Shown here: positions 1 through 64,000 of the stretch, in pieces
Layout of the letters: every line of letters begins with the position of its first letter
Position numbering within the stretch: the first letter of the stretch is position 1
NCBI GenBank assembly: GCA_043797125.1
Contig: JAZDPX010000045.1
Coordinates: 8,338 to 72,337, forward strand
DNA from: Candidatus Omnitrophota bacterium
GTDB lineage: Bacteria > Omnitrophota > Gorgyraeia > JABMRG01 > JAFGKX01
Direction: 5' to 3'
Length of the DNA stretch: 64,000 nucleotides
Position numbers and translations under genes: made by a program
Notes under the pieces: generated by a model
What the model was told of the DNA's origin: nothing
Databases searched by the model: none
The model's input: the letters and a program-made list of their open reading frames with translations, nothing else

Positions 1-3000
1 CAATATCAGAGATGCTGTTGCCGCGTAAAGAAAGCACGCCTGCAGTAATAGTCAGGGTGCCGTCTATGGCTAAAGCATTACCTAAACGGAATTCATCTGT
101 GGCGTTAGCAGCATTAATAGTTAAATGATAGTAGTCGCTGGCCCCGAAGTCCTTTATAACATATGGCCCGCTGCCTGCGCCCTTATACTCCCAGATACCG
201 GAATCAATGTCATTGCTATCCCAGGGAATATTTTCGCTACCCACTAGTTTTAAGGTACCATTATTGGTAATAGAAAGGCTGTTAGAATTAGTAACGCTCT
301 GGCCATTAAGGTCTAATGTCCCGGCAGTAATGGTTAAGCCAGCGTCAATTTCTAAGGCGTTACCGCTTAATTGTAAACTGCCTCCGGCTTTATTAATTTC
401 AATGTTTTGGAAATCCCGGCTGTCTCCTGTACCTCCACTATTAATGGTGGCAGCGCTTGCGGTAGTAAAAGTTACTGTCCCGGAAGAAGTAAAACTTCCA
501 TCAGCATTATCCCAGCTGCCGCGCACCGTTACGGCATTTGCTTCTGTGTTAAATGTGCCGTTATTTTCTATGCTATCTAAGCTCACTGCTGCGCCAGGAG
601 TGTAAGTTTTCCCTGAGTCAATCCAAACTTCATAACCCGTATCAAAAGTAAGTAGGCCTCCGGGAAAAGTATAATGTATATCGTCATCCCCAGAGTTATC
701 CGCTGTGGCTAAGAGATTATTAGTCAGTGGCCCGGCTGACTCATGGCGTAGGACAATTTTGCTAGTATACATTTCCAAGCCGGTAATTGAAGCAGCCGTA
801 GAAGCAGACAATGCTTGAGAAATCAGATTCGCCTCATAAGAGCCACTATCATCAATAAATAAAAGAATGGTATCATCTGCGTTGATACTTGCATAAAACC
901 AGAAAAATTTTCCATCTGAATTAGTCACGGCTGTAGTTTTAGCTGCGCCATTTACTGAAAGCCCCACAGTGACATCTGCTCCCACAGTGGCGCTCTTGGC
1001 TTCATCAGTATAAATAGTGCCGGAAATTGTTGGATTAAACTTAGTCACAAAAACATCGTAGTTTCCATTTTGCGTCTCATCATAAGCCCCGGCGGTAGTG
1101 GGATAATTGGTAGCCGCATTATAGGTATAACCGGTGATATAGACATTGCCAGCAGAATCTATGGCAATGCCACGGCCATAGTCATTATCGCTTCCTCCGA
1201 GAAAAGTAGAATAAGTAAGGCTTGCGCCCGTAGAGCTTAATTCACTTAAGAAAGCATCATCAACACCATTGTGTGTAGTGTCGTAGGCGCCGCCAGTAGT
1301 AGGATAATCAATGCCAGCATCAGCAGTATATCCGGTGATATAAGCATTGCCTGAAGAGTCTATGGCAATAGCATAGCCATAGTCGGCACCGCTTCCTCCG
1401 ATAAAAGTAGAATAAGTAAGGGCAGTACCGGTAGAATTAAGCTTGGTCACAAAGACATCATTACTGCCATTATGGATCTCATCATAAGCGCCGCCAGTAG
1501 TAGGATAATCAATGCCAGCATCAGCAGTATATCCGGTGATATAGGCATTACCTGAAGAGTCTATGGCAATAGCATAGCCATAGTCATCGCCACCTCCGCC
1601 GAGAAAAGTCGAATAGACAAGAGTGGTACCAGTAGAATTAATTTTAGTCACAAAGGCATCAACGTTACCATTCTGCCACTGATCATAGGCTCCGCCAGTG
1701 ATGGGATAATCAGTGGCTGCGTCAGCAGTGCGTCCGGTAATATAGGCGCATCCTGAAGAGTCTACAGCGATAGCTAAACCATAATCTTGACCGCTTCCGC
1801 CGAGATAAGTAGAATAAGTTAAAGCGCTACCAGCAGCATTAAGTTTAGTAATAAAGGCATCGACGCTGCCATTATAGACGGTATCATAGGCTCCGGCGGT
1901 AGTAGGATAACCGCCTGTACCGTATCCGGTAATATAGGCACAGCCAGAAGTATCTACGGCAATAGCATAGCCGCGATCAGTACCACCGCTGCCTCCGATA
2001 TAAGTAGAATAGACTAAGGCGGTACCGGTAGAATTAAGCTTGGTCACAAAAACATCTATCCAGCCATTCACTGTAGGATCATAAGCTCCGCTAGTGGTGG
2101 GAAAATCGTCGCTGAATGTATCTCCGGTGATGTAAGCATTGCCCGAAGAATCTATGGCAATGCCGCGTCCGCGGTCAGTATAGCTTCCACCAATAAAGGT
2201 AGAGTAAATAATGGCTGTGCCGGTAGCATTAAGTTTAGTCACAAAAGCGTCGTGGAAATTATTATGTGTCTGATCATAGGCTCCGGCGGTAGTAGGATAA
2301 TCGCTACTTGACGTATATCCGGTAATATATATATTACCGGATGAATCTACTCTCATAGCAAATCCATAGTCACCATTGCCTCCGCCAAGGAGAGTAGAAT
2401 AAGTCAGCGCAGTACCGGTAGAATTGAGCTTGGTTACAAAGACATCATTGCCGCCATTATGCGTCCGGTCATAAGCTCCGACAGTGGTGGGGTAATCTGT
2501 TGCCGCGTCAGCGGTGTAACCGGTGATATAGGCATTGCCGCCCGGGGAATCTATTACTATGCCATAGCCATAGTCATCACCACTTCCTCCGATAAAAGTA
2601 GAATAAGTCAGCGCAGTGCCGGTAGAATTAAACTTGGTCACAAAGACATCATAACCGCCGCCATTATTTGCCTGATAAGGATTCAGGGTGGGAAAGTTTG
2701 TTGAGCCTGTGTATCCTGTTACATAGGCATTCCCTGCGGCATCTATGGCAATGCCACGTCCGTAATCATTACCACTCCCGCCGATAAGAGTAGAATAGGT
2801 AAGCGCAGTGCCGGTAGAATTAAACTTGGTCACAAAGACATCCTCGCCGCCATTATGCGTGGTATCATAAGCGCCTCCGGTAGTGGGATAATCAGTCTCT
2901 GTATCAGCAGTATATCCGGTAATATAGGCATTGCCTGAAGAATCTACGACGATAGCCCTACCATAGTCACCAACAGTTCCAAGCTGACCACGCCCTCCTA

Positions 3001-5902
3001 TAAAAGTAGAGTAAGATAAACTGCTTGCGTCAGCGCTAAACTTAGTTACAACAGCAGTATCGCCATAGCCAAAAGTATCATAGGCTCCACTAGTGGTGGG
3101 ATAATCATAGCTATGCGCATATCCGCTGATATAAGCATTGCCTGCGGAATCTATGGCTAAAGCATATACTTCATCTTGCGCAGAGCTATAACTCCCTCCG
3201 ATAAAAGTAGAGTAGCCTAACGTAGGATCAATCACAAGAGGGTAATTCGTGTCATAATTATTTACACTAAATCCATAGCTATTATCCGAAAGCAGGATGA
3301 ATCCAGCGCTAACTTCCTGCTTTATCCCGGCAATATTCTGATAAGCATAGGGCTTGGCTTCTTTTAACTGGCCAAACTCAGTATCAATGATGAGGTTGCC
3401 GGATTCGTCAATGATTAAACTATTTACTCCTTCATAACCTAACTTTATATTTGCGTAATCTGCTCCGGAAGCTACTACAAATTCTGATTCTAAGTTTCCG
3501 TTTTTAGAGCTATAACTTAAATCCACTCCCTCATAGAGCCCCTGATAGATAATCTTATAATAGGAAGCGATATTGGTTTGGTGCTGACTAGAGTCATTAC
3601 CGATGAGGTAGTTAAAGATGGTGTTGGTAGATAGGCCGGGGGTTATCGAACTAGAGGAACTTGCGCCAAGGAAGCTCAGCCGGATATTTAATATATTGTA
3701 AGATTCTACGCTATTCTGTTGAGAGAGGCTATAAAGGATAAATTGATTTGTAAAGTAAATACGGCTCTCTTTAAAATAAATATAGAACTTAACTTGGGAA
3801 TCAGAGATCTGGCCCTGATTAGCAATAAAGTAAAGCGGGATGGAGCCAAGGTTAAGCTCGCCGTAACTTACTTCGCCAGAAGGTTTATCAACATCTATGT
3901 TGCCATAGATAGTGCCTGCGGAGTAATCAATGCGCTGGTTGCCCTCGCCCGCTAAACTGATATCTGCGTATATCCAGGAATTGGGATTCTGTAAAATGAG
4001 ATCACCTTTTAAAAAAACCTTGGAGGCTAAATCAGCGCTGCTGCCAAAAGAAGTATAGCTTTCGCCTTTAATAGTTAAATCTCCGCTAATAGTAAGGCTG
4101 CGCCTTAAGGTAATGGTACCTGTGTAGCCATCTATGGTAAATTGAGCGACTGTGCCTTGGAATGTCGCGTCAATTATTGAGTCTTTGTTTGTTTGAGGGT
4201 ATTGAGAGGTATTACCGTTAAATGTAACTATTGAATATTGGGTGGGGATTGTGCCTGTGTCCCAGTTGTTTGGGTCTGACCAGTTTTGCGTTTGGCCTTG
4301 GCCTGTCCAGATGGGGTCTAGATCCCAGTTGGTATTATTGCCAAGAGAGTCAGAATGTATTGCTTTAATAGGTGGAGCTCTGTTGTCTATACCGGGAGCT
4401 CTTGCGTTGTAACAATCCTGTATTAATATGTATGCTATATCAGTCTCGCCTTCCGGAATAATGCTATATTGCTTACCCGGTATTAAGGATTTTAACTTAA
4501 GGAGTTCGGCATATTTACCTTTTAAGGTTAATATGCCTTTTATGGTCTGGGTTGTGTCCGGGTCAAACTTAACTTCTTTGTTGGGTTCTTGGATGGTCAG
4601 GTTATTGAATGTGTTTGAACCTTTTATTATTGTTGGTTTAGCTGATATAAAGAAGAAGTTTGAGCTTTGTGGGATAAAGTTACCAAAGCCGTTTAAGTCT
4701 TTAGATACTTCATAGATGGCGTTATTGGCATTTATTGTTACGCCGTAATCTATTGTTAATGAGCCTTGGGTTATTATTGCAGAGTTTGGATATTGATTAT
4801 AAACAGCTGGAGCGCCTGCCGGCTTAAAGGTAATATCGCCTGCTGATACAATATTGGCAATATGGCTTTCGCCTGAAGATTGTAAGGTAATATCGCCGTA
4901 TGTGGTGGTTTTAATGGTGGCGTTAGGTGCTTGTTGTATCGAGCCTTCGCCGTTAAGATCGTTATCAGCAAGGATGTTGAGGTCGCCGGAGTCTACTGTT
5001 AAATCATCATTGATGTGTATGTCTTTATCTGATGCTATGGTTGTATCGCCGCTAAATTCGCCTGAGGCTTGAATGTCCTGGTTTGCTACTAACTTAATTA
5101 CGCCGTCTTCTTCTACTAGCTTAGTTGCCTTAACTATACCTGTGTTATTTACCGCATATTCAAAGATATCGTCCGCGGTTTTGGCGGACATAAATACCTG
5201 ATGGCCAACAAGCTCGCCTGAGTTCTTTATTTGATCTTTTACTGTGTTGCCTTCGGAATCGATTATTTTTTCAGTTACTTCTTCATTTACCTCAACTGAC
5301 ATCAGGGCTTGCGCATCAATGCTAACAGTTACCCTAACTCCGCATGATAGAGTCACTACTCCTAATTTAGCTGTAATTATGCCTGAATTATCAACCGCTC
5401 CTGCTAATAAAGCTGCGTTGCTTTCAGTTTCTATTCGGCCTTGATTTTTAATTAAAGCTGGGGCTACGCTCTTTTCTTGATCAAATATATAATTTGCTTC
5501 TATAAAGTTATTTGTTGATATATCCAGCGTCGAGGCTACAAGGGAGCCTGCATTAACACTGGCTGTGTCATGGAAATTAATGCCATTGGGGTTTGTTAAA
5601 AAAAGAATCCCGTTAGCATTGAGTGAGCCGTATATGTTTGTAGGATCTGAATCTAATATTCTGCTTAAAAGGGTTGCGTCCTGGGAAGGTTGGATAAAGT
5701 TTACTGTTTCATTGGTTTGAATATCAAAGGAATTAAAATTAATAACTGTCTTATCGTCTGCTGTTATATTAAGGGTAGTTTGATCCTGCTGGAAAGTCGC
5801 GCTGCCTTCTTCTATATTCCAGCCCTGCGGGAGGGCATATAATAGGCTAACAGAATGAAAACTAAATAAATATATAAGTATAAATATTATTTTATTTTTC
5901 AT
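1..5902 (-). CDS. Large TpsA-like (filamentous-haemagglutinin-type) secreted exoprotein, partial (C-terminus beyond left window edge); signal peptide + TPS secretion domain + beta-helix region + ~20 SBBP beta-propeller repeats
   Basis: Minus-strand ATG at 5902 (revcomp of cat 5900-5902). Translation starts MKNKIIFILIYLFSFHSVSLLYALPQGWNIEEGSATFQQDQTTLNITADDKTVINFNSFDIQTNETVNFIQPS...LNANGILFLTNPNGINF, a classic TPS/haemagg_act domain with NPNG motif. Sampled downstream segments stay open in the same frame. The ORF track lists no minus ORF starting at 5902, which implies no in-frame stop down to position 1. Region ~600-3250 encodes repeated units such as YDEIHNGSNDVFVTKLNSTGTALTYSTFIGGSGADYGYAIAIDSSGNAYITGYTADAGIDYPTTGGA (SBBP repeat signature). 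Confidence 0.8.
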   Translation of the reverse strand, partial: MKNKIIFILIYLFSFHSVSLLYALPQGWNIEEGSATFQQDQTTLNITADDKTVINFNSFDIQTNETVNFIQPSQDATLLSRILDSDPTNIYGSLNANGILFLTNPNGINFHDTASVNAGSLVASTLDISTNNFIEANYIFDQEKSVAPALIKNQGRIETESNAALLAGAVDNSGIITAKLGVVTLSCGVRVTVSIDAQALMSVEVNEEVTEKIIDSEGNTVKDQIKNSGELVGHQVFMSAKTADDIFEYAVNNTGIVKATKLVEEDGVIKLVANQDIQASGEFSGDTTIASDKDIHINDDLTVDSGDLNILADNDLNGEGSIQQAPNATIKTTTYGDITLQSSGESHIANIVSAGDITFKPAGAPAVYNQYPNSAIITQGSLTIDYGVTINANNAIYEVSKDLNGFGNFIPQSSNFFFISAKPTIIKGSNTFNNLTIQEPNKEVKFDPDTTQTIKGILTLKGKYAELLKLKSLIPGKQYSIIPEGETDIAYILIQDCYNARAPGIDNRAPPIKAIHSDSLGNNTNWDLDPIWTGQGQTQNWSDPNNWDTGTIPTQYSIVTFNGNTSQYPQTNKDSIIDATFQGTVAQFTIDGYTGTITLRRSLTISGDLTIKGESYTSFGSSADLASKVFLKGDLILQNPNSWIYADISLAGEGNQRIDYSAGTIYGNIDVDKPSGEVSYGELNLGSIPLYFIANQGQISDSQVKFYIYFKESRIYFTNQFILYSLSQQNSVESYNILNIRLSFLGASSSSSITPGLSTNTIFNYLIGNDSSQHQTNIASYYKIIYQGLYEGVDLSYSSKNGNLESEFVVASGADYANIKLGYEGVNSLIIDESGNLIIDTEFGQLKEAKPYAYQNIAGIKQEVSAGFILLSDNSYGFSVNNYDTNYPLVIDPTLGYSTFIGGSYSSAQDEVYALAIDSAGNAYISGYAHSYDYPTTSGAYDTFGYGDTAVVTKFSADASSLSYSTFIGGRGQLGTVGDYGRAIVVDSSGNAYITGYTADTETDYPTTGGAYDTTHNGGEDVFVTKFNSTGTALTYSTLIGGSGNDYGRGIAIDAAGNAYVTGYTGSTNFPTLNPYQANNGGGYDVFVTKFNSTGTALTYSTFIGGSGDDYGYGIVIDSPGGNAYITGYTADAATDYPTTVGAYDRTHNGGNDVFVTKLNSTGTALTYSTLLGGGNGDYGFAMRVDSSGNIYITGYTSSSDYPTTAGAYDQTHNNFHDAFVTKLNATGTAIIYSTFIGGSYTDRGRGIAIDSSGNAYITGDTFSDDFPTTSGAYDPTVNGWIDVFVTKLNSTGTALVYSTYIGGSGGTDRGYAIAVDTSGCAYITGYGTGGYPTTAGAYDTVYNGSVDAFITKLNAAGSALTYSTYLGGSGQDYGLAIAVDSSGCAYITGRTADAATDYPITGGAYDQWQNGNVDAFVTKINSTGTTLVYSTFLGGGGDDYGYAIAIDSSGNAYITGYTADAGIDYPTTGGAYDEIHNGSNDVFVTKLNSTGTALTYSTFIGGSGADYGYAIAIDSSGNAYITGYTADAGIDYPTTGGAYDTTHNGVDDAFLSELSSTGASLTYSTFLGGSDNDYGRGIAIDSAGNVYITGYTYNAATNYPTTAGAYDETQNGNYDVFVTKFNPTISGTIYTDEAKSATVGADVTVGLSVNGAAKTTAVTNSDGKFFWFYASINADDTILLFIDDSGSYEANLISQALSASTAASITGLEMYTSKIVLRHESAGPLTNNLLATADNSGDDDIHYTFPGGLLTFDTGYEVWIDSGKTYTPGAAVSLDSIENNGTFNTEANAVTVRGSWDNADGSFTSSGTVTFTTASAATINSGGTGDSRDFQNIEINKAGGSLQLSGNALEIDAGLTITAGTLDLNGQSVTNSNSLSITNNGTLKLVGSENIPWDSNDIDSGIWEYKGAGSGPYVIKDFGASDYYHLTINAANATDEFRLGNALAIDGTLTITAGVLSLRGNSISDI
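600..3250 (-). repeat. Tandem ~120-123 nt coding repeats (about 20 units) encoding SBBP-type beta-propeller repeats inside the TpsA-like gene
   Basis: Near-identical nucleotide units recur directly in the sequence, e.g. ...ggctccgccagtagtaggataatc...gcagtatatccggtgatata(a/g)gcattgcc...gaatctatggcaat...gtagaataagt.... Each unit translates on the minus strand to the Asp/Gly/Tyr-rich SBBP motif. Confidence 0.85.
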
Positions 5903-5949
5903 GCCACTATATACACCATTATATATATTAAAACGCGCAAAATCAATGT

Positions 5950-7173
5950 TTAAAGCATTGAAAAATGGCAATTGCTTACATTTTTAGCAACAGCGCCTGT
6001 GCGCTTTGATTGAGAAATTATAAGCCCTTTTCTGCTAAGCTTGCCTGATAGTTTTTGCCAGGTTTTTAGCGAGGCAGCGTGTTGTGTTGAAATTGTAGAG
6101 GATAACTTAATCTCTATGGGGAAAATCCCCTTTGCCGTCTCGATTAAAAGATCTACTTCAAAACCATCCACGCTCCTCCAAAAATACAGTGAGCAGGGAT
6201 CCTGAAAAGCGGAAAAACGTTTTACAAATTCGGTTATGCATGCTGTCTCGAATAACGCGCCTGCCATTGGGCCCTGCAACAGGTGGTCTTCGTTCTGCAG
6301 GCCAACCAAATAGGCCACAAGCCCGGTATCTAAAAAATAGCATTTTGGAGCTTTTATAATCCTTTTGCCGAAATTCTTATGATACGGGTACAACAGATAA
6401 ATAATAGAGCTTGCCTCTAAAAACGACACCCATGATTTTATTGTGGGAACCGTTACCCCTATTTCACGCGATAAAACAGAATAATTAAGTTCTTGCGCTG
6501 TTCGCGCAGCCAAAAGCCTTAGAAATCTTTCAAATTCATTAAGATTAGCTGTTTTTATGTTGCCCCTTACATCTCTATCAATATATGTCTGCACATAACT
6601 TGAAAACCATGTTTTTCTGGATATCTTTTTATTAACAAAAAGTTCGGGGTACCCACCCTGTAAAAGCCATTTACCTGCGCTGGGGTATTTCGCCGGAGGT
6701 TTTGTAGGGTTAATTAAAAAATTAATAAAATCCAAAGCATCTGATTTGTTTAATTTTAGGTCTTTTCTCATCTCAAACAGCGCAAAAGGATAAAGCGGTA
6801 ATACCGCAATTCTGCCTGCTAATGATTCGCTTACATTTCGCATCACCGGAAACTGCTGCGAGCCTGTTAAAACATAGCTGCCGGGTTTTCTGTTTTTGTC
6901 AATTTTTGCTTTAACATAAGGCAGTATTTGCGCGGCATTTTGAATCTCGTCGATTACGAGCGGCTGCTGGTACCTCTCCAGAAAACCTCTCGGATCTTCA
7001 ATGGCAAATGACCTGATATCTAACTCGTCCAATGAAACATAATTGTACTTTTTGCCTAAAACGTGTTTTACAAGAGTTGTTTTCCCTGATTGGCGGGGCC
7101 CCGTTACAAGGGCGGCGGGAAAGGTTTTTATGGAGTCCTTTAATGCCTTTTCTAGTAATCTGGTAATATACAT
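5950..7173 (-). CDS. AAA+ ATPase with DUF4143-type C-terminal domain (COG1373-like predicted ATPase), copy 1
   Basis: 407 aa. Walker A is GPRQSGKTTL near the N-terminus, followed by Walker B-like LVIDEIQ. Overall architecture matches the archaeal-type AAA_14/DUF4143 ATPases. It sits between the tpsB-like and tpsA-like genes. Confidence 0.75.
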   Translation of the reverse strand: MYITRLLEKALKDSIKTFPAALVTGPRQSGKTTLVKHVLGKKYNYVSLDELDIRSFAIEDPRGFLERYQQPLVIDEIQNAAQILPYVKAKIDKNRKPGSYVLTGSQQFPVMRNVSESLAGRIAVLPLYPFALFEMRKDLKLNKSDALDFINFLINPTKPPAKYPSAGKWLLQGGYPELFVNKKISRKTWFSSYVQTYIDRDVRGNIKTANLNEFERFLRLLAARTAQELNYSVLSREIGVTVPTIKSWVSFLEASSIIYLLYPYHKNFGKRIIKAPKCYFLDTGLVAYLVGLQNEDHLLQGPMAGALFETACITEFVKRFSAFQDPCSLYFWRSVDGFEVDLLIETAKGIFPIEIKLSSTISTQHAASLKTWQKLSGKLSRKGLIISQSKRTGAVAKNVSNCHFSML

Positions 7174-7180
7174 ATCTACT

Positions 7181-7208
7181 ATTTTAAAGTATTACTTTAA
7201 AATGTCAA
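7181..7208 (-). promoter_or_regulatory. Candidate sigma70-like promoter for AAA+ ATPase copy 1 (TTGACA-N16-TAAAAT), -10 ends 7 nt before the ATG, so the transcript may be leaderless
   Basis: Minus-strand reading is aaaacacTTGACAttttaaagtaatacttTAAAATagtagatATG. No Shine-Dalgarno sequence lies between the -10 and the ATG. Confidence 0.3.
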
Positions 7209-7247
7209 GTGTTTTTTCCTTTTCAAAATTTTTCCCTGTACCTGGCA

Positions 7248-8987
7248 CTACACTTCTATCTGCAGCGCAAACGTAAAAGTGCTCGCCCCGGCTCCGGAGA
7301 TAGGCTTATTATCATCCATTTTTATCGCGTCTGCCCATTCGAGGCGAAGATAAAAATTGTCCGAAAAGCGGCACCTTACGCCGCCGCCTAAACCCATTAA
7401 AAACTTTTCTTTTTTAGTCTCACTTACTGTTGGATTTATAATCCCGGCATAGCCAAAATCGGCAAAAAGCACAGGCTGTATCTGTTTCTGCAAAGGCGCG
7501 TCTTGGCCTCTTACCTTCCATTGCTTGGGAATAAGATACATTGGAAATATCCAATCAATATTTAAATTTGCCCCGTAATCTCCGAGGAAGTCGCCTTCGG
7601 GAAAGCCCCTTACAGAATTTGCGCCGCCTAACTGAAATTGCTCCGCGGACGCAAGCGTGTGCGATGCAAGCTGAAGCCTTGAGCGCATTGCAATATAGCT
7701 GTCAAAAGGCATTAATTGAATGCGCCTTATAGAGTGTTCGTATTTAACAAAGGCCTTACCCGAGCCGTCCCTGCTTAATGTATTCTCATTGCGATTAGAC
7801 GCCCCTAAAAAATGCTCCGTGCCAAAGGTAAGCCTCGGAGCAAATACGGTCTGGCCTCCGAGGAAATCGTTTGCCGTAAAATCAAAACCAATATACGGCG
7901 AGCGCATCTCATCGTTAGTCGTAAGGTTATCCGCCATATATTTTTTTATGCTTTTTATTTCCAACCCTGCGTCTATATAGGCTTGAAATTTCTCTGACAA
8001 ATAAAGTTCTTTTGTAATATGCGGAGTAAGCATTTTTGTATTGCCTGTGATATCAAGGTATTTATATTCTTTCCCCACTCTCATAAAAAAATATACGGCA
8101 TCAAGCCCGAATTTTGTGCCGTAGGTATCAATCGGCAAAGAATAGCTTAAAGACTCGCCTAAAGAATCTTTAGTTGCAAGACTGCTTATGTATACGGAAT
8201 CCATTCGATTCAGCATATTTGAACTGCGCACGGAAACCGAATCTCTCCATCTTCCCACAAGCCTCGTTCCCTGGTTATCGCAGGAATTGCCGATATGGTG
8301 CGGGACGCTATCCGCAACCTTTAATGTAACATCTGATGTGCCTGGTTCCTTGCCGGCAGAAAGCATCGCCCTTATCGCGAGGTCGGGATTTTGGTTTAGA
8401 CTTAATATGTCTTTCTGGACCTTGTTGATATTTAAAATTTTATTTTTTGCCGTGTGAAAATACTTTTTAAGCAGGCCCACTGTAAACCATTTGTTGCCGT
8501 CTATAATTAACTCGCCCATCTTGCCTTCAGCCGCCGCGATTTCTATGTTACCGTCTTTTATCTCCTGCTCCGGTATATACGCGGTGCTGGTGATATAACC
8601 TTCCTGTTTATATTTTAATTTTATCTTATCAATTATAACCTGGAGGCCTTGAAAGGTTACCTGCTTATCAATATAGGGTTTATAGAGCGGAGCGAGGTCT
8701 TTTTCGCTAAAAATGGTGGAGCCCGTTATCTTAACCGATTTTAGGACAAAGGACGGGCCTTCCTGGGGAGGCTGCGGCTTTTCTTCTTCTACTTGTATTT
8801 CCGGGGTTTCGGCCTTTTCTTTCTCGAGTTGCTGTTTTTTCTGCTGCTGTTCTTCGTCAAAGCGCTCGGCCTGCGCGCCTATATCCTGGCCCGGGGGCTC
8901 TTGAGCAAAAGAAGGGCTAAGAAAAGAAAAAAACAAAGAAACTATAAACAATAAGATAAATATGCTTATGTGTTGAAGCTTAGTCAT
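7248..8987 (-). CDS. Two-partner secretion outer-membrane transporter TpsB (ShlB/FhaC/HecB family, POTRA + beta-barrel)
   Basis: 579 aa with an N-terminal signal peptide. POTRA-like segment: SFVLKSVKITGSTIFSEKDLAPLYKPYIDKQVTFQGLQVIIDKIKLKYKQEGYITSTAYIPEQ. C-terminal beta-barrel region ends in an aromatic residue pattern (...TFTFALQIEV). Same orientation as and upstream of the TpsA-like gene. Confidence 0.85.
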   Translation of the reverse strand: MTKLQHISIFILLFIVSLFFSFLSPSFAQEPPGQDIGAQAERFDEEQQQKKQQLEKEKAETPEIQVEEEKPQPPQEGPSFVLKSVKITGSTIFSEKDLAPLYKPYIDKQVTFQGLQVIIDKIKLKYKQEGYITSTAYIPEQEIKDGNIEIAAAEGKMGELIIDGNKWFTVGLLKKYFHTAKNKILNINKVQKDILSLNQNPDLAIRAMLSAGKEPGTSDVTLKVADSVPHHIGNSCDNQGTRLVGRWRDSVSVRSSNMLNRMDSVYISSLATKDSLGESLSYSLPIDTYGTKFGLDAVYFFMRVGKEYKYLDITGNTKMLTPHITKELYLSEKFQAYIDAGLEIKSIKKYMADNLTTNDEMRSPYIGFDFTANDFLGGQTVFAPRLTFGTEHFLGASNRNENTLSRDGSGKAFVKYEHSIRRIQLMPFDSYIAMRSRLQLASHTLASAEQFQLGGANSVRGFPEGDFLGDYGANLNIDWIFPMYLIPKQWKVRGQDAPLQKQIQPVLFADFGYAGIINPTVSETKKEKFLMGLGGGVRCRFSDNFYLRLEWADAIKMDDNKPISGAGASTFTFALQIEV

Positions 8988-9595
8988 ATATTATATATTA
9001 AAGCAATTTGCTTTCTTGTCAAGTATTTTGTCCTGCGCTTAAGCAGCCTTGAGGCAAGGATTATTTTCGCCTCTCTTTCCGCCATTATAGCCCTCAAACC
9101 GGCCTCTTTTAAGCTTGCGCCGACCGTCACCAGGCCGTGGTTTTTCAAAATAATACCGTTGTGTTTTTTCGCGGCGCAAGCGGCTATTGCCGCTAATTTT
9201 TTGCTGCCAGGCTGCGCAAACCCGACTTGCCTAATTCCGCTTTTGAAATATATTACGCAATCTATTGTTACGGGATTTAGCTTCTCGCCCATAGCCGCAA
9301 GCGCAAGAATCGCAACAGGATGCGTGTGCACAACCGCTTTTATATCAGGCCTTGCTTTGTAGCAGGCGCTGTGCAATTTCCACTCAATACTTACTTGTTT
9401 TATCTTTTTTATATCAACAAAATCCCGCGGCTTTGCATTCTTAAAGCTTGTCCCGCTTTTTTTAATATAGATAGCGCTTGCGCAGCGCGCGCTTATATTG
9501 CCGCTTACCGCGGCAACCAGACCCTCTCCTGCAAGCTCTCTTGCGCACTTCGCCAGCTGCTTTTTTATATCTTGCGCTTTCGTGTTCATGTTCAT
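8984..9595 (-). CDS. Class II aldolase/adducin-family protein
   Basis: 203 aa. Has the HTHPVAILALA motif and the overall similarity pattern of L-fuculose-phosphate aldolase / methylthioribulose-phosphate dehydratase-like enzymes. Its stop overlaps the tpsB-like start by 4 nt. An upstream TGgTAAAAT extended -10 lies 7 nt before the ATG. Confidence 0.7.
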   Translation of the reverse strand: MNMNTKAQDIKKQLAKCARELAGEGLVAAVSGNISARCASAIYIKKSGTSFKNAKPRDFVDIKKIKQVSIEWKLHSACYKARPDIKAVVHTHPVAILALAAMGEKLNPVTIDCVIYFKSGIRQVGFAQPGSKKLAAIAACAAKKHNGIILKNHGLVTVGASLKEAGLRAIMAEREAKIILASRLLKRRTKYLTRKQIALIYNI

Positions 9596-9638
9596 GGTCT
9601 AAATTTTACCACACATCCCTCCCTCCCGCAACATAAAT

Positions 9639-9697
9639 GGGGACGGTTCACCCCTGAGCGTGGGGACAGTTCACCCTCGTGCTTGGAAACTGTCCCC
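9639..9697. repeat. Upstream REP-like doublet flanking the transposase: GGGGACGGTTCACCCC (9639-9654), GGGGACAGTTCACCC (9662-9676), plus partner AACTGTCCCC (9688-9697) forming a hairpin followed by a T-run
   Basis: Read directly from the sequence. These are inverted relative to the two downstream copies (GGGGTGAACCGTCCCC). Confidence 0.8.
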
Positions 9698-9787
9698 TGC
9701 AAAATTTAGTGTCTTTTTTTAAAATTATTTGCCTAAAAAAATCGTCTATTATAGTGAGGGGTAAAATAAAAAAGGAGGGATATAGCC

Positions 9788-10357
9788 ATGCCACGAATAC
9801 CAAGATTCTGCTATGAAACCGGAATATTTCATGTTATGAAACGAGGCAATAATAGACAGGTTATCTTTAAGGCCAATGCCGATTTTAGAAGATATCTATA
9901 CCTTCTAAAAAAATATAAACATAGGTATAAATTTAAATTATATGCATATTGCCTGCTGCCAAACCATATCCATCTTTTGCTAGAATGCCAGACGATAAAA
10001 ACACTGTCTAAGGCAATGCAGGGCATAGGCCTTTCCTACTGCCATTGGCACAAAAAACAATATGAGTTTACTGGGCATTTGTTCCAGGGTAGATTCAAAA
10101 GCTCGCCCATAGGCAAAGAGAGCTATCTGTTAGGGTGCGCTAGATATATTGAGCTTAACCCTGTTCGCTCTGGCCTTGTATTTGACCCTAGCGATTACCC
10201 CTGGAGCAGCTATAATGCCTATGCATTTGGCAAGGCGGATTATCTGGTAGACGTTCTACCAGAATATTTGGGGTTTGGTCATAACGATTGCGAACGACAA
10301 AAACAATATCGTGAGTTTGTGCTCGCAGAAAGGCCTGGGGACACTTTACAAGCGTAG
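9788..10357 (+). CDS. IS200/IS605-family Y1 (HUH) transposase, REP-associated tyrosine transposase (RAYT)-like
   Basis: 189 aa. HUH motif LPNHIHLLLE. Catalytic Tyr region YIELNPVRSGLV. Typical N-terminus ...GIFHVMKRGNNRQVIF. SD aaggaggg precedes the ATG at 9788. Flanked by inverted REP-like doublets. Confidence 0.85.
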   Translation: MPRIPRFCYETGIFHVMKRGNNRQVIFKANADFRRYLYLLKKYKHRYKFKLYAYCLLPNHIHLLLECQTIKTLSKAMQGIGLSYCHWHKKQYEFTGHLFQGRFKSSPIGKESYLLGCARYIELNPVRSGLVFDPSDYPWSSYNAYAFGKADYLVDVLPEYLGFGHNDCERQKQYREFVLAERPGDTLQA

Positions 10358-10395
10358 GGGTGAACCGTCCCCAAGCGTAGGGGTGAACCGTCCCC
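10357..10395. repeat. Downstream REP-like doublet: GTAGGGGTGAACCGTCCCC x2 (10357-10372 and 10380-10395), inverted relative to the upstream copies
   Basis: Sequence reads ...agcGTAGGGGTGAACCGTCCCCaagcGTAGGGGTGAACCGTCCCCat. Each copy begins with the GTAG tetranucleotide typical of REPs. The first copy overlaps the transposase stop codon. Confidence 0.8.
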
Positions 10396-10405
10396 ATATT
10401 TTTAC

Positions 10406-10434
10406 TTGCTAAAGGGGAAGATATATCCTATAAT
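10406..10434 (+). promoter_or_regulatory. Candidate promoter TTGCTA-N17-TATAAT for the downstream chaperone gene
   Basis: ttgcta at 10406-10411 and tataat at 10429-10434. Followed by aggag (10446-10450) and ATG at 10456. Confidence 0.35.
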
Positions 10435-10455
10435 ATGCGAAACATAGGAGATTAT

Positions 10456-11892
10456 ATGCTTAATCCGTTGCGGAAAAAGGCAGTTATAAAATTTACAATG
10501 TGGGCGCTGATTGCCACTTTTGTTCTTTGGGGAGTAGGAAGCGCAACCATGACAACGCGCAATTACGCCGGTATAATATACGGCAGAAAAGTATACCCGC
10601 AGGAATACCAAAGTGCTTATTCCGCAGTTTTAACCCGCGCTAAGATACGTTATGGAGATAAGCTGCCTCAGGTAAGCAAATACATAGACCTTGGAGAGCA
10701 GGCATGGGACAGGCTGCTTCTTTTGCAATATGCCAAAAGAAGGCGCCTTAATGCGTCTAATAGGGATGTTATAGAAAGAATCGCCCAGATGCAGCTTTTC
10801 CAGCGCGGCGGTTACTTTGACAAAAGCGGCTATGATTATATTGTGGAGAATATATTCGGCATATCAGAAAGGCAATTTGAGGAATCGGTAAGAGAAGATA
10901 TTATAATCTCGAAGCTTGTTGAAGCCATGCAAAACGAAGTAACTGTTTCTGATGAAGAAATCCTGGAGGGCTACAGAATAAAAAATGAAAAGGCAGACAT
11001 AAGTTATATTTTAATAAATGCCGATTCGTTCAAGAATGAGGTTGTCATTGACGACAAAGAGCTTGAGCCTTTTTATAATGCCAATACAGAGCAATTCCGC
11101 AGCCCGGAAAAAATAAATGCTTACTATGTAAAAGCTCCATTTGCTGCGGGCGAGGCTGAAAGCTCTGCCGGTGACAAGGCCAAGAAAGAGGCCGAGCGCT
11201 TGGCTCACGAAATAAACGATTATTTAAATACCGGAGAGGATTTTAGCGCGCTGGCTCAAAAATATAACTTAGAGCTCAAAGAAACAGGCCCGTTTGCGCT
11301 TAGCGAGGAAATACCCGAAATAGGGCTCTCTTATCCTTTCTCCATAACAACCGCTTCGCTGGGTGATGAAAAGACAAATGATGTAGTAGAGGAAAAAGAC
11401 GCGTTTTACGTAATAAAATTAAAAGAAAAAACTCCTTCCAGTATCCGTTCTTTCCAGGAAGCGCAGGCTGATGTGCGCTTGGCGCTTATAGCCGATAAGG
11501 CTGACAAGCTCGCCCTGGCTTCTGCGCAAAATTATGCGGATATCCTAAAATCCGGAAAAGACACCCTAGAAAATATATCTCAGCAACTCGGTGTTGAATT
11601 AAACAAAAGGCAGGATATCGCAAGGCAGTCTTCTGTAGACGGGGTAGGAAACAACCCTGAATTTAACAGCGCCTGTTTTTCAATTAATGAGCAGGGGTCT
11701 GTCGGCCCTGTTAAGGTAGAAAACGGCTACGCCATTATCAGGCTTGACAAATTAAAGCCCCCTGATCAGGCGGCTTTCGAAAAAGAAAAACAGGAATTCT
11801 CAAAAGAGCTGCTTGATAAAAAGAGGGGTAAGTTTTTTGAGGATTGGTTCGTTGATTTTAAAAAACACGCAAATCTTAAGAAAAACATTTAA
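10456..11892 (+). CDS. Membrane-anchored periplasmic chaperone / peptidyl-prolyl isomerase, PpiD/SurA-like
   Basis: N-terminal TM helix (AVIKFTMWALIATFVLWGVGS), a SurA-N-like region and a C-terminal parvulin-like segment. The ORF-track start at 10435 lies inside the predicted -10 element, so the ATG at 10456 with SD aggag is preferred. Confidence 0.55.
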   Translation: MLNPLRKKAVIKFTMWALIATFVLWGVGSATMTTRNYAGIIYGRKVYPQEYQSAYSAVLTRAKIRYGDKLPQVSKYIDLGEQAWDRLLLLQYAKRRRLNASNRDVIERIAQMQLFQRGGYFDKSGYDYIVENIFGISERQFEESVREDIIISKLVEAMQNEVTVSDEEILEGYRIKNEKADISYILINADSFKNEVVIDDKELEPFYNANTEQFRSPEKINAYYVKAPFAAGEAESSAGDKAKKEAERLAHEINDYLNTGEDFSALAQKYNLELKETGPFALSEEIPEIGLSYPFSITTASLGDEKTNDVVEEKDAFYVIKLKEKTPSSIRSFQEAQADVRLALIADKADKLALASAQNYADILKSGKDTLENISQQLGVELNKRQDIARQSSVDGVGNNPEFNSACFSINEQGSVGPVKVENGYAIIRLDKLKPPDQAAFEKEKQEFSKELLDKKRGKFFEDWFVDFKKHANLKKNI

Positions 11893-12674
11893 GCGTTTTT
11901 AATCGCAACTTCATCAACAAATTCCCGAGCAATTTTTCCCATTTCCTCTAGGACATTTTTTGGGTAGGGCTTAATTTTTAAAAAGGCGGAGTCCAGTGTA
12001 TCTTTTGGAGAAAACTGCTGAAGCGAAAGTTTCCTCGCGCCTTTTATTAATCGGGCGATTTCCTTTATATCCTTAACATTAATTATTCCAGGCACAACTG
12101 TTGTGCGAAACTCATAATCTATGCCCGATGACATAATAATTTGTATGGATTTGGCAATGTCTTGCGTATTAATATCTGTGGCTGTTGCAGTTTTATATTT
12201 AGCAAGCGGCGCCTTTATGTCCATTGCTATATAATCTAACTTTTTAGCGTCGAGCAGGGCTTTTATTTTATCGGGGTGTGTGCCGTTGGTTTCTAACATT
12301 ACCTTAAGCTTGTATTTTTTTATCTCGTCGATTAAAAGGGTGAGCCACTCATGCATGGTGGGTTCGCCTCCTGATATAACCACCGCGTCAAGCCAGAGCC
12401 TTTTTGTTTTCAGGTAAGCTGTTATTTTTTCGAATGGCACAGTTTCCTTTATTCTGTCCAAAACAAGGGCCTTTGCGTGGCAAAACCCGCAGCGCAGGTT
12501 GCAGCCGGGTAAAAATAAAATGGAGGTTAGCTTGCCTTCCCACTCCAGCAAGCTAACCTCCTGAAAACCTTTTATATTAAACCTTTTGCAGGGCTGTTTC
12601 GAAATGAGTTTTGAGCTCGTCTGAGTTTGGGACTTCCCCATCCCATCTTGCGATTGTTTCATTGTCTTTTTCAA
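11889..12674 (-). CDS. nrdG: Anaerobic ribonucleoside-triphosphate reductase activating protein NrdG (radical SAM)
   Basis: CNLRCGFCH radical-SAM cluster motif. Lies downstream of nrdD. The true start is probably further 3' (for example TTG at about 12566, preceded by caggagg), because the listed start overlaps the upstream glutaredoxin-like ORF by about 100 nt. Confidence 0.8.
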   Translation of the reverse strand: MKKTMKQSQDGMGKSQTQTSSKLISKQPCKRFNIKGFQEVSLLEWEGKLTSILFLPGCNLRCGFCHAKALVLDRIKETVPFEKITAYLKTKRLWLDAVVISGGEPTMHEWLTLLIDEIKKYKLKVMLETNGTHPDKIKALLDAKKLDYIAMDIKAPLAKYKTATATDINTQDIAKSIQIIMSSGIDYEFRTTVVPGIINVKDIKEIARLIKGARKLSLQQFSPKDTLDSAFLKIKPYPKNVLEEMGKIAREFVDEVAIKNA

Positions 12675-12861
12675 TAACCGTGGTCGGTATTTTTAATACG
12701 TCGTAATAGGCGCCTTCCGCTACCCCGTCAATTGTGTCCATATCCATAAAATCCAGTGATACAATATCATTATAATTCCATTTTTCAATAAAATGCGAAA
12801 GTTTATTTCTTGTCGTCTCGCATTTTGCGCAGCCTTTTTTCCCGAATATCTTTATTTTCAT
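12577..12861 (-). CDS. Glutaredoxin/thioredoxin-fold protein (NrdH-like redoxin) in the nrd operon
   Basis: Begins MKIKIFGKKGCAKCETTRNKL with a CxxC motif. SD gaggaaatt precedes the ATG. The longer ORF-track version (start 12885) is an alternative-start artefact. Confidence 0.65.
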   Translation of the reverse strand: MKIKIFGKKGCAKCETTRNKLSHFIEKWNYNDIVSLDFMDMDTIDGVAEGAYYDVLKIPTTVIEKDNETIARWDGEVPNSDELKTHFETALQKV

Positions 12862-12909
12862 AATTTCCTCGAATTTACACCTCAAACTTTACACTTTACA
12901 CTTAACACT

Positions 12910-15351
12910 TTACGCTTCTAAAGCCACTTGATAATTATGCGGGCTTTTCCTCCTGTCTCTTAATTCGCCCAGCTTTGACTTGTTCCAATTATCAATCCTT
13001 GAATAATAACCCACAATCCTTGTTACTCCGTATATATTATCCGAGCCGCAGTGCGAACAGCTGTTTTTAAGCCCGAGTTCATTTTTGTGGCACGTGTTGC
13101 ATATTGTAAACTCGGGAGATATTGTAAGCTGCGCTGCCTGCGTATTATAATAGGTCTTCTGGACTAAATTCATAATTGATTTTGCCGACGGCAGTTTCTC
13201 GCCTACAAAGGCGTGAATAATAGCGCCTGATTCTATCATCGTATGGAATTTGGATTGCTTTTGTATTCTGGTTATTATATCTATCGGCGCATCCGGGGCA
13301 AAGTGGATGGAATTAGTATAATAGTACGCGTCGTTCTCGATGTCTCCCTTCATAACGGTTTCGGATTCCGGGAAATTTCTCAAATCAACTTTTGCCAGGC
13401 GCCTTGCCGCTGATTCGGCCGGGGATTCTTCCAGGGAGAATTTTAACCCAAGCTTTTCTCCGTCCTTTTTTGCCTTAATATACATAGATGATATTATCTT
13501 AAGCCCCAGCTTGTAAATCTCCTCGTCTTCGTGCAGCTGCTTGCCTGTTAAAAACTGCACGCATTCATCAAGCCCGAGTATTCCTATTATATATGTGGCC
13601 GTGCTTAAATCCACGTATTTTCTTCCGTCCAACGCTATCTTGCCTATTTCCCATAAAGGCAGACCAGGCTCCTGCATGATTCTGGCGATAAATTCCTTTT
13701 TCTGCAAATGCGCCTTGACAGCCAAATCCATGCACTTTTCTATTTCATTAAGTAACCCGTCTATATTACCTTTTCCTGCGCGGTACGCTGCCTGAGGCAA
13801 ATTTATGGTTATGTTCTGGAAGCCGCAGAAACGCATGCTCTCCGGATGCTCGATCATATAATTATCTTTTATCTGTGTTCGCAGCCTGCAGCAGGCGGAT
13901 AGTGTAACTTCATCCCTGTCAAAAACAAAATACGGAGCCCCGTTTTCGCTGGCCACCAAACAGGCATGTTCCAGGAGTTCTTTCTGTGCCGGGTCTTTAA
14001 ATGTTTCTTCGTTTATGTGGAAATCGCATTTAGGGAATGCGAACGGCTTACCGTTCTCATCGCCGTAGCGCCAGACCTCAAGCATTGCCTTTGCAAACTT
14101 CTGGGCTGTTTTCTCATAATAATCGTAGGTCTTGCCGGTATACTGGCCTTTCGGCCCGATAGCAGGTATCTTTTTAAGATATGTCGGTGTTCCTGTGTGG
14201 ACGTTGTGGTCTATAAAAAGGCTCTGGCCCCCTCTTGAAAATGCGTTCTGGGAACCGGAAAATATAAGATACTGCGCCTCCTGCTTTAGCTCGTCGTCCG
14301 ACATTCCCTCTAAATAAGGCGCGTACATTATATTTATATAGCCTATTCCCAGGGCGCCGGCGTAAAACGCCTGCATGCTTGCCAAAAATGTATTAAGGTG
14401 CCCTGTCAGGGTCCTGGCGTATTTGGCGGGGGCGCTTTGCGTGTCTAGGCCGCCTAATTTTAATCCGTATTTTTTAATATATTCCAAAGAGTGCGAACTG
14501 CAATACACTCTCGTGGGGTATCCTAAATCATGCAGGTGGATCATGCCCTTCATGTGCGCGTCTGCCACATCTTCGGAAAATATCCTGTGCAGGGCGTATT
14601 GTTTAAGGGTTGTTTCCGCTATGGATAAATTAACAGCCTCGGGATTATTGGTCGAGATATTAGAATTTTCATTGCTCTTTGTGAGGATAAGTCTGTCTAA
14701 ATCATAGGTCGGCATTCCTATTATAGCCTGCTTTCTTAATGTTGCGTTTAAACCGCGCTCAAATAATTCATTGTCAACCAATTCCCTTATAAGTGTTGTG
14801 GAAAGAAGCCTGTGTTCTGAAGCGATTATTTTATTTTCAACCGCTGAAGCTATTTTAGCAGCTAGCTCCTCATCAAGCCCTGCCTCTTTTTTCAGTGCCT
14901 GCGTAATCTTTGTCTTACTCCACGGCACTATCTCGTCTTTCGCCATTGGTGTAACTAAAAGCGACATGTCCGTAGTGTTGTTGGACGCTGTTACGGTCTT
15001 TCTTACGCGTAACGTCCTTCTGCTTAGCGTTCTTTTTTCGCGGTATAATATATATGACTTGGCGGTCTTGGCATGGCCTGTCTCTATCAACACCTTTTCG
15101 ACTATGTCCTGTATCTCTTCTATAGACGGAGTGGCCGGGCCGTATGTTTTATGCAAGAAAAGCTCGACTGCCGATGCCAGCTCCTCGGCAAGAATCCTAT
15201 CTTCTCCGCCCACCGAAACAGCTGCTTTATATATAGCGTCTATTATCTTACTTTTATCAAACGGGACAACAGAGCCGTCTCTCTTTTTTACTGAGGTAAA
15301 ATAATGCCCGCGTTCTCTTTTATCCTTTGTTATTAACTTTTCAGTAAACAT
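12910..15351 (-). CDS. nrdD: Anaerobic (class III) ribonucleoside-triphosphate reductase NrdD
   Basis: 813 aa. N-terminal ATP-cone-like segment. C-terminal Cys cluster (CNTCHKNELGLKNSCSHCGS). Glycyl-radical motif TRIVGYYSR near the C-terminus. Confidence 0.9.
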   Translation of the reverse strand: MFTEKLITKDKRERGHYFTSVKKRDGSVVPFDKSKIIDAIYKAAVSVGGEDRILAEELASAVELFLHKTYGPATPSIEEIQDIVEKVLIETGHAKTAKSYILYREKRTLSRRTLRVRKTVTASNNTTDMSLLVTPMAKDEIVPWSKTKITQALKKEAGLDEELAAKIASAVENKIIASEHRLLSTTLIRELVDNELFERGLNATLRKQAIIGMPTYDLDRLILTKSNENSNISTNNPEAVNLSIAETTLKQYALHRIFSEDVADAHMKGMIHLHDLGYPTRVYCSSHSLEYIKKYGLKLGGLDTQSAPAKYARTLTGHLNTFLASMQAFYAGALGIGYINIMYAPYLEGMSDDELKQEAQYLIFSGSQNAFSRGGQSLFIDHNVHTGTPTYLKKIPAIGPKGQYTGKTYDYYEKTAQKFAKAMLEVWRYGDENGKPFAFPKCDFHINEETFKDPAQKELLEHACLVASENGAPYFVFDRDEVTLSACCRLRTQIKDNYMIEHPESMRFCGFQNITINLPQAAYRAGKGNIDGLLNEIEKCMDLAVKAHLQKKEFIARIMQEPGLPLWEIGKIALDGRKYVDLSTATYIIGILGLDECVQFLTGKQLHEDEEIYKLGLKIISSMYIKAKKDGEKLGLKFSLEESPAESAARRLAKVDLRNFPESETVMKGDIENDAYYYTNSIHFAPDAPIDIITRIQKQSKFHTMIESGAIIHAFVGEKLPSAKSIMNLVQKTYYNTQAAQLTISPEFTICNTCHKNELGLKNSCSHCGSDNIYGVTRIVGYYSRIDNWNKSKLGELRDRRKSPHNYQVALEA

Positions 15352-15353
15352 CT

Positions 15354-15815
15354 TTACTTCCTCTCTAGTTTAATGATATCTTTTAGCTCTTTCATAAATT
15401 CGCTTATATCTTTAAATTCTCTATATACGGAGGCAAACCTTACATAAGCCACCTGGTCTATAGAATGGAGTTTTTTCATTATTAGTTCGCCTATTTGGGA
15501 TGATTTAACTTCCTTGTCGTGGCGTTTTAAAAGTGTCCTTTCAACATTATCCAGAAGGGTCTCTATCTGCTTGGCGCTTATAGGCCTTTTCTCGCAAGCC
15601 TTTAGCAGGCCTGACATAATCTTGTTTCTGTCAAACGGCTGTCGCTGCCCGCTTTTTTTAACAACCATAAGCGGTATCTCTTCAATGTGCTCATAGGTAG
15701 TAAATCTTCTCTGGCATTTTAAACATTCGCGCCTTCTCCTTGTAGAATCGTTTTCGCCGCTTGCGCGCGAGTCTACTACCTTATCTTCCGGGTGTCCGCA
15801 GTATGGGCATCTCAT
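15354..15815 (-). CDS. nrdR: Transcriptional repressor NrdR (zinc ribbon + ATP-cone)
   Basis: MRCPYCGHPEDKVVDSRASGENDSTRRRRECLKCQRRFTTYE is diagnostic for NrdR. Confidence 0.95.
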   Translation of the reverse strand: MRCPYCGHPEDKVVDSRASGENDSTRRRRECLKCQRRFTTYEHIEEIPLMVVKKSGQRQPFDRNKIMSGLLKACEKRPISAKQIETLLDNVERTLLKRHDKEVKSSQIGELIMKKLHSIDQVAYVRFASVYREFKDISEFMKELKDIIKLERK

Positions 15816-15870
15816 GGAAAGTTACTATAATACATTGTAAAAAGAATGTCAATGATAAAATTTCGCAAAA

Positions 15871-15916
15871 ATACATTATATTGTGGTTGTCGTCGTGATT
15901 TGGGCCTATATATAGG
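15871..15916 (-). promoter_or_regulatory. Two candidate NrdR boxes upstream of nrdR-nrdD (box1 15871-15886 CCACAATATAATGTAT on minus strand; box2 15905-15916 CCTATATATAGG), centres about 32 bp apart
   Basis: Box 1 matches 13 of 16 positions of the consensus acaCwAtATaTwGtgt. Centre-to-centre spacing of about 31-32 bp is typical of tandem NrdR boxes. Lies between nrdR and the upstream dCMP deaminase gene. Confidence 0.4.
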
Positions 15917-15926
15917 TGGGGGGGGG

Positions 15927-16394
15927 TTATGCCTCTATTACCTTTACGCGGGCTTTTTTGAAAAATTTCATTGCCATTTTATCGGGGTAGCTGCCTCTTA
16001 CAACAATCCTTTTTATGCCCGCGTTTATTATCATCTTGGCGCATATAAAACAAGGCTGGTTTGTACAGTATAGGGTCGCGTCATCTAAACTTACCCCGTA
16101 AACAGCTGCCTGGATTATCGCGTTTTGTTCTGCATGCAACCCGCGGCATAATTCATGCCTCTGGCCTGAAGGAATATTTAACTCTTCCCTGAGGCAGCCT
16201 GCAAACTCGCAGTGCGGAATGCCTTTTGGCGCGCCGTTATACCCTGTGGATAAGATGTGTTTATCCTTTACAAGCACCGCGCCGACCTTTCTTCTTAAGC
16301 AGGTAGACCTTTCGCAGACAAGCTGGGCGACTTTCAGGAAATATTCATCCCAACCCGGCCTTTTAATTATTTTTTTTATTTTAGCCTTTTTCAT
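15927..16394 (-). CDS. dCMP (deoxycytidylate) deaminase, cytidine/deoxycytidylate deaminase family
   Basis: Zinc-binding motifs HAEQNAI and [10 protein letters not shown]. Confidence 0.85.
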
Positions 16395-17652
16395 TTTTCA
16401 TCTTTCTGATACGTTCCGTGTATAGAGGAAACTTTTTTACAAGCAACGCCACGTCATTAGCAACCTTTTTTATTTTCTTCTTATCGTTTACATCGGTAAC
16501 TACTTCGTCTATAAAAGAGACGATCTTGCGCATCTGGGGCTCTTTCATTCCCCTTGTTGTAACCGCGGGGGTGCCAATCCTTATGCCGCTTGTAACAAAC
16601 GGCGAGTTCGCATCATAAGGAATTAAATTTTTATTTACAGTTATGCTCGCCTCATCTAGCGCAGCTGCCGCTTCCTTGCCTGTTACGTTTCTGGATTTGA
16701 CAAGATTGACCAGCAAAAGATGATTATCCGTCCCGCCTGACACTATATAGAACTTTCGTTTTTTAAATTCCTCACAAATTGTTTTCGCGTTTTGTATAGT
16801 CTGAAGCTGCTTCTGTTTAAACTCCGCGGTCGCGGCATTTTTAAAAGCAACCGCCTTGGCAGCGATTATATGCATAAGCGGCCCGCCCTGTAAACCCGGA
16901 AAAACCATCGTATCTATCGCTTTCGCGTATTTTTCTTTGCAAAGTATGAAACCGCTTCTTGGGCCGCGCAAGGTCTTGTGCGTTGTGCTTGTAACAAAAT
17001 CCGCGTAAGGAGTCGGGTTGGGGTGTAAGCCTGCTGCCACAAGGCCCGCGATATGCGCCATATCGACCATAAGTAAAGCCCCTACATCGTCGCAAATCTC
17101 TCTGAACTTCTTAAAATCAAGGGTTCTCGGATAAGCGCTGGCGCCCGCTAAAATAAGCTTTGGCTTATGTTCTCTGGCTAAGCGCAGGACTTCATTATAA
17201 TCAATGGTTTCCGTGTTTTTATCAACCCCGTAAAATACCATATTGAAATATTTGCCCGAGTAATTAAGTTTGTGGCCGTGCGTAAGATGCCCGCCGCAGG
17301 ATAAATCCATGGCAAGCGCGGTATCGCCCATGTTAAGCTGGCTGAAAAACACAGCCATATTAGCGCTTGAGCCTGAATGCGGCTGGACATTAGCGTGCTC
17401 CGCGTTGAAAAGTTTTTTTACTCTTTCAATCGCCAGGGCTTCGGCAATATCGACATATTGACACCCGCTATACCAGCGTTTAGCTGGATAGCCTTCGGCA
17501 TACTTGTTTGTCATTACAGAGCCTTGAGCCTCCAACACCGCCTCGTCCACGAAATTCTCGCTGGCGATAAGCTCTATTTTATCGTTCTGCCTTTTTGTCT
17601 CATCTAAAATAGCCTTGTATATTGCCGGGTCTTTCTTTTTAAGCAAACTCAT
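16381..17652 (-). CDS. glyA: Serine hydroxymethyltransferase
   Basis: PLP-site motif [14 protein letters not shown]. Length 423 aa. Confidence 0.95.
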
Positions 17653-17686
17653 GGCTTAATTTTCTCCTTTTAGGTAATAATTCGCG

Positions 17687-17726
17687 CCCCTACGTAGCGG
17701 AGCCTTAAGGCTCCGCTACGTAGGGG
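17687..17726. repeat. Palindromic element copy A (extended 40-nt perfect palindrome CCCCTACGTAGCGGAGCCTTAAGGCTCCGCTACGTAGGGG) between sua5-ptp and glyA
   Basis: Read from the sequence. The core GTAGCGGAGCCTTAAGGCTCCGCTAC is shared with seven other copies. Confidence 0.9.
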
Positions 17727-17752
17727 TCTAGATGCTTACAATGGCTAAATTA

Positions 17753-18823
17753 TTACCCTCTTAGTTTCTTCGCTATAGATTTTACAGCTTCTTCAATCTG
17801 CCTAAAGCTTTCCTCGTACGCGAGAAACGCGTGGCCTATCGGGTCAGGGACATCAATGCTGTCTTTTGTAGTGCCCGCGAATTCCTTAAAAACATAGGTC
17901 TTATTTTTTGCGTTTGGTATTTTAGCGATAATAAGATTTTTCTGCAAAAGCTCCATAACAAAAATAATGTCTGCCCAATCCGCCAGCTCGCCTGTGAATC
18001 TGTGCGTTTTAAAATCAGACATATCAATATTTGCGTACCTTTTCATTGCTTCCTGCATCTCTTCTGAAGGCAGTAATCCGTCTATCGCTATTATGCCTGC
18101 TGATTTTATATCAAATCCGTATTTTGTCAACTCCCTTTTTAAAAGCGCCTCTGCCATTGGAGAGCGGCAACTGTTGCCTGCGCAAACCACAAGTATGTTT
18201 TTAATTTCCCCGCTTTTTTGGCTAAGAATAGCTTTTATCCTGTCTATATTGCTGCCCTCTCTTAGGATCTTTGGCTCCTGCGAGCTTATGTCTATTACTG
18301 TCGATGATATGCCCATTTCCGTGGGCCCTGAGTCTATAACCATATCTATGAGCCCGTCAAAGGCCTGGACCACGCTGAATGGCTCGACCGGATCCGGCCT
18401 GCCTGATATGTTGGCGCTCGGCACAGCTATATCAAGGCCGCCTTCTTTTATCAATTCGATTGCTATTTTATTCGCGGGTATTCTAAAGCCTATTTTTTCG
18501 CTGTCTTTTGATTTTAATATTATTGTCAAAGGCCCGGGCCAAAATTCATCCATAAGCTTTTTTGCGAGAGGCGTTACCTCGTGCGCATAATGCAAAACCC
18601 TTGTCTTATCAGCTATCTGTATTGTAAATGGTTTATCTTTAGGGCGCTTTTTTATATTATACAGCCTGTCAATGGCCTTTTTATTGTTGTAATCTGCCCC
18701 AAGGCCGTACACGGTCTCTGTAGGAAAGGCGACAATGCCGCCTTTTTTTAAGATATCCGCCGCTTGTTTTATTATGTTCGGGTCAGGGTTGTCTGGATCG
18801 ACTTTTACTATCTTTGTCTGCAT
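17753..18823 (-). CDS. Fusion protein: L-threonylcarbamoyladenylate synthase (Sua5/YrdC/YwlC domain) + low-molecular-weight protein tyrosine/arginine phosphatase (YwlE-like)
   Basis: N-terminal half has GIVAFPTETVYGLGAD and SANISG (YrdC fold). C-terminal half has the P-loop VVCAGNSCRSPMAEAL (CX5R) and a DP general-acid region. Confidence 0.8.
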   Translation of the reverse strand: MQTKIVKVDPDNPDPNIIKQAADILKKGGIVAFPTETVYGLGADYNNKKAIDRLYNIKKRPKDKPFTIQIADKTRVLHYAHEVTPLAKKLMDEFWPGPLTIILKSKDSEKIGFRIPANKIAIELIKEGGLDIAVPSANISGRPDPVEPFSVVQAFDGLIDMVIDSGPTEMGISSTVIDISSQEPKILREGSNIDRIKAILSQKSGEIKNILVVCAGNSCRSPMAEALLKRELTKYGFDIKSAGIIAIDGLLPSEEMQEAMKRYANIDMSDFKTHRFTGELADWADIIFVMELLQKNLIIAKIPNAKNKTYVFKEFAGTTKDSIDVPDPIGHAFLAYEESFRQIEEAVKSIAKKLRG

Positions 18824-18838
18824 AGGTTTCCCATGAAG

Positions 18839-18878
18839 CCGTAGCGGAGCCTTAAGGCTCCGCTACGGTTGTGGATAA
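18839..18878. repeat. Palindromic element copy B (core 18841-18866 + flank GGTTGTGGATAA) between purE and sua5-ptp
   Basis: Sequence is ccGTAGCGGAGCCTTAAGGCTCCGCTACggttgtggataa. Confidence 0.9.
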
Positions 18879-18881
18879 GTG

Positions 18882-19352
18882 CTATTTCCTCAAAACCGCT
18901 TTTGCTAGTTTCTTCTTATGCGCAGCTAATTTTTTCTGCAAACCCTTATCGTTTCCAGCCAAGATCTGCGCCGCGAAAATGCCTGAGTTTTTAGCGCCTG
19001 CTGTTCCTATCGCCATGCACGCGACAGGAACTCCTCCGGGCATCTGCACTGTGGAAAACAACGCGTCTATGCCTGCTAACGACTTATTTTCTATGGGTAT
19101 GCCGATTACCGGCAATGTTGTATGCGCGGCAACAACGCCTGCTAAATGAGCGGCATAGCCGGCTGCGCAAATTATAACCTTTATGCCTTTTTCTTTAGCT
19201 CCTTCTGCAAATTTTGCCGTTTCTTTAGGTGTTCTGTGCGCCGATAAAACCTTTACAACATATTCTATGCCAAATTCGTTTAATATATCCAAACCATGCT
19301 GCACAGTAGGCATGTCTGATTCGCTGCCCATGATTATTGCGACTTTTATCAT
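18882..19352 (-). CDS. purE: N5-carboxyaminoimidazole ribonucleotide mutase
   Basis: MIKVAIIMGSESDMPTV... Length 156 aa. Confidence 0.9.
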   Translation of the reverse strand: MIKVAIIMGSESDMPTVQHGLDILNEFGIEYVVKVLSAHRTPKETAKFAEGAKEKGIKVIICAAGYAAHLAGVVAAHTTLPVIGIPIENKSLAGIDALFSTVQMPGGVPVACMAIGTAGAKNSGIFAAQILAGNDKGLQKKLAAHKKKLAKAVLRK

Positions 19353-19362
19353 CGTATGCTCC

Positions 19363-20661
19363 TCATTTTAATTTCTCGCGGCCTAACGCTCTGTATCCGA
19401 TGTCCTTCCTATAATGCATGCCCTCAAAATTTATTTTGCTGCAAGCCTCATACGCTTTATCTATCGCCTGTTTTATGTCAATGCCAAGCGCGGTCACTCC
19501 GAGAACGCGGCCGCCGGTTGTTTTGTATTGAGTATTGAGTCGTGAGTCGTGAGCAACATTAGTGCCGGCGTGGAAAACTACTACGCTATCGAGCTTGTCT
19601 GCTTCATCCAGGCCATTTATATTCGTGCCTTTTTTATAATTTCCCGGATAGCCCCCTGCGGCGCAAACAACGCATACGCAAGGCCTTTTGTCCCATTCTA
19701 ATTTTACATTTTCCATATTGCCGTCTATTGACGCTTCGATTGCATCCATAAGATCGCTTTTAAGCCTGGGTAATATCGCCTGCGTCTCCGGGTCTCCAAA
19801 ACGGACATTAAACTCCAATACCTTTGGCCCGTCGGCGGTTATCATTAGGCCGGCGTAAAGAACGCCTTTAAAGGGCGTACCTGCTTTATACAGTCCGGAT
19901 ATAATTGGTTTTATGATTTCGTCTTGTATTTTTTCGTCTAATTTTTCACTTATAACAGGCGCGGGAGAATAAGCTCCCATGCCTCCGGTATTCGGGCCTT
20001 TGTCATTATCATATATGCGCTTATGGTCCTGGCTCGATGCCAAGGAAGCAAAGCGTTTACCATCGCTTATTACTATTATTGATGCCTCTTCTCCCTCTAA
20101 ACAATCTTCTATGATTATTCTGCTTCCTGCCTGGCCAAAAATTTTGTCTATCATGGTCTGTTTTACTGCGTCAAGGGCCTCGCTTTTATTTTTGCATATA
20201 ATTACGCCTTTTCCTGCTGCTAAGCCGTCTGCCTTGACCACCATGGGCGTTTTTCGTTGGTTTATATGTTCTTTAGCGTCGTCGGGGTTATCAAAAATCA
20301 TAAAATCTGCTGTCGGGACCCTGAATCTTGACATTATTTCCTTAGCAAATACCTTGCTGCTTTCAAGCCGTGCCGTTTTTTTATCCGGGCCGAATATTCT
20401 CAAGCCTTTCTCGTTAAATTTATCCACTATGCCTTCCGCTAAAGGCGCTTCAGGGCCTACAATAGTTACATCTATTTTATTTTGGTTGGCGAAATTAAGT
20501 ATCTTAGGTATATCATCGGCTTTTATATCAACGCATTGCGCTTCTTTCTGCATCCCGCCGTTTCCCGGGGCTGCAAAAATTTTATCTACTCGCCTGCTTT
20601 GCGCTATTTTCCAGCAGAGCGCGTGTTCCCTTGCGCCTGAGCCGATTACGAGAACCTTCAT
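19363..20661 (-). CDS. purD: Phosphoribosylamine--glycine ligase
   Basis: MKVLVIGSGAREHAL... with an ATP-grasp architecture. Length 432 aa. Confidence 0.9.
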   Translation of the reverse strand: MKVLVIGSGAREHALCWKIAQSRRVDKIFAAPGNGGMQKEAQCVDIKADDIPKILNFANQNKIDVTIVGPEAPLAEGIVDKFNEKGLRIFGPDKKTARLESSKVFAKEIMSRFRVPTADFMIFDNPDDAKEHINQRKTPMVVKADGLAAGKGVIICKNKSEALDAVKQTMIDKIFGQAGSRIIIEDCLEGEEASIIVISDGKRFASLASSQDHKRIYDNDKGPNTGGMGAYSPAPVISEKLDEKIQDEIIKPIISGLYKAGTPFKGVLYAGLMITADGPKVLEFNVRFGDPETQAILPRLKSDLMDAIEASIDGNMENVKLEWDKRPCVCVVCAAGGYPGNYKKGTNINGLDEADKLDSVVVFHAGTNVAHDSRLNTQYKTTGGRVLGVTALGIDIKQAIDKAYEACSKINFEGMHYRKDIGYRALGREKLK

Positions 20662-20670
20662 AGTTTATAG

Positions 20671-20734
20671 TCATCCACAACCGTAGTCATCCACAACCGT
20701 AGCGGAGCCTTAAGGCTCCGCTACGGTTGTACAA
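20671..20734. repeat. Palindromic element copy C with both flank arms (ATCCACAACC-core-GGTTGTacaa) and a 16-nt tandem duplication of the left arm (tcatccacaaccgtag x2), between purM and purD
   Basis: Sequence is tagtcatccacaaccgtagtcatccacaaccGTAGCGGAGCCTTAAGGCTCCGCTACggttgtacaa. Core at 20699-20724. Confidence 0.9.
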
Positions 20735-21739
20735 TTAAATAAGTTTTACTTCTCTTTTCCCTCTCACAACCTCACCAATTACCCAAGACTCCATCTTAAA
20801 TTTCACCAATAGCTGCTGCGCCTTCCTAATATCCTTTTTCGGCAACACAACCACCATGCCAATACCCATGTTAAATACTTTATACATCTCTTGCTCGCTA
20901 ACATTGCCTTTTTTCTGTATCAGCTTAAATATTTCCGGCACAGGCCATGAATTTTTGTTTATAACAATAGATAGTCCTTCGGGAATAACCCGGACTACCT
21001 TGCTTTGGAACGAGCCGCCTGTTATGTGGGCCAGGGCTTTTACGTTTACGCGCTTTTGCAGGTGTAATAATTCTGTTGTGTAGAGCCTTGTCGGCGTAAG
21101 CAATTGTTTTGCCAATTTCTTTTGTTCGTTTTTGCTGAATACTTTTCTTACTAAAGAAAATCCGTTTGAATGCAGCCCGCTTGATGCAATACCTAAAACA
21201 GCGTCGCCTTTTTTTAAAGAGCTTCCGTCAATAATATCATTTTTATCTACAATGCCAACGCAAAAACCCGCTAAGTCATATTCGTTGGCAGCATACATAT
21301 CAGGCATCTCTGCTGTTTCCCCGCCCACAAGAGCGTAGCCGGTTTTGCGGCACGCAAAAGATATGCCTTTTATCACATCCTGTAAAACCTTTGGATGAAT
21401 TTTGCCCGTTGATATGTAATCAAGAAAAAATAAAGGCTTTGCGCCGGTTGTTGCAACGTCATTTACGCACATAGCAACAAGGTCTATGCCCACAGTATCG
21501 TGCTTGTTGCACATTTGCGCAATCATAAGTTTTGTGCCTACGCCGTCAGTGCTTGAGACAAGAACAGGCTCTTTAAACCGGCGCTTGTCAATCCCGAATA
21601 AACCGCCGAAAGAGCCTATGTCTGATATGGCGCCTTGGGTCTTGGTCTTTTTTACTAAGCCCTTTATGGCGTCGACAAACTTATCGCCTTTTTCAATATC
21701 CACTCCGGAGAATTTGTATGTAAGTTTTTTAACCTTCAT
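20735..21739 (-). CDS. purM: Phosphoribosylformylglycinamidine cyclo-ligase (AIR synthase)
   Basis: AIRS N- and C-terminal domain signature (GGLFGIDK..., HITGGSF...). Length 334 aa. Confidence 0.9.
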   Translation of the reverse strand: MKVKKLTYKFSGVDIEKGDKFVDAIKGLVKKTKTQGAISDIGSFGGLFGIDKRRFKEPVLVSSTDGVGTKLMIAQMCNKHDTVGIDLVAMCVNDVATTGAKPLFFLDYISTGKIHPKVLQDVIKGISFACRKTGYALVGGETAEMPDMYAANEYDLAGFCVGIVDKNDIIDGSSLKKGDAVLGIASSGLHSNGFSLVRKVFSKNEQKKLAKQLLTPTRLYTTELLHLQKRVNVKALAHITGGSFQSKVVRVIPEGLSIVINKNSWPVPEIFKLIQKKGNVSEQEMYKVFNMGIGMVVVLPKKDIRKAQQLLVKFKMESWVIGEVVRGKREVKLI

Positions 21740-23031
21740 AACCTTATCCTTTTAAAAATTGCGTCTATGTTTCTTAAGTAGTACTTCAAATCAAAACACG
21801 CTGTTATCTTGTTCGACTTAAGAATTTTTAGCACCTCTTTATCATTCAGTAAATTATTTTTAAAATCATTCTCCGGGTTTTCCCAGGTCTTCATCGCGTT
21901 TCTCTGCACCAAGACATACGCCTTGTCTCTTAATAAGCCTTCGCTTACAAGCGTATTTAAAACCCTTTGAGAATATATGAGCCCGCCTGTTTTATCAAGG
22001 TTCTGCAGCATCCTTTTCGGATATACAATCAAATGCGTTATTACATCTGCCATCTTATCAAGCATATAATCTATCAATATAGTCGAATCCGGGATTATAA
22101 CCCTTTCAACGGAGGAATGAGAAATATCCCTTTCATGCCACAGGGCTATATTCTCCAATGCCGCGTGCGCGTTTGAGCGCAAAATCCTCGCTAAGCCGGT
22201 GATTCTCTCGCATGTTATTGGGTTTCGTTTATGCGGCATGGCTGAAGAGCCTTTTTGCGTCGGAGAAAAATATTCTTCCGCTTCATAGACCTCTGTTCTT
22301 TGAAGGCCTCTTAAATCCACCGCTAATTTTTCCAGCGTAGCGCCGATAATTGCTATTGTAGCCATGTACTCTGCGTGAGCGTCGCGCTGCACAACCTGGT
22401 TTGAAACGGTAGCGCTCTTTAAGCCTAATTTTTTACAGACATAGTCTTCGATTGCAGGCTCTATATTTGAAAACGTGCCAACTGCGCCTGAAACTTTTCC
22501 CACGCTTATTGTTTCTTTTGCGCGGATCATTCTTTCTATATTGCGTTTGTTTTCTTCGTAATACAGCGCCATTTTAAGCCCAAACGTCGTAGGCTCCGCG
22601 TGCACGCCGTGGGTGCGGCCTATCATAGGGGTATTCTTGTATCTTTTTGCTTTTTGCGACAATGCTTCGCCAAACTGGTCTAAGTCTTTTAAAATAATAT
22701 CTGCTGCGTCTCTCATCTGAAGCGCCAGCGCCGTATCGGTAACGTCGTTGGATGTAAGCCCCATATGAATAAATCGGCCGTCAGGGCCTACGGATTCCTG
22801 CACGCAGGATACAAACGCGGCAACATCGTGGCTTGTCTTTTCCTCTATCTTTTTTATTTTATCGATGTTGAATTTTGCCTTAGCTTTAATATTGCTGAAT
22901 GCGGATTTTGGGATCTTTCCTTTTTTAGAAAGCGCCTCGCATGCCGCTATTTCAACATCCAGCATCCTCTGAAACTTGTTTTTTTCCTGCCATACGGCTT
23001 CCATGCCGGGCAGGGTGTATCGTGGTATCAT
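21736..23031 (-). CDS. purB: Adenylosuccinate lyase
   Basis: Lyase_1 family with the C-terminal ADSL domain. Motif GSSAMPHKRNP. Confidence 0.9.
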   Translation of the reverse strand: MIPRYTLPGMEAVWQEKNKFQRMLDVEIAACEALSKKGKIPKSAFSNIKAKAKFNIDKIKKIEEKTSHDVAAFVSCVQESVGPDGRFIHMGLTSNDVTDTALALQMRDAADIILKDLDQFGEALSQKAKRYKNTPMIGRTHGVHAEPTTFGLKMALYYEENKRNIERMIRAKETISVGKVSGAVGTFSNIEPAIEDYVCKKLGLKSATVSNQVVQRDAHAEYMATIAIIGATLEKLAVDLRGLQRTEVYEAEEYFSPTQKGSSAMPHKRNPITCERITGLARILRSNAHAALENIALWHERDISHSSVERVIIPDSTILIDYMLDKMADVITHLIVYPKRMLQNLDKTGGLIYSQRVLNTLVSEGLLRDKAYVLVQRNAMKTWENPENDFKNNLLNDKEVLKILKSNKITACFDLKYYLRNIDAIFKRIRL

Positions 23032-23043
23032 AACAGCTCCTTT

Positions 23044-23484
23044 TTATATTTTCGGCAATGCCATCTTCACAAACGCCAGAACAAATAATGCGACTGTCTC
23101 GATAATACCGAGCACCATCATATATTGGGCAAAGCCTTTGCCGCTTTCAACAAGCGCGTCCGAAGCCTTTGCCGCGGCAGCACCCTGCATCCATGCTGAA
23201 ACTCCTATGGCCAAACCCGCAGCAGCACCTAGCGCCATTTGGAAAGGGTAGCTTTCGGGAGGAAGCTTTGCATCCAAAATCGAGTTTCTCACAATCATTC
23301 CGTATAGCGTCTGTGTTAAAGGCGCCCCGACAAAAATAAGCACCATAAATGGCGCCGCTTTATTCTGCATGAAGACTTTTTTCCACGCGCCAATCGCTGC
23401 CATGCCGGCAATGCCGGCCCCTAAGCCGGAACCTACGGCTGATAACGCCAAAGAAAACCCCATGTCGCCTAAACCTTGTATCAT
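23044..23484 (-). CDS. ntpK: V/A-type ATP synthase proteolipid subunit K (c-ring)
   Basis: Two hydrophobic hairpins, Gly/Ala-rich (GSGLGAGIAGMAAIGAW...). Last gene of the V-ATPase cluster. Confidence 0.85.
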   Translation of the reverse strand: MIQGLGDMGFSLALSAVGSGLGAGIAGMAAIGAWKKVFMQNKAAPFMVLIFVGAPLTQTLYGMIVRNSILDAKLPPESYPFQMALGAAAGLAIGVSAWMQGAAAAKASDALVESGKGFAQYMMVLGIIETVALFVLAFVKMALPKI

Positions 23485-23547
23485 TTATATACCTCCTGTG
23501 TTAAAAAATTATACTTCTTTAACGCAGATTAGCGCAGATTAGAAGAA

Positions 23548-23580
23548 ACAGATAATCGCAGATAAACATCTGCGATTATC
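23548..23580 (-). other. Perfect 14-bp-stem hairpin (AGATAATCGCAGAT-gttt-ATCTGCGATTATCT on coding strand) within a cluster of five copies of the motif TAATCGCAGAT / ATCTGCG between ntpI and ntpK
   Basis: Read directly from the sequence. Flanking direct repeats are gcagattagcgcagattag and taatctgcgataatctg. Confidence 0.6.
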
Positions 23581-23612
23581 TCGCATCTTTTAATCTGCGA
23601 TAATCTGTGTAA

Positions 23613-25412
23613 TCATTTTATCTCTTTCCTAAACGGCTCATAAGGCCTGCCTGTCCATTGCATTCCCAGATGCCCGGAAAATTCAAGCATGTTTAGCCTT
23701 ATGCCGTGTACGGCGACCGCCATTAATCCCATTGCTACATTAAGCAAATGCCCAAAAAACAAAATAAACGCCGCAAACAACCCAGCCATAAAGCTCCCCT
23801 TTGCCATACCAAACGACATTTCGTTAAAGATGCCCGACATTATGGTGGATGCATAACCTATTACGAATAACCTAAGGTATGAAACAATATCCGCGAATGC
23901 GCTTACGATCTTTAACGGCAGATCCGCCAGGGTGACAAGCGTACTTTTAAAAATATTCTTACCCGGATTTTGAAATAACGCTATCAAAAGCGCGCCAACG
24001 ATAAACATGTATTTCGCCTGCTGCGGAAAATTAAATTTTAGAATAAGACTGCCCGCCGTAAAAAAAAGGCCCCATATTATCAAAATCCAGCCAGCTTCTG
24101 CCAGCGCGCGCAATGAATTAATAATCCTAAAACCCGCTATTAAATGCGCTATTGTTAAATGCACAGCGCCTATCAAAAAGCAGATAAAAATCATGAAATT
24201 TTGATTCGCGTCGACAAAGCTGTTTAACTTGCCTATCACAAGCGCGTTAAAAAAAGGCAGCTGCGCTATTTTTTCAAAGCCAAACCAGGCGCCTGTGACA
24301 GCGCCCCATATTGTTGTCGCTATGGCAAGCACAAAGCTAAGCCGGAAAAACTGTTTCGGCGCTTTTTTAAATTTTTTCTGCAAAAGCAGCGTAATCAAAA
24401 TAAACAACACACCGTAACCGGCGTCGGCAATAAGCATGGCGAAAAACAAGCTGAAAAATATAAGAAAAAACGGCGTTATGTCGTATTCGTCATATCCGGG
24501 GGTTATATTCATAAAATCGAACACCGGTTTTATTATGCTCGCCCACTTCGGCATTTTTATTAACGTCGGGGCCTGTTGGGTATCGTCTATTTCCTCTATC
24601 AGGTATCCTGCGCCTTGTGACTTTGCCATGGAAATGACTTTGGCGATTTCACCGACAGGGCAAAACCCTTCCATGTATAAAAACCCCTCTTCGTCTTGCG
24701 CGCAAGAGCTGACATTTAAAAAATTATATCTGTTCTTAATATACAAGGCGCATTCTTTAATCCCGGGCAGAAGATATGCCTTTTCTTTAAAAAACTCGCC
24801 CAACCGCTGTTTTCTTTGCTCATATTGCGCAAGCTGATTTTGCAGCGCCTCGAAACTTTCCTTTGGCAGACTTACTTCTTCATAATTTATCTTTTCCTGC
24901 GCGTCATGAGAGATTACAGCTATATACGCGTAAAGCTTATCCTCGGATATAAGATATATGTTTTGCTCATTCTTAACTTTTCTGAAATCTTTTTTTCTCA
25001 CCCTGCATAATTTTATGAATATTCCTTGGGTTTTTAATTCTTCTATACCGGCCGGGTCAAATCCTCCCCACGCAGTAAAATACTCGATTTTATTGCGTAT
25101 ATCCTGCATATCCTTTTGCAGCTGTTCTGCCTCAAAATAAAAAGACGTTATTTCTTTTGCCTGGTTTAAAATTGCCGCGTAGCCTAAATGCCGGTTTTGA
25201 ATTTCTTCCTTGCGCTCGCTTGCATATAAAGAGAGGGCGCTTTGTGCCTTTTCCAGCGCCTGCTTGTTTTCATTCACGTCTTTCAGGCTTTCGGAAGGCC
25301 TTATATATTTTTCTTTTACATGCAGCGCTCCCAAAGCGCGCAATTTAAAAAGAAACCTTTCCTTTTCTTTTTGCGCGACAAAAAGCGTGAGTTTCTTCAT
25401 CCTGACAATCAT
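23613..25412 (-). CDS. ntpI: V/A-type ATP synthase subunit I (membrane a-subunit)
   Basis: 599 aa, hydrophilic N-terminal half plus a multi-TM C-terminal half. Confidence 0.85.
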   Translation of the reverse strand: MIVRMKKLTLFVAQKEKERFLFKLRALGALHVKEKYIRPSESLKDVNENKQALEKAQSALSLYASERKEEIQNRHLGYAAILNQAKEITSFYFEAEQLQKDMQDIRNKIEYFTAWGGFDPAGIEELKTQGIFIKLCRVRKKDFRKVKNEQNIYLISEDKLYAYIAVISHDAQEKINYEEVSLPKESFEALQNQLAQYEQRKQRLGEFFKEKAYLLPGIKECALYIKNRYNFLNVSSCAQDEEGFLYMEGFCPVGEIAKVISMAKSQGAGYLIEEIDDTQQAPTLIKMPKWASIIKPVFDFMNITPGYDEYDITPFFLIFFSLFFAMLIADAGYGVLFILITLLLQKKFKKAPKQFFRLSFVLAIATTIWGAVTGAWFGFEKIAQLPFFNALVIGKLNSFVDANQNFMIFICFLIGAVHLTIAHLIAGFRIINSLRALAEAGWILIIWGLFFTAGSLILKFNFPQQAKYMFIVGALLIALFQNPGKNIFKSTLVTLADLPLKIVSAFADIVSYLRLFVIGYASTIMSGIFNEMSFGMAKGSFMAGLFAAFILFFGHLLNVAMGLMAVAVHGIRLNMLEFSGHLGMQWTGRPYEPFRKEIK

Positions 25413-26023
25413 ATTAACGCGATGGCCTCTTGTTTTTTGTGTATTTTTTCTTTTGCTATCTTGCCCCGAACTACAGCGGCTGTCTGTAGATCGGCCAATG
25501 CTATCTGTATCTTTCTTATGCTTTCCAGAGCATTTGGTATTTTTATCTTCTCAAAAAGGTTGACCCTCTGACTTGTTATCCTGAGCTCTTCTCTTATTGC
25601 CTCAAGCTGCCTTTGTAAAATACCGCACTCAACATTGAATTGCACAAGCTCTCTTATTGCTAAAATCGCGTAATCAACCCACAAAGGGGTTTCAAGGACA
25701 TTGTAATCTTTTTGAATAAAATCTATTTTTTCTAAAACAGGTATATCAACGCCGGCGATGCTGCTTGTTGAAATATGCACTTTTTGCGCTCTTATTAATT
25801 GCGAAAGCCCTACGTCCTCTGCAAAAACGTCAACCCACACGCCAACAGAATCGGCAAATTCCTGCCTTCTTGTATCCGCTTCTTTCAACTTGTGCTGTGT
25901 CTTGTTTCTTTCAAGCTGAAGCTGCTGCTTTTTTAACTGCAATGTCGGCAGATACCTGTAAAAGATCTTTAACGCAGCCTTTTGTTTTCTTAATTCAGTT
26001 TTTGTGAGGCTTATCTTTGCCAT
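25409..26023 (-). CDS. ntpD: V/A-type ATP synthase subunit D
   Basis: MAKISLTKTELRKQKAALKIFYRYLPTLQLKKQQLQ... Confidence 0.85.
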   Translation of the reverse strand: MAKISLTKTELRKQKAALKIFYRYLPTLQLKKQQLQLERNKTQHKLKEADTRRQEFADSVGVWVDVFAEDVGLSQLIRAQKVHISTSSIAGVDIPVLEKIDFIQKDYNVLETPLWVDYAILAIRELVQFNVECGILQRQLEAIREELRITSQRVNLFEKIKIPNALESIRKIQIALADLQTAAVVRGKIAKEKIHKKQEAIALI

Positions 26024-26028
26024 AGGAT

Positions 26029-27321
26029 TTACGCCGGCCAGAATTCCTTTATAAGCTCTGTGCGGAAATTGGTTTCCTCCGGCTTAAAACATTGGGCTAG
26101 CATATTCCATCCGTTATCCAAAGCCTCTTCAAGAGGAATATTAACCTTTAAATCCATCATCTGTTTTTCAAATAGTATGCCGTATTTTAAAAGCTTACTA
26201 TCCCACTCACTCATTCTAAAACCCATTGCCCTTTTTTCCATAGTCTCTACATATTCGGCGTAAAGCTGTATCATTGTATCCATAATTGGCCTGTGGTCTT
26301 CGCGGGTATCTTTATTGACAAGCTGTTTTAGCCTGCTTAAAGATCCGAAAGGCTCAATTCTCGCGTTTCTTAAATAAAATTGCCCTTCTGTAATATAACC
26401 TGTGTTATCCGGCACAGGATGAGTTATATCATCTCCGGGCATTGTGGTGACAGCCAGAATCGTAACAGAGCCTGCCCCTTCAAAATCCACTGCCTTTTCA
26501 TATCTTGCGGCAAGCTTGCTGTATAAATCCCCGGGATATCCCCTGTTTGAAGGCACCTGCTCCATGGTAATTGCTATTTCCTTTAACCCGTCGGCAAAAT
26601 TTGTCATATCCGTAAGAAGCACAAGCACCCTTTTGCCCTGTAACGCGAATTTTTCAGCCACTGCCAAAGATAAATCCGGCACCATAAGCCCTTCAACTAA
26701 CGGGTCGCTTGCTGTATGCACAAAAAATATTGCCTTAGTCAGCGCCCCTCCTTCTTCGAGGGTGTTTTTAAAATACATGTACTGGTCGTACCTTAAGCCT
26801 ATCCCTCCCAAAACAATCATATCAACCTGCGCCTGAAGCGCGATGCGCGCAAGCAATTCATTATAAGGCTCGCCTGAAACAGAAAATATCGGAAGTTTCT
26901 GCGACTCTACAAGAGAATTAAATAAATCTATCATCGGAATGTTTGTCCTTATCATCCTGCGCGGGATAATTCTTTTAGCCGGGTTTACCGCCGGAGTCGA
27001 TATTTCAATTAAATTATCTGTTATCGCCGGGCCGTTGTCCCTGGGATTGCCGCTTCCGTTAAAAATTCTTCCCAGCATATTTTGGGAAAACCCGACTTTC
27101 ATCGGATGGCCTAAAAATTTTACCTCTGCTTCTGTTGAAATTCCTTTCGCCCCAGCGAAGACCTGCAGATAAACGGTATCGCCTTCAAGGCGGATAACCT
27201 GGGCGAGAGATTTCGCGTTATGCGTAGAAACTTCAGCCAGCTCCTGGTACGCAATTGCGTCTGCCTTTACGGTAATAACATTGCCTGACATGCTCAGTAT
27301 TCTTGTCGCAACCTTTCTCAT
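26029..27321 (-). CDS. ntpB: V/A-type ATP synthase subunit B (regulatory)
   Basis: alpha/beta ATPase fold lacking a canonical P-loop lysine context. Length 430 aa. Confidence 0.9.
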
Positions 27322-27324
27322 AGA

Positions 27325-29100
27325 TTAACCTTTAAGCCCTTCCTGCTCCGCGCAGCAGCTTAGCATATCGTCTATTACGCGCTCCTGCTCTTTAAATTCC
27401 TGCGACTGCCATGGTTTATAATTCCAGTCTATAAAACAGTGCCGCAGCTGGTAAAAAAACCCTCTTGCCTGCGCCTTGTCCTTAAAAGGAAATTTTATAT
27501 TTAATATTTCGACTATTTTCTTAAAAACATATTCCTGTCTTTCGGCGTTAGTTGCAGCGTCAACCGGGTCAAAACCGTTTTGCTGCAGATAAACAGAATC
27601 CAGGAGGTCGCCTTTCAGGAAAACTATAAAATCCTCTATCGGCGTGCCTTCTTCGCCTACAACCTTCATCATCTGGTCAACTTCGTCCGCCTTAAATAAA
27701 ATATTTCGCGCCGCGTCAACCAGGTCTTTTGCTATAAATGTGTCGTATTTAGACCAGCTTTCCAACGGGTCAACAGCGGGAAACTTGCGCGCATTTGAGC
27801 GCTCGCGCGAAAGCCCGTGAAAAGCTCCGACTACTTTTAATGTCCCCTGCGTTACCGGCTCTTCAAAATTTCCGCCTGCAGGGCTTACAGAGCCGCCGAT
27901 GGTAAGGCTGCCCTCGCCGCCGTCGTATAACTGCACTCTTCCCGAGCGCTCGTAAAAAGACGCTATGCGCGATTCAAGATACGCTGGGTACGCCTCTTCC
28001 CCCGGGATTTCCTCGAGCCTGCCTGAAATTTCCCTCATTGCTTGCGCCCAGCGCGACGTAGAATCCGCCAAAAGCAGGACATCAAGCCCCATCTGCCTGT
28101 AGTATTCAGCTATTGTCGTTGCGGTGTAAACCGAAGATTCGCGCGCTGCAACAGGCATGGACGAGGTATTGCATATAATTATTGTTCTTTCCATAAGAGT
28201 CTTTCCTGTGCGCGGATCCTGAATATGCGGAAATTCCCGCAATGTCTCGACTACTTCGCCTGCCCTTTCTCCGCAGGCAGCGACAATTACTATATCCACC
28301 TCGGCATAACGCGCGGTCAATTGCTGTAATACGGTCTTGCCCGCGCCAAAAGGGCCCGGTATGCAGTATGTCCCGCCTTTAGCAACAGGGAAAAATGTAT
28401 CAATAATTCTGCTTTTTGTTATAAGCGTTTCCTTGGGTGTAAGTTTTTGTTTATACGCTGTAATGGGAATTTTTACAGGCCAGTTAAAAATCATTGTAAC
28501 TTCTATCAGCTTGCCGTTTTCATCTTTTAATTTTGCGATTTTTTCTGTTACCTTGTAATCCGCTTTCGGAGCTATTGTCTCAATTGAGTATTCGCCCTGA
28601 AGATAAAACGGCACCATTATCTTATGCTTAAAAATACCTTCAGGCACAACTCCCAATACGTCCCCTGCCCTTACCGTATCCTTTGGTTTGGCTAGCGGCG
28701 TAAACGCCCACTTCTTCTCAAGCGAGACGGCGTTACGCTCTACGCCGACGGGGAGGAAAAATCCGAATTCTTTTGCAAGTTCAGGAAGCGGGTTCTGCAG
28801 GCCGTCGTAGATCTGGCTTAATATGCCCGGGCCTAATTGAACGGAAAGCATTTCCGATGCAAATTCTATTCTTTCCCCGACTTTTATGCCTTTTGTGTAT
28901 TCAAAAACCTGCAGAAAGGCAAGTTCGCCGTCTATCCTTATCACCTCCGACTTAAGCCTTTTATCCCCAGAAAGCACATAGGCAACTTCGTTTTGCATGA
29001 TATTGCCGGAAAACCGCGCGGTTATCATGTTGCCGCTTACCATTGTGATTACGCCTGTGGTTTTTGCCATTTTATTCCTTTTTAATAATTTATCGCGCAA
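27325..29100 (-). CDS. ntpA: V/A-type ATP synthase catalytic subunit A
   Basis: P-loop GPFGAGKTV. Length 591 aa. Confidence 0.9.
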   Translation of the reverse strand: MRDKLLKRNKMAKTTGVITMVSGNMITARFSGNIMQNEVAYVLSGDKRLKSEVIRIDGELAFLQVFEYTKGIKVGERIEFASEMLSVQLGPGILSQIYDGLQNPLPELAKEFGFFLPVGVERNAVSLEKKWAFTPLAKPKDTVRAGDVLGVVPEGIFKHKIMVPFYLQGEYSIETIAPKADYKVTEKIAKLKDENGKLIEVTMIFNWPVKIPITAYKQKLTPKETLITKSRIIDTFFPVAKGGTYCIPGPFGAGKTVLQQLTARYAEVDIVIVAACGERAGEVVETLREFPHIQDPRTGKTLMERTIIICNTSSMPVAARESSVYTATTIAEYYRQMGLDVLLLADSTSRWAQAMREISGRLEEIPGEEAYPAYLESRIASFYERSGRVQLYDGGEGSLTIGGSVSPAGGNFEEPVTQGTLKVVGAFHGLSRERSNARKFPAVDPLESWSKYDTFIAKDLVDAARNILFKADEVDQMMKVVGEEGTPIEDFIVFLKGDLLDSVYLQQNGFDPVDAATNAERQEYVFKKIVEILNIKFPFKDKAQARGFFYQLRHCFIDWNYKPWQSQEFKEQERVIDDMLSCCAEQEGLKG

Positions 29101-29561
29101 AGCTCTTTGAGCGCGGCTTTGCCTTTTTCCTTGTTAAATGTATCTAGCCTTAAAAGTATCCGCAGTTTAAGAAAATAGATTATTATTTTTGTTATATCAA
29201 AATGATGCGTCGCTTCCTCGTCTTCCAAAAACTGCCAGCGTATCCGCTCAAACGCTATTTCTTTTTCAAGCGGGTTATCCTGCTTAAAGACACCGTTTAA
29301 TATCTGCGGTATTGTTTTTCCGTGCGTGTTTTTTCTGAACCAGCCGAGCGCTTCGCGCAGACCGTTGTCAAACTCTCGCCAGCACGCTAAAAAAGCTCTG
29401 GGCTCTGGGCTGTGGGCGTTACTAGCTTCAAGAAGCCCAAGTTCTTTCTCGCTTAACCACTTCCCGCATTCTGCGAGAAATTCCTCTTTGCCAATCGGCG
29501 CCTTTTTACCAAACTCGAGATACGGCAAAGACGCGACAAGATAATAATATTTATCTGACAT
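29082..29561 (-). CDS. Hypothetical protein of the V-ATPase operon, DUF2764-like (position equivalent to the conserved hypothetical between E and A in chlamydial/treponemal operons)
   Basis: N-terminus is MSDKYYYLVASLPYLEF. The assignment rests on its position between E and A and on a recalled N-terminal signature, so it is uncertain. Confidence 0.45.
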   Translation of the reverse strand: MSDKYYYLVASLPYLEFGKKAPIGKEEFLAECGKWLSEKELGLLEASNAHSPEPRAFLACWREFDNGLREALGWFRKNTHGKTIPQILNGVFKQDNPLEKEIAFERIRWQFLEDEEATHHFDITKIIIYFLKLRILLRLDTFNKEKGKAALKELCAINY

Positions 29562-29565
29562 TTGT

Positions 29566-30165
29566 CTATTTGGAGTCCAACAGGCTCGCTAGTTTCGGGT
29601 TTAAGTGCGCCTTAAGCGCGTAAAGAACAGCTTCCTGCGTAAAATCATAATAATAATCTTTCCCCTTTTCGCCTATTCTAAAACCGCTGTCTATGCCGGC
29701 GGCTGCTTTAAAGCTTACGCCCTTTCGCATTTCAGCAGAAAGCTCGCTAAGCAAGGCCTTTTCAATACCGGATTTGTCTTTTTCATTTAACAGGACTTCT
29801 ATATCCGCGATGCCCTGTTTGCTAAAACCCTTCACAGCTTCCAATAACAGATTTTTTAAATCCGCGTCAAGGTGCTTAGCGATATGGTTTTTCAGCACCT
29901 TGTCAAAAAGCTCTGTTATCTGCGACTTCAAAGAAAGTACCGTGTCCCTGGCCGCGTGTTTTAGCGCCTCTTGCGAGGCCTTTTGAAAATCATTGGCCTG
30001 ATTTTGGGCCTGTTTTAAAATAGCGTCTTTTTGCTGGTTTGCCTCTTTGGCAATCTGGCTTGCCTGCGCCTTTGCCTGCTTAATTATTTCATCAGCCTGC
30101 TTTTGCGCTTCTTTTACGCCGTCCTGCTTTATTTTATCGATTAAATTTTGAAGCTGCGCCTGCAT
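29566..30165 (-). CDS. ntpE: V/A-type ATP synthase subunit E (peripheral stalk)
   Basis: Lys/Ala/Gln-rich N-terminal coiled coil (...AKQKAEEIIKQAKAQASQIAKEA...). Length 199 aa. First gene of the cluster. Confidence 0.75.
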   Translation of the reverse strand: MQAQLQNLIDKIKQDGVKEAQKQADEIIKQAKAQASQIAKEANQQKDAILKQAQNQANDFQKASQEALKHAARDTVLSLKSQITELFDKVLKNHIAKHLDADLKNLLLEAVKGFSKQGIADIEVLLNEKDKSGIEKALLSELSAEMRKGVSFKAAAGIDSGFRIGEKGKDYYYDFTQEAVLYALKAHLNPKLASLLDSK

Positions 30166-30197
30166 TTGAAAGCTCCTTAGGTAAAATCTGCTTTTAA

Positions 30198-30234
30198 GTA
30201 GCGGAGCCTTAAGGCTCCGCTACTTTGTGGATAA
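30198..30234. repeat. Palindromic element copy D (core 30198-30223 + tttgtggataa) in the 5' leader of the V-ATPase operon
   Basis: Read from the sequence. Confidence 0.9.
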
Positions 30235-30281
30235 TTATGTTACAGACAGCTAATTTATAGAATAGACTAAAATACAGTAGT

Positions 30282-30310
30282 AAAATAACATTTATTCTTA
30301 TAATTGTCAA
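30282..30310 (-). promoter_or_regulatory. Candidate promoter of the V-ATPase operon: TTGACA-N17-TATTTT (minus strand)
   Basis: tgtcaa at 30305-30310 on the plus strand is TTGACA on the minus strand. It is followed by a leader containing the 26-nt palindromic element and SD aaggag before ntpE. Confidence 0.3.
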
Positions 30311-30334
30311 GGGGGGAAATGGGGACTATTCTGA

Positions 30335-31534
30335 CTATTCTAACCTGGTTAGATTTCTAGAAAAAACTTCGTTAATGTGTTGCCATGGCAGCGCGAAGAC
30401 TCTTTCGCTTAACTTTATTTTGCGCGGGACATGGCAAATAAGAAATCCTGTTTTCGCCGACTTATACTCGGAAAGAAAGACTTCTAAATGGCGTATATCG
30501 CTTGACGCGGGGTTCCCCGTTAATTTAACTTCAATCGGGGTGTAAACACCGTCCTCGTCAACAACCCAATCAACTTCAGGGCCGTCGGGATCTCTCCAAA
30601 ACCTAATTTTGGTTCCCCGGCCTTTTATACGCGTGCCCCTTAAGAGCTCGAGGCCGATGAACTGCTCAAACAGCAGCCCCATCGTATCCCTGGCCAACTT
30701 TACCCCTTCATGCGCCGCAAGGCGCCTTACTCCAAGATCAAAAAATAAATACTTCTCGGACTTGGTAAGTTTTTTTCTCGTCTTGCTTTGAGTCAAAGGT
30801 TCAATTCGTTCTGCAATAAGGCAGTCCTCTAATATCTGGTAGTAAGCGGCTATCGTGGTGTGGGAAACTCCTATTTCCTGCGATAATTTTCTTAAGTTGA
30901 TGATGCCGCCTGATTCGGAAGCCCCTAATTCCAGAAATCTTGCAAAATTTCCGAGATTGCGCACGGCGGCTTCAGCGCGGATTTCTTCTTCCAAATAAGT
31001 TGTTACATACGATTCTAAGTCAGCCTCTCTGTCAGAGTAATTTCCAATGGTAAGGATGCCCGGCAATGAACCGTATAAAAGTCGTTCGTTTAAATCCTTT
31101 GCCGGCACCTCCCGCAGGCTAAATGGATCCATGCGAAACGCAACAATACGCCCTGGAAGGAGATTAACCTGTGTTCCCCTGCGAAGTTTTCGGGCGCTTG
31201 AACCCGTAAGGATAAAATTTGCCTTTTTGTGATCGATTAAATCCTGAACGACATCGAGAATAGACGGCACTTTCTGAACTTCGTCCAAAATAACAAGCAA
31301 TCTTTTGCCTGATTTTGGGGCTTTCAACGATTCGACCTCTCCTTTGAGTAAATGCGGCGATTTTTCATATCTTTGCCGCACGTCCGGCTGGACAAATGAA
31401 ATTAATAAATCATGATCGAATCTGTTAATCAGTGTTGTCTTGCCTGTTTGCCGAGCTCCGAGCAAAAGAACGCTTTTGCTCCTATTCAATGTGTGTCTGA
31501 TTCTGTCTTCTATAAGCCTGTTTATGTATTTCAT
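30335..31534 (-). CDS. AAA+ ATPase with DUF4143-type C-terminal domain, copy 2 (paralogue of 5950..7173)
   Basis: Walker A LLGARQTGKTTL and Walker B LVILDEVQ. Same architecture as copy 1. Confidence 0.75.
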   Translation of the reverse strand: MKYINRLIEDRIRHTLNRSKSVLLLGARQTGKTTLINRFDHDLLISFVQPDVRQRYEKSPHLLKGEVESLKAPKSGKRLLVILDEVQKVPSILDVVQDLIDHKKANFILTGSSARKLRRGTQVNLLPGRIVAFRMDPFSLREVPAKDLNERLLYGSLPGILTIGNYSDREADLESYVTTYLEEEIRAEAAVRNLGNFARFLELGASESGGIINLRKLSQEIGVSHTTIAAYYQILEDCLIAERIEPLTQSKTRKKLTKSEKYLFFDLGVRRLAAHEGVKLARDTMGLLFEQFIGLELLRGTRIKGRGTKIRFWRDPDGPEVDWVVDEDGVYTPIEVKLTGNPASSDIRHLEVFLSEYKSAKTGFLICHVPRKIKLSERVFALPWQHINEVFSRNLTRLE

Positions 31535-31541
31535 AGTTTAC

Positions 31542-31570
31542 ATTATCGCCGAAAATGGATTACTTGTCAA
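31542..31570 (-). promoter_or_regulatory. Candidate promoter TTGACA-N17-GATAAT for AAA+ ATPase copy 2, -10 ends 7 nt before the ATG (possible leaderless mRNA)
   Basis: Minus strand reads TTGACAagtaatccattttcggcGATAATgtaaactATG. No SD is present. Confidence 0.3.
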
Positions 31571-31624
31571 CAAAATTCTGTATATTATAAAGTAGCCCGA
31601 GTCTCTAACGGCAGAAAAGAGGTA

Positions 31625-34093
31625 CTACGCCGCGGACCGGATTGCTGCTTCTGTATTGTGGATTTCGACTGAGATGCTTTTGAATTGGGCTTCTATGCTG
31701 GCCTCTATGCGAGAGATTGCTTTTTCGACATTTTCGGCAAAATCGGTTTGGTTTTTCATCTCTATATAATACGCCCCGAGTATAACCGCCGGTACGCCAT
31801 CCTGATCCGGCATATCGCCTATGGAAATACACTGCTTCGCGGTAATGCCGAACTTTTTTAATGCATCCAGCCCTTTCTGATAAATTCCCGTATCCGGTTT
31901 TTTGACGCCTGCTCTATCCTGCGTAATTATGTACTCATCCTCGAAAAAGTCATTCAGCTCGGCGAGCTTTATCCAAAGCATTGTGGTCTCATAGTCATCG
32001 TTGGTCACGATGACAAAACGATATTTCTTTTGCAGCCTTCTTAACGTTTCTATAACTTGATAGTTTGGCTTTAGGTGTTTTTTAAGTTCTTTCTCTCCAA
32101 GCGCTTTCTTGCCTTCCCGCTGCTGTTCTGGGGTAATTTTAAGCCTATCTCTAATGTCAGATACCGGCACCTGCTGCTTGTTTGTTTCTTTAATATAATT
32201 TTGCTTTTCCTCTTCTATTTTTTTTATTGCTTGGCTAAAAGCATCCGGATTGGTGTCGGGATCAGCCTCCATTACATATTTGCAATAACTCCATGCGAGG
32301 GCCTTAAAAGAAAAAACAGCCCGTAAATCCGGGACAAGCGTCCCCTGAAAATCAAGCAGCAGGGCTTTTATCGGACTATATGAGCCGGCCGAAACAACCA
32401 TGCCTACCTTTCCTTCGAAAAAGGCCTTCGGGCCCGCGTTTAATGCCTTGAGCAGCCTTTCTTTTTTGGTGCCGACTAAACAAACTTCGCTTTTAGTCGC
32501 TCTTAATATAACTACATGCCCGAGCCAGGAAGGAATAACCTGCGAAATATCAACCTCGAAAAGATATTCTCTGTCCGATGTAATTACGCGATAATAAACA
32601 TCGCCTACAAAAATATTTGAAAGATTGCTCGTTAATTCGGTTTTTATTGGGTCGCCTTCCCGCAAATCCGCAGGATACATGCCGCTTGCGGTAAATATAT
32701 TATCTGAAATAACCTGAATCTGCCCGGAGTTTCGCAGTTTAGTAAATTCTTCGGCTAGTTTTTGCAGGGTTTTAAATTCGCTTTGTTCCAGCGCTTTTGC
32801 CGTAGCATCTATATCGGAAAGTGTAACGTCACTTACAAATGTCGGAAAAGGTTTGGTGTATAATTTTACCACCGGGGCGTTAAGCTTATCTGTTTGCCGC
32901 GCCCTTGCCAACAGCACCGATAATGCCAAAACATTTAAAAGTTCGGGGCCGGTATTGTCCATAAAAATGCCTATGGGCCTATCTAATGGCTCGTTTACAT
33001 AAAATTGAGCGATTTCCTCGGAGTCGTCCGCAACTATAATCTCCGGCTTATAAAGCTTGTGCGCCCAGTTCAAATCAACGGAATTGCCAAACATAACCCC
33101 TCTCAAAGAATTGGCTATTTGCTCAATTGTTGGTTTGGCATCAAAATCAACATCTGCTAAGTTGGCATTCAGTTCTTCAAGGGCCTCTGATGATAAGTTA
33201 TCCGCTTTCTTACCAGAAAAAGGATCGAATCTTTTGCCTTGCGGGTCGTCAAAATATCCGGCAGCCACCATTTTCAGGTATTCAAAATAAGAGGCCGCGT
33301 GCATCAGGGGAAATTTATCATTAACCCAGCTTTGCCCGAAAAACTTACTTACTTGCTTAGCCCAGGACTCGGCATAAGGAATTTGATCAATGGGCTTTTC
33401 TGAAACTTCATCCGGCCTAGGAATCAACCCCGAGTTCATTACCGAGTCTCTTAATTTTTCTAAATTGCTTTTTCTTTCCGGCGTCAGGCGGTTTGCCTTA
33501 TTTAATATTTCTAATAGCCCTTCTCCTTTAAATGCTGCGCCAATCCCGTCGATTTTTCCTATGGCTTTTGCCTTGCCTGGTAAATCTTTTTCTCTGGCTA
33601 AGGTCCCTTCCGCGTCACCTGGGGTTCGCTGCCTTGGCAAAAATTCCATCGGCACAGGCGTTCCATCGGCTTTAAAAACAATGCCTTTGGGGTTTATTAT
33701 CCATGTTTCTTCAATGCCCTTGCTAAGGCAGTCTCCCAGCGTACTATGTTCGACTATAATATAAACAAGCCGCTCCTGGGCAACAATATCGGGTTTTTTC
33801 GAATCAGTAATTCGAAACGTCTTTGTCCGAACTACAAACCCATGGCGTTCTGCATCAGAAGATTCATACGCGATATGAGATTCCCAGCCCGGTTCGGGTA
33901 AGGAAAAATTGAGAACCTTTTTGCTGTCCCCGGTAAGTTGGCTTAACAAAGTATTAAATATTTCTTCTCGTTTTTGGCTTCCAAGCGGAATATTTTTTGG
34001 TATGGAAATTTCATAAGACATCGGGCGCAAACCTAATGCCTGTTGCGGACAAACTAATATTATGATAAGAATAATTATTATTGTATTTCGCAT
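31625..34093 (-). CDS. Secreted 822-aa protein: N-terminal signal peptide, large N-terminal region with possible DUF89/ARMT1-like metal-dependent phosphatase motifs, C-terminal HAD-superfamily hydrolase domain
   Basis: Signal peptide MRNTIIIILIIILVCPQQALG. HAD-like motif I is LLLDFQGTLV (Asp nucleophile present, Asp+2 replaced by Gln), with a downstream FVIVTNDD...GDMPDQD segment. The region FMDNTGPELL ... VGDVYYRV is reminiscent of DUF89 DNxGxE / GDxxYR signatures, with low certainty. Confidence 0.5.
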   Translation of the reverse strand: MRNTIIIILIIILVCPQQALGLRPMSYEISIPKNIPLGSQKREEIFNTLLSQLTGDSKKVLNFSLPEPGWESHIAYESSDAERHGFVVRTKTFRITDSKKPDIVAQERLVYIIVEHSTLGDCLSKGIEETWIINPKGIVFKADGTPVPMEFLPRQRTPGDAEGTLAREKDLPGKAKAIGKIDGIGAAFKGEGLLEILNKANRLTPERKSNLEKLRDSVMNSGLIPRPDEVSEKPIDQIPYAESWAKQVSKFFGQSWVNDKFPLMHAASYFEYLKMVAAGYFDDPQGKRFDPFSGKKADNLSSEALEELNANLADVDFDAKPTIEQIANSLRGVMFGNSVDLNWAHKLYKPEIIVADDSEEIAQFYVNEPLDRPIGIFMDNTGPELLNVLALSVLLARARQTDKLNAPVVKLYTKPFPTFVSDVTLSDIDATAKALEQSEFKTLQKLAEEFTKLRNSGQIQVISDNIFTASGMYPADLREGDPIKTELTSNLSNIFVGDVYYRVITSDREYLFEVDISQVIPSWLGHVVILRATKSEVCLVGTKKERLLKALNAGPKAFFEGKVGMVVSAGSYSPIKALLLDFQGTLVPDLRAVFSFKALAWSYCKYVMEADPDTNPDAFSQAIKKIEEEKQNYIKETNKQQVPVSDIRDRLKITPEQQREGKKALGEKELKKHLKPNYQVIETLRRLQKKYRFVIVTNDDYETTMLWIKLAELNDFFEDEYIITQDRAGVKKPDTGIYQKGLDALKKFGITAKQCISIGDMPDQDGVPAVILGAYYIEMKNQTDFAENVEKAISRIEASIEAQFKSISVEIHNTEAAIRSAA

Positions 34094-34178
34094 TTTGGTA
34101 TTTTTGGATAAGATATTTATAAAAGTATATCACAAGTTGGTTAAAAAAGCAAGTTTTTTCTTATTCCTAACCTGGTTA

Positions 34179-34198
34179 CCTGCCTGCCGGCAGGCAGG
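34179..34198. repeat. 20-nt perfect GC-rich palindrome CCTGCCTGCCGGCAGGCAGG in the pyrE-downstream / secreted-protein-upstream intergenic region
   Basis: Read from the sequence. No U-tract follows on either strand. Confidence 0.7.
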
Positions 34199-34270
34199 GA
34201 TTTGTCAGATTAGACACACGACTCACGACTCAATACGCACTACGAACCGCGAGAAATTAGTTGCTGGGTT

Positions 34271-34837
34271 TTATTTCTGCTTAGAGCCGGGTTTATCCAC
34301 TGGTATGCCCTGTTTGCATAAGGGGCATTTATCGGGAGGGTAAGTTACTACTGTAATTTTTTGCAGGCTTTTAAGCGGTATTTTGCCGAATATGTTTTTC
34401 TTACCACAGCGGTCTATTATGCAGCCAACACCGACAACTTCACCTCCGCAAGAGTTTACTACATCTATTACTTCCTTTGTCGAGCCGCCTGTTGTTATGA
34501 CATCTTCAACCACTAAAAGGCGCTCGCCTTTTGCTATTTTAAAATTTCTTCTAAGCAGCATCTGGCCGTCTTTTCTTTCTGTAAAAAGCGACGGCACGCC
34601 AAGAGCCCTTGCAAGCTCATATGAAACTAGAATGCCGCCTATCGCAGGGGCGATAACCGCGTCTACTTTTACACCTTTGAATTTTTTCGCAAGTTCTTTG
34701 CAAAGTTTTTCAGCGTATTTGGGATATTTAAGCACAGAGGCACATTGAATATATTTTGCGCTGTGCAGGCCGCTTGACAGAACGAAGTGGCCTTGAAGCA
34801 ACGCATTAGTTTCTTTAAGTAAATTTAATACATTCAT
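34271..34837 (-). CDS. pyrE: Orotate phosphoribosyltransferase
   Basis: MNVLNLLKETNALLQGHFVLSSGLHSAKYIQ... with PRTase motif VVEDVITTGGS. Confidence 0.9.
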   Translation of the reverse strand: MNVLNLLKETNALLQGHFVLSSGLHSAKYIQCASVLKYPKYAEKLCKELAKKFKGVKVDAVIAPAIGGILVSYELARALGVPSLFTERKDGQMLLRRNFKIAKGERLLVVEDVITTGGSTKEVIDVVNSCGGEVVGVGCIIDRCGKKNIFGKIPLKSLQKITVVTYPPDKCPLCKQGIPVDKPGSKQK

Positions 34838-34849
34838 ACAAAAATATAA

Positions 34850-34887
34850 GTAGCGGAGCCTTAAGGCTCCGCTACGGTTGTGGATAA
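34850..34887. repeat. Palindromic element copy E (core 34850-34875 + GGTTGTGGATAA); pyrF reads into it and stops at the central TTAA
   Basis: On the coding strand, TTA TCC ACA ACC GTA GCG GAG CCT TAA translates to L S T T V A E P stop. Confidence 0.9.
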
Positions 34888-35562
34888 CTCCCTTGCAGCT
34901 TTTGCCGGGTCAATAGCTTCAGTTATCGGCCGTCCTATAACAATAAAATCCGCGCCCTTTTTTAAGGCCCACTGCGGGGTAGCGATTCTTTTCTGGTCAA
35001 ACGCCGCGCTTGTTGCGGGCCGAACCCCGGGGGTTACAATTACAAAATTCCTGCCGCACGCAGCTCTTACCGCGCTTATTTCCTGCGGCGAGCACACAAC
35101 GCCGTCTGCGCCTGATTGCTTCGCTAACTTCGCCAAATACATAACCTGCCTTATTGGCGGACGACTTATGCCCAATTTGTTTAAAGCGCTTTTATCCATG
35201 CTTGTCAATACTGTTACAGCCAAAAGAACAGGCCTTCTGTCTTTTGGTAATGATTTTATCGCGCCTGCAGCTGCCTTAATCATCTCGCTGCCGCCTGATG
35301 CGTGTATATTAAGCATAATAGGATGCAGTTTGCAGGCAGCTTTAATCGCTTTTGCGACGGTGTTTGGTATGTCGTGGAATTTTAAATCTAAAAATACATC
35401 TGCGCCGGCGGCCTTTACCATTTTCACCGCTTCAGGCCCCGCAGCTGTAAATAGCTCGCTTCCGATTTTGAAGATTTTTATGGTCGGATAGAGTTTATCG
35501 ACGAGCTCTTTTGCCTTCTCTAGGGAATCTACGTCAAGCGCTACAATAATTTTGTTATTCAT
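34861..35562 (-). CDS. pyrF: Orotidine 5'-phosphate decarboxylase
   Basis: MNNKIIVALDVDSLEKAKELVDKL...KIFKIG. The C-terminal 8 residues (LSTTVAEP) and the stop codon are supplied by the palindromic repeat element. Confidence 0.9.
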   Translation of the reverse strand: MNNKIIVALDVDSLEKAKELVDKLYPTIKIFKIGSELFTAAGPEAVKMVKAAGADVFLDLKFHDIPNTVAKAIKAACKLHPIMLNIHASGGSEMIKAAAGAIKSLPKDRRPVLLAVTVLTSMDKSALNKLGISRPPIRQVMYLAKLAKQSGADGVVCSPQEISAVRAACGRNFVIVTPGVRPATSAAFDQKRIATPQWALKKGADFIVIGRPITEAIDPAKAARELSTTVAEP

Positions 35563-35570
35563 AATCTTAA

Positions 35571-35608
35571 GTAGCGGAGCCTTAAGGCTCCGCTACGGTT
35601 GTGGATAA
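35571..35608. repeat. Palindromic element copy F (core 35571-35596 + GGTTGTGGATAA); pyrD reads into it and stops at the central TTAA; pyrF ATG 9 nt downstream
   Basis: PyrD and PyrF share an identical C-terminus STTVAEP encoded by the element. Confidence 0.9.
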
Positions 35609-36520
35609 TTTCCCTACTATATCCCTTACCCTGGTAAACCCTTTTCTCTGCAAATATCTCTCGATGCCCTCCGCTGCCGCTATTGCTGCCCGCGGATTCA
35701 CAAAATTCGCAGTGCCTATCTGAACAGCTTGCGCGCCGCACAATAAAAATTCAATGGCATCCTGGCCTGTCATTATACCGCCTATTCCTATTACCGGTAT
35801 TTCGACGGCTTTTGCCGTTTCCCAGACAATGCGCAGCGCTATCGGCTTTATCGCCGGGCCGCTTAATCCGCCTGTTATATTGCCCAGGCGCGGCTTTTGC
35901 GTTTCTATATCAACTGCCATGCCTCTGATTGTGTTTATAACTGAAATCGCGTCAGCTCCTGCTTTTTCAACAGCCTTTGCTATTTCGCAAATATCTGCTA
36001 CGTCGGGGGAAAGCTTGACTATAACTGTCTTTTTTGTGTTTTTCTTAACCACCTTTGTAACAGCGGCAGCTGCTTTCGCATCCTGCGCAAACAACTTGTG
36101 ACTTGTGACTTGGTGACGTGGTGACCCTACATTTGGGCACGATATATTCACTTCAACCCCCGCCACCCCCGCAATATCTAACAACCCCGCCAACCTGCCA
36201 TATTCCTCTATTTTCTCGCCTGCGATGCTTACAACAACAGGGATGCCTATGTTTTTCAAGTATGGCAGTTTAGTCCTTATAAAATCCTCAACGCCCTCGT
36301 TTTGCAAGCCTATGGCATTGAGCATTCCTGCTGTTGTCTCCCAAATCCGAGGCGGGATATTGCCCTGCCTCGGGTTTAATGTAACGGACTTGGTTATAAC
36401 AGCGCCTAATTTTTTTAAATCTATTAAATCCTTAAATTCCTCGGCATAACCAAATGTGCCTGAGGCAACCATTACGGGATTTTGTAATTTTATTTTTCCG
36501 ATTTTAACCGATGTGTCCAC
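35582..36520 (-). CDS. pyrD: Dihydroorotate dehydrogenase (class 1B) catalytic subunit
   Basis: MDTSVKIGKIKLQNPVMVASGTFGY... Same repeat-derived LSTTVAEP C-terminus. Confidence 0.9.
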   Translation of the reverse strand: MDTSVKIGKIKLQNPVMVASGTFGYAEEFKDLIDLKKLGAVITKSVTLNPRQGNIPPRIWETTAGMLNAIGLQNEGVEDFIRTKLPYLKNIGIPVVVSIAGEKIEEYGRLAGLLDIAGVAGVEVNISCPNVGSPRHQVTSHKLFAQDAKAAAAVTKVVKKNTKKTVIVKLSPDVADICEIAKAVEKAGADAISVINTIRGMAVDIETQKPRLGNITGGLSGPAIKPIALRIVWETAKAVEIPVIGIGGIMTGQDAIEFLLCGAQAVQIGTANFVNPRAAIAAAEGIERYLQRKGFTRVRDIVGKLSTTVAEP

Positions 36521-37362
36521 TAAAATACTACCTCCGCCAAATCAAACACCGGACCATCCTTGCAGACCTTTTTATACCCACCGGTAGTGTTAATAACGCA
36601 GCCCAAGCAGGCGCCTAAACCGCAGCCCATTCTTTCCTCAAAAGACCCTTGCGCTTTTAATTTATAGTACCTGCAAATCTTGGCTACTTCTTTAAGCATG
36701 GGCTTGCATCCGCACGTGTAAAGGCCGACTTGCGGATGATAGCTCGCTATCGTAACTTCAGAAGCATCTTTTTCAGCCAAAGAGCCGGAGTTGTTTCTTA
36801 AGTCAAATCTTTTTATGACACCAACCAAGGCATCTGTTACCAGGCCGCGCTCGCCCCTTGAGCCATCCTCTGTAACAACAACGACATTTGCCTTTAAACT
36901 TCTGAATTCTCTTTCACATATAATATAATCCGCTGTCTTTGCGCCTAAAATAACTGTTATATGCTTCTTTCTGAATTTTACCAGCTCATCGCACAAAGCC
37001 ATTAAGGGTGCAGCGCCCATGCCGCCGGCAACTATTATAAAATTTGTCTGCGTCTTTTCAATTTTAAACCCGTTTCCCAGCGGGCCGATAACATCCAAAT
37101 ACGTGCCCTTTGAGCGCCGGCACATAAGCTGCGTTCCCCTGCCAACGACCTTGTATAAAAGCTCGATGATATTAGGCCTGTTCCCGGCGCGGTAAATGCT
37201 TAAGGGCCGCCTTAATAACGGATCGTAGTCGCTGCCCGCGCGAATATGAAAAAACTGGCCCGGCTTGATTGCGCCTTTAAAACTCTCGAGGCGCAGGACC
37301 ATGTTAAAATAATCCGGGGCAATTCTCTGGTTTACTAATATCTCTGCTTTTGTGTGGATCAT
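36520..37362 (-). CDS. pyrK: Dihydroorotate dehydrogenase electron-transfer subunit (FAD / 2Fe-2S)
   Basis: C-terminal Cys cluster CGCK...CGLGACLGC. Length 280 aa. Confidence 0.85.
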   Translation of the reverse strand: MIHTKAEILVNQRIAPDYFNMVLRLESFKGAIKPGQFFHIRAGSDYDPLLRRPLSIYRAGNRPNIIELLYKVVGRGTQLMCRRSKGTYLDVIGPLGNGFKIEKTQTNFIIVAGGMGAAPLMALCDELVKFRKKHITVILGAKTADYIICEREFRSLKANVVVVTEDGSRGERGLVTDALVGVIKRFDLRNNSGSLAEKDASEVTIASYHPQVGLYTCGCKPMLKEVAKICRYYKLKAQGSFEERMGCGLGACLGCVINTTGGYKKVCKDGPVFDLAEVVF

Positions 37363-37457
37363 AAAAGTTTAAAATGCAAAATGCAAAATTTCAATTCAAA
37401 ATTAAAAAAATTGAATTTTTGAATTTTTAATTGCAATTTTACATTTTTAATTTTTAA

Positions 37458-38696
37458 TTAAAATAACTCCAGCTGCTTCTCCCTAATCTGCTCCAATTCC
37501 CCTTCCTTAAAAATCTTCACAGTGCCGTAGACGCCGTCGTATCCCGGCTCTATATTAAGTTCGCCGTTACGTGCCTTAATAATAGCTCTCGCAGTAGATT
37601 CCGGCAGTTTCTCTTCAATGTCTTTTTCATCAGCATCCAGCAATATGGCGAACTCGCTTCCGAAATGCGCCACCGCAGACATATATTCCTGCTCAACTGC
37701 CTTTGTGTTAACGCCTTTTTGCTGCGCCTCCGCTATTATCTCAACCAGCGGCACAAGGTTCTTATAGGGTATCGCGTTCTTCGGGATAAAACCTTCTTCT
37801 CTATCCGCAAGCTCATCAACCCTGTTCATTACCCCGACCGTAAGAGGCTTACCGCACTTGGGGCATCTTTGATTATGCTGCTTTGTTTCCTTGGGCGTTA
37901 ATCTTACATCACACATCCTGTGCCCATCAAGGTGATATTTACCTTCTTCGGGATAAAACTCGACTGTAAATAAAAATTTGGATTTATCTTTTTTCTTCAG
38001 CGCGTCCGTAATTGCATTATAGCTTAATTCGCAGCCAAAAACATTCACTTCCCTGCCTAATTTTATCGGCGAATGCGCGTCCGAATTTGATATAAGCGCG
38101 TATTTATCCAAAGAGCTCAAGCGCCAGTTCATCGCGGGGTCCGAGCTTAAACCTGTTTCCAGGGCAAAAATATTTTTTGCCTCCTCCTCAAAACATTCCT
38201 CAACCGAATCAAAACCCGAATTAGAACCAAACACGGAAAACCACGGAGTCCACGCGTGCGCCGGTATAACCATACATTTATCCGAAGCGTCAAGGCAGAT
38301 CTTCACTATATCCTTTACATCAAATCCGAATATCGGCCTGCCATCGGAGGTGATATTGCCTCTGTTTGACAGCTTTTTGTTTATCTTTTCCGCTGTTTCG
38401 AAATCCGGCGCAAATATGATTGTGTGTATTCTTCTGCCTTCGTTGTTTTTAGAATACATGTTGCTTACTTCAGCGGTAAGCATAAACTTTACGCCGTTAT
38501 ATTCGTAAAATCCTCCGGATGTTGGTTTTAATTTGCTCTTTAATTCCTCAAGCCACAAATGGTGGGTGAAATCGCCCGTGCCTATTAAGTCGATGCCTTT
38601 TAATTTGGCCCACCGGGCAATATGCTCGACATCCATATCTTTGCTCGTTGCCCGGCTGCATTTTGAGTGAATGTGCAGGTCTGCTATGGTTCTCAA
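37458..38696 (-). CDS. PHP-domain phosphoesterase with C-terminal zinc-finger, endonuclease Q (EndoQ)-like
   Basis: N-terminal PHP motif IADLHIHSKCSRATS. C-terminal HRMC...CPKCGKPL zinc-ribbon-like segment. Size (about 410 aa) and architecture match EndoQ/TIGR00375-type proteins. The functional call is tentative. Confidence 0.5.
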   Translation of the reverse strand: MRTIADLHIHSKCSRATSKDMDVEHIARWAKLKGIDLIGTGDFTHHLWLEELKSKLKPTSGGFYEYNGVKFMLTAEVSNMYSKNNEGRRIHTIIFAPDFETAEKINKKLSNRGNITSDGRPIFGFDVKDIVKICLDASDKCMVIPAHAWTPWFSVFGSNSGFDSVEECFEEEAKNIFALETGLSSDPAMNWRLSSLDKYALISNSDAHSPIKLGREVNVFGCELSYNAITDALKKKDKSKFLFTVEFYPEEGKYHLDGHRMCDVRLTPKETKQHNQRCPKCGKPLTVGVMNRVDELADREEGFIPKNAIPYKNLVPLVEIIAEAQQKGVNTKAVEQEYMSAVAHFGSEFAILLDADEKDIEEKLPESTARAIIKARNGELNIEPGYDGVYGTVKIFKEGELEQIREKQLELF

Positions 38697-39184
38697 ATAT
38701 TAATGCCTTCTAAGGCTTTTCTAATCGCTGCCTCAACAAAGCTTGCGTTATCCACCTTGCCTTGCTGTATATTAAAGTTGGATATTTTAAACGCTTTTCT
38801 TTGCTTAAAGGCGTCTACCATCGTATTTACACACTTTTTCACACCTGTGCCAGAGCCGTAAGTTGTAAAACATATTGCGTCTTTGCCGTCAAGGCCTCCT
38901 AATTTATCCAAAAAAGTATTTACCGCCGGGGCCGGGGCAAATGCCCAGACAGGGGTGCCTACACAGATTACATCATAATCTGTTATATTAACCCCTTCAT
39001 CCGGCAAGGACGCTCTTTTTCTTCTAAATGCGCGCACGCATTGGGCAAAGAAGTTTACGGATTCGTCTGTCGGCTCAAGCCGCCACGTAGCGACTTCGCA
39101 CTTTACGCTTAATATATCTTCCAAAGCTTTAGCTATCTTTTGGGTATTACCTGTGTATGAGTAATATGCTATTAGGGCTTTCAT
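38693..39184 (-). CDS. Flavodoxin
   Basis: MKALIAYYSYTGNTQKIAKALE... (FMN-binding T/SxTGxT loop). Length 163 aa. Confidence 0.8.
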   Translation of the reverse strand: MKALIAYYSYTGNTQKIAKALEDILSVKCEVATWRLEPTDESVNFFAQCVRAFRRKRASLPDEGVNITDYDVICVGTPVWAFAPAPAVNTFLDKLGGLDGKDAICFTTYGSGTGVKKCVNTMVDAFKQRKAFKISNFNIQQGKVDNASFVEAAIRKALEGINI

Positions 39185-39199
39185 ATTAATCCGTTCTAT

Positions 39200-39225
39200 G
39201 TAGCGGAGCCTTAAGGCTCCGCTAC
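39200..39225. repeat. Palindromic element copy G (core only) between pyrC and flavodoxin gene
   Basis: GTAGCGGAGCCTTAAGGCTCCGCTAC followed by tgttttcattg, a divergent flank. Confidence 0.9.
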
Positions 39226-39230
39226 TGTTT

Positions 39231-40511
39231 TCATTGCTTATAGAGTATTTTTCCGTTACAGATTGTCATTACAACGCAGCCTTTAAATTCTCTGCCGATA
39301 AAGGGCGAGTTTTTTGATTTGGAAAGTATGCTATCTTTGGTAAATTTCCATTCTTTTTCAGGATCTATTATAACAATGTCGGCATCGGCGCCTGGCGATA
39401 ACCTTCCTTTGTTTTTGAGCCCCAAAATCTCTGCGGGCGCAAAAGACATCTTTTTAATCACGTCTTCCCATTTGAGAAATTTTTTATCTATTAACTCTGC
39501 CGCAGCCAGACCAAGCGCTGTCTCAAGCCCTATCATTCCGAAGGCAGCGATATCAAACTCAACATCCTTATCTGCCTCTGTATGCGGGGCATGGTCTGTT
39601 GCAATAACATCTATTGTCCCGTCTTTTAAACCTTGTATTATGGCGCTTCGGTCTTGTTCTGCGCGCAGCGGCGGGTTTACCTTTGTGTTTGTGTTAAAAT
39701 CTTTTACTTCTTCGTCGGTAAGCGTAAAATAATGAGGGCATGTTTCAGCTGTTACATTTATGCCTTTTTCTTTGGCCTGCCTTATAATCTGGACCGATTC
39801 CCTGGTGGATACGTGCGCAATGTGAATTTTCGCCTTTGCAAAATCCGCCAGCGCAATATCCCTTGCCACGATGCTGTATTCCGAAATATTCGGTATCCCG
39901 CGCAAGCCAAGCAGGGTCGATGTGAAGCTTTCGTTCATAACGCCTGCCTGCGACAATCTAAGGTCCTCGCAATGCGATATAACAAGCATACCAAACATCT
40001 TTGAATACTCAAGCGCCTTTCTCATAAGCTGCGCGTCTTTTACGGAAAAACCGTCGTCTGAAATCGCCACAGCGCCCGCTTCTTTCATGTCAGCTATCTC
40101 TGCTAAATCCTCGCCAAGGCGAGCCTTTGTTATTGCCCCGATAGGGAATATATTCACGCTCGCGTTTCGTTTTGACTCGGATATAATATATTCAATCGCC
40201 CCCCTGTTATCGCATGCGGGCTCGGTGTTGGGCATCGCGGCTACGCTTGTAAAGCCTCCTTTTGCCGCGGCCCTTGACGCGCTTAAAAAATCTTCCGCAT
40301 CTTCCCTGCCCGGCTGCCTTAAGTGCGTGTGCATATCAAAAAACCCCGGGCCGGCAATCTTGCCGTCGGCATCTATAAGCTGTGCCTCCTTGTCTTTTAT
40401 ATCCTTGTCTACCTTTAGTATCTTGCCGTCTTCTATTAGTATATCCGAGAGCCTGTTTATTTTATTGGCAGGGTCTATAACCTTAGCGTTTTTTATTAAT
40501 AGCTTCGTCAT
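39231..40511 (-). CDS. pyrC: Dihydroorotase
   Basis: [12 protein letters not shown] metal-binding motif. Amidohydrolase fold. Length 426 aa. Confidence 0.9.
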
Positions 40512-41431
40512 GGTTTTGTACCTAAAAGCAAAAACAACACAGCCATGCGCACGGCAATGCCGTTTGTCACCTGATTTAATATAACGGAATATTCTCCGTC
40601 AGCAACCTCGGGAGATAATTCAAGCCCGCGGTTTATGGGCCCGGGATGCATAATCAGAACATCCCTTTTCGCGTATTTTAATTTTTCAGCGTCAATGCCG
40701 AATTTCATCATATACTCTCTTGTTGACGGGAAAAATTTATCTTTCTGCCTTTCCAGTTGTATGCGCAATATGTTTATGGCGTCCGCGCTTGCTATGGCGT
40801 CCTTAATATTTGTGGTAACATTAACGCCCATCTTTTCTATTTCCGCCGGCATAAGCGTGGACGGGCCGCAGACAGTAACCTTTGCGCCTAATTTGGTCAG
40901 GCCCCATATATTGGAGCGCGCTACTCTTGAATGCATGATGTCGCCTATAATAGAGACGTTCAAACCCGCTATGCGTCCTTTCTTTTCCTTAATGGTAAAA
41001 ATATCCAGAAGCCCCTGCGTAGGATGTTCGTGCGAACCATCGCCTGCGTTTATTACGCTGGGCACAAGCACTTTTGATAAAACGCTGGCAACGCCTGACG
41101 ATGAATGCCTTATGACAATAGCGTCTATCTTCATTGCCTCTATGTTTTTAACTGTATCTTTTATTGTTTCGCCTTTTTTAAGGCTGCTTGTGTTCGCTGC
41201 CACAGATAGCGTATCTGCGGAAAGCCTTTTTGCCGCAAGCTCAAATGACGTGCGCGTGCGCGTGCTCGGCTCGAAAAACAGCATGACCACGGTTTTGCCT
41301 CTTAGGGTGGGCACCTTTTTAATGGGGCGTTCGGATATTTCCTTGAAGGAGGTAGCGGTGTTTAATATGAGATTGATTTCATCTACGCTTAAGTCTTCTA
41401 ATCCTAATAAGTCTTTTCTCTGCCATTTCAT
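40508..41431 (-). CDS. pyrB: Aspartate carbamoyltransferase catalytic subunit
   Basis: [15 protein letters not shown] and HPGP motifs. Confidence 0.9.
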
Positions 41432-41973
41432 TGCTTCTCACCTAACACAACTTCGTCTTTACCGTCGCATTCTTCTAATCTTACTTCCACCGCTTCTTTT
41501 TCAGATGTTGGGATATTTTTCCCGACATAATCAGGCCTTACGGGAAGCTCCCTGTGGCCCCTGTCTATAAGCACCGCCAGCTGTATGGACTTCGGCCTTC
41601 CAAAATCTATAATTTCATCAAGGGCGCAGCGTATGGTCCTTCCCGTATAAAGCACGTCATCTACAAGAACAATGTGCTTGGCGGTTACATCAAAATCTAT
41701 CTTGGTCTGGCGCACAATAGGTTGCTGCGCGACCGTGGTTAAATCATCTCTATATAATGTAATGTCCAGCACGCCAAAAGCTATTTTCTCTTTTTGTTTT
41801 TCCTCGATAACCGTTGCTATCCTTTTACCCAGATGCTCTCCCCTGTTTCTTATGCCTATAATAGCGACGTCTGTTGTCTTTTTATTATGCTCTATTATCT
41901 CGCAGGCTATGCGCACAAGCGCCTTGGATATGGCTTCTTTATCCATAATCTTTGATTTTTCTTTGATGGTCAT
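41428..41973 (-). CDS. pyrR: Bifunctional pyrimidine operon regulator / uracil phosphoribosyltransferase PyrR
   Basis: PRTase motif [12 protein letters not shown]. Length 181 aa. First gene of the pyr cluster. Confidence 0.9.
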
Positions 41974-42105
41974 TGTAGAGATCCCTCGTCGCGGAGTTTA
42001 CCCCGAACCTTTATGGTTCGGGGCTCCTCGGGATTTAATTCGCAGACGGCCCCGAGGTATCGGGGCCTATGTTTTACATAGCTTACGCTATGTAAAACAT
42101 CTGCT
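41974..42105 (-). promoter_or_regulatory. Structured pyr-operon leader with candidate PyrR-binding element
   Basis: Minus strand contains three consecutive hairpins: ATGTTTTACATAGC-gtaa-GCTATGTAAAACAT, GGCCCCGA-tacc-TCGGGGCC, and CCCCGAACC-ataaa-GGTTCGGGG. The segment aaaUCCCGAGGAGCC between them resembles the PyrR-box core UCCnGnGAGG. SD gaggga precedes pyrR. Confidence 0.4.
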
Positions 42106-42107
42106 CA

Positions 42108-42150
42108 TTAAAAAAATACCCACCTTTGAATCGTGGTGGGTCTGTTTGTT
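42108..42150 (-). terminator. Rho-independent terminator downstream of lpxA (hairpin CCCACC(ACG)-attcaaa-GGTGGG followed by a U-run on the minus strand); also terminator-like on the plus strand
   Basis: Plus strand reads aaaaaaataCCCACCtttgaatcgtGGTGGGtctgtttgttt. The reverse complement gives the stem plus tattttttt. Confidence 0.6.
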
Positions 42151-42249
42151 TACGCTACTGCTCATTTTTCCCTTTCCCAGCCTCTCTGGACCGAGTTAAA
42201 AGGTTTAAGTTTAATTGTCTTCATAATATATCATATGCCGTCGATTTTG

Positions 42250-43056
42250 TCAAGCGGAACCTACCCTTTGGTTCCGGCCAAGGGTGTTTTTTGGGGCGAT
42301 ACCGCGTTTTGACGCTTTTATAAACTCGACTACAGAAATTATTTCTTTCGAATCAAACCGAGCCTCCAACTCTTTTAATGCGTTGGTGGTGTTAAGCCCA
42401 GATGTATATATTATTTTATATGCCTGCCTTATCTGATTTTTTATGTCTTGCGAAAACCCAGCCCGTTTTATGCCTACGACATTATATGAATCCACAACAT
42501 CGGTTGTCTGCGTCAGCATAAAGGGGGGTATGTCCTGTTTTACTCTTATGCCGCCGCCTATCATTGCAAGGGAGCCTATCCTTACAAACTGGTGTATTAC
42601 ACAGCCGCCTGATATAAATGCCCTGTCCCCTACTTCAACATGCCCTGCTAAAAGCGTGTTGTTGCAGACAACTACATTATTGCGGATATTGCAATCATGC
42701 GCTATGTGCGAAAGCGCCATAAAATAATTATCATTACCTATAATTGTGGCTGCGCCCGGCTTTGCTGCGCGGTGGGCTGTCGCATATTCCCTGAATGTAT
42801 TCCTGTCGCCGACTTTTAAGAAACCTTCGGTGCCTTTTTTATACGAGAGGTCCTGCGGCTCACCGCCCAAACTGACGTTATTGTATATGCGGCAGTCCTC
42901 ACCTATCGTAGTGCCCGTATATATGAAACTTGAAGCGCCTATTTTTGTGCCCTTGCCTATATTCACCCCGTCTTCAACAACCACGTACGGGCCTATTTCA
43001 ACGGTTTGGGCTATTTTCGCTTTTTTTGATACTATTGCGGTTTTGTGAATGCTCAT
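42250..43056 (-). CDS. lpxA: Acyl-ACP--UDP-N-acetylglucosamine O-acyltransferase
   Basis: Hexapeptide-repeat left-handed beta-helix of LpxA length (268 aa). N-terminus is MSIHKTAIVS...AKIAQTVEIGPYVVVEDGVNIGKGTKIG. Confidence 0.8.
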   Translation of the reverse strand: MSIHKTAIVSKKAKIAQTVEIGPYVVVEDGVNIGKGTKIGASSFIYTGTTIGEDCRIYNNVSLGGEPQDLSYKKGTEGFLKVGDRNTFREYATAHRAAKPGAATIIGNDNYFMALSHIAHDCNIRNNVVVCNNTLLAGHVEVGDRAFISGGCVIHQFVRIGSLAMIGGGIRVKQDIPPFMLTQTTDVVDSYNVVGIKRAGFSQDIKNQIRQAYKIIYTSGLNTTNALKELEARFDSKEIISVVEFIKASKRGIAPKNTLGRNQRVGSA

Positions 43057-43082
43057 GGTTCGTATTGCCTATCTGCTGGTAG

Positions 43083-43120
43083 GTAGCGGAGCCTTAAGGC
43101 TCCGCTACTTGTGTGGATAA
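43083..43120. repeat. Palindromic element copy H (core 43083-43108 + ttgtgtggataa) between rsmI and lpxA
   Basis: Read from the sequence. Confidence 0.9.
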
Positions 43121-43795
43121 CTATGCCTTTAAGTTTACAAGTATTACAAATTCTCCGCGAGGCTTATTGTGCGTAAAATGCTCAAGCGCTTCTTTTACCC
43201 TGCCGCGCTTTATTTCCTCAAATTTTTTCGTAAGCTCGCGCGCGCATACTATATTTATATCGCCGAATATATCCAGCATGTCGGCGAGGCATTTTAATAT
43301 TCTGTGCGGCGATTCGTAAAAAATCATTGTGCGCTTTTCGTCCCTCAGGGCATTGAGCCTTTTTCTTCTCGCCGCGGACTTGTTGGGTAAAAATCCCTCA
43401 AAAGTGAACCTATCTGTCGCGAGGCCCGAAACAACCAGCGCGGATATTATCGCGCTCGCGCCCGGGATAACGGTTACATTGATATTGTTCTCTATCGCGT
43501 CCTTTACTACTTTATAACCGGGGTCGTTTATCCCCGGGGTACCCGCGTCCGAAACCAAAGCGACAGACTTTCCAGTTTTCAGAAGATCGATTATGTATTG
43601 CGTCTTCTTGGCCTGGTTATATTCGAAATAGCTGGTCGTCGCGGTTTTAATATCAAAGTGCGCCGTAAGTTTTTTTGTGTGCCTTGTATCCTCGCAGGCG
43701 ATTAAATCGACTTGTTTAAGCGTGTCTATGGCCCTTAGCGTGATATCTTTTAGATTGCCTATCGGCGTTGCTACTATAAAAAGCGTGCCTGTCAT
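43121..43795 (-). CDS. rsmI: 16S rRNA (cytidine1402-2'-O)-methyltransferase RsmI (tetrapyrrole-methylase fold)
   Basis: MTGTLFIVATPIGNLKDITLRAIDTLKQVDLIACEDTRHTKKL. Confidence 0.85.
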   Translation of the reverse strand: MTGTLFIVATPIGNLKDITLRAIDTLKQVDLIACEDTRHTKKLTAHFDIKTATTSYFEYNQAKKTQYIIDLLKTGKSVALVSDAGTPGINDPGYKVVKDAIENNINVTVIPGASAIISALVVSGLATDRFTFEGFLPNKSAARRKRLNALRDEKRTMIFYESPHRILKCLADMLDIFGDINIVCARELTKKFEEIKRGRVKEALEHFTHNKPRGEFVILVNLKA

Positions 43796-45621
43796 TCTAC
43801 TGTGACCGATTTCGCCAGATTTCGCGGCTGGTCAACGTCGCGTTTATTTTTTACGGCAATATAATAAGCCAGAAGCTGCAGGCACAAAGCCACGGGGACA
43901 GGCGAAAACAGCTCGTCTATCTGCGGCGTGTATATTGTATAATCGGAGTGGTCTTTTATCCTCTGGTCGCCTTCCGTGGCAATGGCTATCACTATGCCGC
44001 CTCTTGCCTTTATCTCCTGAATATTTGAAACCATTTTATCGTAAACAGGCGAAGCTGTCGCGATGCATACAACAGGCATGTCCTTGTCAATAAGTGCTAT
44101 TGGCCCGTGCTTCATTTCTCCTGCGCCGTAACCTTCCGCGTGGATATAAGAAATCTCTTTAAGTTTAAGCGCACCTTCCAGCGCATTGGGAAAATTGAGG
44201 TTTCTGCCCAAATACAGAAAGCAGTTTTTGCCGTGATGGTCTTTGCTTACTTTTAAAATAACTTTCTGGTTGTTTAAAATATCCGTCAGAATTTTCGGCA
44301 AAAGGCTCATCTTCTTAAGCATCTCTTTTGCCCTTTGTTGGGTTAAAGTCTTTTTTAATACGCCCAGATATATCGCAAAAAGATATAAAACGCAAAGCTG
44401 CGCCGTATACGCCTTGGTGGAGGCTACTCCTATCTCCGGGCCTGCGTGGGTATATATAACCCCGTCCGATTCTCTCGTTAGTGTAGAGCCCAGGACATTC
44501 ACCATGGAAAGCACGCTTGCGCCCAATTTTTTCGCTTCTCTTATTCCCGCTATTGTGTCGGCGGTCTCGCCGGACTGGCTTATGGAAATTACGAGAGTGT
44601 TTTTTGCAAGAACCGGATTTCGGTACCTGAACTCGCTTGATACATCGGCTGACACCGGTATCTTTACCAGTTTTTCGAGAATATATTTGCCGCATAGGCC
44701 CGCATGGTATGCCGTGCCGCAGGCAACAATGGAAATGTTTTCTATCTTGCGTAATTTGCTGTCGGGGATGTTTAACTGCTCAAAATACACCGACTCTTTG
44801 CCCTGCGAAACCCTGTGATTCAGTATGCCCTCGATAACGGCGGGCTGCTCGTTTATCTCTTTTAGCATAAAATGGGGATAGCCCCCCTTTTGCGCCTGCG
44901 AAACATCCCAGTTTATTTTTGCCGGCGCTCTTTTTACCGGGCGGCCGCCTATAGTGGTTATTTTCACTTTATCTTTATCGAGCACCACCAGTTCGTTGTC
45001 CTCCAGAAAGATGACGTCCTTTGTGTGATTTAATATCGCGGTAACATCGCTTGCGATAAAATTTGCGCCTTCCGATATCCCCACGACAAGAGGGCTCTGG
45101 TATCTTGCGCCTATCAGTTTTTCAGGCGAACGCGCTGATATCACCCCGAGGGCGAAAGACCCTCTAATTTCTCTTAACGCCGCGCGGACAGCCGCCTCTA
45201 AATCATCCTGATAAAACTTCTCTATCAGGTGCACTATGACCTCCGTGTCCGTCTGGGAGGTAAATCTATGCCCTTCTTTTAGAAGAGCGTCTTTTAAGGC
45301 CTCATAATTTTCTATTATGCCGTTGTGCACAACCGCTATTTCGCCACTGCAGTCTGTGTGGGGATGCGCGTTATTCTGGTTTGGGGCTCCGTGCGTAGCC
45401 CAACGGGTATGGCTTAAGCCGATATTTCCTTTAAGAGGTTTTCTTTTAAGAAGCGCTTCGAGAACGGATATCTTGCCCTTTTGTTTGCGCAGGGATACCT
45501 TACCCTTAATAATGGTAGCCATGCCCGCGGAATCATAACCGCGGTATTCAAGCTGTTTGAGGCCTTCCAAAAGAATAGGTTGGGCCGCATCTGTTCCTAT
45601 GTATCCGATTATTCCGCACAT
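43792..45621 (-). CDS. glmS: Glutamine--fructose-6-phosphate aminotransferase
   Basis: N-terminal MCGIIGYIG (Ntn Cys) and two SIS domains. Length 609 aa. Confidence 0.95.
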   Translation of the reverse strand: MCGIIGYIGTDAAQPILLEGLKQLEYRGYDSAGMATIIKGKVSLRKQKGKISVLEALLKRKPLKGNIGLSHTRWATHGAPNQNNAHPHTDCSGEIAVVHNGIIENYEALKDALLKEGHRFTSQTDTEVIVHLIEKFYQDDLEAAVRAALREIRGSFALGVISARSPEKLIGARYQSPLVVGISEGANFIASDVTAILNHTKDVIFLEDNELVVLDKDKVKITTIGGRPVKRAPAKINWDVSQAQKGGYPHFMLKEINEQPAVIEGILNHRVSQGKESVYFEQLNIPDSKLRKIENISIVACGTAYHAGLCGKYILEKLVKIPVSADVSSEFRYRNPVLAKNTLVISISQSGETADTIAGIREAKKLGASVLSMVNVLGSTLTRESDGVIYTHAGPEIGVASTKAYTAQLCVLYLFAIYLGVLKKTLTQQRAKEMLKKMSLLPKILTDILNNQKVILKVSKDHHGKNCFLYLGRNLNFPNALEGALKLKEISYIHAEGYGAGEMKHGPIALIDKDMPVVCIATASPVYDKMVSNIQEIKARGGIVIAIATEGDQRIKDHSDYTIYTPQIDELFSPVPVALCLQLLAYYIAVKNKRDVDQPRNLAKSVTVE

Positions 45622-45638
45622 GTTTCGGTTATCAGTTA

Positions 45639-47234
45639 TCAGTTATCAGTTTTCCCTGACTTATACTCCAAAATGTATCTATATAGCTCAGGATCTGTTT
45701 CTTCCGTGGTTTTGGGGGCTACTATTACGTAAGAGATGCCCTGCTCCTTAAACATCTTTGTAAGATTCGGGGTATGAAACCCTCCCGCGATTAATACCGC
45801 TATGCTTTGGCCTTTTTCAGTCATAAGAGCTATTGTCTTTTGCAGAAAAATCTCGTCTCTTTTGTTCGCTATGTCATAAAAATCAACAAGCGTGGCGAGA
45901 TTACTATCCAGGATAGAAATATCTGCGGACAGGGATTCCTTTATATTATATTTATCCGCCATTTCTTTTAAAAACGGCATAGATGCCGATATCAAAAAGT
46001 CGTTTTTGCGCTCTTTGTAATATGTGAAGTCATCCGGAATCAGTTTCAGGTTCAGGAAATTCTCGAGAATCTTAAGCACCCTGGATATAACGAGCAGCTT
46101 TTTCTGCTCATCGGTTTTCGCCAATGCCTCTTTCAGGCTGTTTTCCAGAAGGTCGGCCTCTTTAAAGAGGGTGTTTGTGTTAATCTCTTCGTGGCTGGTC
46201 ACGTATTCCACATACTGAATGAGGCTTTTGTAGTCTTTCATATCGATATTTGCCTCTTTTGCCGCTTCCGTTAAATAGTTATGATATTCCGCGGGGCTCA
46301 CCTTGTTTAACCTGAATTCCAAAGACTTCGTAACAAGCGGGGTGAGCTTTTCCTTGCTAAGGAGCTTGGATAGTTTTTCAATAAGCTTTGCCCTCTCCGT
46401 CTCCACCTGCGCGAAATCTATTTTTTCCTCGAGCCTGGCGAGGGCGTTAAACTGGTTAAAATTGCCGTAGCCCGACGCGTCCAAGCGTATGGCCTTGGCC
46501 TGTTTTTCAAGATGGGTGTAAAATTCCGACAGGGTTATCTCTTCATCTTCGTATTCGGCGTGCTTTTTCTCAAGTTCTATCAAAGCGGCCGGGTATATCT
46601 TTAGTTTCAAGGCGTCCGCGGCGGCCTGGAGCTGGTTTGCTGTCTCTGTTCCTTTTTCCCTGAATTCCTCTATCTTAAAAAACGTATCTAAGTTCTGCCT
46701 GTATAAGGCCTCTTCCTCTATGCCCTGTATTTCCATGTCGTAATCCGAGATGATATTCAAATATTCTTCACCTGATATCTTACCTTCTTTTAAATACTCT
46801 TCCGCGACTTCTAAGCGGCGCTCCTTATCAGCGTAGCTGCGTAAATACGTAAGGCTTACATCGCCCCAGCCGCCCTCAACCATGATAAGCTTAAGGCCTT
46901 TGTCTTTAATAAGCCCTTCTATTATTTTGGAGGCGTTTTTTTGCGCTTCGTAATTCGTGTGTATATCCTGGATATGTATTACCACCTTTTCGGGATTTTC
47001 AACCGCCTTATACCCCTCGACTATATGCCCGTATCCCTCGGATATGTCCAGCAATATTGGCATGACATTTTTGGGGGGCGTGATAAGCGCGCCTGATTTT
47101 TCCTGCTGCTGTTTTGTTTCTTGGGCGGGTTTGGGCTTAAGAGGGCATGGTATTTTCCCTGTTAAGCACAGAAATGCCAATACGCAGACTGCCGATAACA
47201 AAAATACGACAATAATGGTCTTTTTCTTCAGCAT
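45639..47234 (-). CDS. Hypothetical membrane-anchored protein (N-terminal TM helix, no recognised domain)
   Basis: 531 aa. N-terminus is MLKKKTIIVVFLLSAVCVLAFLCLTG. Preceded by SD aggag and a candidate TTTACA-N16-TATAAT promoter at 47269-47296. Confidence 0.5.
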   Translation of the reverse strand: MLKKKTIIVVFLLSAVCVLAFLCLTGKIPCPLKPKPAQETKQQQEKSGALITPPKNVMPILLDISEGYGHIVEGYKAVENPEKVVIHIQDIHTNYEAQKNASKIIEGLIKDKGLKLIMVEGGWGDVSLTYLRSYADKERRLEVAEEYLKEGKISGEEYLNIISDYDMEIQGIEEEALYRQNLDTFFKIEEFREKGTETANQLQAAADALKLKIYPAALIELEKKHAEYEDEEITLSEFYTHLEKQAKAIRLDASGYGNFNQFNALARLEEKIDFAQVETERAKLIEKLSKLLSKEKLTPLVTKSLEFRLNKVSPAEYHNYLTEAAKEANIDMKDYKSLIQYVEYVTSHEEINTNTLFKEADLLENSLKEALAKTDEQKKLLVISRVLKILENFLNLKLIPDDFTYYKERKNDFLISASMPFLKEMADKYNIKESLSADISILDSNLATLVDFYDIANKRDEIFLQKTIALMTEKGQSIAVLIAGGFHTPNLTKMFKEQGISYVIVAPKTTEETDPELYRYILEYKSGKTDN

Positions 47235-47268
47235 GGGTTTCTCCTAAGAATAGTGTTGACGTTCGGTT

Positions 47269-47296
47269 ATTATACCAAATATTATACTTATGTAAA
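47269..47296 (-). promoter_or_regulatory. Candidate promoter TTTACA-N16-TATAAT for the 45639..47234 gene
   Basis: Minus strand reads TTTACAtaagtataatatttggTATAATaaccgaacgtcaacactattcttAGGAGaaacccATG. Confidence 0.35.
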
Positions 47297-47315
47297 GAAT
47301 TTTCTACTATTTGTC

Positions 47316-47335
47316 ATCCCCGCGGAAGCGGGGAT
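47316..47335 (-). terminator. Stem-loop ATCCCCGC-ggaa-GCGGGGAT immediately 3' of the giant gene stop, a possible weak terminator
   Basis: Read from the sequence. Only a weak U-tract follows. Confidence 0.3.
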
Positions 47336-47338
47336 CTA

Positions 47339-50300
47339 TTACGCCTGCGCCTCTATCGCTTCTGTTGCCTGCTTTATCTCATCAAGGACCTTGCCGATTT
47401 CCGCTGAGGTAATCGGCGGCAGCATCTTAGCGATAACCTGGGCAACGCTCGGCTGGCTGGAGTGCAGCTTGCTTAAAGTATAAGCCAGCATAGCTTCAAA
47501 ACTTACCACGCCTTTATCCGGCTGCTGCGAAGTGATGAAAAACGATATGTTTCTGCCGGACCTGGCCTGGTTTCCTTCGTTAACAACTTCCGCTATGCGT
47601 TTTAAACCATTTTCTCCATAGCCCGGGTCGCAGATTACCCCGATTGCCGCGTAGTTGTTGTTTTCTTTCTGCTGCAGAAGCTCTTTTAATTTCTTTAGCT
47701 TGAGCGCGTCTTTTTCAACATCGTCCATCGTGTCGAACTCCGACTGGATATAACCCTTAACCTTGCCTCTTAGGAAATCATCTAGCTCAAGTACGTCGTG
47801 CCTGTCTAAGCGCTCGTTCAGCTCAACGACAAGCGATTCTTTCCTGTTTTTATCAGGGACTATTAATATGTTGAACTTGCCCCCGCTTCTCGCTGTTTGC
47901 ATGCGGGCAAGTTCGGCAATCCTATCTTTATCTTTTTCTGTTACAACAGACTCATATATCACCAGCGTATAAATATTTCGCGAGTTCTGGCTGAATTCAT
48001 CAACGCTGTATTGCTCGTTCGCTCTTTCGAGCATCTCGTCGCAGGCTTCCCTGAAAAGCTGCTCGTAACTTTTTGCTTCCGGCCCTGGCTTTGCCTCGGT
48101 GGGCGGCGGAGTTTCGTCGCTTAAAAAGCGCTCCGGATCGTTTTTAAAATATGTATTTTGTATCGTTTCTACCTCTTCTTTGGTAAGAATTCGCATTACC
48201 TTTTTATTTGCTGCATGATCAAATTCATACCTTGCCACCTCGCCGTTTCCGACAGGCACGACAAAAAGCGCGTCTTTAAGTATGTTCGCGATTTTAGAAA
48301 ATTTGGTGTAGCCGCTAAGTATGGCTTTGGAGTTCTGTAGATACTTTGTGCCCGCGATTGCCACAGCCTCAAGCGGGTCTATCAGGGCGTATTCTTCTTC
48401 GTTCGGATTTTCTAATTTTATTAAAGTTATCTTATTTTTTTCATAAACAGAACGCAGTTTTTTAAACTCATCCAATTCGCTGTCCATTATTGCCTGATCC
48501 ATGTTAGACGGCAGATAACAATACTTTTCGCCTCCTACTTCACGCAGCCATTGCCCATTCCAAATTTCGCGGAATTTTTTGTAGTCGTAATCATCGGGAA
48601 TATCGTCGATTTTTTTAATCTCGCCGCCGATTATAGCCCCGTAAAATCCCGCGGCCTTCGCCGCTTCTTTCCAGGCCCTGACTGACATTATCGGCTTTCC
48701 CGCGCGGTAGCTTGACATGGAAAACTTATGCACAAACTCATGCTCGATGGTAAGGAAATCTGCCGAGGCTAAATCCCACTGCACATTATCCATGCTTTCA
48801 AGGCCCGTTTGCCCTTTCACGCCATACGGAAGCTTTGTAGCTTCTGACCCTACTGGAACGCTGATAAACTGCCTTAGTCTCTTTGGGAACCAAGTAATGG
48901 CCTCTCTGGCCATATCAAGTTTTTCCTCGGGGATATATCTCATAATCTCCACGTTTTCTTCCTGCTTTGTCTGCTTAACAAAATTAAAATGCCTTATAAA
49001 TTCAACGACAGGCGCGTCTTTTTCGGGCACCTGGCTTATTACCTCGTCTAAAAGTTCGCTGAGCTTCTCGATATTTATTCTGCCGTTTTCTTTTTGAGCG
49101 CCTTGTGGATTGGATATATAGTCTTGCGCTAATTTTATCGCTGTATCAATAAGCCTGATCTTTTTAAGCAGCACTAATTTTACAAAATCGCGCGCGTTAA
49201 GGCCTGATAGCTTATTTATTAATACGCCGTCTTTTTCAAGGCCTATTCTTCGGGCTATTACTTTTGCCGCCTCAAAAGCGTCTCTTCTGTGGGCGTGCAT
49301 CTGGGGCATTTTTTGTTTTGCGTCCTCGCTAAGGCCGCAATACACAAGATAGCCGCTTTCAGCATGCCTTATCAGGCCTATTGTTTTATAAAAGTTATGA
49401 AGCGCCATCTCTTCTCTTAAAAGTTCTTTTGGCTTGGCGCTTTGCCTGCGCAGCCTAACGCTATCTGTGCCGGTAATACTCCTTAAAATAATAGCTGCGC
49501 CTCTTTTCTCTATTGCTAATATATAATTAAACCTGACCTCCCATGTTGAGTGCTCCGGATCATAGTTATCATAGCCGCCGAAGAAATAAGGCAGCCCGTC
49601 TTCCAGCGGGTGGATTGAAATAGTTTCTCCGGTTTTTAGGTTTATCTCTTTAAGCGCCAGTCCGCTTGCGTTTAACCGGTCTTTTTCTAAAACATACTGA
49701 TTATCTCCGGCAAAAATTATTATTGGCTCGCTATACGAGAATCTTATTTCATTTTTGCCCGTTAAAACAATTTCTTCGTCCGACAGCGGCGGGAACGCCG
49801 CCTTCCAGTATTCCGCCGCTTTTCTATTTTTCGCAAAATCCGCCCAGTTTTTAAGCATCCTTTCTATCTTTCCTCTGTTAGGCAAAAACTTTTGGTCTTT
49901 GTTTGCCGCCATCTCAAGCGCCAATTCGTATATAAAACCTAATATCTTAAAAGCTTCCCTGGCGTCATCTTTGTTGTTAATTGTCACGTCCTCGTGAACT
50001 TTTCCGGCTTTTTGTTTATATTTTTTCTTTATCGCGGCTTCTGTCAGTTCGCTGATTCCAAGCGCCTTAATTACAAAAGCCTCCAATGAATCCCAGTTTG
50101 CGTCGTTAACATTCGCGATTTGCTCTAATATAAATTCCCTCGCCGCCATTCTAATTTTACTTAACATTACGCCATAGTCTGCCTTAAGAGCGCCTGCCGC
50201 GTTTCTGGCGGCATCCATAAATACTTCGTTCTCGCCTAATGCAACGAGAACTTCCGCGTCTTTCTTAAGTGCGTCATCTGGAGTATTTATTATCCAGAGC

Positions 50301-53300
50301 ATCACAGCTTCGTGCGCATTCGCTTCAAGCGCGCCTGTTTTTACGAAGTTTCCGACAGCTTCCCTGGCCTTATCTTGTATGCCGGGGGTATCCCAGCGTA
50401 CGCCCCCCATGCCAGTCGGCAGCGGCGGGGCGGTGGGCGTTATCCGCGCTGCTATAAAGCAACTATCAATAGAATATTTCGGCTCATAACTGAATGGATG
50501 CGTTTTGCTTAAGGGAAGTATTTCGTAATTTTTTGAGGCAATCACGGTCTGAATTAGGCCAAGATTTGAGTAAATTGCGGCGCTCGTAGGTATAAGCACT
50601 GCCTCGCAGTTTAAGGCCTTGGCTAATTCCTTGGCGTAATCAATAAGCTTGTTATATATATCATCCGCGGCAACCCCGGTTAACAGGCTCGTGCTTGGGT
50701 TAATGCCGGGAAGAACAAGGTATTTTTTGTTGTTATCTTCTATAATTAACACATACATGCCGCCTTGGGCAATACCATTCGAATCAAATATGATTATATT
50801 GATAAAGTTGGGATTATTCCAAAGCCTTTCATCTTCTGCGGTGCATGCGCCCATATTCAGGCCTGCTACGCCGTGGGCTTTTCTCTTTGAGGCAACGAAT
50901 CTTAACGCAATTTTTTCTTGCGATTCCTGGAATTCATATTTCCTCTCCACTTCAGCCTGCATGTGTTCATATTCACTTCCCTGCAAGAGCTTGGTTATGA
51001 TGGCTGCTTCTTTGCCTTGCTGCATCTTAAAGGTTGTGGATTTTAATTCGTTTTGTATTGATTGCTCGTCTGTTTTATCTTTTACTTTTTCCCATATCGC
51101 ATCAGCCGTATAATCGTCATCTATTCTTAGCGCCTTCTTGATTAATTGTATCAGCTGACGCTCATCCTTCTTTTCGCGAGCTTTAAGTATGTTAAATACT
51201 GTTTTAGCGGCGCCTTCTGGTCTTTCTATTCTGACGCTGAGCATCTTGTCATACGACTCTTGATTTTGCTTTTTATACGCAGCAATACATTCACCGGCTA
51301 GATCTCGCAAGGTGTCCCCCATAAATACATTTATATCGATAATATTCCCAATTATTGCCAATGATTCTGGCAGCATCCTGTTGCCGGAACTCCTGTAGTA
51401 GCGATATAGTTGTTCCAATAAATCTTCCCTGACATTGTGTAGGCCCCCCATTTTCCACTGCTCAAGAAGCTGTCCGCCTAAACTGGCTGCTTTTTCTTTG
51501 TCCGGCGCTAACAAGGCTTCCCCGTTTACCTTGGCAATAACCTGCCGGATAGTTCGCCACGGACTAGCATCTAATGGCATGGACGGGTCCTTTAAGATAT
51601 ATTGGCCGACAGATATATCGATCGGTTTTGTTTCTTGCAAATGCGCTGGTATCTCCTTTGTGTCTTGCGGCCTGTCGGCTCTATTTTTGTACATCGCAAA
51701 ATAACTTCCCCTTTGGACGGTTACTGCGGGCGGGAATATATATAATAGCATTGTGCTGAACAACGGGTCTTTGTCTGCTTTGGCTGTGTCGCCTTCTAAT
51801 ATCTCATTATGTATGCGCTTGCACCTTTCTATGAGCTCATTTAGCTTCCTTGGATTGTTCTTATATGCTTCATATACGCTAACTATGGCATAGGGGTTTT
51901 CTTTTAGGAAAGCGTTGATTTGGTCTTTTTCTTTTGATATTGGTTTTGAGATTACGCCTTGTTTAACGCCCAAAAGGAGGAAGTTTTCCAATAAATCATA
52001 TGCCCTTATGCCGTGTGTTTGTATAAATTCTTTAATAAAAGCCAGGTCAGCCTCTGATTCTATCGCGCCAGCAGCAAACAGCTTTTTCGTAACTCCGAGA
52101 CAAAGGAACGCGCCCTGGCGCTGCTTAAAGAATATGGGTTTGAAAAATATTTTCCAGGATTGGGGCCATTTCCTCAATATGGGTTCTGCTTCATGTATCT
52201 GCTCTATTAGTTGATATTCAACGCCTGCGGATAATGTTAGCGCTTGTATTAAATCGTATCCTATTTTAATAAAGTCGTCTTTTGTATTAATAGCCGAGTC
52301 AAAAAGATAAAACATTCTGGCAAAATGTTCTGTATTTGCTGCTGTCTCTTTAAGGAATCCCGTTAGCTTTGCAAAAAAGGTTGGCTCTGCTATATCATCA
52401 AGCCCTGTCTTTGTTATTACAAAAAGGCCTATAAGAATACTGACAAGCCGTTCCTGTTTTAGGCCTGTGGCGGTTTTAAGTGCTTCTGTTACGCTGGCTA
52501 TCTCGTCCTGCGCTTTGGCAAATAACCGCTTATCAAATATTCCTACTCTTGCGTGCTCTGCGGTTATGGCTGCTAAGGCTTCGGCTCTATCAAGCTTATT
52601 GGTTATTTTTTCTGCTGTGGTTATCGCATCTTTAAACTTTCCTGCCTTTGTCTGCTCTGCTGCTACGCCTTTAAGGGCTAATGATTTATTATCGGTATCG
52701 GTGATGATGCTTGCTGTAGCGAGGGCGTCATTAAACATCCCTGCCTTTGCCTGTTCTATTGCCAGCTCCTTAAGGATGGCTGGTTTAAGATGAGCGCCAT
52801 CTATGGTTTTTGCTGTAGCGAAGGCATCATTAAACGTATTTTTTGCTTCATCAAGCATGCCTGCTTTTGCCTGCTCTGCTGCTATGCCTTGAAGGGCTTC
52901 TGCTTTATGTTTGGTATCGGTGATGGTGCTTGCTGTGGCGAGGGCGTCATTAAACGTATTCTTTGCTTCATCAAGCATGCCTGCTTTTGCCTGCTCTGCT
53001 GCTATCTCTTTAAGAGCTAATGATTTATAATAGGCGTTGGTTATGATGCTTGCTGTGGCGATGGCGTCATCCAGCTTGCCTATCTTTGCAAACCATTTTG
53101 CAATAACGATGAGGGCTTCTGGTTTGTCATCGGTATAGGTGCTGGTTTTTGCTGTGGCGAGGGCATCTATTAATGCTTTGTTTGCGTCATCCATCCTGCC
53201 TGCTTCTGTAAACCCTTCTGCGACAGCGGCGAGGGCTTTTGCTTTGTCAACGGCTTCGGTAATGGTGTTTGCTGTGGCGAGGGCATCTTCAAACATCCCA

Positions 53301-56300
53301 ACCCTTGCCTGCTCTGCTGCTATGCCTTGAAGGGCTTCTGCTTTATGTTTGGTATCGGTGATGGTGCTTGCTGTGGCGAGGGCATCATCAAACATCCCCA
53401 CCTTTGCCTGTTCTATTGATATCTTCTTAAGGGCTAATGTTTTATAATAAGCATTGGTGATGGTATTTGCTTTGGCGATGGCATCATTAAACGTATTCTT
53501 TGCTTCATCAAACATGCCTAGCTTTGCCTGCTCTATTGCTATCTCCTTAAGGACGGCTGGTCCACGATAAACGCCATCTATGGTTTTTGCTGTGGCGAGG
53601 GCATCTATTAATGCTTTGTTTGCGTCATCCACCCTGCCTATCTTTGCAAACCATTTTGCAATAACGATGAGGGCCTTTAGTTTGTCATCGTCATGGGTGA
53701 TGGTTTTTGCTGTGGCGAGGGCATCTATTAATGCTTTGTTTGCGTCATCCACCCTGCCTATTTCTGTAAACATTTCTGCGGCAGCGGCAAGGGCTTTTAC
53801 TTTATCAGCGGCATTGGCAATGGTTTTTGCTGTGGCGAGGGCGTCTATTGATGCCAAACAAAATATCTGCAGTAAAGAGCGCACGGTATCTGTAGCATTT
53901 TTAATTTTCTCTAATATCTTCTCCCTGCCCTGCTGAATTGCCCCTTGTGAATTTTCAATATCTTTTAAGAATGCCTCATTCTGCCCAAGCTTAACCAGCA
54001 CTTCATCGTCAATAAAGGGCTGCTCGTGTATTATCGCGAGAGCAAGCGCCTCGAATTCGCCGCGGCCTATTTCCTGGCCGGCTTTAAGTTTTGCTACTGC
54101 TTCTTTTGCCCTTTTAAAGGTGCGCTCATCCGGCACCATCCCGCCGTTGCCCAGCGGTATAATTTTACCCGCCATGTAAATCTGCTGCGCCAGTTCAACC
54201 GGTATGCCGGCTTTGCCGTTTTCATCAAGTTTGTCGTCTTCCAGGTAAGGCTTAACCTTTGTTTCATAATAATTAAGCCATTCCCGGAATAGCATCTTAG
54301 CGACTTTGTCTTCTTCCGGTTCGCCTTCTCTCTGCTTTGTAAGCGTTTGCTGGAAATCTCCTATTATAACCATACGTTCCTGAACCCTTGAAATCGCGAC
54401 ATTTAAACGCCGTATGTCTTTTAAGAATCCTATTTCCGGCTTCCCGGGGTTGCTTCTTACAAAATCGATTATAACAACCTTTTTCTCCTGGCCTTGTATG
54501 CTGTCAATGGTGGTAATTTCAAATTTTTTGTGGAATATTTTCTCAAGCTTTTTGTCAATGTAAGCCTGTTGTGCTTTATATGGAGTAACAATTATGAAGT
54601 CTTCTGGTTTGTAGTTATATTTCTGCATAAGCTTGGTTATTTCATTTACCACTTCTTCCGCGTTGCCTTTGTTCCAGAGAGACTTTCCGTATTCTGTATT
54701 TCGCCAGCCGCGCCTTTCTCTGTATTTATCCGCGTACCAGCGGTTGCCATCCTTGCCGTTTTGATTGTTTCGCAGCGTTGAGGTGTCTATTATTTTAAGC
54801 GTATCTTTGTCGAACGGCTCCCAGCCTCTTTTCTGAAGTTTCGCCTGCCACCACTTATGCTGTTTCCACCATTCTTTTTTCAGCTGCCTTTCGCATTTTT
54901 TCTGAAACTCTTCACCGTAAGAAATGGCCACCAGGCCGGTGTGTATGGGGTGTGAACGCCAGCAGGTAGACAAGGTGATGTGGTCGGCATATGCCGGGTC
55001 GATTATATTTATTAAGCCCGTGTTGTATAGGCCTGTCTGCTCTTTTGTTAAGCCGTATTTTTCCCCGATTACATCATGATCCGCCGGGAAAGGCCCGAGT
55101 TGGTTGGGGTCTCCTATTATAATGACTTTTTTCGCCAGCCTAAGCGCTATAAGCACCTCTGGTAAGGTTGGTTTACTTGCCTCATCAATTATAAGGACAT
55201 CGAACATCGCTTTATCAAAATTAATCGTTTTGTCCATATAAAATCCGACCGATGTTCCCGCCGCGATAAACGCGTCATTGTTTTCTCTGCGCTTTTCCTC
55301 AAAAGACAACAGATTTTCCTTGATTTGCGTAGAAAACTTTCTGACTTCGTCTATTGTGATATCGCCCATCTTGTTGCCAAGCCTTAAGATTGGAATGCTG
55401 CCGTCTTTCACCAGCTCTTCCAGGGCCTTATCCACGGCTACGTGAGTCTGGGCGGTAATAAGCACTCTCTCGCCGCGCTTAACAAACTGTTTTGCTATTT
55501 CAGTAACGACCTTTGTCTTGCCGGGGCCGGGCGGGCCTATCACAACCGTCAAATCCTGCTTGGAATTAAGGCATAGCTCGACAGCCTTTTGCTGGGATTC
55601 ATCGCCTTCGATTTCCTCGTCTATAAAAGCAAAGTCCGCGCCTAAGTCTAAGTCGTTGCTGTCTGTATCCTGCGGCCATTCCGCGGCCGGCATAAGCCCA
55701 AGCATTCTTTTTATTACGCTGTTGTAGTTTCTGCCGTTATTCTTTTTTATGTCCTCTATCAGGCCGTCTAATACTTTAAACTGCAGTTCGTAGGCTGCGA
55801 CGTTAGGATTTTCCTTGTTTTCAGCGGATGCCTTCTTTTCTGTGTCTATCAAAGCATCCAGCACTTTTATGTATGTCTCCAGCTCATCGAGCGCTTGTTT
55901 TTTGCTTTTTGGCTGAACTTTATTCTTTTTATACAGTTTTACGTTAGATGGCGGAAGTTTCCCGACGCCTGGGAAAATTTCGGCGGCGGTTTGCATCCAT
56001 TCGATTACGGAGAGCAAGCGCTGTTTTTTCTTTTGCGGCGTATCTTCTTTCTTTGCCAGGTCAATTATCATCTTCTGGCCTTGCGGCAATATACCCAACG
56101 GCGCCAACGATGCCATTTCCCAGGATGCCTTAATCAATGCTTGCTCGCCTATGTCTTGCGAAACTTCTTCCAGCAATTCCACCGCCGGCTTTAAAAATGC
56201 CTCTATATCTTTTGCAAACACGTTGTATGCGCAAATAAGCAATTCTCTTTTTGTTTCTACGCTTACTTCGGCATTGGTTTTAAGGTCTGCCGGCGGATAA

Positions 56301-59300
56301 AAAATTGTAAACACCCTTTCTATATCTTTTATGCTTAAGCCCTTTTCCGCGGCGAATAAAGAAAGCTTATCAAGAATGCCGTTGTAACCCCGCGTAGTGC
56401 CTGTTATTCCAAGCATGTTACAAAGCCCTGTGTGTATATTTTTCTTTTTTTGCTGTACTGACCGCTCAAGCAGTATGTTGTTTAGCATCATGGAATATGT
56501 TATGTTGGAATCTCCAAAAATATACTGTTGCAAAGGCAGAATGTCAAATTTTTGTTCTTCCGCTTGCGGCATCGCGGAGCGAACCACTTTTTCGTCGGTG
56601 GCATAAGTCTTAAACTCATAAAAAGTTTCGCCTAGTATTGTCCTAAGTTTAATGTCGCCGTATATGTCTGCTGCGCCCTCTTCAAAAACCAATAAGTGGT
56701 TTTTGATAAGAAAGCGGGCCAAAAGATTAAACACAGCTATGTGTTTTTCCATACCTTTATCTTCCGGCCCCGGCAAAAGCCCTGAATGCAAAGCAAAGAT
56801 TTTGTTGTCTTTTGATGAGAAGTTGAGAAAATCTCCAACGTTGCGGTCAAATGTACAAAAATTCAGCCTCTGGGCGTTTATAAGGCTCCTGAAATCGGCC
56901 AAAAAGACTTTTTGCCTCTCTCCTTGTACGCTGTTTTCTAATTTTGCAAGAATGCCGTCTAACGACAGTGGGGCCTGGCCCGTCAATGCCGCCTTGCCCA
57001 GAGCAGAGCCGCTTGCTTTGCCTTCTATGTTTAATAAAATATCGCCGTTTATCTTGATGATTTCCGTTACTTTTGTGTCTTTGCCCAGCTGGTCGGAATT
57101 TTCTTGTTCGGGATCCAATATGTTGATGATTGTTTCCTCGGGCGGCCTTTTATCCTGCGGAATGTCTTGTTTTGTAGCGTTGTTGGGCTTAGGAGGCTGT
57201 AGCTGCGATATATCAGCCTTTAGCTTTTTAATTTCCTCGTTTATCTTGTTTACCTTCGCAAGAAGCTCATCAACAAGAAGCTTCTTCTCAAGGCCTTTTT
57301 TCGCCGCTTTATCATCCGTAAGTAAATCAATAATTTTTCTTTTGGCCTTTATCGCTTTGTTCAAATGGCCGATGGCGAGTTCAAGCCTGCTGATTTTATC
57401 TTGCGTTTTCTTTTGTGTCTGGGATGAGTTTTGCGGTATTGTTGTTTTAGCCGCTATTTCCTCGTCGCGCTTTGCTTTATCCAATTCATCTTTGCACTCT
57501 TTCTCAAGGGCCTCAACCTTACCCCTTCTCACACATTCCTCTTGCGTTTCATAAATTCTGATTTCAAGCGCCTCGTCTTCCTTATCAAGCTCAAAGGCCT
57601 TGTTAAGAAGCTTAAACGCCTCTTGAATGTCTTGCGCCGTTTTGTTTTCCCTGCTTAAAAATTCTTCCGCCTTTTCCAAATACGCCTGTTTAAGGGTTGT
57701 TTTTACCGCGGTATCATCCGGGACAAGCGCGCTCGCTTTCTCGAGCAGCTCTATTGCCTTTTCATAATTTTTCTCTTCTATAAGCTGTTTGGACCGCGTC
57801 AGGTAGGCTTTTTTAAGCATGGCGATTAATGTTGCGTCGCCCGGGACCAACTGAAGCCCTTTTTCCAGAGAAGCTATTGTGTTGTCAAGATTTGATTCGG
57901 TTTCGTGTTGCTTTGCTCTCTTCTCATACGCTTCGCTAAGCGCTTTTGAAATATCTGTGTCATCCGCAGCAAGTTTGTGGGCATCCGTAAGCACATCTAT
58001 CGCTTTTTCATAATTTTTCTCTTCCATGAGCTTTTTTGCGTATTTTAAGCTCGCTTCTTTACGCAACTGCAGTATGCGGGCCCTGTTTGAATCAAACTTA
58101 TGCGCTTTTTCAAGCAAGGCTACCGCGCCTGCATAATCCCCTTTATCGATAAGCTGCCTACCATAATCTGAAGACACTGCTGTGAGCCTTTTGCTTAAAA
58201 GTTCTATGCCGTAACCGCTTAATTCATGCTTGATGGCAATCACAAGATAGTTTATTTCTTCGTCGGGCCTTTGCTCTTGCAGCGTAGAGCCTATTTTTTC
58301 TTTTAATTCTTTAATAAATTCATTATTCGGCTCTGCTTTGTGCAGGGCCTCTATTACACAGGAGCGCTGCTGTGCCGGCATTTGTCTGTCCATAAAGATT
58401 TCATCGATTAAAACGCTTCTTAGTTCGCTGGAGAAAGCATTCCTGTATAAATCGCGGAGAAAATCTGTTGTTTTTTCCGGGAATAGCCCTGAAAGATGCT
58501 TTAGCGCCTTCTTAATATCTACCGCTCCTTCTTTGTCATTGTTTAATATTTCTTTTACTCCGCCGTAAAAAAGCATTTTCGATTCAAAGGCTAATACAGC
58601 GTAAAATTCTTCCTCGCCGCATTTTTCTATATCGAGATCGCTGCTGGAAAATTCGTTAAGGGCCTCGAAAATACGCGACTGCACGAAGGTTGCCCTTGTC
58701 AGCGGCGCATCATCCCATAGCGGCTTTATCAGGTGGCTTATTTTGCTTATATCCCCTTCTCTCATTCTAAGTGAAGCTCCTATCATTTCTTCGTAAGCTT
58801 CGCGTCTATATTGTTTATTAAGTTCGATATGCAAAATATCTATGGCGTCTTTTATAATTTGTACCTCTGTTCCGCTGAATCTTTTGTAGGTTCGTATTTT
58901 ATCTAGCAACAATTTTGCGGTAACGCCGATTTTCTTAATTACGTCGCTAAAATTCTTTTCTATTTTTGAAAAATCATTGCACTTGGCAATAATATCTAAA
59001 AGGTTGACATGCAAAAAGGGTTCATCCGGATAAAGCTTAATGGCTTTTCTTGCATATTTTTCCGCTTCGTTAAGATTACCCGCAGTTGCTAAACCTGCTG
59101 ATGTTGCAAAATAACTATATGCATCTTCAATACTTTTAATATCTTTGCCTTGCGTCATTTGGGACAAAAGCCTGGCGCTTGGCTTAAATGTTCTGTTCTT
59201 GATATCACCTTGTTTGCCAGCGGTTTTGATAATCTCTTGTACCTTAAAATGCAATTGCGTAAAAGCTTTTTTGTCCATGACCATCTTAATGTCGCTTGTC

Positions 59301-62300
59301 AGGCCCATATCCGCTCTGCCGAACCACACCCTGGATACAAGCCTACTTAGGTAATGGCTGTCTTGTTCCCATCCTTCGGGCCACTGTTTTTGATCTTCTT
59401 CTTGCAAAGAATTTTTTGCTTCATCGCTTATATATACTCTCCCCAGGGATTTAAATGCCGAAGATATGTTTTTTCTGATAAAGATTTCTATTGTACGGTC
59501 ATCGATAAGTTGGAACTTCAAGTATCTTGGATTTTGTCGGTCATCGCCAACAAGATAATGGCTTATCTCGTGCAATATGGCTAATGGGTTATCTATTAGG
59601 AATTTCTCAAGAGCTATAAGGTTGTGTTCTGCGCAGGTAAAACCAAAAAGGTCTTTATTTATTTTGTCAAAACTGTAAAGCCGCAGTCCTAATGGTATAG
59701 CTGTATCCAGAACAGAAAAAAGCATATTTTTATAGTCGGGGTTGGGGAATCGCAGCCCTTCAAAAACATCTTTAACTGCGCTCGCCGGGTCTGCGTCTAC
59801 TTTGTTAATAACAAGCTCTTCAAATATTTCTTCTGGTTCGAATTTGCTTGGTAATATACAAACGGGCACAACCGCCCGGCTCTCATCGGCTTCGGTAAAT
59901 TTCAGCTTGTCTGTTTGCGCGTATGCCTCGTTTCCGCCTATGCCCTGGTGTTCGCTAAGTTCTAGGTGTACGCCAGCATGCCCCGCCGTATCGGCTTCTT
60001 CATAATTGACCTTAAAATAACCTTCGTCATCCAGGCGCATCAGCACACTATAGATAGCTTTATTTATGGTTTGGCCGTATTTTTCCTTTATGCTTGCCCA
60101 TATCTTTTTTAGGGTTTCTTTTGAGCCGTTGGCATTGTATTCCCTTGTCTTGTCGCGGGCTGCGTCAACGGAATCCGCTACTTTTACTATGCTGTCAATT
60201 TTTTTAAGCAGCGGTTTTTTGCCATATATGCTCTTGTCGGCTGAATGATGATTTACAATCAGTTCAAATACGCCATCTTCTAGGTATTCAGTAACTCCAT
60301 ATGCTTTTAATATTGTTTCTGCATTAGCCGCGTGTTCAGTTTTTCTTGTTTCCTCATTTTCATCCAGGCTGCCGTTTTTAATTGTCAGGGCAAAAGTCTC
60401 ATTATCATAAAGTTTGCCGATATCATGCCACAAGCCTGCCTGGCGCGCCTTTTGTATGGCCCTGGAACCTTTGTCAGAACCCATGCCCATTTCTTGCGCG
60501 ATTTTTGCCGCAAGCCTGCTGGTGCGCCTGGCGTGCTCAAACAGCGCTTGTATCTGTTCAGCGCTGGCATTTATCTTATTATCTTTGGCAACCTGCTTAT
60601 ATACGGCGAATGCCTGCTCTTCTTTTATTCTATTTGTAAGATCTTCGTCCGCTTCGCCCAGCGTGGCTTTCCCAAGAGCGCGTAAATAATAATGGGTTCC
60701 CCTGCCCGGGTTTTCTTTTAATTTTGTGTTGAGCCAGGACAGGATTTCGTCGTTTAATCGCACCTTGCCTATTCCCGTATGGAGCAACATACCTTTTTTT
60801 CTTATGACTAAATCGTTTCCTTCGGTATGGAATTTGATTTTGTTCTGCGCGCAAATATATTCTTGCAGTTCGTGCAATAGGGCGGCGGGGTCTTGAGAAA
60901 ACTTTTCGTATATAGCAATGAGTTTGTCCTTTGGCAGGGCTTTGCCGAAGCAGTCTTCGATAAGCAGGTCGAATGTATGCAAATCCGGAGGAGATTTTTC
61001 GCGCAAGGCCAAAAGGCTTAAAATCACATCTTTATGGGAATTCTTTATGCGTTGGTTGGTTTTAACCCAGCTTATTATGGTATCTATATCCATTTTGCCC
61101 TGATGGAAAAGTTTTCCCGCATGTTCTCGGCCGGCTCTGTCTGTTATTATTATTTTCTCTTCTTTCGGGTTTACGCTTACAATCCCGCCGCGCTTGCCCA
61201 TTTGCGCGGGGCCGCTGCCGACATTAACCAGCTCGCTTAAATTCGCATCCAGCACCACATCCTGATACGCTAACACGTCGTGTTTGTAGTACTGCTGCCA
61301 GCTGCTCAAAAGGCCGGCCATCTTCCTTGCCTCTTTGGAAGCGCCGGCTTTGCTTAATTTCACGAAATCTCCGATAATGATTAAGTGCTCTTCTGCCATT
61401 GAAATTGCTAAAGTCAGCCGCTGGTGAAGTCCTTGTAATTGGCCTGGCTTGCTTCCTCTGAGGTCTAACACAACCACCTTGTTTTTCTCAGGCAAGCCAA
61501 ACCCTTCATGCCTGTACTCGGTGACAATTGTGGTGATGTCTTTATTGGCATAATCGTATTTGTCTATAAGCCTGTCTATTTCATCTGAGAGCCCTAATGG
61601 TTTGTCTGCGACATCAATTATTTTCAATACATCCTCACCAAAAGGTTCCCAATCTCTTGGGGCGAGTTCTTTGTCGCCGTATGAGAGCGACACAAGGCCC
61701 GCGTGAATCGGGTGCAGCTGGTGGGCTGTGGATAGCCTGATTATATCAGCTCTTTCATATATTTTATCTATGGGCAGGCCCTGATTATAGTAGTCTATTT
61801 GTTCTTGCGTTGTTTTCTTCACGGTTTTGGCCTCATTGGGTAAAATGCCGCGCGGCGGCATTTGCTGGCTGTCATATATGATGATAACTCTTCTTGCGCG
61901 CGTCATTGCCTGGAGTATCTCAGGGTAGGTTGCTTCCTCCGCGTGTATAAACGCAACATCAAAAGCTTGTGGTACATCCCTAAAAAGAAGTTTATCATCA
62001 AACCGCCTTTTTAACGCTTCGCCCTCTTTATACTCTTTAATCTCGCGATCCGTATCCATGCTTTGAAATTTTCCGAAAAGCGCGTAGCCTTTTCTGCGCT
62101 CACCCACCTCAAGTCTTTCATTAAATAAATCAAGGTTTTTATCCGGTATGCGATTATTGGCTGTAGCAACTATTTTGGCTGTATTACTGAATTCATCCGG
62201 GTTGTTTCCCAATCTTAAAACCGGCGCTTTTTTATCTTTGGGTGCCTTTTCATCGTTTACCAATTTTTCCAAATATCTATCCACAAGCCTGTGCGTTGCT

Positions 62301-64000
62301 CCGTAGAAAAATACCTTCTCGCCTCTATTAACCAGCTGCCTTATGGATTCCGCAACAACTTCTTCGCTGTCGCAGCCGCGCGGCGCCTCTAAAAGGAGTA
62401 AATTACTTACAAGCGAGAGCGCTACTGCCGTCTGGCAGGAGGCGTCTTTTGCAATGTCCTGGTTCATAAGTTTAAGGTTTTTAACGGCATCGGATAAATT
62501 GCTTTTACTAATATTTCCTTTTTCTGTTTCTAAACCGAGTATTCGGTTTATTGCCCAATGCTTGGTTGAATTTTTCTTTTTATCTGTAATATCCTTGTGC
62601 AGTGACTTCAGAGCTTCATAACATATTTTGCCGTTATCGCCTAAAGCCTTGAGTATTGCTTCAAAACTGTTAAGCTCCGCGTAAAGCTTGGGCCTGTCCT
62701 CTTTTTTAAGCTGGCCCTGGCCTTTTTCGTGAAGATGCAGTGCTTCTTCCGGCAATTTGTTTGTGTTTTTGGTTTTTTCAATGCCTTTTTTAATCCAGGC
62801 TATCTTTTTATTTATAACATCCAGGGGCTTATCCTGCTGGGCAGAGTCGATTACTATCTTTTGCAATCCCTTGTCGCTTAGATTCAGGCCTATCAGATCC
62901 CAGGAAAGCGGAATTAAATCGTTAATTCCTATTGCTTCTTTGAGCTGCCCCAGCGCTTCTAACGCAGGGGTTAAAGAGGCTTCTTTTTTGCTGCTTAACG
63001 CCTTATGGATAATGCCTATTAGCTGGCCTTTGTGTTTTGTATCCAGGGTTTTTGTGTCCAGGTTTAGGCTTTTCTTAAAATTGTTTAACACGCCTGTGGC
63101 GTCATCTGTTTTCAGGCCTTTGTTAATGATATAGGTGCATAGCTTAATAAGCTCATATTCAACCTGGTTGTTTGCTTCGGGGATGCTGAATGCCTGGCAT
63201 AATTTCTTATATGCCCTGCTATATTCAAGAAGAAGCTGCTGCCCCATAATTTCTAAATTGTCATGGTCGTCTTTGCCTTCTTCAGCTTTTAGCTGTGGGT
63301 CGATGGGGATTTCGATATCCTTGGTAATGCCCTCGCCTGTGATAAACAGCGTGCCTCCTATATAGAGGGTTTCCATCTGGCCTTTTTTAATGCGGCATTT
63401 TATTGCCTCTATAACTGTGTTTATGTCTTTTTGCGGGTCCGGGTAATGCGGGCTGGAAATGAGCTTTTTATCTAAGCAAAACATGTTTTGCTCTCCTGAT
63501 GAGAAGCGCGACAGACCTAATGCGGGGCCGGTGAAGACATACATTGCCGGAGGCGAGGCCTCAAAAAGCGCAAGGAATGCCTCCAGCGCCTCTTTATGCT
63601 GCGGGTTAATCTCTATTATTGTGTTTAACGCGGCGGTCAGCTCGCCGGGTTTTTTATTAATAAGCGCTATTTTTTCTTCGGAATTATTACTGGTATCCGC
63701 TATTTTAAGATAGCGGTCGCTCCCCTTTATAATAAGTTCTTTTACAGCAAGGTTAGTCCCGTCAATAGCTTCTTGTATGGGTATTATTTCTTCTTCCTGT
63801 GCTTTGTCCTGCTTTTCTTCCTTTGCTGGTTTTGACTGCAGCGGTTTGCTTTTCTCTTTGGGTATTAGCGGCAAGATGCGGCTAATTGAGGTCTTTGATT
63901 CTTCTAAGCCTTCTTTTGCCTTTTTCAAATCTTCTGCCGCTATGGTGCCTTGCGGGTATTTCTCTGTGATTTCCTCGTATTTTTTCTTTGCTCTTTTAAA
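47339..64000 (-). CDS. Giant multidomain protein (>=~5550 aa, N-terminus beyond right window edge): degenerate SF1 helicase-like module + HD phosphohydrolase domain + intact Upf1/DNA2-like SF1B helicase + coiled coil + TPR repeats + tandem 35-36 aa helical repeat array + HExxH-containing C-terminal region
   Basis: Single uninterrupted minus-strand frame. Stop is at 47339-47341. The ORF-track M at 63928 is a TTG, and the frame stays open to the window end (FKRAKKKYEEITEKYPQGTIAAEDLKKAKEG...). Motifs by approximate location. Degenerate helicase (~61360-62400): HPIHAGLVSLSYGD and LIIIGDF, but a P-loop-less FFYGATHRLVD. HD motif GLWHDIGK (~60425). Walker A VVIGPPGPGKTKV (~55510-55540), DEAS-box VLIIDEASKP, GDPNQLGPF, CWRSHP, TIDSIQGQE, and motif VI RRLNVAISRVQERM (~54360-54415). 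TPR-like NYEKAID...LYPDEPFLHVN (~57650-59100). HExxH in TIEHEFVHKF (~48728-48742). Confidence 0.85.
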   Translation of the reverse strand, partial: FKRAKKKYEEITEKYPQGTIAAEDLKKAKEGLEESKTSISRILPLIPKEKSKPLQSKPAKEEKQDKAQEEEIIPIQEAIDGTNLAVKELIIKGSDRYLKIADTSNNSEEKIALINKKPGELTAALNTIIEINPQHKEALEAFLALFEASPPAMYVFTGPALGLSRFSSGEQNMFCLDKKLISSPHYPDPQKDINTVIEAIKCRIKKGQMETLYIGGTLFITGEGITKDIEIPIDPQLKAEEGKDDHDNLEIMGQQLLLEYSRAYKKLCQAFSIPEANNQVEYELIKLCTYIINKGLKTDDATGVLNNFKKSLNLDTKTLDTKHKGQLIGIIHKALSSKKEASLTPALEALGQLKEAIGINDLIPLSWDLIGLNLSDKGLQKIVIDSAQQDKPLDVINKKIAWIKKGIEKTKNTNKLPEEALHLHEKGQGQLKKEDRPKLYAELNSFEAILKALGDNGKICYEALKSLHKDITDKKKNSTKHWAINRILGLETEKGNISKSNLSDAVKNLKLMNQDIAKDASCQTAVALSLVSNLLLLEAPRGCDSEEVVAESIRQLVNRGEKVFFYGATHRLVDRYLEKLVNDEKAPKDKKAPVLRLGNNPDEFSNTAKIVATANNRIPDKNLDLFNERLEVGERRKGYALFGKFQSMDTDREIKEYKEGEALKRRFDDKLLFRDVPQAFDVAFIHAEEATYPEILQAMTRARRVIIIYDSQQMPPRGILPNEAKTVKKTTQEQIDYYNQGLPIDKIYERADIIRLSTAHQLHPIHAGLVSLSYGDKELAPRDWEPFGEDVLKIIDVADKPLGLSDEIDRLIDKYDYANKDITTIVTEYRHEGFGLPEKNKVVVLDLRGSKPGQLQGLHQRLTLAISMAEEHLIIIGDFVKLSKAGASKEARKMAGLLSSWQQYYKHDVLAYQDVVLDANLSELVNVGSGPAQMGKRGGIVSVNPKEEKIIITDRAGREHAGKLFHQGKMDIDTIISWVKTNQRIKNSHKDVILSLLALREKSPPDLHTFDLLIEDCFGKALPKDKLIAIYEKFSQDPAALLHELQEYICAQNKIKFHTEGNDLVIRKKGMLLHTGIGKVRLNDEILSWLNTKLKENPGRGTHYYLRALGKATLGEADEDLTNRIKEEQAFAVYKQVAKDNKINASAEQIQALFEHARRTSRLAAKIAQEMGMGSDKGSRAIQKARQAGLWHDIGKLYDNETFALTIKNGSLDENEETRKTEHAANAETILKAYGVTEYLEDGVFELIVNHHSADKSIYGKKPLLKKIDSIVKVADSVDAARDKTREYNANGSKETLKKIWASIKEKYGQTINKAIYSVLMRLDDEGYFKVNYEEADTAGHAGVHLELSEHQGIGGNEAYAQTDKLKFTEADESRAVVPVCILPSKFEPEEIFEELVINKVDADPASAVKDVFEGLRFPNPDYKNMLFSVLDTAIPLGLRLYSFDKINKDLFGFTCAEHNLIALEKFLIDNPLAILHEISHYLVGDDRQNPRYLKFQLIDDRTIEIFIRKNISSAFKSLGRVYISDEAKNSLQEEDQKQWPEGWEQDSHYLSRLVSRVWFGRADMGLTSDIKMVMDKKAFTQLHFKVQEIIKTAGKQGDIKNRTFKPSARLLSQMTQGKDIKSIEDAYSYFATSAGLATAGNLNEAEKYARKAIKLYPDEPFLHVNLLDIIAKCNDFSKIEKNFSDVIKKIGVTAKLLLDKIRTYKRFSGTEVQIIKDAIDILHIELNKQYRREAYEEMIGASLRMREGDISKISHLIKPLWDDAPLTRATFVQSRIFEALNEFSSSDLDIEKCGEEEFYAVLAFESKMLFYGGVKEILNNDKEGAVDIKKALKHLSGLFPEKTTDFLRDLYRNAFSSELRSVLIDEIFMDRQMPAQQRSCVIEALHKAEPNNEFIKELKEKIGSTLQEQRPDEEINYLVIAIKHELSGYGIELLSKRLTAVSSDYGRQLIDKGDYAGAVALLEKAHKFDSNRARILQLRKEASLKYAKKLMEEKNYEKAIDVLTDAHKLAADDTDISKALSEAYEKRAKQHETESNLDNTIASLEKGLQLVPGDATLIAMLKKAYLTRSKQLIEEKNYEKAIELLEKASALVPDDTAVKTTLKQAYLEKAEEFLSRENKTAQDIQEAFKLLNKAFELDKEDEALEIRIYETQEECVRRGKVEALEKECKDELDKAKRDEEIAAKTTIPQNSSQTQKKTQDKISRLELAIGHLNKAIKAKRKIIDLLTDDKAAKKGLEKKLLVDELLAKVNKINEEIKKLKADISQLQPPKPNNATKQDIPQDKRPPEETIINILDPEQENSDQLGKDTKVTEIIKINGDILLNIEGKASGSALGKAALTGQAPLSLDGILAKLENSVQGERQKVFLADFRSLINAQRLNFCTFDRNVGDFLNFSSKDNKIFALHSGLLPGPEDKGMEKHIAVFNLLARFLIKNHLLVFEEGAADIYGDIKLRTILGETFYEFKTYATDEKVVRSAMPQAEEQKFDILPLQQYIFGDSNITYSMMLNNILLERSVQQKKKNIHTGLCNMLGITGTTRGYNGILDKLSLFAAEKGLSIKDIERVFTIFYPPADLKTNAEVSVETKRELLICAYNVFAKDIEAFLKPAVELLEEVSQDIGEQALIKASWEMASLAPLGILPQGQKMIIDLAKKEDTPQKKKQRLLSVIEWMQTAAEIFPGVGKLPPSNVKLYKKNKVQPKSKKQALDELETYIKVLDALIDTEKKASAENKENPNVAAYELQFKVLDGLIEDIKKNNGRNYNSVIKRMLGLMPAAEWPQDTDSNDLDLGADFAFIDEEIEGDESQQKAVELCLNSKQDLTVVIGPPGPGKTKVVTEIAKQFVKRGERVLITAQTHVAVDKALEELVKDGSIPILRLGNKMGDITIDEVRKFSTQIKENLLSFEEKRRENNDAFIAAGTSVGFYMDKTINFDKAMFDVLIIDEASKPTLPEVLIALRLAKKVIIIGDPNQLGPFPADHDVIGEKYGLTKEQTGLYNTGLINIIDPAYADHITLSTCWRSHPIHTGLVAISYGEEFQKKCERQLKKEWWKQHKWWQAKLQKRGWEPFDKDTLKIIDTSTLRNNQNGKDGNRWYADKYRERRGWRNTEYGKSLWNKGNAEEVVNEITKLMQKYNYKPEDFIIVTPYKAQQAYIDKKLEKIFHKKFEITTIDSIQGQEKKVVIIDFVRSNPGKPEIGFLKDIRRLNVAISRVQERMVIIGDFQQTLTKQREGEPEEDKVAKMLFREWLNYYETKVKPYLEDDKLDENGKAGIPVELAQQIYMAGKIIPLGNGGMVPDERTFKRAKEAVAKLKAGQEIGRGEFEALALAIIHEQPFIDDEVLVKLGQNEAFLKDIENSQGAIQQGREKILEKIKNATDTVRSLLQIFCLASIDALATAKTIANAADKVKALAAAAEMFTEIGRVDDANKALIDALATAKTITHDDDKLKALIVIAKWFAKIGRVDDANKALIDALATAKTIDGVYRGPAVLKEIAIEQAKLGMFDEAKNTFNDAIAKANTITNAYYKTLALKKISIEQAKVGMFDDALATASTITDTKHKAEALQGIAAEQARVGMFEDALATANTITEAVDKAKALAAVAEGFTEAGRMDDANKALIDALATAKTSTYTDDKPEALIVIAKWFAKIGKLDDAIATASIITNAYYKSLALKEIAAEQAKAGMLDEAKNTFNDALATASTITDTKHKAEALQGIAAEQAKAGMLDEAKNTFNDAFATAKTIDGAHLKPAILKELAIEQAKAGMFNDALATASIITDTDNKSLALKGVAAEQTKAGKFKDAITTAEKITNKLDRAEALAAITAEHARVGIFDKRLFAKAQDEIASVTEALKTATGLKQERLVSILIGLFVITKTGLDDIAEPTFFAKLTGFLKETAANTEHFARMFYLFDSAINTKDDFIKIGYDLIQALTLSAGVEYQLIEQIHEAEPILRKWPQSWKIFFKPIFFKQRQGAFLCLGVTKKLFAAGAIESEADLAFIKEFIQTHGIRAYDLLENFLLLGVKQGVISKPISKEKDQINAFLKENPYAIVSVYEAYKNNPRKLNELIERCKRIHNEILEGDTAKADKDPLFSTMLLYIFPPAVTVQRGSYFAMYKNRADRPQDTKEIPAHLQETKPIDISVGQYILKDPSMPLDASPWRTIRQVIAKVNGEALLAPDKEKAASLGGQLLEQWKMGGLHNVREDLLEQLYRYYRSSGNRMLPESLAIIGNIIDINVFMGDTLRDLAGECIAAYKKQNQESYDKMLSVRIERPEGAAKTVFNILKAREKKDERQLIQLIKKALRIDDDYTADAIWEKVKDKTDEQSIQNELKSTTFKMQQGKEAAIITKLLQGSEYEHMQAEVERKYEFQESQEKIALRFVASKRKAHGVAGLNMGACTAEDERLWNNPNFINIIIFDSNGIAQGGMYVLIIEDNNKKYLVLPGINPSTSLLTGVAADDIYNKLIDYAKELAKALNCEAVLIPTSAAIYSNLGLIQTVIASKNYEILPLSKTHPFSYEPKYSIDSCFIAARITPTAPPLPTGMGGVRWDTPGIQDKAREAVGNFVKTGALEANAHEAVMLWIINTPDDALKKDAEVLVALGENEVFMDAARNAAGALKADYGVMLSKIRMAAREFILEQIANVNDANWDSLEAFVIKALGISELTEAAIKKKYKQKAGKVHEDVTINNKDDAREAFKILGFIYELALEMAANKDQKFLPNRGKIERMLKNWADFAKNRKAAEYWKAAFPPLSDEEIVLTGKNEIRFSYSEPIIIFAGDNQYVLEKDRLNASGLALKEINLKTGETISIHPLEDGLPYFFGGYDNYDPEHSTWEVRFNYILAIEKRGAAIILRSITGTDSVRLRRQSAKPKELLREEMALHNFYKTIGLIRHAESGYLVYCGLSEDAKQKMPQMHAHRRDAFEAAKVIARRIGLEKDGVLINKLSGLNARDFVKLVLLKKIRLIDTAIKLAQDYISNPQGAQKENGRINIEKLSELLDEVISQVPEKDAPVVEFIRHFNFVKQTKQEENVEIMRYIPEEKLDMAREAITWFPKRLRQFISVPVGSEATKLPYGVKGQTGLESMDNVQWDLASADFLTIEHEFVHKFSMSSYRAGKPIMSVRAWKEAAKAAGFYGAIIGGEIKKIDDIPDDYDYKKFREIWNGQWLREVGGEKYCYLPSNMDQAIMDSELDEFKKLRSVYEKNKITLIKLENPNEEEYALIDPLEAVAIAGTKYLQNSKAILSGYTKFSKIANILKDALFVVPVGNGEVARYEFDHAANKKVMRILTKEEVETIQNTYFKNDPERFLSDETPPPTEAKPGPEAKSYEQLFREACDEMLERANEQYSVDEFSQNSRNIYTLVIYESVVTEKDKDRIAELARMQTARSGGKFNILIVPDKNRKESLVVELNERLDRHDVLELDDFLRGKVKGYIQSEFDTMDDVEKDALKLKKLKELLQQKENNNYAAIGVICDPGYGENGLKRIAEVVNEGNQARSGRNISFFITSQQPDKGVVSFEAMLAYTLSKLHSSQPSVAQVIAKMLPPITSAEIGKVLDEIKQATEAIEAQA
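52440..53880 (-). repeat. Tandem array of ~14 in-frame ~105-108 nt repeats inside the giant gene, encoding a 35-36 aa helical unit (consensus approx. ALATAKTITxxxxKxxALxxIAxEQAKxGMxDEAKNTFNDAL)
   Basis: The nucleotide-level repeat is directly visible: gcttgctgtggcgagggcatcattaaacgtattctttgcttcatcaagcatgcctgcttttgcctgctctgctgctat... recurs with small variations. Confidence 0.85.

What the first reader, a model, noticed from the sequence alone, without database searches (positions are those of the whole stretch)
47339..64000. Giant (>16.6 kb, still open at the window edge) multidomain ORF
A single minus-strand frame runs uninterrupted from the stop at 47339 to the right window edge, at least about 5550 codons. 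The start given in the ORF track (63928) is a TTG, and the frame stays open upstream of it. The product mixes modules not normally found in one polypeptide: a helicase-like module lacking a P-loop, an HD domain, an intact Upf1/DNA2-like SF1B helicase with all seven motifs, coiled coil, TPR repeats, about 14 tandem copies of a novel 35-36-aa helical repeat, and a C-terminal region carrying HExxH. Giant genes of this kind are characteristic of a few uncultivated lineages, notably Omnitrophota, where they are poorly characterised and proposed to act in cell-cell interaction or predation. This one has a nucleic-acid-processing core (helicase plus HD), which suggests a different function.
Basis: partly seen in the sequence, partly recalled or inferred. 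Interest (0 to 1): 0.85.

Follow-up and report, generated by a model that had tools for sequence, protein, structure and literature searches.

The report
Mosaic giant helicase–HD–GNAT protein gene
This is a real, uninterrupted gene fragment of at least 5,553 codons encoding a patchwork giant protein of the kind known from Omnitrophota-like uncultivated bacteria. It is built from duplicated helicase cassettes, an HD hydrolase, repeat scaffolds and a previously undescribed acetyltransferase-fold module, and its function is still inferred, not shown.

Summary
The minus-strand frame is open from 47342 to 64000 (5,553 codons, stop at 47339-47341), and the N-terminus lies beyond the window.

- a dead SF1B helicase
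- an HDIG-type HD domain
- TPRs
- an intact Upf1-like helicase

Three calls need correcting:
- The "novel" repeat is 12 TPR-like units of 33 or 40 aa.
- The C-terminal HExxH has no support.
- The first 920 aa and aa 2300-3265 are one duplicated cassette (34.7% identity).

New findings:
- A ~200-aa "M" module occurs four times.
- This module, the helicase subfamily and the downstream membrane-anchored gene (45639-47234) recur fused or adjacent in other metagenomic giant or large proteins.
- Complete relatives start with Sec-type leaders.

No other part has a relative in the databases searched. The visible part has no transmembrane segment and sits among housekeeping nucleotide-metabolism genes.

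Verdict: a new variant of the known Omnitrophota-type mosaic giant proteins. The phylum is likely but unproven. The mechanism, an exported enzyme string acting on a partner cell's nucleic acids, is inferred.

The parts
47339..64000 (-). Giant ORF: 5,553 codons plus stop. The N-terminus lies beyond the window edge.
63209..63760 (-). M1 (aa 81-264), the first of four copies of a ~200-aa M module. Its HExxH position is deleted.
   Evidence: Self-comparison and HMM
62678..63208 (-). Linker L1 (aa 265-441), paralogous to L2.
61223..62677 (-). Inactive SF1B helicase paralogue (aa 442-926). The P-loop, DE motif, motif V and arginine finger are lost.
60614..61210 (-). M2 (aa 931-1129), with HELQE at the motif position.
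60071..60553 (-). HD/HDIG metal-dependent phosphohydrolase domain (aa 1150-1310). The H...HD...H...HH...D residues are present.
   Evidence: PF01966 at 3e-11 and TIGR00277 above cutoff; Cas3-HD-like at 3e-7; residues read
59276..59875 (-). M3 (aa 1376-1575), the only copy with an intact HExxH (HEISH, aa 1477-1481).
57701..59083 (-). TPR region (aa ~1640-2100).
   Evidence: TPR_14, TPR_19 and TPR_2 at 1e-11 to 1e-16
57104..57583 (-). K/E-rich, probably helical or coiled linker (aa 2140-2299).
   Evidence: Read from the sequence; not tested with a predictor
56471..57103 (-). M4 (aa 2300-2510), motif degenerate.
55886..56470 (-). Linker L2 (aa 2511-2705), paralogous to L1.
54218..55885 (-). Intact Upf1-like SF1B helicase (aa 2706-3261). 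Motifs I-VI are present, with a W/K/R-rich insertion between motifs IV and V. Subfamily signature: GF[LI]KD[LI]RRLNV.
53846..54193 (-). X1 helical element (aa 3270-3385), paralogous to X2.
52526..53842 (-). Array of 12 TPR-like repeats of 33 or 40 aa (aa 3387-3825).
50399..52330 (-). Conserved 640-aa module (aa 3891-4534): a ~450-aa helical domain followed by a GNAT-fold domain. It defines a Pfam-dark family.
50441..50938 (-). GNAT-fold subdomain (aa ~4355-4520). Family-invariant residues: K4372, H4376, C4386, D4390, W4394, G4413, P4435 and S4478-N4479-R4480.
50060..50455 (-). X2 helical element (aa 4516-4647), paralogous to X1.
49925..50059 (-). Weak J-domain-like stretch (aa 4648-4692) with HED in place of HPD. 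Sub-threshold.
   Evidence: PF00226 at E 1.3e-3, below cutoff; PDB E 0.3
47342..49924 (-). C-terminal ~860 aa with no detectable relatives or domains. Contains HEFVH at aa 5087 (window 48728-48742).
45639..47234 (-). Downstream gene g531: 531 aa with an N-terminal hydrophobic anchor. Its homologues are fused to, or adjacent to, the helicase or the 640-aa module elsewhere. Its motif pattern resembles the Tiki/TraB/ChaN superfamily.
   Evidence: Pfam only sub-threshold
47269..47296 (-). Near-consensus sigma-70-like promoter match (TTTACA-16-TG-TATAAT) in the 104-nt gap between the giant gene and g531.
   Evidence: This is a consensus match only.

Best explanation
SHOWN: The window holds the 3' end (at least 16.6 kb) of one real gene for a mosaic giant protein. 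The protein was built by duplication and cassette shuffling, in this order:
- [M - linker - dead helicase]
- [M - HD]
- [M - TPR]
- K/E-rich linker
- [M - linker - active Upf1-like helicase]
- X element
- 12 TPR-like repeats
- 640-aa helical plus GNAT-fold module
- X element
- about 900 orphan residues

Three components recur together in different fusion or adjacency arrangements in other genomes:
- the helicase subfamily
- the repeat array plus GNAT-fold module
- the membrane-anchored product of the next gene (g531)

This recurrence suggests they are functionally linked.

INFERRED: The protein is of the Omnitrophota-type 'multi-enzyme' giant class. Like its relatives that have complete N-termini, it probably starts upstream with a Sec-type leader and is exported. 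It would then act as a string of largely independent enzymes on or in a partner (host or prey) cell:
- The active 5'->3' helicase and the HD phosphohydrolase engage and cleave nucleic acid.
- The GNAT-fold module acylates a substrate held by its helical domain and repeat array.
- The dead helicase, TPRs and M modules serve as binding or scaffold elements.
For: Single gene:
- The frame is uninterrupted with uniform composition, and its repeats are diverged.

Enzyme cassettes intact:
- Helicase motifs and HD residues are present.

Duplication:
- The two cassettes share 34.7% identity over 801 aligned columns.

Mosaic class:
- The same helicase subfamily occurs in a 4,771-aa ORF with PALP, HAD and HD domains, and in a 3,808-aa ORF with g531-like, HATPase_c and epimerase domains.
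- The 640-aa module occurs in open frames of at least 4,751, at least 5,898, and 6,439 aa.
- The 2026 catalogue describes a multi-enzyme class that includes HD, GNAT and methyltransferase domains.

Linkage of the three components:
- Helicase and module are fused in L021 and adjacent in L003.
- g531-like and helicase are fused in L014 and adjacent in L017.
- g531-like and module are fused in P0013, P0015 and the L009 giant.

Export:
- Sec-type leaders are present on both L003 proteins, L013, L016, L017, and on P0003, P0005-7, P0009 and P0010.
- 94% of catalogued Omnitrophota long proteins carry a signal peptide or transmembrane helix.

Lineage:
- The best genome hits for the module are in Omnitrophota MAGs.
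- There is synteny with L001.
Against: - The N-terminus is not in the window, so no leader has been seen for this protein.
- The 5,553 visible residues contain no hydrophobic segment above a Kyte-Doolittle mean of 1.6. Published giants average about one transmembrane helix per 370-500 residues.
- A helicase, an HD enzyme and an acyl-CoA-type transferase need cytoplasmic cofactors. Export only makes sense if the protein reaches another cell's cytoplasm, and nothing here shows that.
- The more distant members of the module family (about 100 of 110 complete representatives) have no leader.
- The flanks are housekeeping nucleotide-metabolism genes, with no T2SS or pilus genes as reported next to published giants.
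- Helicase-module co-occurrence is partial: 2 of about 7 close helicase loci, and 1 of 150 module representatives.
- The phylum is not proven.
Confidence: 0.45

Rival explanations
1. It is a cytoplasmic nucleic-acid surveillance or defence-like megaprotein. The TPR and repeat arrays would sense a trigger. The Upf1-like helicase would translocate on foreign RNA or DNA, and the HD domain would degrade it, much as Mokosh, Cas3 or Hhe/ProA-type helicase-nuclease defence proteins do.
For: - The helicase matches PADLOC MkoA at 4.5e-67 and MkoC at 1e-23. It also matches the NCBIfam PLuB helicase-like model at 1e-28 and ProA at 3e-14.
- The HD domain is most similar to Cas3 HD models, 3e-7.
- There is no transmembrane segment in 5,553 aa.
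- If the TTG at 63928 is the true start, the protein has no leader.
Against: - All those matches are confined to the generic SF1B core and lie far below the family cutoffs (99 vs 999 bits; 52 vs 1,500 bits).
- No partner genes (MkoB/C, cas, PLD nuclease), no defence island and no mobile-element context lie next to the gene.
- The module is absent from viral contigs, and nothing links the gene to phage.
- Relatives of the same helicase subfamily carry Sec-type leaders and metabolic-enzyme cassettes.
Confidence: 0.2
2. The helicase and the GNAT-fold module form a TmcA/NAT10-like machine. The ATP-driven SF1 motor would present an RNA (or other polymer) substrate to the acyltransferase domain for acylation, with the rest of the protein acting as scaffold.
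For: - Helicase and GNAT-fold module lie in one polypeptide here and in L021, and in adjacent genes in L003.
- There is a weak hit of the helicase to PF05127, the NAT10/TmcA helicase (E 1.3e-4, 22.4 vs 22.7 bits).
- The GNAT fold is established.
Against: - The two domains are about 1,100 residues apart.
- No DUF1726 or tRNA-binding domain is present.
- Most module-family proteins lack any helicase (149 of 150 representatives), and most helicase-subfamily loci lack the module.
- The canonical acetyl-CoA motif Q/RxxGxG/A is not visible in the sequence (by inspection).
Confidence: 0.12
3. It is an adhesion or cell-wall-degrading surface giant, as proposed for published Omnitrophota giants (Archaeovorin or dockerin type).
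For: - The lineage and size class fit.
- The repeat arrays could serve as a binding surface.
Against: - No glycoside hydrolase, peptidase (above threshold), dockerin, lectin, SecA_DEAD or C39 domain was found.
- No transmembrane helices were found.
- No T2SS, pilus or CAZyme genes flank it.
Confidence: 0.1
4. It is an artefact: an assembly chimera across repeats, or a decaying pseudogene whose frame is open by chance.
For: A repeat array exists, and most of the sequence has no relatives.
Against: - 5,553 stop-free codons in a 44% GC sequence cannot arise by chance.
- The repeats are at most 89% identical over 225 nt.
- The catalytic motifs of the helicase, the HD domain and the module's invariant residues are intact.
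- Composition is uniform.
Confidence: 0.04

Closest known systems
Omnitrophota giant 'multi-enzyme' proteins (Archaeovorin-type of West-Roberts et al. 2023, bioRxiv 10.1101/2023.11.21.568195; class 1 of Nielsen & Lui 2026, bioRxiv 10.64898/2026.06.07.730766)
   Same: - A very long single ORF tiled by many unrelated enzyme and repeat cassettes.
- HD, GNAT-type and TPR/HEAT content.
- Sequences that are mostly orphan.
- Internal repeats that have diverged at the DNA level.
- A likely Omnitrophota-related host.
   Different: - Only 5,553 aa or more are visible, whereas the catalogues start at 10,000 or 30,000 aa.
- There are no transmembrane helices in the visible part.
- There are no SecA_DEAD or C39 domains.
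- There are no T2SS or pilus flanks.
- It carries twin SF1B (Upf1-like) helicase cassettes, which neither paper mentions.
Upf1-like SF1B helicases (Upf1, IGHMBP2, DNA2, Sen1, MOV10; Mokosh MkoA)
   Same: The AAA_11 plus AAA_12 core with motifs I-VI. PDB hits at 1e-20 to 1e-25, and MkoA at 4.5e-67.
   Different: - It is embedded in a giant mosaic.
- It belongs to a distinct subfamily (GF[LI]KD[LI]RRLNV) whose complete members carry Sec-type leaders.
- It is duplicated, with one dead copy.
- No CH, nuclease or PLD partner domain is present.
GNAT acetyltransferases (closest structure: NatD/Naa40, PDB 4u9w)
   Different: - About 9% sequence identity and no Pfam GNAT hit.
- No recognisable Q/RxxGxG/A motif.
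- Fused to a ~450-aa helical domain.
- Has its own invariant K, H, C, D, W and SNR residues.
TmcA / NAT10 RNA cytidine acetyltransferases
   Same: An SF1-type P-loop motor and a GNAT-fold domain in one polypeptide.
   Different: A different helicase family, a different GNAT family, a large spacing between them, and no DUF1726 or tRNA-binding domain. This is an analogy only.
Tiki/TraB/ChaN (erythromycin-esterase-like) superfamily, for the neighbouring gene g531
   Same: A motif pattern of H-x-Q-D-x-H, E-G, R-D and G-G-F-H in the same order. The comparison with the superfamily rests on my own knowledge of it.
   Different: Pfam PF04187 is reached only below threshold (9e-4 in P0013; 0.047). Membership is not established.

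Membership tests
Omnitrophota-type giant mosaic proteins | Single ORF of at least 10,000 aa (Nielsen & Lui) or more than 30,000 aa (West-Roberts) | tested here: inconclusive
   5,553 codons are visible and the frame is still open at the window edge. The full length is unknown.
Omnitrophota-type giant mosaic proteins | Encoded in an Omnitrophota genome | tested here: inconclusive
   The best genome matches of the 640-aa module are Omnitrophota MAGs (50% and 42%). It also occurs in MAGs labelled Planctomycetales, Elusimicrobia and CPR. The window has no rRNA or tRNA, and no marker-gene phylogeny was possible.
Omnitrophota-type giant mosaic proteins | Many distinct enzyme or repeat domains tile the polypeptide | tested here: met
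   Helicase x2, HD, TPR, TPR-like array, GNAT-fold module and four M modules.
Omnitrophota-type giant mosaic proteins | Signal peptide and/or multiple transmembrane helices (94% of catalogued proteins) | tested here: not met
   The visible 5,553 aa have no segment above a Kyte-Doolittle mean of 1.6. The N-terminus is outside the window, so a leader cannot be excluded.
Omnitrophota-type giant mosaic proteins | SecA_DEAD and/or N-terminal C39/S8 peptidase domain; T2SS or pilus genes nearby | tested here: not met
   No such Pfam hits in the visible part. The 47 kb downstream is housekeeping. The upstream side is not visible.
Upf1-like SF1B helicase | AAA_11 plus AAA_12 core above the gathering score, with motifs I, Ia, II, III, IV, V and VI intact | tested here: met
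   Copy 2 (aa 2706-3261): 96.8 and 112.6 bits against a cutoff of 27, with the motifs read. Copy 1 (aa 442-926) fails motifs I, II, V and VI.
HD superfamily (HDIG subtype) | PF01966 or TIGR00277 above cutoff, and the H...HD...D metal ligands | tested here: met
   44 bits vs 22, and 29.1 bits vs 27.6. H1156, H1191-D1192, H1223, H1251-H1252 and D1276 were read.
GNAT superfamily | GNAT fold | tested here: met
GNAT superfamily | Sequence-family membership (Pfam GNAT models) and the acetyl-CoA motif Q/RxxGxG/A | tested here: not met
   No Pfam hit in the giant or in 38 family members. The beta4-alpha3 loop reads LPGINPSTS (by inspection).
Mokosh defence system (MkoA) | MkoA-type helicase together with MkoB/MkoC or a PLD nuclease partner in the locus | tested here: not met
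   Only the helicase core matches. The neighbours are g531, glmS, rsmI and lpxA.
Cas3 | HD nuclease fused to an SF2 DEAD/DEAH helicase, with cas genes and a CRISPR array | tested here: not met
   HD similarity is only 3e-7, the helicases are SF1B, and no cas genes were found. No CRISPR-like tandem array lies in the gene region.
TmcA/NAT10 | DUF1726 - TmcA-type helicase - GNAT - tRNA-binding domain architecture | tested here: not met
   PF05127 scores 22.4 bits, below its 22.7 cutoff, and no DUF1726 or tRNA-binding domain was found.

The most novel reading that the evidence does not exclude
The giant belongs to an undescribed class of Sec-exported, ATP-dependent nucleic-acid enzymes made by ultra-small episymbiotic or predatory bacteria. 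These would be Upf1-like helicase and HD phosphohydrolase cassettes coupled to a new GNAT-fold acyltransferase family and a Tiki/TraB-like membrane partner. The class would be delivered into a partner cell's cytoplasm to unwind, cut and chemically modify its RNA or DNA. That would be an effector system for nucleic-acid predation or host reprogramming, not an adhesin or cell-wall digester.
Probability: 0.18. Interest if true: 0.85.

Novelty: new variant of a known kind. Interest (0 to 1): 0.55.

Why it matters
Giant genes of Omnitrophota and similar lineages are catalogued, but their function is unknown. The prevailing ideas are adhesion and cell-wall digestion.

This example adds three concrete, testable handles:
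- A Pfam-dark but widespread module (476 cluster representatives at 50% identity) that models confidently as a GNAT fold, with an invariant K/H/C/D/SNR set.
- A distinct Upf1-like helicase subfamily that recurs inside mosaic giants. In complete relatives it sits behind Sec-type leaders, which is hard to reconcile with an ATP-dependent motor unless the protein reaches another cell.
- A recurrent link between these two elements and a membrane-anchored partner protein, seen through different gene fusions in different genomes.

If the export and partner-cell reading is right, it would point to nucleic-acid-directed effectors in episymbiotic bacteria. If it is wrong, the protein is still a clean case of how giants are assembled by cassette duplication and shuffling.

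Tried and rejected
- **Recovering the source contig or N-terminus.** Exact look-ups of the two downstream proteins found nothing. The first 400 aa had no relative among GTDB species representatives. The start therefore remains unknown.
- **Homologue searches.** A search with aa 554-5553 returned only distant helicases. A search with the M4-linker-helicase cassette returned only helicases at 26-27% identity. Other segments (N-terminal 80 aa, L1/L2, X1/X2, the HD region, the C-terminal 860 aa) matched none of the fetched relatives.
- **M module.** No PDB match with a four-copy profile and no Pfam match. Its peptidase-like HExxH is intact only in M3, so I do not call it a protease.
- **C-terminal HExxH.** It is unrelated to the M module (hhalign probability 0.1%).
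- **Possible extension of the duplication.** The similarity between aa 1-110 and the region before M4 was not significant (z = 1.9).
- **Shared C-terminal sorting domain.** None was shared with relatives (z below 1.5).
- **J domain.** Sub-threshold and lacking HPD, so rejected.
- **Viral origin of the module.** No hit in IMG/VR.
- **g531 as Tiki/ChaN.** Only sub-threshold Pfam hits and no PDB hit, so kept as a lead only.
- **AFDB fold search.** The library was not available.
- **Taxonomy from neighbours.** A DUF4143 ATPase is 64% identical to one in a 'Planctomycetales'-labelled MAG. This is not informative.
Full report
**1. The observation**

Translating the minus strand gives one open stretch from 47342 to 64000. 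It is 5,553 codons long, ends at the stop 47339-47341, and runs off the right edge of the window. The ORF list starts it at a TTG at 63928. The frame stays open upstream of that TTG. The first 100 visible codons contain no ATG or GTG, only two TTGs without a convincing ribosome-binding site. So the true start is either that TTG or, more likely, lies outside the window.

GC content is 0.41-0.46 along the gene, the same as the rest of the window. A chance open frame of this length is impossible at 44% GC.

The only repetitive DNA is the array at about 52.5-53.9 kb. Its copies are at most 89% identical over 225 nt. Mis-assembly there is unlikely but cannot be excluded without reads.

**2. Anatomy**

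In what follows, residue i corresponds to window position 64000-3(i-1), counting downwards.

Pfam, NCBIfam and PDB sequence searches confirm four features:
- An HD domain of the HDIG type at aa 1150-1310. PF01966 scores 3e-11 and TIGR00277 passes its cutoff. All metal-ligand histidines and aspartates are present.
- TPRs at aa ~1640-2100.
- An intact Upf1/IGHMBP2/DNA2-like SF1B helicase at aa 2706-3261. AAA_11 scores 2e-27 and AAA_12 scores 2e-32. PDB matches to IGHMBP2, DNA2 and Upf1 fall at 1e-20 to 1e-25.
- A second helicase-like region at aa 442-926.

Self-comparison shows that aa 81-930 and aa 2300-3265 are two copies of one cassette: M module, linker, helicase. They share 34.7% identity over 801 aligned columns. 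The first copy has lost four features:
- the P-loop (APRGCDSE in place of GPPGPGKT)
- the DE of motif II
- motif V
- the motif VI arginine

It is a dead helicase.

A ~200-aa 'M' module occurs four times, at aa 81-264, 931-1129, 1376-1575 and 2300-2510. Each copy precedes a different cassette. Only M3 keeps an HExxH (HEISH). M2 has HELQE, and the position is degenerate or deleted in M1 and M4. The module has no Pfam or PDB match.

A ~115-aa helical element also occurs twice, at aa 3270-3385 and 4516-4647.

The repeat array has 12 units of 33 or 40 aa (aa 3387-3825). It scores as TPR_12-like (2e-13).

The last ~860 residues have no detectable relative or domain. The HEFVH at aa 5087 is unsupported. 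A J-domain-like stretch at aa 4648-4692 is sub-threshold and lacks HPD.

A hydropathy scan finds no transmembrane-like segment anywhere in the 5,553 residues.

**3. The one widely conserved piece**

A search with the C-terminal 1,724 aa found three metagenomic proteins. They are about 50% identical to the giant over a single block, aa 3891-4534.

A profile of that block was run against 1.84 billion representatives. It found 476 proteins at E<=1e-3 and 159 at E<=1e-30. Most are 900-1,500 aa with the block at their C-terminus. A few are giants of 6,439, 4,199, 3,950 and 3,575 aa.

Among GTDB species representatives the block occurs in MAGs labelled as follows:
- Omnitrophota, the best hits at 50% and 42% identity
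- Planctomycetales
- Elusimicrobia
- Peregrinibacteria
- Saccharibacteria

In these MAGs it sits in open frames of at least 4,751 and at least 5,898 aa. Only this block is shared with our protein.

None of 38 diverse family members shares any Pfam domain.

The family has its own invariant residues: K4372, H4376, C4386, D4390, W4394, G4413, P4435 and S4478-N4479-R4480. The canonical acetyl-CoA motif is not recognisable. This is therefore a GNAT fold, not a demonstrated acetyltransferase.

**4. Recurrent associations**

*Helicase and module*
- In contig L003 the module protein is preceded, 10 nt upstream, by a 1,594-aa protein. Its helicase is 31% identical to the giant's active helicase.
- P0021/L021 carries the same helicase and the module in one ORF of at least 2,684 aa.

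*The helicase subfamily in other mosaics*

A metagenome scan used a profile of this helicase subfamily, whose signature is GF[LI]KD[LI]RRLNV. It found 14 loci. The close ones lie inside ORFs of 2,285 to 4,771 aa. Those ORFs also carry other cassettes:
- L013: PALP, HAD and HD
- L014: HATPase_c and an NAD-epimerase

*The downstream gene g531*

The gene just downstream of the giant, g531 (45639-47234), encodes 531 aa with an N-terminal hydrophobic anchor. Its homologues appear in these arrangements:
- It matches the N-terminal ~500 aa of two module-bearing proteins, P0013 and P0015 (25-28% identity, E 1e-40 to 1e-51).
- It matches part of the Elusimicrobia-labelled L009 giant.
- It matches the N-terminus of the L014 helicase protein.
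- It matches a gene directly upstream of the L017 helicase ORF.

So three elements are joined in different ways in different genomes: the helicase subfamily, the repeat-plus-GNAT module, and the g531-like domain. This is a Rosetta-stone style argument for a functional link.

The link is partial, however. Most module proteins have no helicase, and most helicase loci have no module.

A near-consensus promoter-like site sits in the 104-nt gap before g531. g531 may therefore be transcribed on its own.

**5. Localisation clue**

Every close relative with a complete N-terminus begins with a Sec-type leader: positive charges, a hydrophobic core and an AxA-like end. These include:
- both L003 proteins
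- L013, L016 and L017
- P0003, P0005, P0006, P0007, P0009 and P0010

In the published catalogue, 94% of Omnitrophota proteins of at least 10 kAA carry a signal peptide or transmembrane helices.

In contrast, the more distant 1,000-1,500-aa members of the module family lack leaders. Our visible sequence has none either.

ATP- and cofactor-dependent enzymes behind export signals are a puzzle. They only make sense if the protein ends up in another cell's cytoplasm, or if the leaders are not what they seem.

**6. Context and lineage**

Everything else in the window is bacterial housekeeping, almost all on the same strand:
- glmS, rsmI and lpxA
- the pyr genes
- purine biosynthesis genes
- nrdD, nrdG and nrdR
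- SHMT
- a V-type ATPase

At the left edge there is a two-partner-secretion pair whose exoprotein gene also runs off the window. There are no T2SS or pilus genes of the kind reported beside the largest Omnitrophota giants.

Contig L001, which carries a module protein, has the same pyrR-pyrB-pyrC-flavodoxin neighbourhood, with 55-69% identity to the window's proteins.

Omnitrophota origin is the best guess.

**7. Interpretation**

*Shown*
- One real gene.
- A mosaic built by duplication and cassette shuffling.
- An intact helicase and HD domain, and a conserved GNAT-fold module.
- A recurrent three-way association.

*Inferred, at about 0.45 confidence*
- It belongs to the known Omnitrophota-type multi-enzyme giants.
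- It is exported like its relatives.
- It works as a string of semi-independent enzymes on a partner cell's nucleic acids, and on another substrate acylated by the GNAT-fold module.
- The dead helicase, TPRs and M modules act as scaffolds.

*Rivals*
- A cytoplasmic defence-like helicase-nuclease sensor (0.2). The matches to MkoA, PLuB, ProA and Cas3-HD are only to generic cores and lie far below family cutoffs, and the gene sits in no defence context.
- A TmcA/NAT10-like helicase-driven acyltransferase (0.12). This is an analogy only, since its defining domains are absent.
- The adhesion or cell-wall model from the literature (0.1). No such domains were found.
- An artefact (0.04).

**8. Novelty**

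Giant mosaic ORFs in these lineages are already described. The following features are not mentioned in those papers:
- the twin SF1B helicase cassettes
- the M module
- the Pfam-dark GNAT-fold family
- the link to the g531-like protein

I therefore rate this a new variant of a known kind, of moderate interest.

Noticed in passing
window 2-5983 (-), 5950-7173 (-), 7248-8987 (-): A second very large ORF runs off the left edge, with at least 1,994 aa visible and the C-terminus missing. It is a TpsA-like exoprotein with a TPS secretion domain, DUF7948 and 10 SBBP beta-propeller repeats. Its ShlB/FhaC-type transporter lies upstream, with a DUF4143/AAA_14 ATPase gene between them. A similar TPS-domain giant (39% identity over the TPS domain) sits next to the module protein in L001.
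   Followed up: partly
L003:708-5492 and L003:5503-8766: Two adjacent genes, a helicase protein and a module protein, share a nearly identical ~45-aa N-terminal leader and a nearly identical ~60-aa C-terminus. This resembles shared trafficking or docking ends on different cargo.
   Followed up: no
P0003, P0009, P0046 (protein ids): These module-bearing large proteins share two regions: a ~330-aa domain right after the signal peptide (…DKFRPLHLRYL…), and in P0003 and P0009 a ~110-aa cysteine-containing C-terminal domain. The middle cassettes between them differ and include kinase-like, methyltransferase-like and HATPase-like regions.
   Followed up: no
window 54700-55010 (aa ~3000-3100 of the giant): The active helicase carries W/K/R-rich insertions between motifs IV and V (…KKEWWKQHKWWQAKLQKRGW… and …GNRWYADKYRERRGWRNTEYGKSLW…). 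These are absent from the dead copy and from the L003 helicase, and may form an extra nucleic-acid-binding surface.
   Followed up: no
window 9788-10357 (+): An IS200-like Y1 transposase gene, one of very few plus-strand genes in a window where nearly all genes are on the minus strand and GC skew is negative throughout.
   Followed up: no
window 31625-34093 (-): An 822-aa fusion of an ARMT1-like damage-control phosphatase domain with a HAD hydrolase domain.
   Followed up: no
window 5950-7173 and 30335-31534 (-); L008:2103-3320: Two paralogous AAA_14/DUF4143 ATPase genes lie in the window. The first is 64% identical to a gene lying just downstream of the module protein in a 'Planctomycetales'-labelled MAG contig.
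   Followed up: no
L010:8750-11992: The Peregrinibacteria-labelled homologue of the 640-aa module has an in-frame stop about 18 codons before the end of the aligned region. This could be a genuine earlier stop, or an alternative genetic code or sequencing error.
   Followed up: no
window 47269-47296 (-): An 11-of-12 match to a sigma-70 promoter with an extended -10 lies between the giant gene's stop and g531, followed by an AGGAGA ribosome-binding site. No terminator-like site occurs on that strand in the gap.
   Followed up: partly

What the first reader, a model, noticed from the sequence alone, without database searches (positions are those of the whole stretch)
52440..53880. Novel 35-36-aa tandem helical repeat array, near-identical at the DNA level
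About 14 units of about 105-108 nt repeat with high nucleotide identity. This implies recent expansion or ongoing recombination. The protein consensus (ALATAKTITxxxxKxxALxxIAxEQAKxGMxDEAKNTFNDAL) does not match TPR, HEAT or Sel1 as I know them, although TPR-like helix-turn-helix packing is plausible. Arrays like this are hotspots for copy-number variation and are an assembly risk.
Basis: seen in the sequence. Interest (0 to 1): 0.55.

Follow-up and report, generated by a model that had tools for sequence, protein, structure and literature searches.

The report
TPR-like repeat array in giant protein
The repeats are real, but they are an ordinary TPR-type helical repeat domain (12 units of 33 or 40 residues) of a kind seen in thousands of bacterial proteins, here sitting inside a giant (at least 5,529-residue) protein of an uncultured Omnitrophota bacterium.

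Summary
The array exists at the stated place: window 52532-53845, minus strand, aa 3362-3799 of one 16.6-kb ORF. The description is only partly right. There are 12 units, not about 14. Units come in two discrete lengths, 33 aa/99 nt and 40 aa/120 nt, which average 36.5 aa; there is no 105-108-nt period. Units are 51-92% identical in DNA (mean 67.5%), so they are not near-identical.

The array scores 62 bits on Pfam TPR_12 (cut-off 30.1), while reversed and shuffled controls score nothing. AlphaFold2 predicts a confident helix-turn-helix solenoid (pLDDT 88.5). Its best PDB matches are TON_1535 and classical TPR proteins.

The same 33/40-aa repeat type occurs in 1,909 protein clusters at E<=1e-10. 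About half of the closest 28 are STAND/NLR-like NTPases.

Recent duplication and intra-array recombination are supported. Identical residues use the same codon 76% of the time against 37% expected, there is a 79-nt exact repeat, and unit 9 is a chimera of units 5 and 8.

Most likely role, by inference: a protein-binding adaptor between an Upf1-like helicase and a conserved module with a GNAT-like end. It is ordinary as a repeat; the giant host protein is the more unusual object.

The parts
47339..63928 (-). Giant ORF that contains the array: 5,529 aa from the first possible start (TTG). The frame stays open to the window end at 64000, so the protein may be longer.
52532..53845 (-). TPR-like repeat array, 12 units, aa 3362-3799
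53726..53845 (-). unit 1 (40 aa) DALATAKTIANAADKVKALAAAAEMFTEIGRVDDANKALI
53606..53725 (-). unit 2 (40 aa); 90% DNA identity to unit 7 over the 99-nt core
53486..53605 (-). unit 3 (40 aa); 84% DNA identity to unit 10
53387..53485 (-). unit 4 (33 aa)
53288..53386 (-). unit 5 (33 aa); shares a 79-nt exact stretch with unit 9
53168..53287 (-). unit 6 (40 aa); units 6-7 form a 225-nt block 89% identical to units 1-2
53069..53167 (-). unit 7 (33 aa)
52949..53068 (-). unit 8 (40 aa); its 3' 58 nt are 57/58 identical to unit 9
52829..52948 (-). unit 9 (40 aa); chimera with a unit-5-like 5' part (81/82 nt) and a unit-8-like 3' part (57/58 nt)
52730..52828 (-). unit 10 (33 aa)
52631..52729 (-). unit 11 (33 aa)
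52532..52630 (-). unit 12 (33 aa), the most divergent unit
53846..53911 (-). N-terminal capping helix of the solenoid (aa 3340-3361)
52439..52531 (-). C-terminal capping helix (aa 3800-3830, degenerate unit)
54356..55603 (-). Upf1/IGHMBP2-like SF1 helicase upstream of the array (aa ~2776-3191). Walker A GPPGPGKT at aa 2798 and DEAS at aa 2915 are intact.
53846..54193 (-). ~120-aa domain between helicase and array (aa 3246-3361). A paralogous copy follows the downstream module.
50399..52321 (-). Conserved ~630-aa module directly downstream of the array (aa ~3870-4510). It has no Pfam match and is shared with large proteins of Omnitrophota, Auribacterota, Moranbacteria and an archaeal MAG.
50441..50956 (-). 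GNAT-like alpha/beta end of the module (aa ~4325-4496). Fold evidence is weak.
50060..50455 (-). Second copy of the ~120-aa domain (aa 4492-4623)

Best explanation
The region encodes a TPR-clan alpha-solenoid of 12 helix-turn-helix units.

Anatomy of one unit:
- Helix A: 17 residues, unit positions 12-28.
- Turn: x-G-x, positions 29-31.
- Helix B: 9 residues in the 33-aa units and 15-16 residues in the 40-aa units. The extra heptad adds exactly two helical turns.

Conserved residues (A2, A4, A6, I9, K15, A18, L19, I22, A23, A27, G30) lie at i, i+3/4 spacing and form the packing core. Variable residues (positions 7, 11-14, 16, 17, 20, 21, 24) lie in the loop and on the opposite, exposed face of helix A.

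The array belongs to a widespread 33/40-aa TPR subtype (Pfam TPR_12/TPR_30 range). Its closest relatives are mostly the repeat arms of STAND/NLR-like NTPases.

It grew by recent tandem and segmental duplication and by recombination between units. The nearly identical unit borders favour this.

Inferred function: a protein-binding adaptor within a giant, apparently cytoplasmic, multi-enzyme protein of an Omnitrophota bacterium. It would hold or recruit a partner next to the active Upf1-like helicase on its N-terminal side and the conserved module with a GNAT-like end on its C-terminal side. The repeat family, fold and duplication history are shown. The binding role and the partner are inferred.
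For: Family:
- TPR_12 scores 59-62 bits against a cut-off of 30.1; TPR_7 and TPR_14 also pass their cut-offs. Reversed and shuffled controls give no TPR hit.

Fold:
- AF2 gives pLDDT 88.5 and pTM 0.77, with 25 helices in regular pairs.
- The Foldseek top hit is TON_1535 (3zpj, E 1e-7), followed by APC/C TPR subunits, LGN/Pins, OGT, CTR9 and LbcA. TON_1535 is also the only PDB sequence hit (E 9e-5).

Subtype:
- 5,301, 1,909 and 214 clusters match at E<=1e-3, 1e-10 and 1e-30 respectively.
- Of the top 28, 22 hit TPR_12, 12 hit TPR_30, 12 hit NPHP3_N, 12 hit AAA_16 and 4 hit NACHT.
- Core-motif spacing in 162 relatives is dominated by 33 aa (396 times) and 40 aa (270 times).

Core and surface pattern.

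Duplication and recombination:
- Same-codon use at identical residues is 76% vs 37% expected.
- A 79-nt exact repeat, a two-unit block at 89% and a chimeric unit 9.
- Unit borders are 83% identical vs 57% in the variable patch.

Context:
- The helicase and the module flank the array.
- A relative (L002) has HEAT_2 repeats in the same position upstream of the module, so an alpha-solenoid before the module recurs.
- No hydrophobic segment reaches a transmembrane-like score.

Precedent: TPR-like arrays bind single target proteins through extended shape-complementary surfaces (PMC13581612).
Against: - No partner or ligand is known, and nothing here tests binding.
- Unit lengths are 33/40, not the canonical 34. 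The canonical TPR signature residues (W4, Y11, P32) are absent.
- Global TM-scores to PDB TPR proteins are low (0.2-0.4), as is usual for long solenoids with different superhelical pitch.
- The array is absent from every relative that carries the flanking helicase and/or module. It is therefore not required for the function of those modules.
Confidence: 0.6

Rival explanations
1. NLR-type sensor transplanted into a non-STAND protein. The variable patch of the array would recognise a specific foreign protein (phage, prey or host). Binding would switch on the neighbouring helicase, HD and GNAT-like enzymes, making the giant protein a single-chain conflict or effector system.
For: - The closest relatives of the array are repeat arms of STAND/NLR-like NTPases.
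- The helicase resembles Mokosh MkoA (PADLOC 1.5e-59) and the HD domain resembles the Cas3 HD.
- Pooled dN/dS is 1.28 at variable positions against 0.45 at conserved ones. Several recent unit pairs have dN/dS >= 1.
- Homologous TPR sensors are known to be shared between unrelated defence effectors, Avs7 and Dsr1 (PMC13581612).
- Omnitrophota are described as predatory or host-dependent and rich in giant proteins (10.1101/2023.11.21.568195).
Against: - The giant protein has no STAND NTPase. The only hit is a sub-threshold nSTAND3 match on the helicase P-loop.
- The array itself has no PADLOC hit.
- The neighbours are housekeeping genes (GlmS, LpxA, a tetrapyrrole methylase), not a defence island.
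- The dN/dS counts are small, come from non-independent paralogous pairs and are confounded by recombination.
- Internal conservation (mean 51% aa identity) is far below the >85% used to define hypervariable NLR repeats (PMC4986451).
Confidence: 0.2
2. Passive spacer. The solenoid is only a rigid linker that arose when separately encoded helicase and module genes fused. It has no specific ligand.
For: - In L009 the helicase and the module are separate adjacent genes. In L006/P0017 they are fused without this array.
- Pooled dN/dS between units is 0.77, which is compatible with relaxed constraint.
Against: - Core positions are strictly kept: D1, A2, A6, L19 and G30 are invariant.
- Conserved positions show dN/dS of 0.45.
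- The variable positions form a coherent exposed stripe rather than being scattered.
- 438 aa is long for a linker.
Confidence: 0.12
3. A new helical repeat family unrelated to TPR, HEAT or Sel1.
For: - Unit lengths of 33/40 aa differ from the canonical 34.
- A profile of the single unit finds nothing significant in PDB sequences (best E 0.59).
- The array does not reach TPR_30 at E<=0.1.
Against: - It passes the curated Pfam thresholds for three TPR families, with clean negative controls.
- The fold search returns TPR proteins.
- Thousands of relatives are themselves annotated by TPR_12, TPR_30 or TPR_10.
Confidence: 0.03
4. Assembly artefact. The copy number or order of units was mis-assembled in the metagenome-assembled genome.
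For: - The source is a MAG.
- Repeats share up to 79 nt exactly, and 225 nt at 89%.
Against: - All 12 units are in frame, at exact multiples of 99 or 120 nt, inside an uninterrupted 16.6-kb ORF.
- Units are distinguishable (at most 92% identical), and the longest exact repeat is shorter than a typical read.
- The 33/40 mixture is the norm in relatives.
Confidence: 0.05

Closest known systems
Pfam TPR_12 (PF13424) and the TPR clan, including the ~40-residue TPR units of LGN/Pins
   Same: - Profile match above the curated threshold (62 bits vs 30.1).
- Helix-turn-helix units stacked into a solenoid.
- LGN/Pins TPR domains are among the best fold matches.
   Different: - Units are 33 or 40 aa, not 34.
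- Helix A is long (17 aa) and helix B is short (9 aa) in half the units.
- The canonical aromatic and proline signature positions are not present.
TPR_30/TPR_12/TPR_10-type repeat arms of bacterial STAND (NACHT / NPHP3_N / AAA_16) NTPases
   Same: - They are the nearest sequence relatives (30-40% identity over the whole array).
- They share the motif ALxxAxxIxDxxxRxxALxxIAxxQAxAG and the 33/40-aa dimorphism.
   Different: - The host protein here has no STAND NTPase. The array sits between an SF1 helicase and an uncharacterised module.
- This array itself does not reach the TPR_30 model.
TON_1535 of Thermococcus onnurineus (PDB 3zpj)
   Same: - It is the best PDB match by both sequence (E 9e-5) and fold (E 1e-7).
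- It shares the motif A..I.....K.eALkaIA.
   Different: - Only 19% identity, with TM-scores of 0.27-0.35.
- It is a stand-alone 359-aa archaeal protein of unknown function. The unknown function is from my own recollection; no paper on it was found in the library.
Internally conserved TPR/ANK/WD repeats of fungal NLRs (Dyrka et al. 2014, PMC4986451)
   Same: - Repeats share DNA ancestry.
- There is evidence of exchange between units.
- Variation is concentrated at a few helix positions.
   Different: - That class is defined by >85% aa identity over >=100 aa. Here the mean is 51%, and the best pair reaches 87% over only 33 aa.
- No population data are available.
Giant multi-domain proteins of Omnitrophota (10.1101/2023.11.21.568195; 10.64898/2026.06.07.730766)
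   Same: - The source phylum is the same.
- It is a very long ORF with repeat scaffolds (TPR/HEAT) mixed with enzyme domains.
   Different: - The described giants have many transmembrane regions and SecA-DEAD domains. This protein shows no transmembrane-like segment and carries Upf1-like SF1 helicases instead.
- The 2026 survey does not mention helicases.

Membership tests
TPR clan (Pfam TPR_12 PF13424) | Sequence profile match at or above the curated gathering score | tested here: met
   TPR_12 scores 59.0 bits (array with caps) and 62.2 bits (exact array) against a cut-off of 30.1. TPR_7 scores 28.7 vs 27.9 and TPR_14 scores 25.6 vs 23.5. One reversed and three shuffled controls give no TPR hit at E<=0.1.
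TPR clan | Antiparallel helix-turn-helix units stacked into an open alpha-solenoid | tested here: met
   The AF2 model has pLDDT 88.5 and 25 helices in regular A/B pairs. Foldseek matches to TON_1535, APC/C, LGN, OGT and CTR9 have probability 1.0. This is a prediction only; there is no experimental structure.
TPR clan | Canonical 34-residue unit | tested here: not met
   Units are 33 aa (six) or 40 aa (six). The same dimorphism is seen in 162 relatives.
TPR clan | Canonical signature residues (W4, L7, G8, Y11, A20, F24, A27, P32) | tested here: inconclusive
   Small residues at packing positions (A2, A4, A6, A18, A23, A27) and an invariant G30 in the turn are present. No conserved W, Y or P is present. 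I did not establish a residue-by-residue register against the canonical motif.
STAND/NLR-type TPR sensor arm | Repeat arm homologous to those attached to STAND NTPases | tested here: met
   Of the 28 closest relatives, 12 carry NPHP3_N, 12 carry AAA_16 and 4 carry NACHT; 22 carry TPR_12 and 12 carry TPR_30.
STAND/NLR-type TPR sensor arm | A STAND NTPase (NACHT / NB-ARC / AAA_16) in the same polypeptide | tested here: not met
   Pfam and NCBIfam scans of the whole giant protein find only sub-threshold nSTAND3 (E 0.0038) and AAA_16 (E 0.01) hits, both on the helicase P-loop.
STAND/NLR-type TPR sensor arm | Ligand binding by the repeat arm triggers oligomerisation or effector activation | not testable with these tools
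   This needs biochemistry. The precedent is described in PMC13581612.
Highly internally conserved NLR repeats (Dyrka et al. 2014) | >85% aa identity between repeats over >=100 aa | tested here: not met
   Mean pairwise aa identity is 51%. The best pair (u5/u9) reaches 87% over 33 aa only. The criterion is taken from PMC4986451.
Sel1-like repeats (SLR) | Match to the Sel1 profile | tested here: not met
   No Sel1 hit at E<=0.1.
HEAT / ARM repeats | Match to HEAT profiles | tested here: not met
   No HEAT hit for the array. As a positive contrast, the relative L002 gives HEAT_2 at E 2.3e-13 at the equivalent position.
PPR repeats | Match to the PPR profile at threshold | tested here: not met
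   PPR scores 15.9-17.2 bits against a cut-off of 25. NCBIfam PPR scores 17 against 20.
Mokosh MkoA (considered for the host protein) | Full-length MkoA architecture plus a partner PLD nuclease, MkoB | tested here: inconclusive
   Only the helicase core matches, at profile positions 768-1096 of 1112 (E 1.5e-59). The N-terminal part of MkoA is not matched. The neighbouring genes were not scanned with PADLOC.

The most novel reading that the evidence does not exclude
An NLR-type TPR sensor array has been grafted into a giant protein that has no STAND NTPase and combines several enzymes: an Upf1-like helicase, a Cas3-like HD domain and a module with a GNAT-like end. The host is a predatory or host-dependent Omnitrophota bacterium. 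The variable patch of the array would recognise a phage or prey protein and is diversified by recombination between units. The whole protein would then be a single-polypeptide conflict or effector system of a new architecture.
Probability: 0.12. Interest if true: 0.55.

Novelty: new member of a known kind. Interest (0 to 1): 0.2.

Why it matters
As a repeat it matters little. It is one more TPR-clan array of a subtype present in thousands of bacterial proteins, and current Pfam models already capture it.

Two points have modest value:

1. The subtype has a clean 33/40-aa dimorphism: a heptad, two helical turns, added to helix B. Its variable patch sits between nearly identical DNA borders. This makes it a compact example of how solenoid arrays grow and reshuffle by recombination between units.

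2. The host protein is unusual. It is at least 5,529 aa long and has almost no close homologues among billions of proteins. It looks like a fusion of cassettes that relatives encode as separate genes. The array was inserted exactly at a fusion junction. That may help explain how giant proteins of Omnitrophota are assembled.

Tried and rejected
- Rfam and tRNA scans of the window found nothing.
- PADLOC gave no hit for the array.
- The word-indexed 5.8-billion-protein search with the array gave only 13 hits and no self-hit. The exhaustive search was needed to see the real distribution.
- A metagenome scan with the array plus its flanks found no relative, so copy number could not be compared between strains.
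- A search with the helicase region returned only generic Upf1-like helicases at <=46% local identity (<=31% for any hit covering more than a third of the query). None carries TPR domains.
- The look-up of encoding contigs for the neighbouring gene failed twice. I therefore could not see how the giant ORF is annotated in the source contig or where it starts.
- A unit-level profile against PDB sequences gave nothing significant.
- A paper search for TON_1535 gave 0 hits.
- I did not try an exact look-up of the giant protein in the collection, because the true N-terminus probably lies outside the window.
- A DGR-type mechanism was considered on general grounds only and was not tested. No reverse transcriptase or template repeat was looked for.
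- The self-BLAST of the whole protein returned nothing outside the array. A chunked BLAST was needed to reveal the internal duplications.

Full report
**1. What is at the coordinates**

The finding lies wholly inside one open reading frame on the minus strand, 47339-63928. This ORF is 5,529 aa from the first possible start codon. The frame is still open at the window end (64000) with no earlier start codon, so the protein may be longer.

Tandem Repeats Finder reports overlapping arrays with periods of 99, 120 and 219 nt and scores of 290-505 between 52803 and 53854. Parsing the protein on the motif [DE]A[LIF][ATI][TK]A gives 12 contiguous units, aa 3362-3799 = window 52532-53845. Six units are 33 aa and six are 40 aa.

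Base identity at lags of 105 and 108 nt is 0.29 against a background of 0.26. It is 0.45 at 99, 0.53 at 120 and 0.47 at 219 nt. The 40-aa units carry a seven-residue extension, DANKALI or EAKNTFN.

Pairwise DNA identity over the common 99 nt averages 67.5% (51-92%), and amino-acid identity averages 51%. 'Near-identical' holds only for a few pairs: u5/u9 91%, u2/u7 90%, and the two-unit block u6-7 vs u1-2 at 89% over 225 nt.

The longest exact repeat is 79 nt, against at most 13 nt in 200 shuffles. The array is therefore real and far beyond chance.

**2. Structure of the unit**

AlphaFold2 on aa 3340-3830, with 13 homologues as alignment, gives pLDDT 88.5 and pTM 0.77. The chain is made only of paired helices. 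Placing the DSSP string on the units gives:

- Helix A = unit positions 12-28 (17 residues).
- Turn = positions 29-31, with an invariant G30.
- Helix B = position 32 to position 6-7 of the next unit. It is 9 residues in 33-aa units and 15-16 in 40-aa units.
- Loop = positions 7/8-11.

The length dimorphism is therefore an insertion of exactly two turns of helix B.

Conserved positions within helix A (K15, A18, L19, I22, A23, A27) follow i, i+3/4 spacing, which marks a packing stripe. The most variable positions (11-14, 16, 17, 20, 21, 24) lie in the preceding loop and on the opposite face of helix A. I could not compute whether that face is concave or convex, because model coordinates are not exposed to the scripting tool.

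**3. Family membership**

Pfam scores the array above the curated cut-offs:

| Family | Score (bits) | Cut-off (bits) |
|---|---|---|
| TPR_12 | 59.0 / 62.2 | 30.1 |
| TPR_7 | 28.7 | 27.9 |
| TPR_14 | 25.6 | 23.5 |

There is no Sel1 or HEAT hit, and PPR is sub-threshold. As a control for the alanine-rich composition (23.5% Ala), I scanned the reversed sequence and three shuffles. None gave any TPR-family hit at E<=0.1.

Foldseek against the PDB returns TON_1535 (3zpj) first (E 1e-7). Classical TPR proteins follow: APC/C subunits, LGN/Pins, OGT, CTR9/PAF, SKI complex and LbcA. In total 195 matches have E<=0.001. TON_1535 is also the only PDB sequence hit (E 9e-5). Global TM-scores are low (0.2-0.4), as expected for long solenoids of differing pitch.

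**4. Distribution of this repeat type**

An exhaustive phmmer search of 1.84 billion cluster representatives finds 5,301 proteins at E<=1e-3, 1,909 at E<=1e-10 and 214 at E<=1e-30. The best is 40% identical, and most hits are 1,000-2,200 aa long.

Pfam families matched by the 28 best hits:

| Family | Proteins matched (of 28) |
|---|---|
| TPR_12 | 22 |
| TPR_30 | 12 |
| TPR_10 | 11 |
| NPHP3_N | 12 |
| AAA_16 | 12 |
| NACHT | 4 |

The nearest relatives are thus largely the repeat arms of STAND/NLR-like NTPases.

In 162 relatives, the spacing of the core motif is 33 aa (396 times) or 40 aa (270 times), and every other value occurs 21 times or fewer. The dimorphism is a trait of the subtype, not a peculiarity of this locus. 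Smaller relatives look secreted, or carry a peptidoglycan-binding domain or a sigma-70-family domain.

**5. History of the array at the DNA level**

Where two units have the same amino acid, they use the same codon in 76% of cases, against 37% expected from the gene's codon usage. The units therefore share recent DNA ancestry or exchange sequence.

Unit 9 is a clear chimera. Its first 82 nt match unit 5 at 81/82, and its last 58 nt match unit 8 at 57/58.

Identity is highest at the unit borders (codons 1-9, 83%) and lowest in codons 10-21 (57%). This gives conserved recombination substrates flanking a variable patch.

Nei-Gojobori estimates pooled over all pairs give dN/dS of 0.77: 1.28 at the variable positions and 0.45 at the conserved ones. 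Several recent pairs exceed 1. These numbers rest on few sites, on non-independent paralogue pairs and on sequences that recombine. I treat them as suggestive only.

Copy-number variation in the population could not be tested, because no close relative of the array exists in the collections searched.

**6. Host protein and organism**

Neighbouring proteins match exactly to an NCBI MAG named Candidatus Omnitrophota bacterium, with locus tags V2A72_ and a contig of 142,845 bp. The giant protein itself is not in the 15-billion-protein collection: there was no self-hit.

Its domain map:

- aa 220-896: a degenerate paralogue of aa 2473-3237. Walker A is replaced by APRGCDSE and Walker B by HAEEA.
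- aa 1130-1256: an HD domain, weakly like the Cas3 HD.
- aa ~1926-2076: classical TPRs.
- aa ~2776-3191: an intact Upf1/IGHMBP2-like SF1 helicase (MkoA-like in PADLOC, E 1.5e-59).
- aa 3246-3361: a ~120-aa domain.
- aa 3362-3799: the array.
- aa ~3870-4510: a conserved module with no Pfam match.
- aa 4492-4623: a second copy of the ~120-aa domain.
- About 900 further residues with no match.

No 19-residue window exceeds a Kyte-Doolittle score of 1.61, so no transmembrane segment is evident in the part seen.

**7. The flanking module and comparison with relatives**

The C-terminal 1,730 aa have only four homologues in 5.8 billion proteins. All four share just the ~630-aa module, at 38-52% identity.

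A profile of the module finds it in Omnitrophota, Auribacterota, Moranbacteria and one archaeal MAG, and in nine metagenome contigs.

Its AF2 model is of medium quality (pLDDT 69). The C-terminal ~180 residues (pLDDT ~80-93) match only GNAT acetyltransferases (NatD, AAC(3), AtaT, TacT, Naa50, SpeG), at weak E-values of 0.009-0.3 and TM ~0.5.

None of the 16 related loci contains the array:

- In L009 the helicase (1,594 aa) and the module (1,087 aa) are separate adjacent genes. They have near-identical hydrophobic N-terminal leaders and near-identical C-terminal tails.
- In L006/P0017 the two are fused, with about 1,060 unrelated residues between them.
- In L002 the module is preceded by HEAT_2 repeats, E 2.3e-13.

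The array is thus a lineage-specific insertion at a cassette junction. An alpha-solenoid ahead of the module recurs, but with a different repeat type.

**8. Mechanism and rivals**

Shown:
- The TPR-clan family and the predicted solenoid fold.
- The 33/40 architecture.
- Recent duplication and recombination.
- The position between the helicase and the module.

Inferred: the array acts as a protein-binding adaptor whose exposed helix-A face and loop make the contact surface. This rests on established knowledge of TPR domains and on recent work showing that TPR-like arms of bacterial STAND proteins bind single target proteins through large shape-complementary surfaces. That work also shows that homologous sensors are shared between different effector types (PMC13581612).

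Rivals:
- A true NLR-like sensor that gates the neighbouring enzymes. This is attractive given the relatives, but there is no STAND NTPase, no defence-island context and no high internal conservation.
- A passive spacer created at gene fusion.
- A new repeat family, which is refuted.
- An assembly artefact. This is unlikely given perfect framing and distinguishable units, but only spanning reads can exclude it.

**9. Verdict**

The repeat is a new member of a known kind and is not surprising to a specialist. The more unusual object is the host. It is a giant protein with almost no close homologues, apparently without transmembrane segments and rich in helicase domains. It differs from the Omnitrophota giants described so far, which are rich in transmembrane regions and carry SecA-DEAD domains. 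It appears to be built by fusing cassettes that relatives encode separately.

Noticed in passing
window 47339-64000 (-): The ORF holding the array is at least 5,529 aa long and its frame is open to the window edge, so the true N-terminus is probably outside the window. The protein is absent from the 15-billion-protein collection, although its neighbours are present (NCBI Omnitrophota MAG, locus tags V2A72_).
   Followed up: partly
window 61241-63271 (-) vs 54218-56512 (-): There is an internal duplication of a ~700-aa pre-helicase plus SF1-helicase block: aa 220-896 vs aa 2473-3237, 27-34% identity. The first copy has lost Walker A (APRGCDSE at aa 515) and Walker B (HAEEA at aa 662), so it is likely a pseudo-helicase.
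   Followed up: partly
window 53846-54193 (-) and 50060-50455 (-): A ~120-aa domain occurs twice, once after the helicase and once after the conserved module (aa 3246-3361 vs 4492-4623, ~30% identity). This suggests the giant protein is a chain of 'enzyme + tail' cassettes.
   Followed up: partly
window 50399-52321 (-); loci L001-L016: A ~630-aa module with no Pfam family is conserved at 38-53% identity in large proteins of Omnitrophota and Auribacterota and at ~27-33% in Moranbacteria and an archaeal MAG. Its last ~180 aa look GNAT-like by fold (weak E-values). Invariant motifs include SKRKAHxVAG and KKYLxLPGINP. L011 carries two tandem copies.
   Followed up: partly
L009 708-5492 and 5503-8766: In a metagenome relative, the helicase and the module are separate adjacent genes. 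They share a near-identical hydrophobic N-terminal leader (…RIISxITLAAFILTQAGxGYALR…) and a near-identical C-terminal tail. The helicase gene also holds about six copies of a ~100-aa repeat. This looks like a family of leader/tail-tagged cargo proteins.
   Followed up: no
L002 4254-15117: The Omnitrophota MAG PPR_0461 has an ORF of at least 3,621 aa that runs off the contig. It has a signal-like N-terminus and HEAT_2 repeats (E 2.3e-13) about 140 aa upstream of the same module.
   Followed up: partly
window 60161-60541 (-): There is an HD domain (PF01966, E 3e-11) inside the giant protein, weakly similar to Cas3 HD nuclease models in PADLOC and NCBIfam.
   Followed up: no
window 57701-58153 (-): A second, classical TPR region (TPR_14, TPR_19, TPR_2; aa ~1926-2076) lies in the same protein. 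It was not detected as similar to the array in the chunked self-BLAST (E<=0.01). A long coiled-coil-like, lysine- and glutamate-rich stretch follows it.
   Followed up: no
window 59558-59572 (-) and 48728-48742 (-): There are two HExxH motifs: HEISH at aa 1453 and HEFVH at aa 5063. The first lies in a ~70-aa motif present three times (aa 89-160, 918-1030, 1373-1464) and also seen in P0017 (HELSH). These may be zincin-like sites.
   Followed up: no
window 1-5983 (-) and 7248-8987 (-): A two-partner secretion pair is present. The ShlB/FhaC-type TpsB transporter (POTRA_2 + ShlB) is at 7248-8987. A TpsA-like ORF of at least 1,994 aa runs off the window start, with a TPS domain, DUF7948 and ten SBBP beta-propeller repeats. 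An AAA_14/DUF4143 ATPase gene (5950-7173) lies between them.
   Followed up: partly
window 45639-47234 (-): The 531-aa protein immediately downstream of the giant ORF has no Pfam match. NCBI annotates it as hypothetical protein V2A72_07895.
   Followed up: no

Follow-up and report, generated by a model that had tools for sequence, protein, structure and literature searches.

The window analyzed here, a 64,000-nucleotide stretch of a contig from a Candidatus Omnitrophota bacterium, codes on its minus strand for a giant protein of at least 5,529 amino acids. As the frame has no in-frame stop between its first start codon (63928) and base 64000, the N-terminus is uncertain and may lie beyond the window. 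We detected neither a TM helix nor a signal peptide in the visible part of the protein, where the highest hydropathy over 19 residues is 1.6, in a segment that includes charged residues. The genes around the giant ORF are of the housekeeping type, namely glmS, an rsmI-like methyltransferase gene, lpxA and pyrR/B/C, and the window was devoid of rRNA, tRNA and Rfam matches, CRISPR-like arrays and cas genes. The immediate downstream gene lies 104 nt past the giant ORF on the same strand, and its product has a hydrophobic N-terminus and matched no Pfam family. Dissection of the locus yields the following features:

45639..47234, minus strand: downstream gene, 531 aa
47339..64000, minus strand: giant ORF, 5,529 codons, first start codon at 63928
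63251..63760, minus strand: domain X copy a (aa 57-226; jackhmmer E 3.8e-20)
62429..63271, minus strand: helical pre-helicase linker 1 (aa 220-500), matching aa 2473-2780
61217..62494, minus strand: module 1, predicted pseudo-helicase (aa 479-904), Upf1-like SF1B fold with dead motifs
60554..61246, minus strand: domain X copy b (aa 895-1125), closest to the family consensus; AF2 pLDDT 89.8
60077..60553, minus strand: HD metal-dependent phosphohydrolase domain (aa 1126-1284; Pfam HD)
59216..59839, minus strand: domain X copy c (aa 1364-1571), the sole copy here with HExxH (HEISH)
57701..58153, minus strand: TPR repeats (aa 1926-2076; Pfam TPR_14 9.7e-15, TPR_19 1.9e-13)
56423..57133, minus strand: domain X copy d (aa 2266-2502; jackhmmer E 1.6e-21)
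55589..56512, minus strand: helical pre-helicase linker 2 (aa 2473-2780), paralogue of linker 1
54194..55651, minus strand: module 2, predicted live Upf1-like SF1B helicase (aa 2760-3245; Pfam AAA_11/AAA_12)
52349..53821, minus strand: Ala-rich, TPR-like repeats of ~40 aa (aa ~3370-3860), 120-nt tandem repeats in the DNA; Pfam TPR_12
50396..52348, minus strand: block C1, conserved, function unassigned (aa 3861-4511), 40% identity to the protein P0156

Block C1 is related to P0156 with a BLASTP E of 1.5e-154 and has neither a Pfam match nor a credible match in the PDB; matches to polyubiquitin, which are summed over repeats with a single-unit E of ~0.15, are regarded as spurious. Across the C-terminal 2,200 aa the sole Pfam match is a weak J-domain-like one (20 bits) with HED where HPD is expected, and aa 4630-5529 returned no match. 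All the motif strings quoted in the preliminary description of this DNA are present where it had placed them, on the minus strand and within this one ORF:

62311-62279, minus strand: FFYGATHRLVD
61948-61928, minus strand: IHAEEAT
61876-61853, minus strand: YDSQQMPP
61714-61673, minus strand: HPIHAGLVSLSYGD, a segment of module 1
61384-61364, minus strand: LIIIGDF
60436-60413, minus strand: GLWHDIGK
60253-60230, minus strand: NHHSADKS
55537-55508, minus strand: GPPGPGKTKV
55192-55169, minus strand: IIDEASKP
55114-55088, minus strand: GDPNQLGPF
54964-54947, minus strand: CWRSHP
54511-54485, minus strand: TIDSIQGQE
54412-54371, minus strand: RRLNVAISRVQERM, a segment of module 2

Module 2 displays the motifs GPPGPGKT, IIDEAS, GDPNQLGP, CWRSHP, TIDSIQGQE and RRLNVAISRV, and matches the Pfam families AAA_11 (E 3.9e-25, 89.5 bits against a cut-off of 27) and AAA_12 (E 2.3e-31, 109.3 bits, cut-off 27). 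Its best solved relatives in the PDB are IGHMBP2 (E 6.8e-30), DNA2, Upf1/NAM7 and Sen1. Among 120 helicase homologues 64 alignment columns are conserved in at least 80%, and module 2 keeps 52 of these, including every invariant catalytic one, i.e., K2804, T2805, D2915, E2916, G2939, D2940, Q2943, Q3145, G3146, E3148, R3174, N3176 and R3181. The Pfam matches and the retention of all catalytic columns thus bear out the earlier view of this module as a canonical helicase. With the NCBIfam model TIGR00376 of the IGHMBP2 family it scores 194.9 bits, below the cut-off of 348.9, and is hence not an IGHMBP2 orthologue; we detected no accessory domain of the CH, R3H or nuclease type with it. It falls in a bacterial helicase clade with the motif variants NYRSHP/CWRSHP and TIDSYQGGE. 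Going by its family, module 2 is expected to act on single-stranded RNA or DNA as an ATP-driven 5'->3' translocase or helicase.

Module 1 aligns with module 2 at 31% identity (BLASTP E 3e-42) and with live helicases of other proteins at E ~1e-26 (1.6e-26 for the protein P0141); by itself it reaches 27.4 bits with AAA_11, the cut-off being 27. Its core was modeled by AF2 with a pLDDT of 75-95, and the top Foldseek matches of this model are IGHMBP2, Upf1, Sen1, SETX and DNA2 (E 2.4e-13), the input having been an alignment of live helicases that leans the model to that fold. Together, these comparisons uphold the proposal that the first module is helicase-related. It keeps 25 of the 64 conserved columns, fold-defining positions among them; the Walker A K/T, the Walker B D-E, motif V, and the N and R of motif VI are all gone. 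Its counterparts of the classical motifs read APRGCDSE (Walker A), FI-HAE (II), YDSQQMPP (III), AHQLHP (IV) and QRLTLAISMA (VI), with motif V absent; the substitutions are K->S521, T->E522, D->gap, E->H662, N->T839 and R->M844, motif V being unalignable, and the RecA2 half is shortened by about 60 aa.

The degeneracy of Walker A, which the preliminary description had already pointed out, stands, but the string to which it was ascribed, FFYGATHRLVD, is in fact motif Ia and aligns with LITAQTHVAVD of module 2. The degenerate Walker A itself reads EAPRGCDSE (aa 514-522, 62389-62363), with A515-PRGCDS-E522 lying opposite G2798-PPGPGK-T2805; it sits at the upper edge of the interval originally delineated for the module. 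The alterations reported in motifs II and III were recovered as IHAEEAT and YDSQQMPP, with the Walker B D-E gone. With the catalytic residues of motifs I, II, V and VI lost, the suggestion that the first module is probably inactive also holds at the sequence level, and we regard module 1 as a pseudo-helicase predicted to be incapable of ATP hydrolysis. We found no second dead-plus-live pair among 48 helicase-bearing relatives.

The helicase pair arose by intragenic duplication, with one copy catalytically intact and the other dead. The duplicated block exceeds the helicase core, as aa ~57-896 match ~2266-3237, including the helical linker and domain X. In a segment self-BLAST, aa 220-896 align with 2473-3237, with domain X copies a and d preceding the two blocks; the linkers are related with E 4.9e-16 to 2.6e-20, and linker 1 is helical, at low confidence, in the AF2 model. 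A neighbor-joining tree pairs module 1 with module 2 as sisters (bootstrap 85), puts module 1 on the longer branch and nests both in a helicase clade made up of long proteins; two members of this clade were checked, of which P0179 is named as Omnitrophota and P0141 is without a name. Among the GTDB species representatives, a search for orthologues with a single protein as query found none closer than ~35% identity, and one with the alignment of the clade as query recovered generic helicases only and no orthologue. JGI metagenome contigs gave no orthologue and a single match of 30% identity. A word-index search with aa 1-3300 yielded a single Dna2 match from a candidate list swamped by repeats, and one with aa 480-1300 yielded no matches.

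The four copies of domain X, an unannotated domain of ~200 aa, were recovered within the giant ORF with E-values of 3.8e-20 to 6.5e-85, and it is typified by the motifs SPPxxYTFDxLxEDLFGFAS, ALFHExxEYL and HYLLRALQRE. It has no match in Pfam or among PDB sequences. Its copies are N-terminal to, in turn, the pseudo-helicase, the HD domain, the TPR block and the live helicase; as each stands ahead of a different module, the protein has the appearance of beads on a string. Beyond this protein, domain X is found in many proteins of 1-7.7 kaa; it occurs 116 times in 77 of 150 representative matches, where it co-occurs with HTH, or HHH, Metallophos and FHA domains and, going by the source names, also with methyltransferases and kinases. 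The eight named top matches that were checked are all from Omnitrophota or Elusimicrobiota. A nearly invariant H-E-x-x-(E/H) signature is situated on a helix after a beta-sheet, and in 96 of 114 copies Glu occupies the third position of this motif rather than the His of zincins. Fold searches returned nothing significant (best E 0.17 in the PDB and 0.048 in BFVD), with weak resemblances to minimal metallopeptidases, SprT-like proteins and phage polyvalent-protein domains.

The HD domain matches Pfam HD (E 2.8e-11, 44.2 bits against a cut-off of 22) and HDIG (28.2 bits), and has the complete ligand set (H...HD...H...HH...D) in H1132, H1168-D1169, H1199, H1227-H1228 and D1252; the earlier placement of an HD signature between the two helicase modules is thereby confirmed. 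The characterization of this domain as nuclease-like did not fare as well: the HD-GYP signature is seen in 18 of its 27 nearest relatives, and matches to Cas3-HD models (E 2.9e-07 and 1e-05) are weak and below cut-off (23.8 bits for cas3_HD, against 43.45). HD_5 likewise scores below its cut-off (23.6 against 27.2 bits), and the domain itself has no GYP motif (NHHSADKSIYG). It belongs to an HD-GYP-related lineage without GYP, the HD-GYP phosphodiesterases being the closest type. We predict that it is active, with a cyclic or linear nucleotide or a nucleic-acid end as candidate substrates.

An inactive helicase-fold module beside an active one, with a hydrolase or nuclease in the assembly, is familiar from the cassettes of Brr2, from RecC/RecB and from AddB/AddA. 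Of these, Brr2 belongs to SF2, and RecBCD and AddAB to SF1A with PD-(D/E)xK nucleases, the paired modules being separate subunits or adjacent cassettes. In contrast, the present modules are of the SF1B type, stem as a pair from duplication inside one gene and are accompanied by an HD domain as the hydrolase. To our knowledge, no SF1B/Upf1-type dead-plus-live pair derived by duplication within a single bacterial giant gene has previously come to light. At the level of the individual modules, all the motifs of IGHMBP2, Upf1/NAM7, Sen1/SETX and DNA2 are found in module 2, and the predicted fold of module 1 is like theirs. The interferon-induced human protein HELZ2 has two active Upf1-like helicase ATPases flanking an RNB 3'-5' exoribonuclease with cold-shock domains (PMC10516660), and shares with the giant protein the arrangement of two apparently paralogous Upf1-like SF1B modules around a hydrolase in one polypeptide. 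However, in the latter the first helicase is predicted to be dead, the central domain is HD with no RNB, and X domains and TPRs are interspersed; the shared layout carries no sign of common architectural descent. The architecture is a variation on known themes, not a new kind of machine. Nucleic-acid machines such as Brr2, RecBCD and AddAB repeatedly pair a pseudo-helicase with a live motor, and here the pairing is seen in the proximity of an HD hydrolase.

We consider it reasonably probable that the locus codes for a modular giant of the Omnitrophota type, in which a block was duplicated and a lineage-specific pseudo-helicase was retained beside the live motor. A block of ~850-950 aa, comprising domain X, the helical linker and a Upf1-like SF1B helicase, was duplicated within the gene. 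The C-proximal helicase copy (aa 2760-3245) has retained all motifs for NTP-binding, hydrolysis and coupling; the N-proximal one (aa 479-904) changed more rapidly, and its Walker A Lys/Thr, Walker B Asp-Glu, motif V and motif VI Arg are gone. By analogy, the dead module was most likely kept as a structural, nucleic-acid-binding or partner-binding unit beside the live motor, with a complete HD phosphohydrolase sitting between the two copies. The data show the homology, the duplication, which motifs were lost and which kept, the HD ligands, the modular layout and the names of relatives; the helicase activity and its polarity, the role of the dead module and any cooperation of helicase and HD are what we infer. 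Some 1,900 aa separate modules 1 and 2, and the HD domain is parted from both by X domains and lies ~1,500 aa from the live one; relatives with this type of helicase join it to different enzymes, P0179 to PALP, HAD and HD and P0141 to HATPase_c and an epimerase. Given the X copies between the modules and the unrelated partners of helicase and HD in these relatives, functional coupling is doubtful.

A more dispersed view of the protein is that of independent beads or a polyprotein, in which X-preceded, unrelated enzymes form no joint machine; domain X would be a docking or zincin-like self-processing module, the HD domain a cyclic-nucleotide phosphodiesterase and the dead helicase a spent duplicate. 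The placement of each X copy before a different cargo, the 116-fold recurrence of the domain with unrelated partners, its near-invariant H-E-x-x-(E/H) on the helix after the sheet, the faint metallopeptidase, SprT-like and polyvalent-protein resemblances, and the mostly HD-GYP affinities of the HD domain are all consistent with it. Yet those fold matches are insignificant and the Glu that prevails at the third motif position is at odds with zincins, and cleavage by X is a candidate activity; the duplication of the entire X-linker-helicase block and the maintenance of 5.5 kaa in frame suggest use as a single chain, and we deem this view rather unlikely. An elaboration of it, to which we give a very slim chance, is that X is a new zincin-like (HExxE/H) module at the module boundaries of Omnitrophota long proteins that cuts or docks, and that a polyprotein akin to phage polyvalent proteins releases the pseudo-helicase, HD and live helicase, from which an RNA-degrading unit reassembles; were this so, these episymbiotic bacteria might direct that unit against their host or prey cell. 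Alternatively, module 1 might be a functionless relic in neutral decay, which stays in frame since a stop would truncate essential downstream parts. Its long branch, the loss of all catalytic motifs and of about 60 aa of RecA2, and the want of a second case in the 48 relatives would be in keeping with such decay. But the fold-defining positions persist among its 25 retained columns, it still matches distant live helicases at E 1e-26 and its core folds confidently in AF2, whereas a neutral relic of such age would be expected to gather deletions; we hold this, too, to be highly improbable.

The resemblance to defence and RNA-surveillance machines, to which the preliminary description had drawn attention, would imply a function against phages or mobile elements, with a Mokosh- or HELZ2-like RNA-sensing helicase, the HD domain as effector nuclease and the dead helicase as sensor or regulator. 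Upf1-like helicases do function in Mokosh (bioRxiv 10.1101/2022.05.11.491447), and module 2 matches the PADLOC models MkoA (E 6.1e-64) and MkoC (E 5.8e-21) of that system, with which it shares the Upf1-like helicase core. The flanking of a nuclease by two Upf1-like helicases in HELZ2 (PMC10516660) and the weak Cas3-HD matches of the HD domain point in the same direction. However, the MkoA match is confined to the generic helicase core, and neither a PLD nuclease nor a Ser/Thr kinase family turned up anywhere in the ORF (Pfam, E<=0.01); with these missing and no defence island at hand, we rejected identification as Mokosh. As in Cas3, HD and helicase domains occur on one chain, but the Cas3 helicase is of SF2 and the present one of SF1B, and the HD domain is closer to HD-GYP and below the Cas3_HD cut-off; in view of this, and of the lack of cas genes and CRISPR and the housekeeping neighbors, a Cas3-like system was also rejected. 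With no CRISPR array, neighbors such as glmS, the methyltransferase gene, lpxA and pyrR/B/C that constitute no defence island, and ~4,000 aa in the rest of the protein free of defence matches, a defence function appears very unlikely, and the proposed logic finds little or no support beyond family-level similarity of the helicase to MkoA.

Returning to the modular giant with a retained pseudo-helicase, the protein resembles the described giants of Omnitrophota in being modular, with enzymes, TPR-type repeats and large unannotated stretches. Published accounts of these giants deal mainly with chains of at least 10-30 kaa that have numerous TM segments along with SecA-DEAD, dockerin or C39 domains (bioRxiv 10.1101/2023.11.21.568195; 10.64898/2026.06.07.730766), and neither of the two mentions Upf1-like helicases or HD domains. 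Unlike the Archaeovorin/dockerin-type giants of over 30 kaa, the present protein is of at least 5.5 kaa, and its visible part has no TM segment, signal peptide, SecA, dockerin or C39. It furnishes a concrete and dissectable case of how the long, largely unannotated proteins of Omnitrophota are built, with enzymatic modules alternating with the unnamed yet confidently folding domain X. Should X turn out to serve in processing or docking, the organization of such proteins would be accounted for, and X would also provide a sequence marker for module boundaries. Of the relatives sharing domain X or the helicase clade that were checked, those with names are from MAGs of Candidatus Omnitrophota or Elusimicrobiota.

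We found that a single minus-strand ORF of 5,529 codons, at positions 47339-63928, contains the whole interval in which the preliminary description had placed a dead helicase, an HD domain and a live helicase, and these modules thus sit, as it held, inside one giant protein; every string that it quoted was found at the coordinates it gave. Residues are numbered here from the TTG at 63928. The 24 codons upstream (window 63929-64000, minus strand) translate as FKRAKKKYEEITEKYPQGTIAAED, and since the frame is stop-free from 63928 to the window end at 64000, the protein may exceed 5,529 codons and this TTG may not be the real start. The chain begins with a copy of an unannotated domain of ~200 aa, which we call domain X, followed by a helical linker, the pseudo-helicase (module 1, aa 479-904), domain X, the HD domain, domain X, a helical region with TPRs, domain X, a helical linker and the live helicase (module 2, aa 2760-3245); then come a repeated element of ~115 aa, 40-aa Ala-rich repeats, a conserved block of 650 aa, a weak J-like segment and ~900 unannotated residues. 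The visible part of the protein shows neither a convincing TM helix nor a convincing signal peptide. The segments outside the helicases and the HD domain are:

63251-63760, minus strand: domain X, copy a (aa 57-226)
60554-61246, minus strand: domain X, copy b (aa 895-1125)
59216-59839, minus strand: domain X, copy c (aa 1364-1571)
56423-57133, minus strand: domain X, copy d (aa 2266-2502)
53846-54193 (aa 3246-3361) and 50060-50455 (aa 4492-4623), minus strand: two copies of an element of ~115-130 aa (E 5e-8)
52349-53821, minus strand: a dozen or so Ala-rich repeats of ~40 aa, with the pattern DALATAKTI...AEALxxIAxEQAKxG
50396-52348, minus strand: the 650-aa conserved block (aa 3861-4511), 40% identical to part of the related protein P0156 (E 1.5e-154)
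49925-50059, minus strand: the weak J-domain-like segment (aa 4624-4668), with 20 bits to Pfam DnaJ against a cut-off of 27.8

The motifs of module 2 had been described as canonical, and alignment bears this out. Among the 64 columns conserved at 80% or more in an alignment of 120 homologues retrieved with this module, it retains 52, including every invariant catalytic position (GxxGxGK2804T, D2915-E2916, G2939-D-x-x-Q2943-L, Q3145-G-x-E3148 and R3174-x-N3176-V...R3181). It matches Pfam AAA_11 (3.9e-25) and AAA_12 (2.3e-31), and the closest solved proteins are IGHMBP2 (6.8e-30), DNA2, Upf1/NAM7 and Sen1; it is not an IGHMBP2 orthologue (194.9 vs 348.9 bits required). Its clade displays the variants NYRSHP/CWRSHP and TIDSYQGGE in host proteins of 0.5-4.8 kaa, and of two members looked up, P0179 and P0141, the former is named Candidatus Omnitrophota. 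Most likely, the live module is a motor that uses ATP to move 5'->3' along RNA or ssDNA.

Module 1 is helicase-related, as had been proposed: it is 31% identical to module 2 (E 3e-42), directly matches live helicases elsewhere (P0141, E 1.6e-26) and by itself scores 27.4 bits against AAA_11, barely clearing the gathering threshold. Foldseek searches with an AlphaFold model of aa 220-905 (mean pLDDT 66.9, 75-95 in the RecA-like core) placed IGHMBP2, Upf1, Sen1, SETX, ZNFX1 and DNA2 at the top (E 2.4e-13 and below, probability 1.0), which corroborates homology rather than proving it, as the model leans on an alignment of live helicases. Just 25 of the 64 conserved columns are retained. The Walker A region reads A515-PRGCDS-E522, with Lys replaced by Ser and Thr by Glu; the Walker B Asp is deleted and its Glu is His662; motif III is YDSQQMPP; the Arg of motif IV is Gln; motif V is unalignable, with RecA2 short by ~60 residues; and motif VI (QRLTLAISMA) has Thr839 for Asn and Met844 for the Arg finger. 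The earlier verdict of inactivity was therefore right, but the string cited as a degenerate Walker A, FFYGATHRLVD, is motif Ia, aligning with LITAQTHVAVD. We consider it well supported that module 1 is a dead paralogue of the live helicase. Inactive helicase modules kept as binding or scaffold parts have precedents in Brr2, RecC/RecB and AddB/AddA, and the dead module most likely survives in such a binding or scaffolding role.

Segment-wise self-comparison showed that the repeat exceeds the helicase core, with aa 220-896 matching aa 2473-3237 (E down to 7.5e-29), and a copy of domain X precedes each duplicated block. In a neighbour-joining tree, the two modules are sisters (bootstrap 85), with module 1 on the longer branch, and are nested in a clade of helicases from long proteins. 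They share the derived states HPIH-GLV--SYG, WEPF and LKIID, where other clade members have HPLIAGLVSELFYEG, WEDF and LSLRVID. The simplest history would be that a block was duplicated within the gene in this lineage and that the first copy then diverged rapidly; intragenic duplication as such is well supported.

An HD phosphohydrolase does lie between the helicases (aa 1126-1284; Pfam HD 44.2 bits; NCBIfam HDIG 28.2 bits, cut-off 27.6), with a complete ligand set (H1132, H1168-D1169, H1199, H1227-H1228, D1252). Its suggested nuclease-like character finds no specific support. Cas3-HD models match weakly (PADLOC 2.9e-07; TIGR01596 23.8 bits, cut-off 43.45), and in a full HMMER scan, which covered 1.84 billion representatives, the nearest relatives numbered 27, 18 of them with the HD-GYP signature HHExxDGxGYP; this is absent from the HD domain here and from its two closest relatives, stand-alone proteins of ~250 aa. 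Its sequence matches in PDB are HD-GYP-type proteins only, none significant. The most fitting description is a phosphohydrolase that is predicted to be active and is related to HD-GYP domains, but without the GYP.

Within aa 480-1300, the same scan showed domain X (aa ~895-1125) to be the most widely shared part, ahead of both helicase and HD; it occurs 116 times in 77 of 150 representative matches, mostly in proteins of 1-7.7 kaa; the named ones among eight X-bearing top matches looked up are all Candidatus Omnitrophota or Elusimicrobiota MAGs. No Pfam family and, by sequence-profile search, no PDB relative was recovered. It is typified by the motifs SPPxxYTFDxLxEDLFGFAS, NPxALFHExxEYL and HYLLRALQRExFG; in the second, His (109/114 copies) and Glu (111/114) are nearly invariant, and the third position of H-E-x-x-(E/H)-Y has Glu in 96 of the 114 copies and His in 13. 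HYLLRALQRE, in the third motif, is nearly invariant as well. AF2 predicts a confident fold (pLDDT 89.8, pTM 0.84), for which neither PDB nor BFVD offered a significant structural neighbour; sub-threshold, zincin-like hints point to minimal metallopeptidases, SprT-like proteins and phage polyvalent-protein domains. We regard this unnamed domain as the most promising lead.

No orthologue of the giant protein was found among GTDB species representatives or JGI metagenome contigs. It alone among the 150 representative matches combines domain X with a helicase or HD domain, and it alone among helicase-bearing matches has two helicase modules; motifs are intact or near-intact in all 47 others. Same-clade helicases are joined to PALP, HAD and HD domains in P0179, HATPase_c and an epimerase in P0141, and an HTH in P0155. 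These variable partners, together with the X domains between HD and helicases, argue for a looser, modular arrangement. The proposed defence-machine logic is not supported: a Mokosh- or Cas3-type role does not pass the tests for belonging to those systems, and the neighbourhood (glmS, lpxA, pyr genes) is unsuited to it. The likeness to HELZ2 is one of layout, as HELZ2 has two active helicases around a central RNB nuclease (PMC10516660), whereas the giant protein has one dead helicase and an HD domain. The structural statements, namely dead paralogue, live helicase, complete HD and intragenic duplication, are well supported; the original observation was real and its interpretation right in part, and the protein is an Omnitrophota-type long protein varying known themes.

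Of the ~115-130-aa element, one copy immediately follows the live helicase and the other lies ahead of the J-like segment, which has HED where the HPD motif is expected and scores below the DnaJ cut-off. The Ala-rich repeats are detectable as 120-nt DNA tandem repeats of 79-85% identity, suggesting a fairly recent expansion. No Pfam family was found for the 650-aa block, and its polyubiquitin matches in PDB look spurious; P0156, which is of metagenomic origin and 1,973 aa long, bears domain X too. Near aa 5200 (window 47700-48400, on the minus strand), the unannotated C-terminal region has an HExxH motif, HEFVH, distinct from the one in domain X copy c (HEISH).

Elsewhere in the window, which yielded no CRISPR-like array or RNA genes, we noted:

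45639-47234, minus strand: gene for an orphan protein of 531 aa whose N-terminus is hydrophobic, separated by 104 nt from the giant ORF upstream of it
23600-30200 and 34271-41973, on the strand of the giant gene (minus): what looks like a V-type ATPase operon, and a pyrimidine biosynthesis cluster
2-5902, minus strand: another very long ORF, of 1,967 aa or more, which continues past the left window end

The 531-aa protein, with no Pfam family found, is a possible partner of the giant protein; its gene is followed on the same strand by glmS, TP_methylase (rsmI-like), lpxA, pyrR, pyrB and pyrC. The last three have Pfam support, while pyrK, pyrD, pyrF and pyrE were named by eye, as was the ATPase operon, on the basis of its ORF sizes and a single sequence resembling subunit E. 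The second long ORF has a TPS two-partner-secretion domain, DUF7948, 10 SBBP beta-propeller repeats, a 201-nt tandem repeat (9.8 copies, 1034-2969) and, by eye, a hydrophobic N-terminal segment resembling a signal peptide; its product is a TpsA-like secreted exoprotein.
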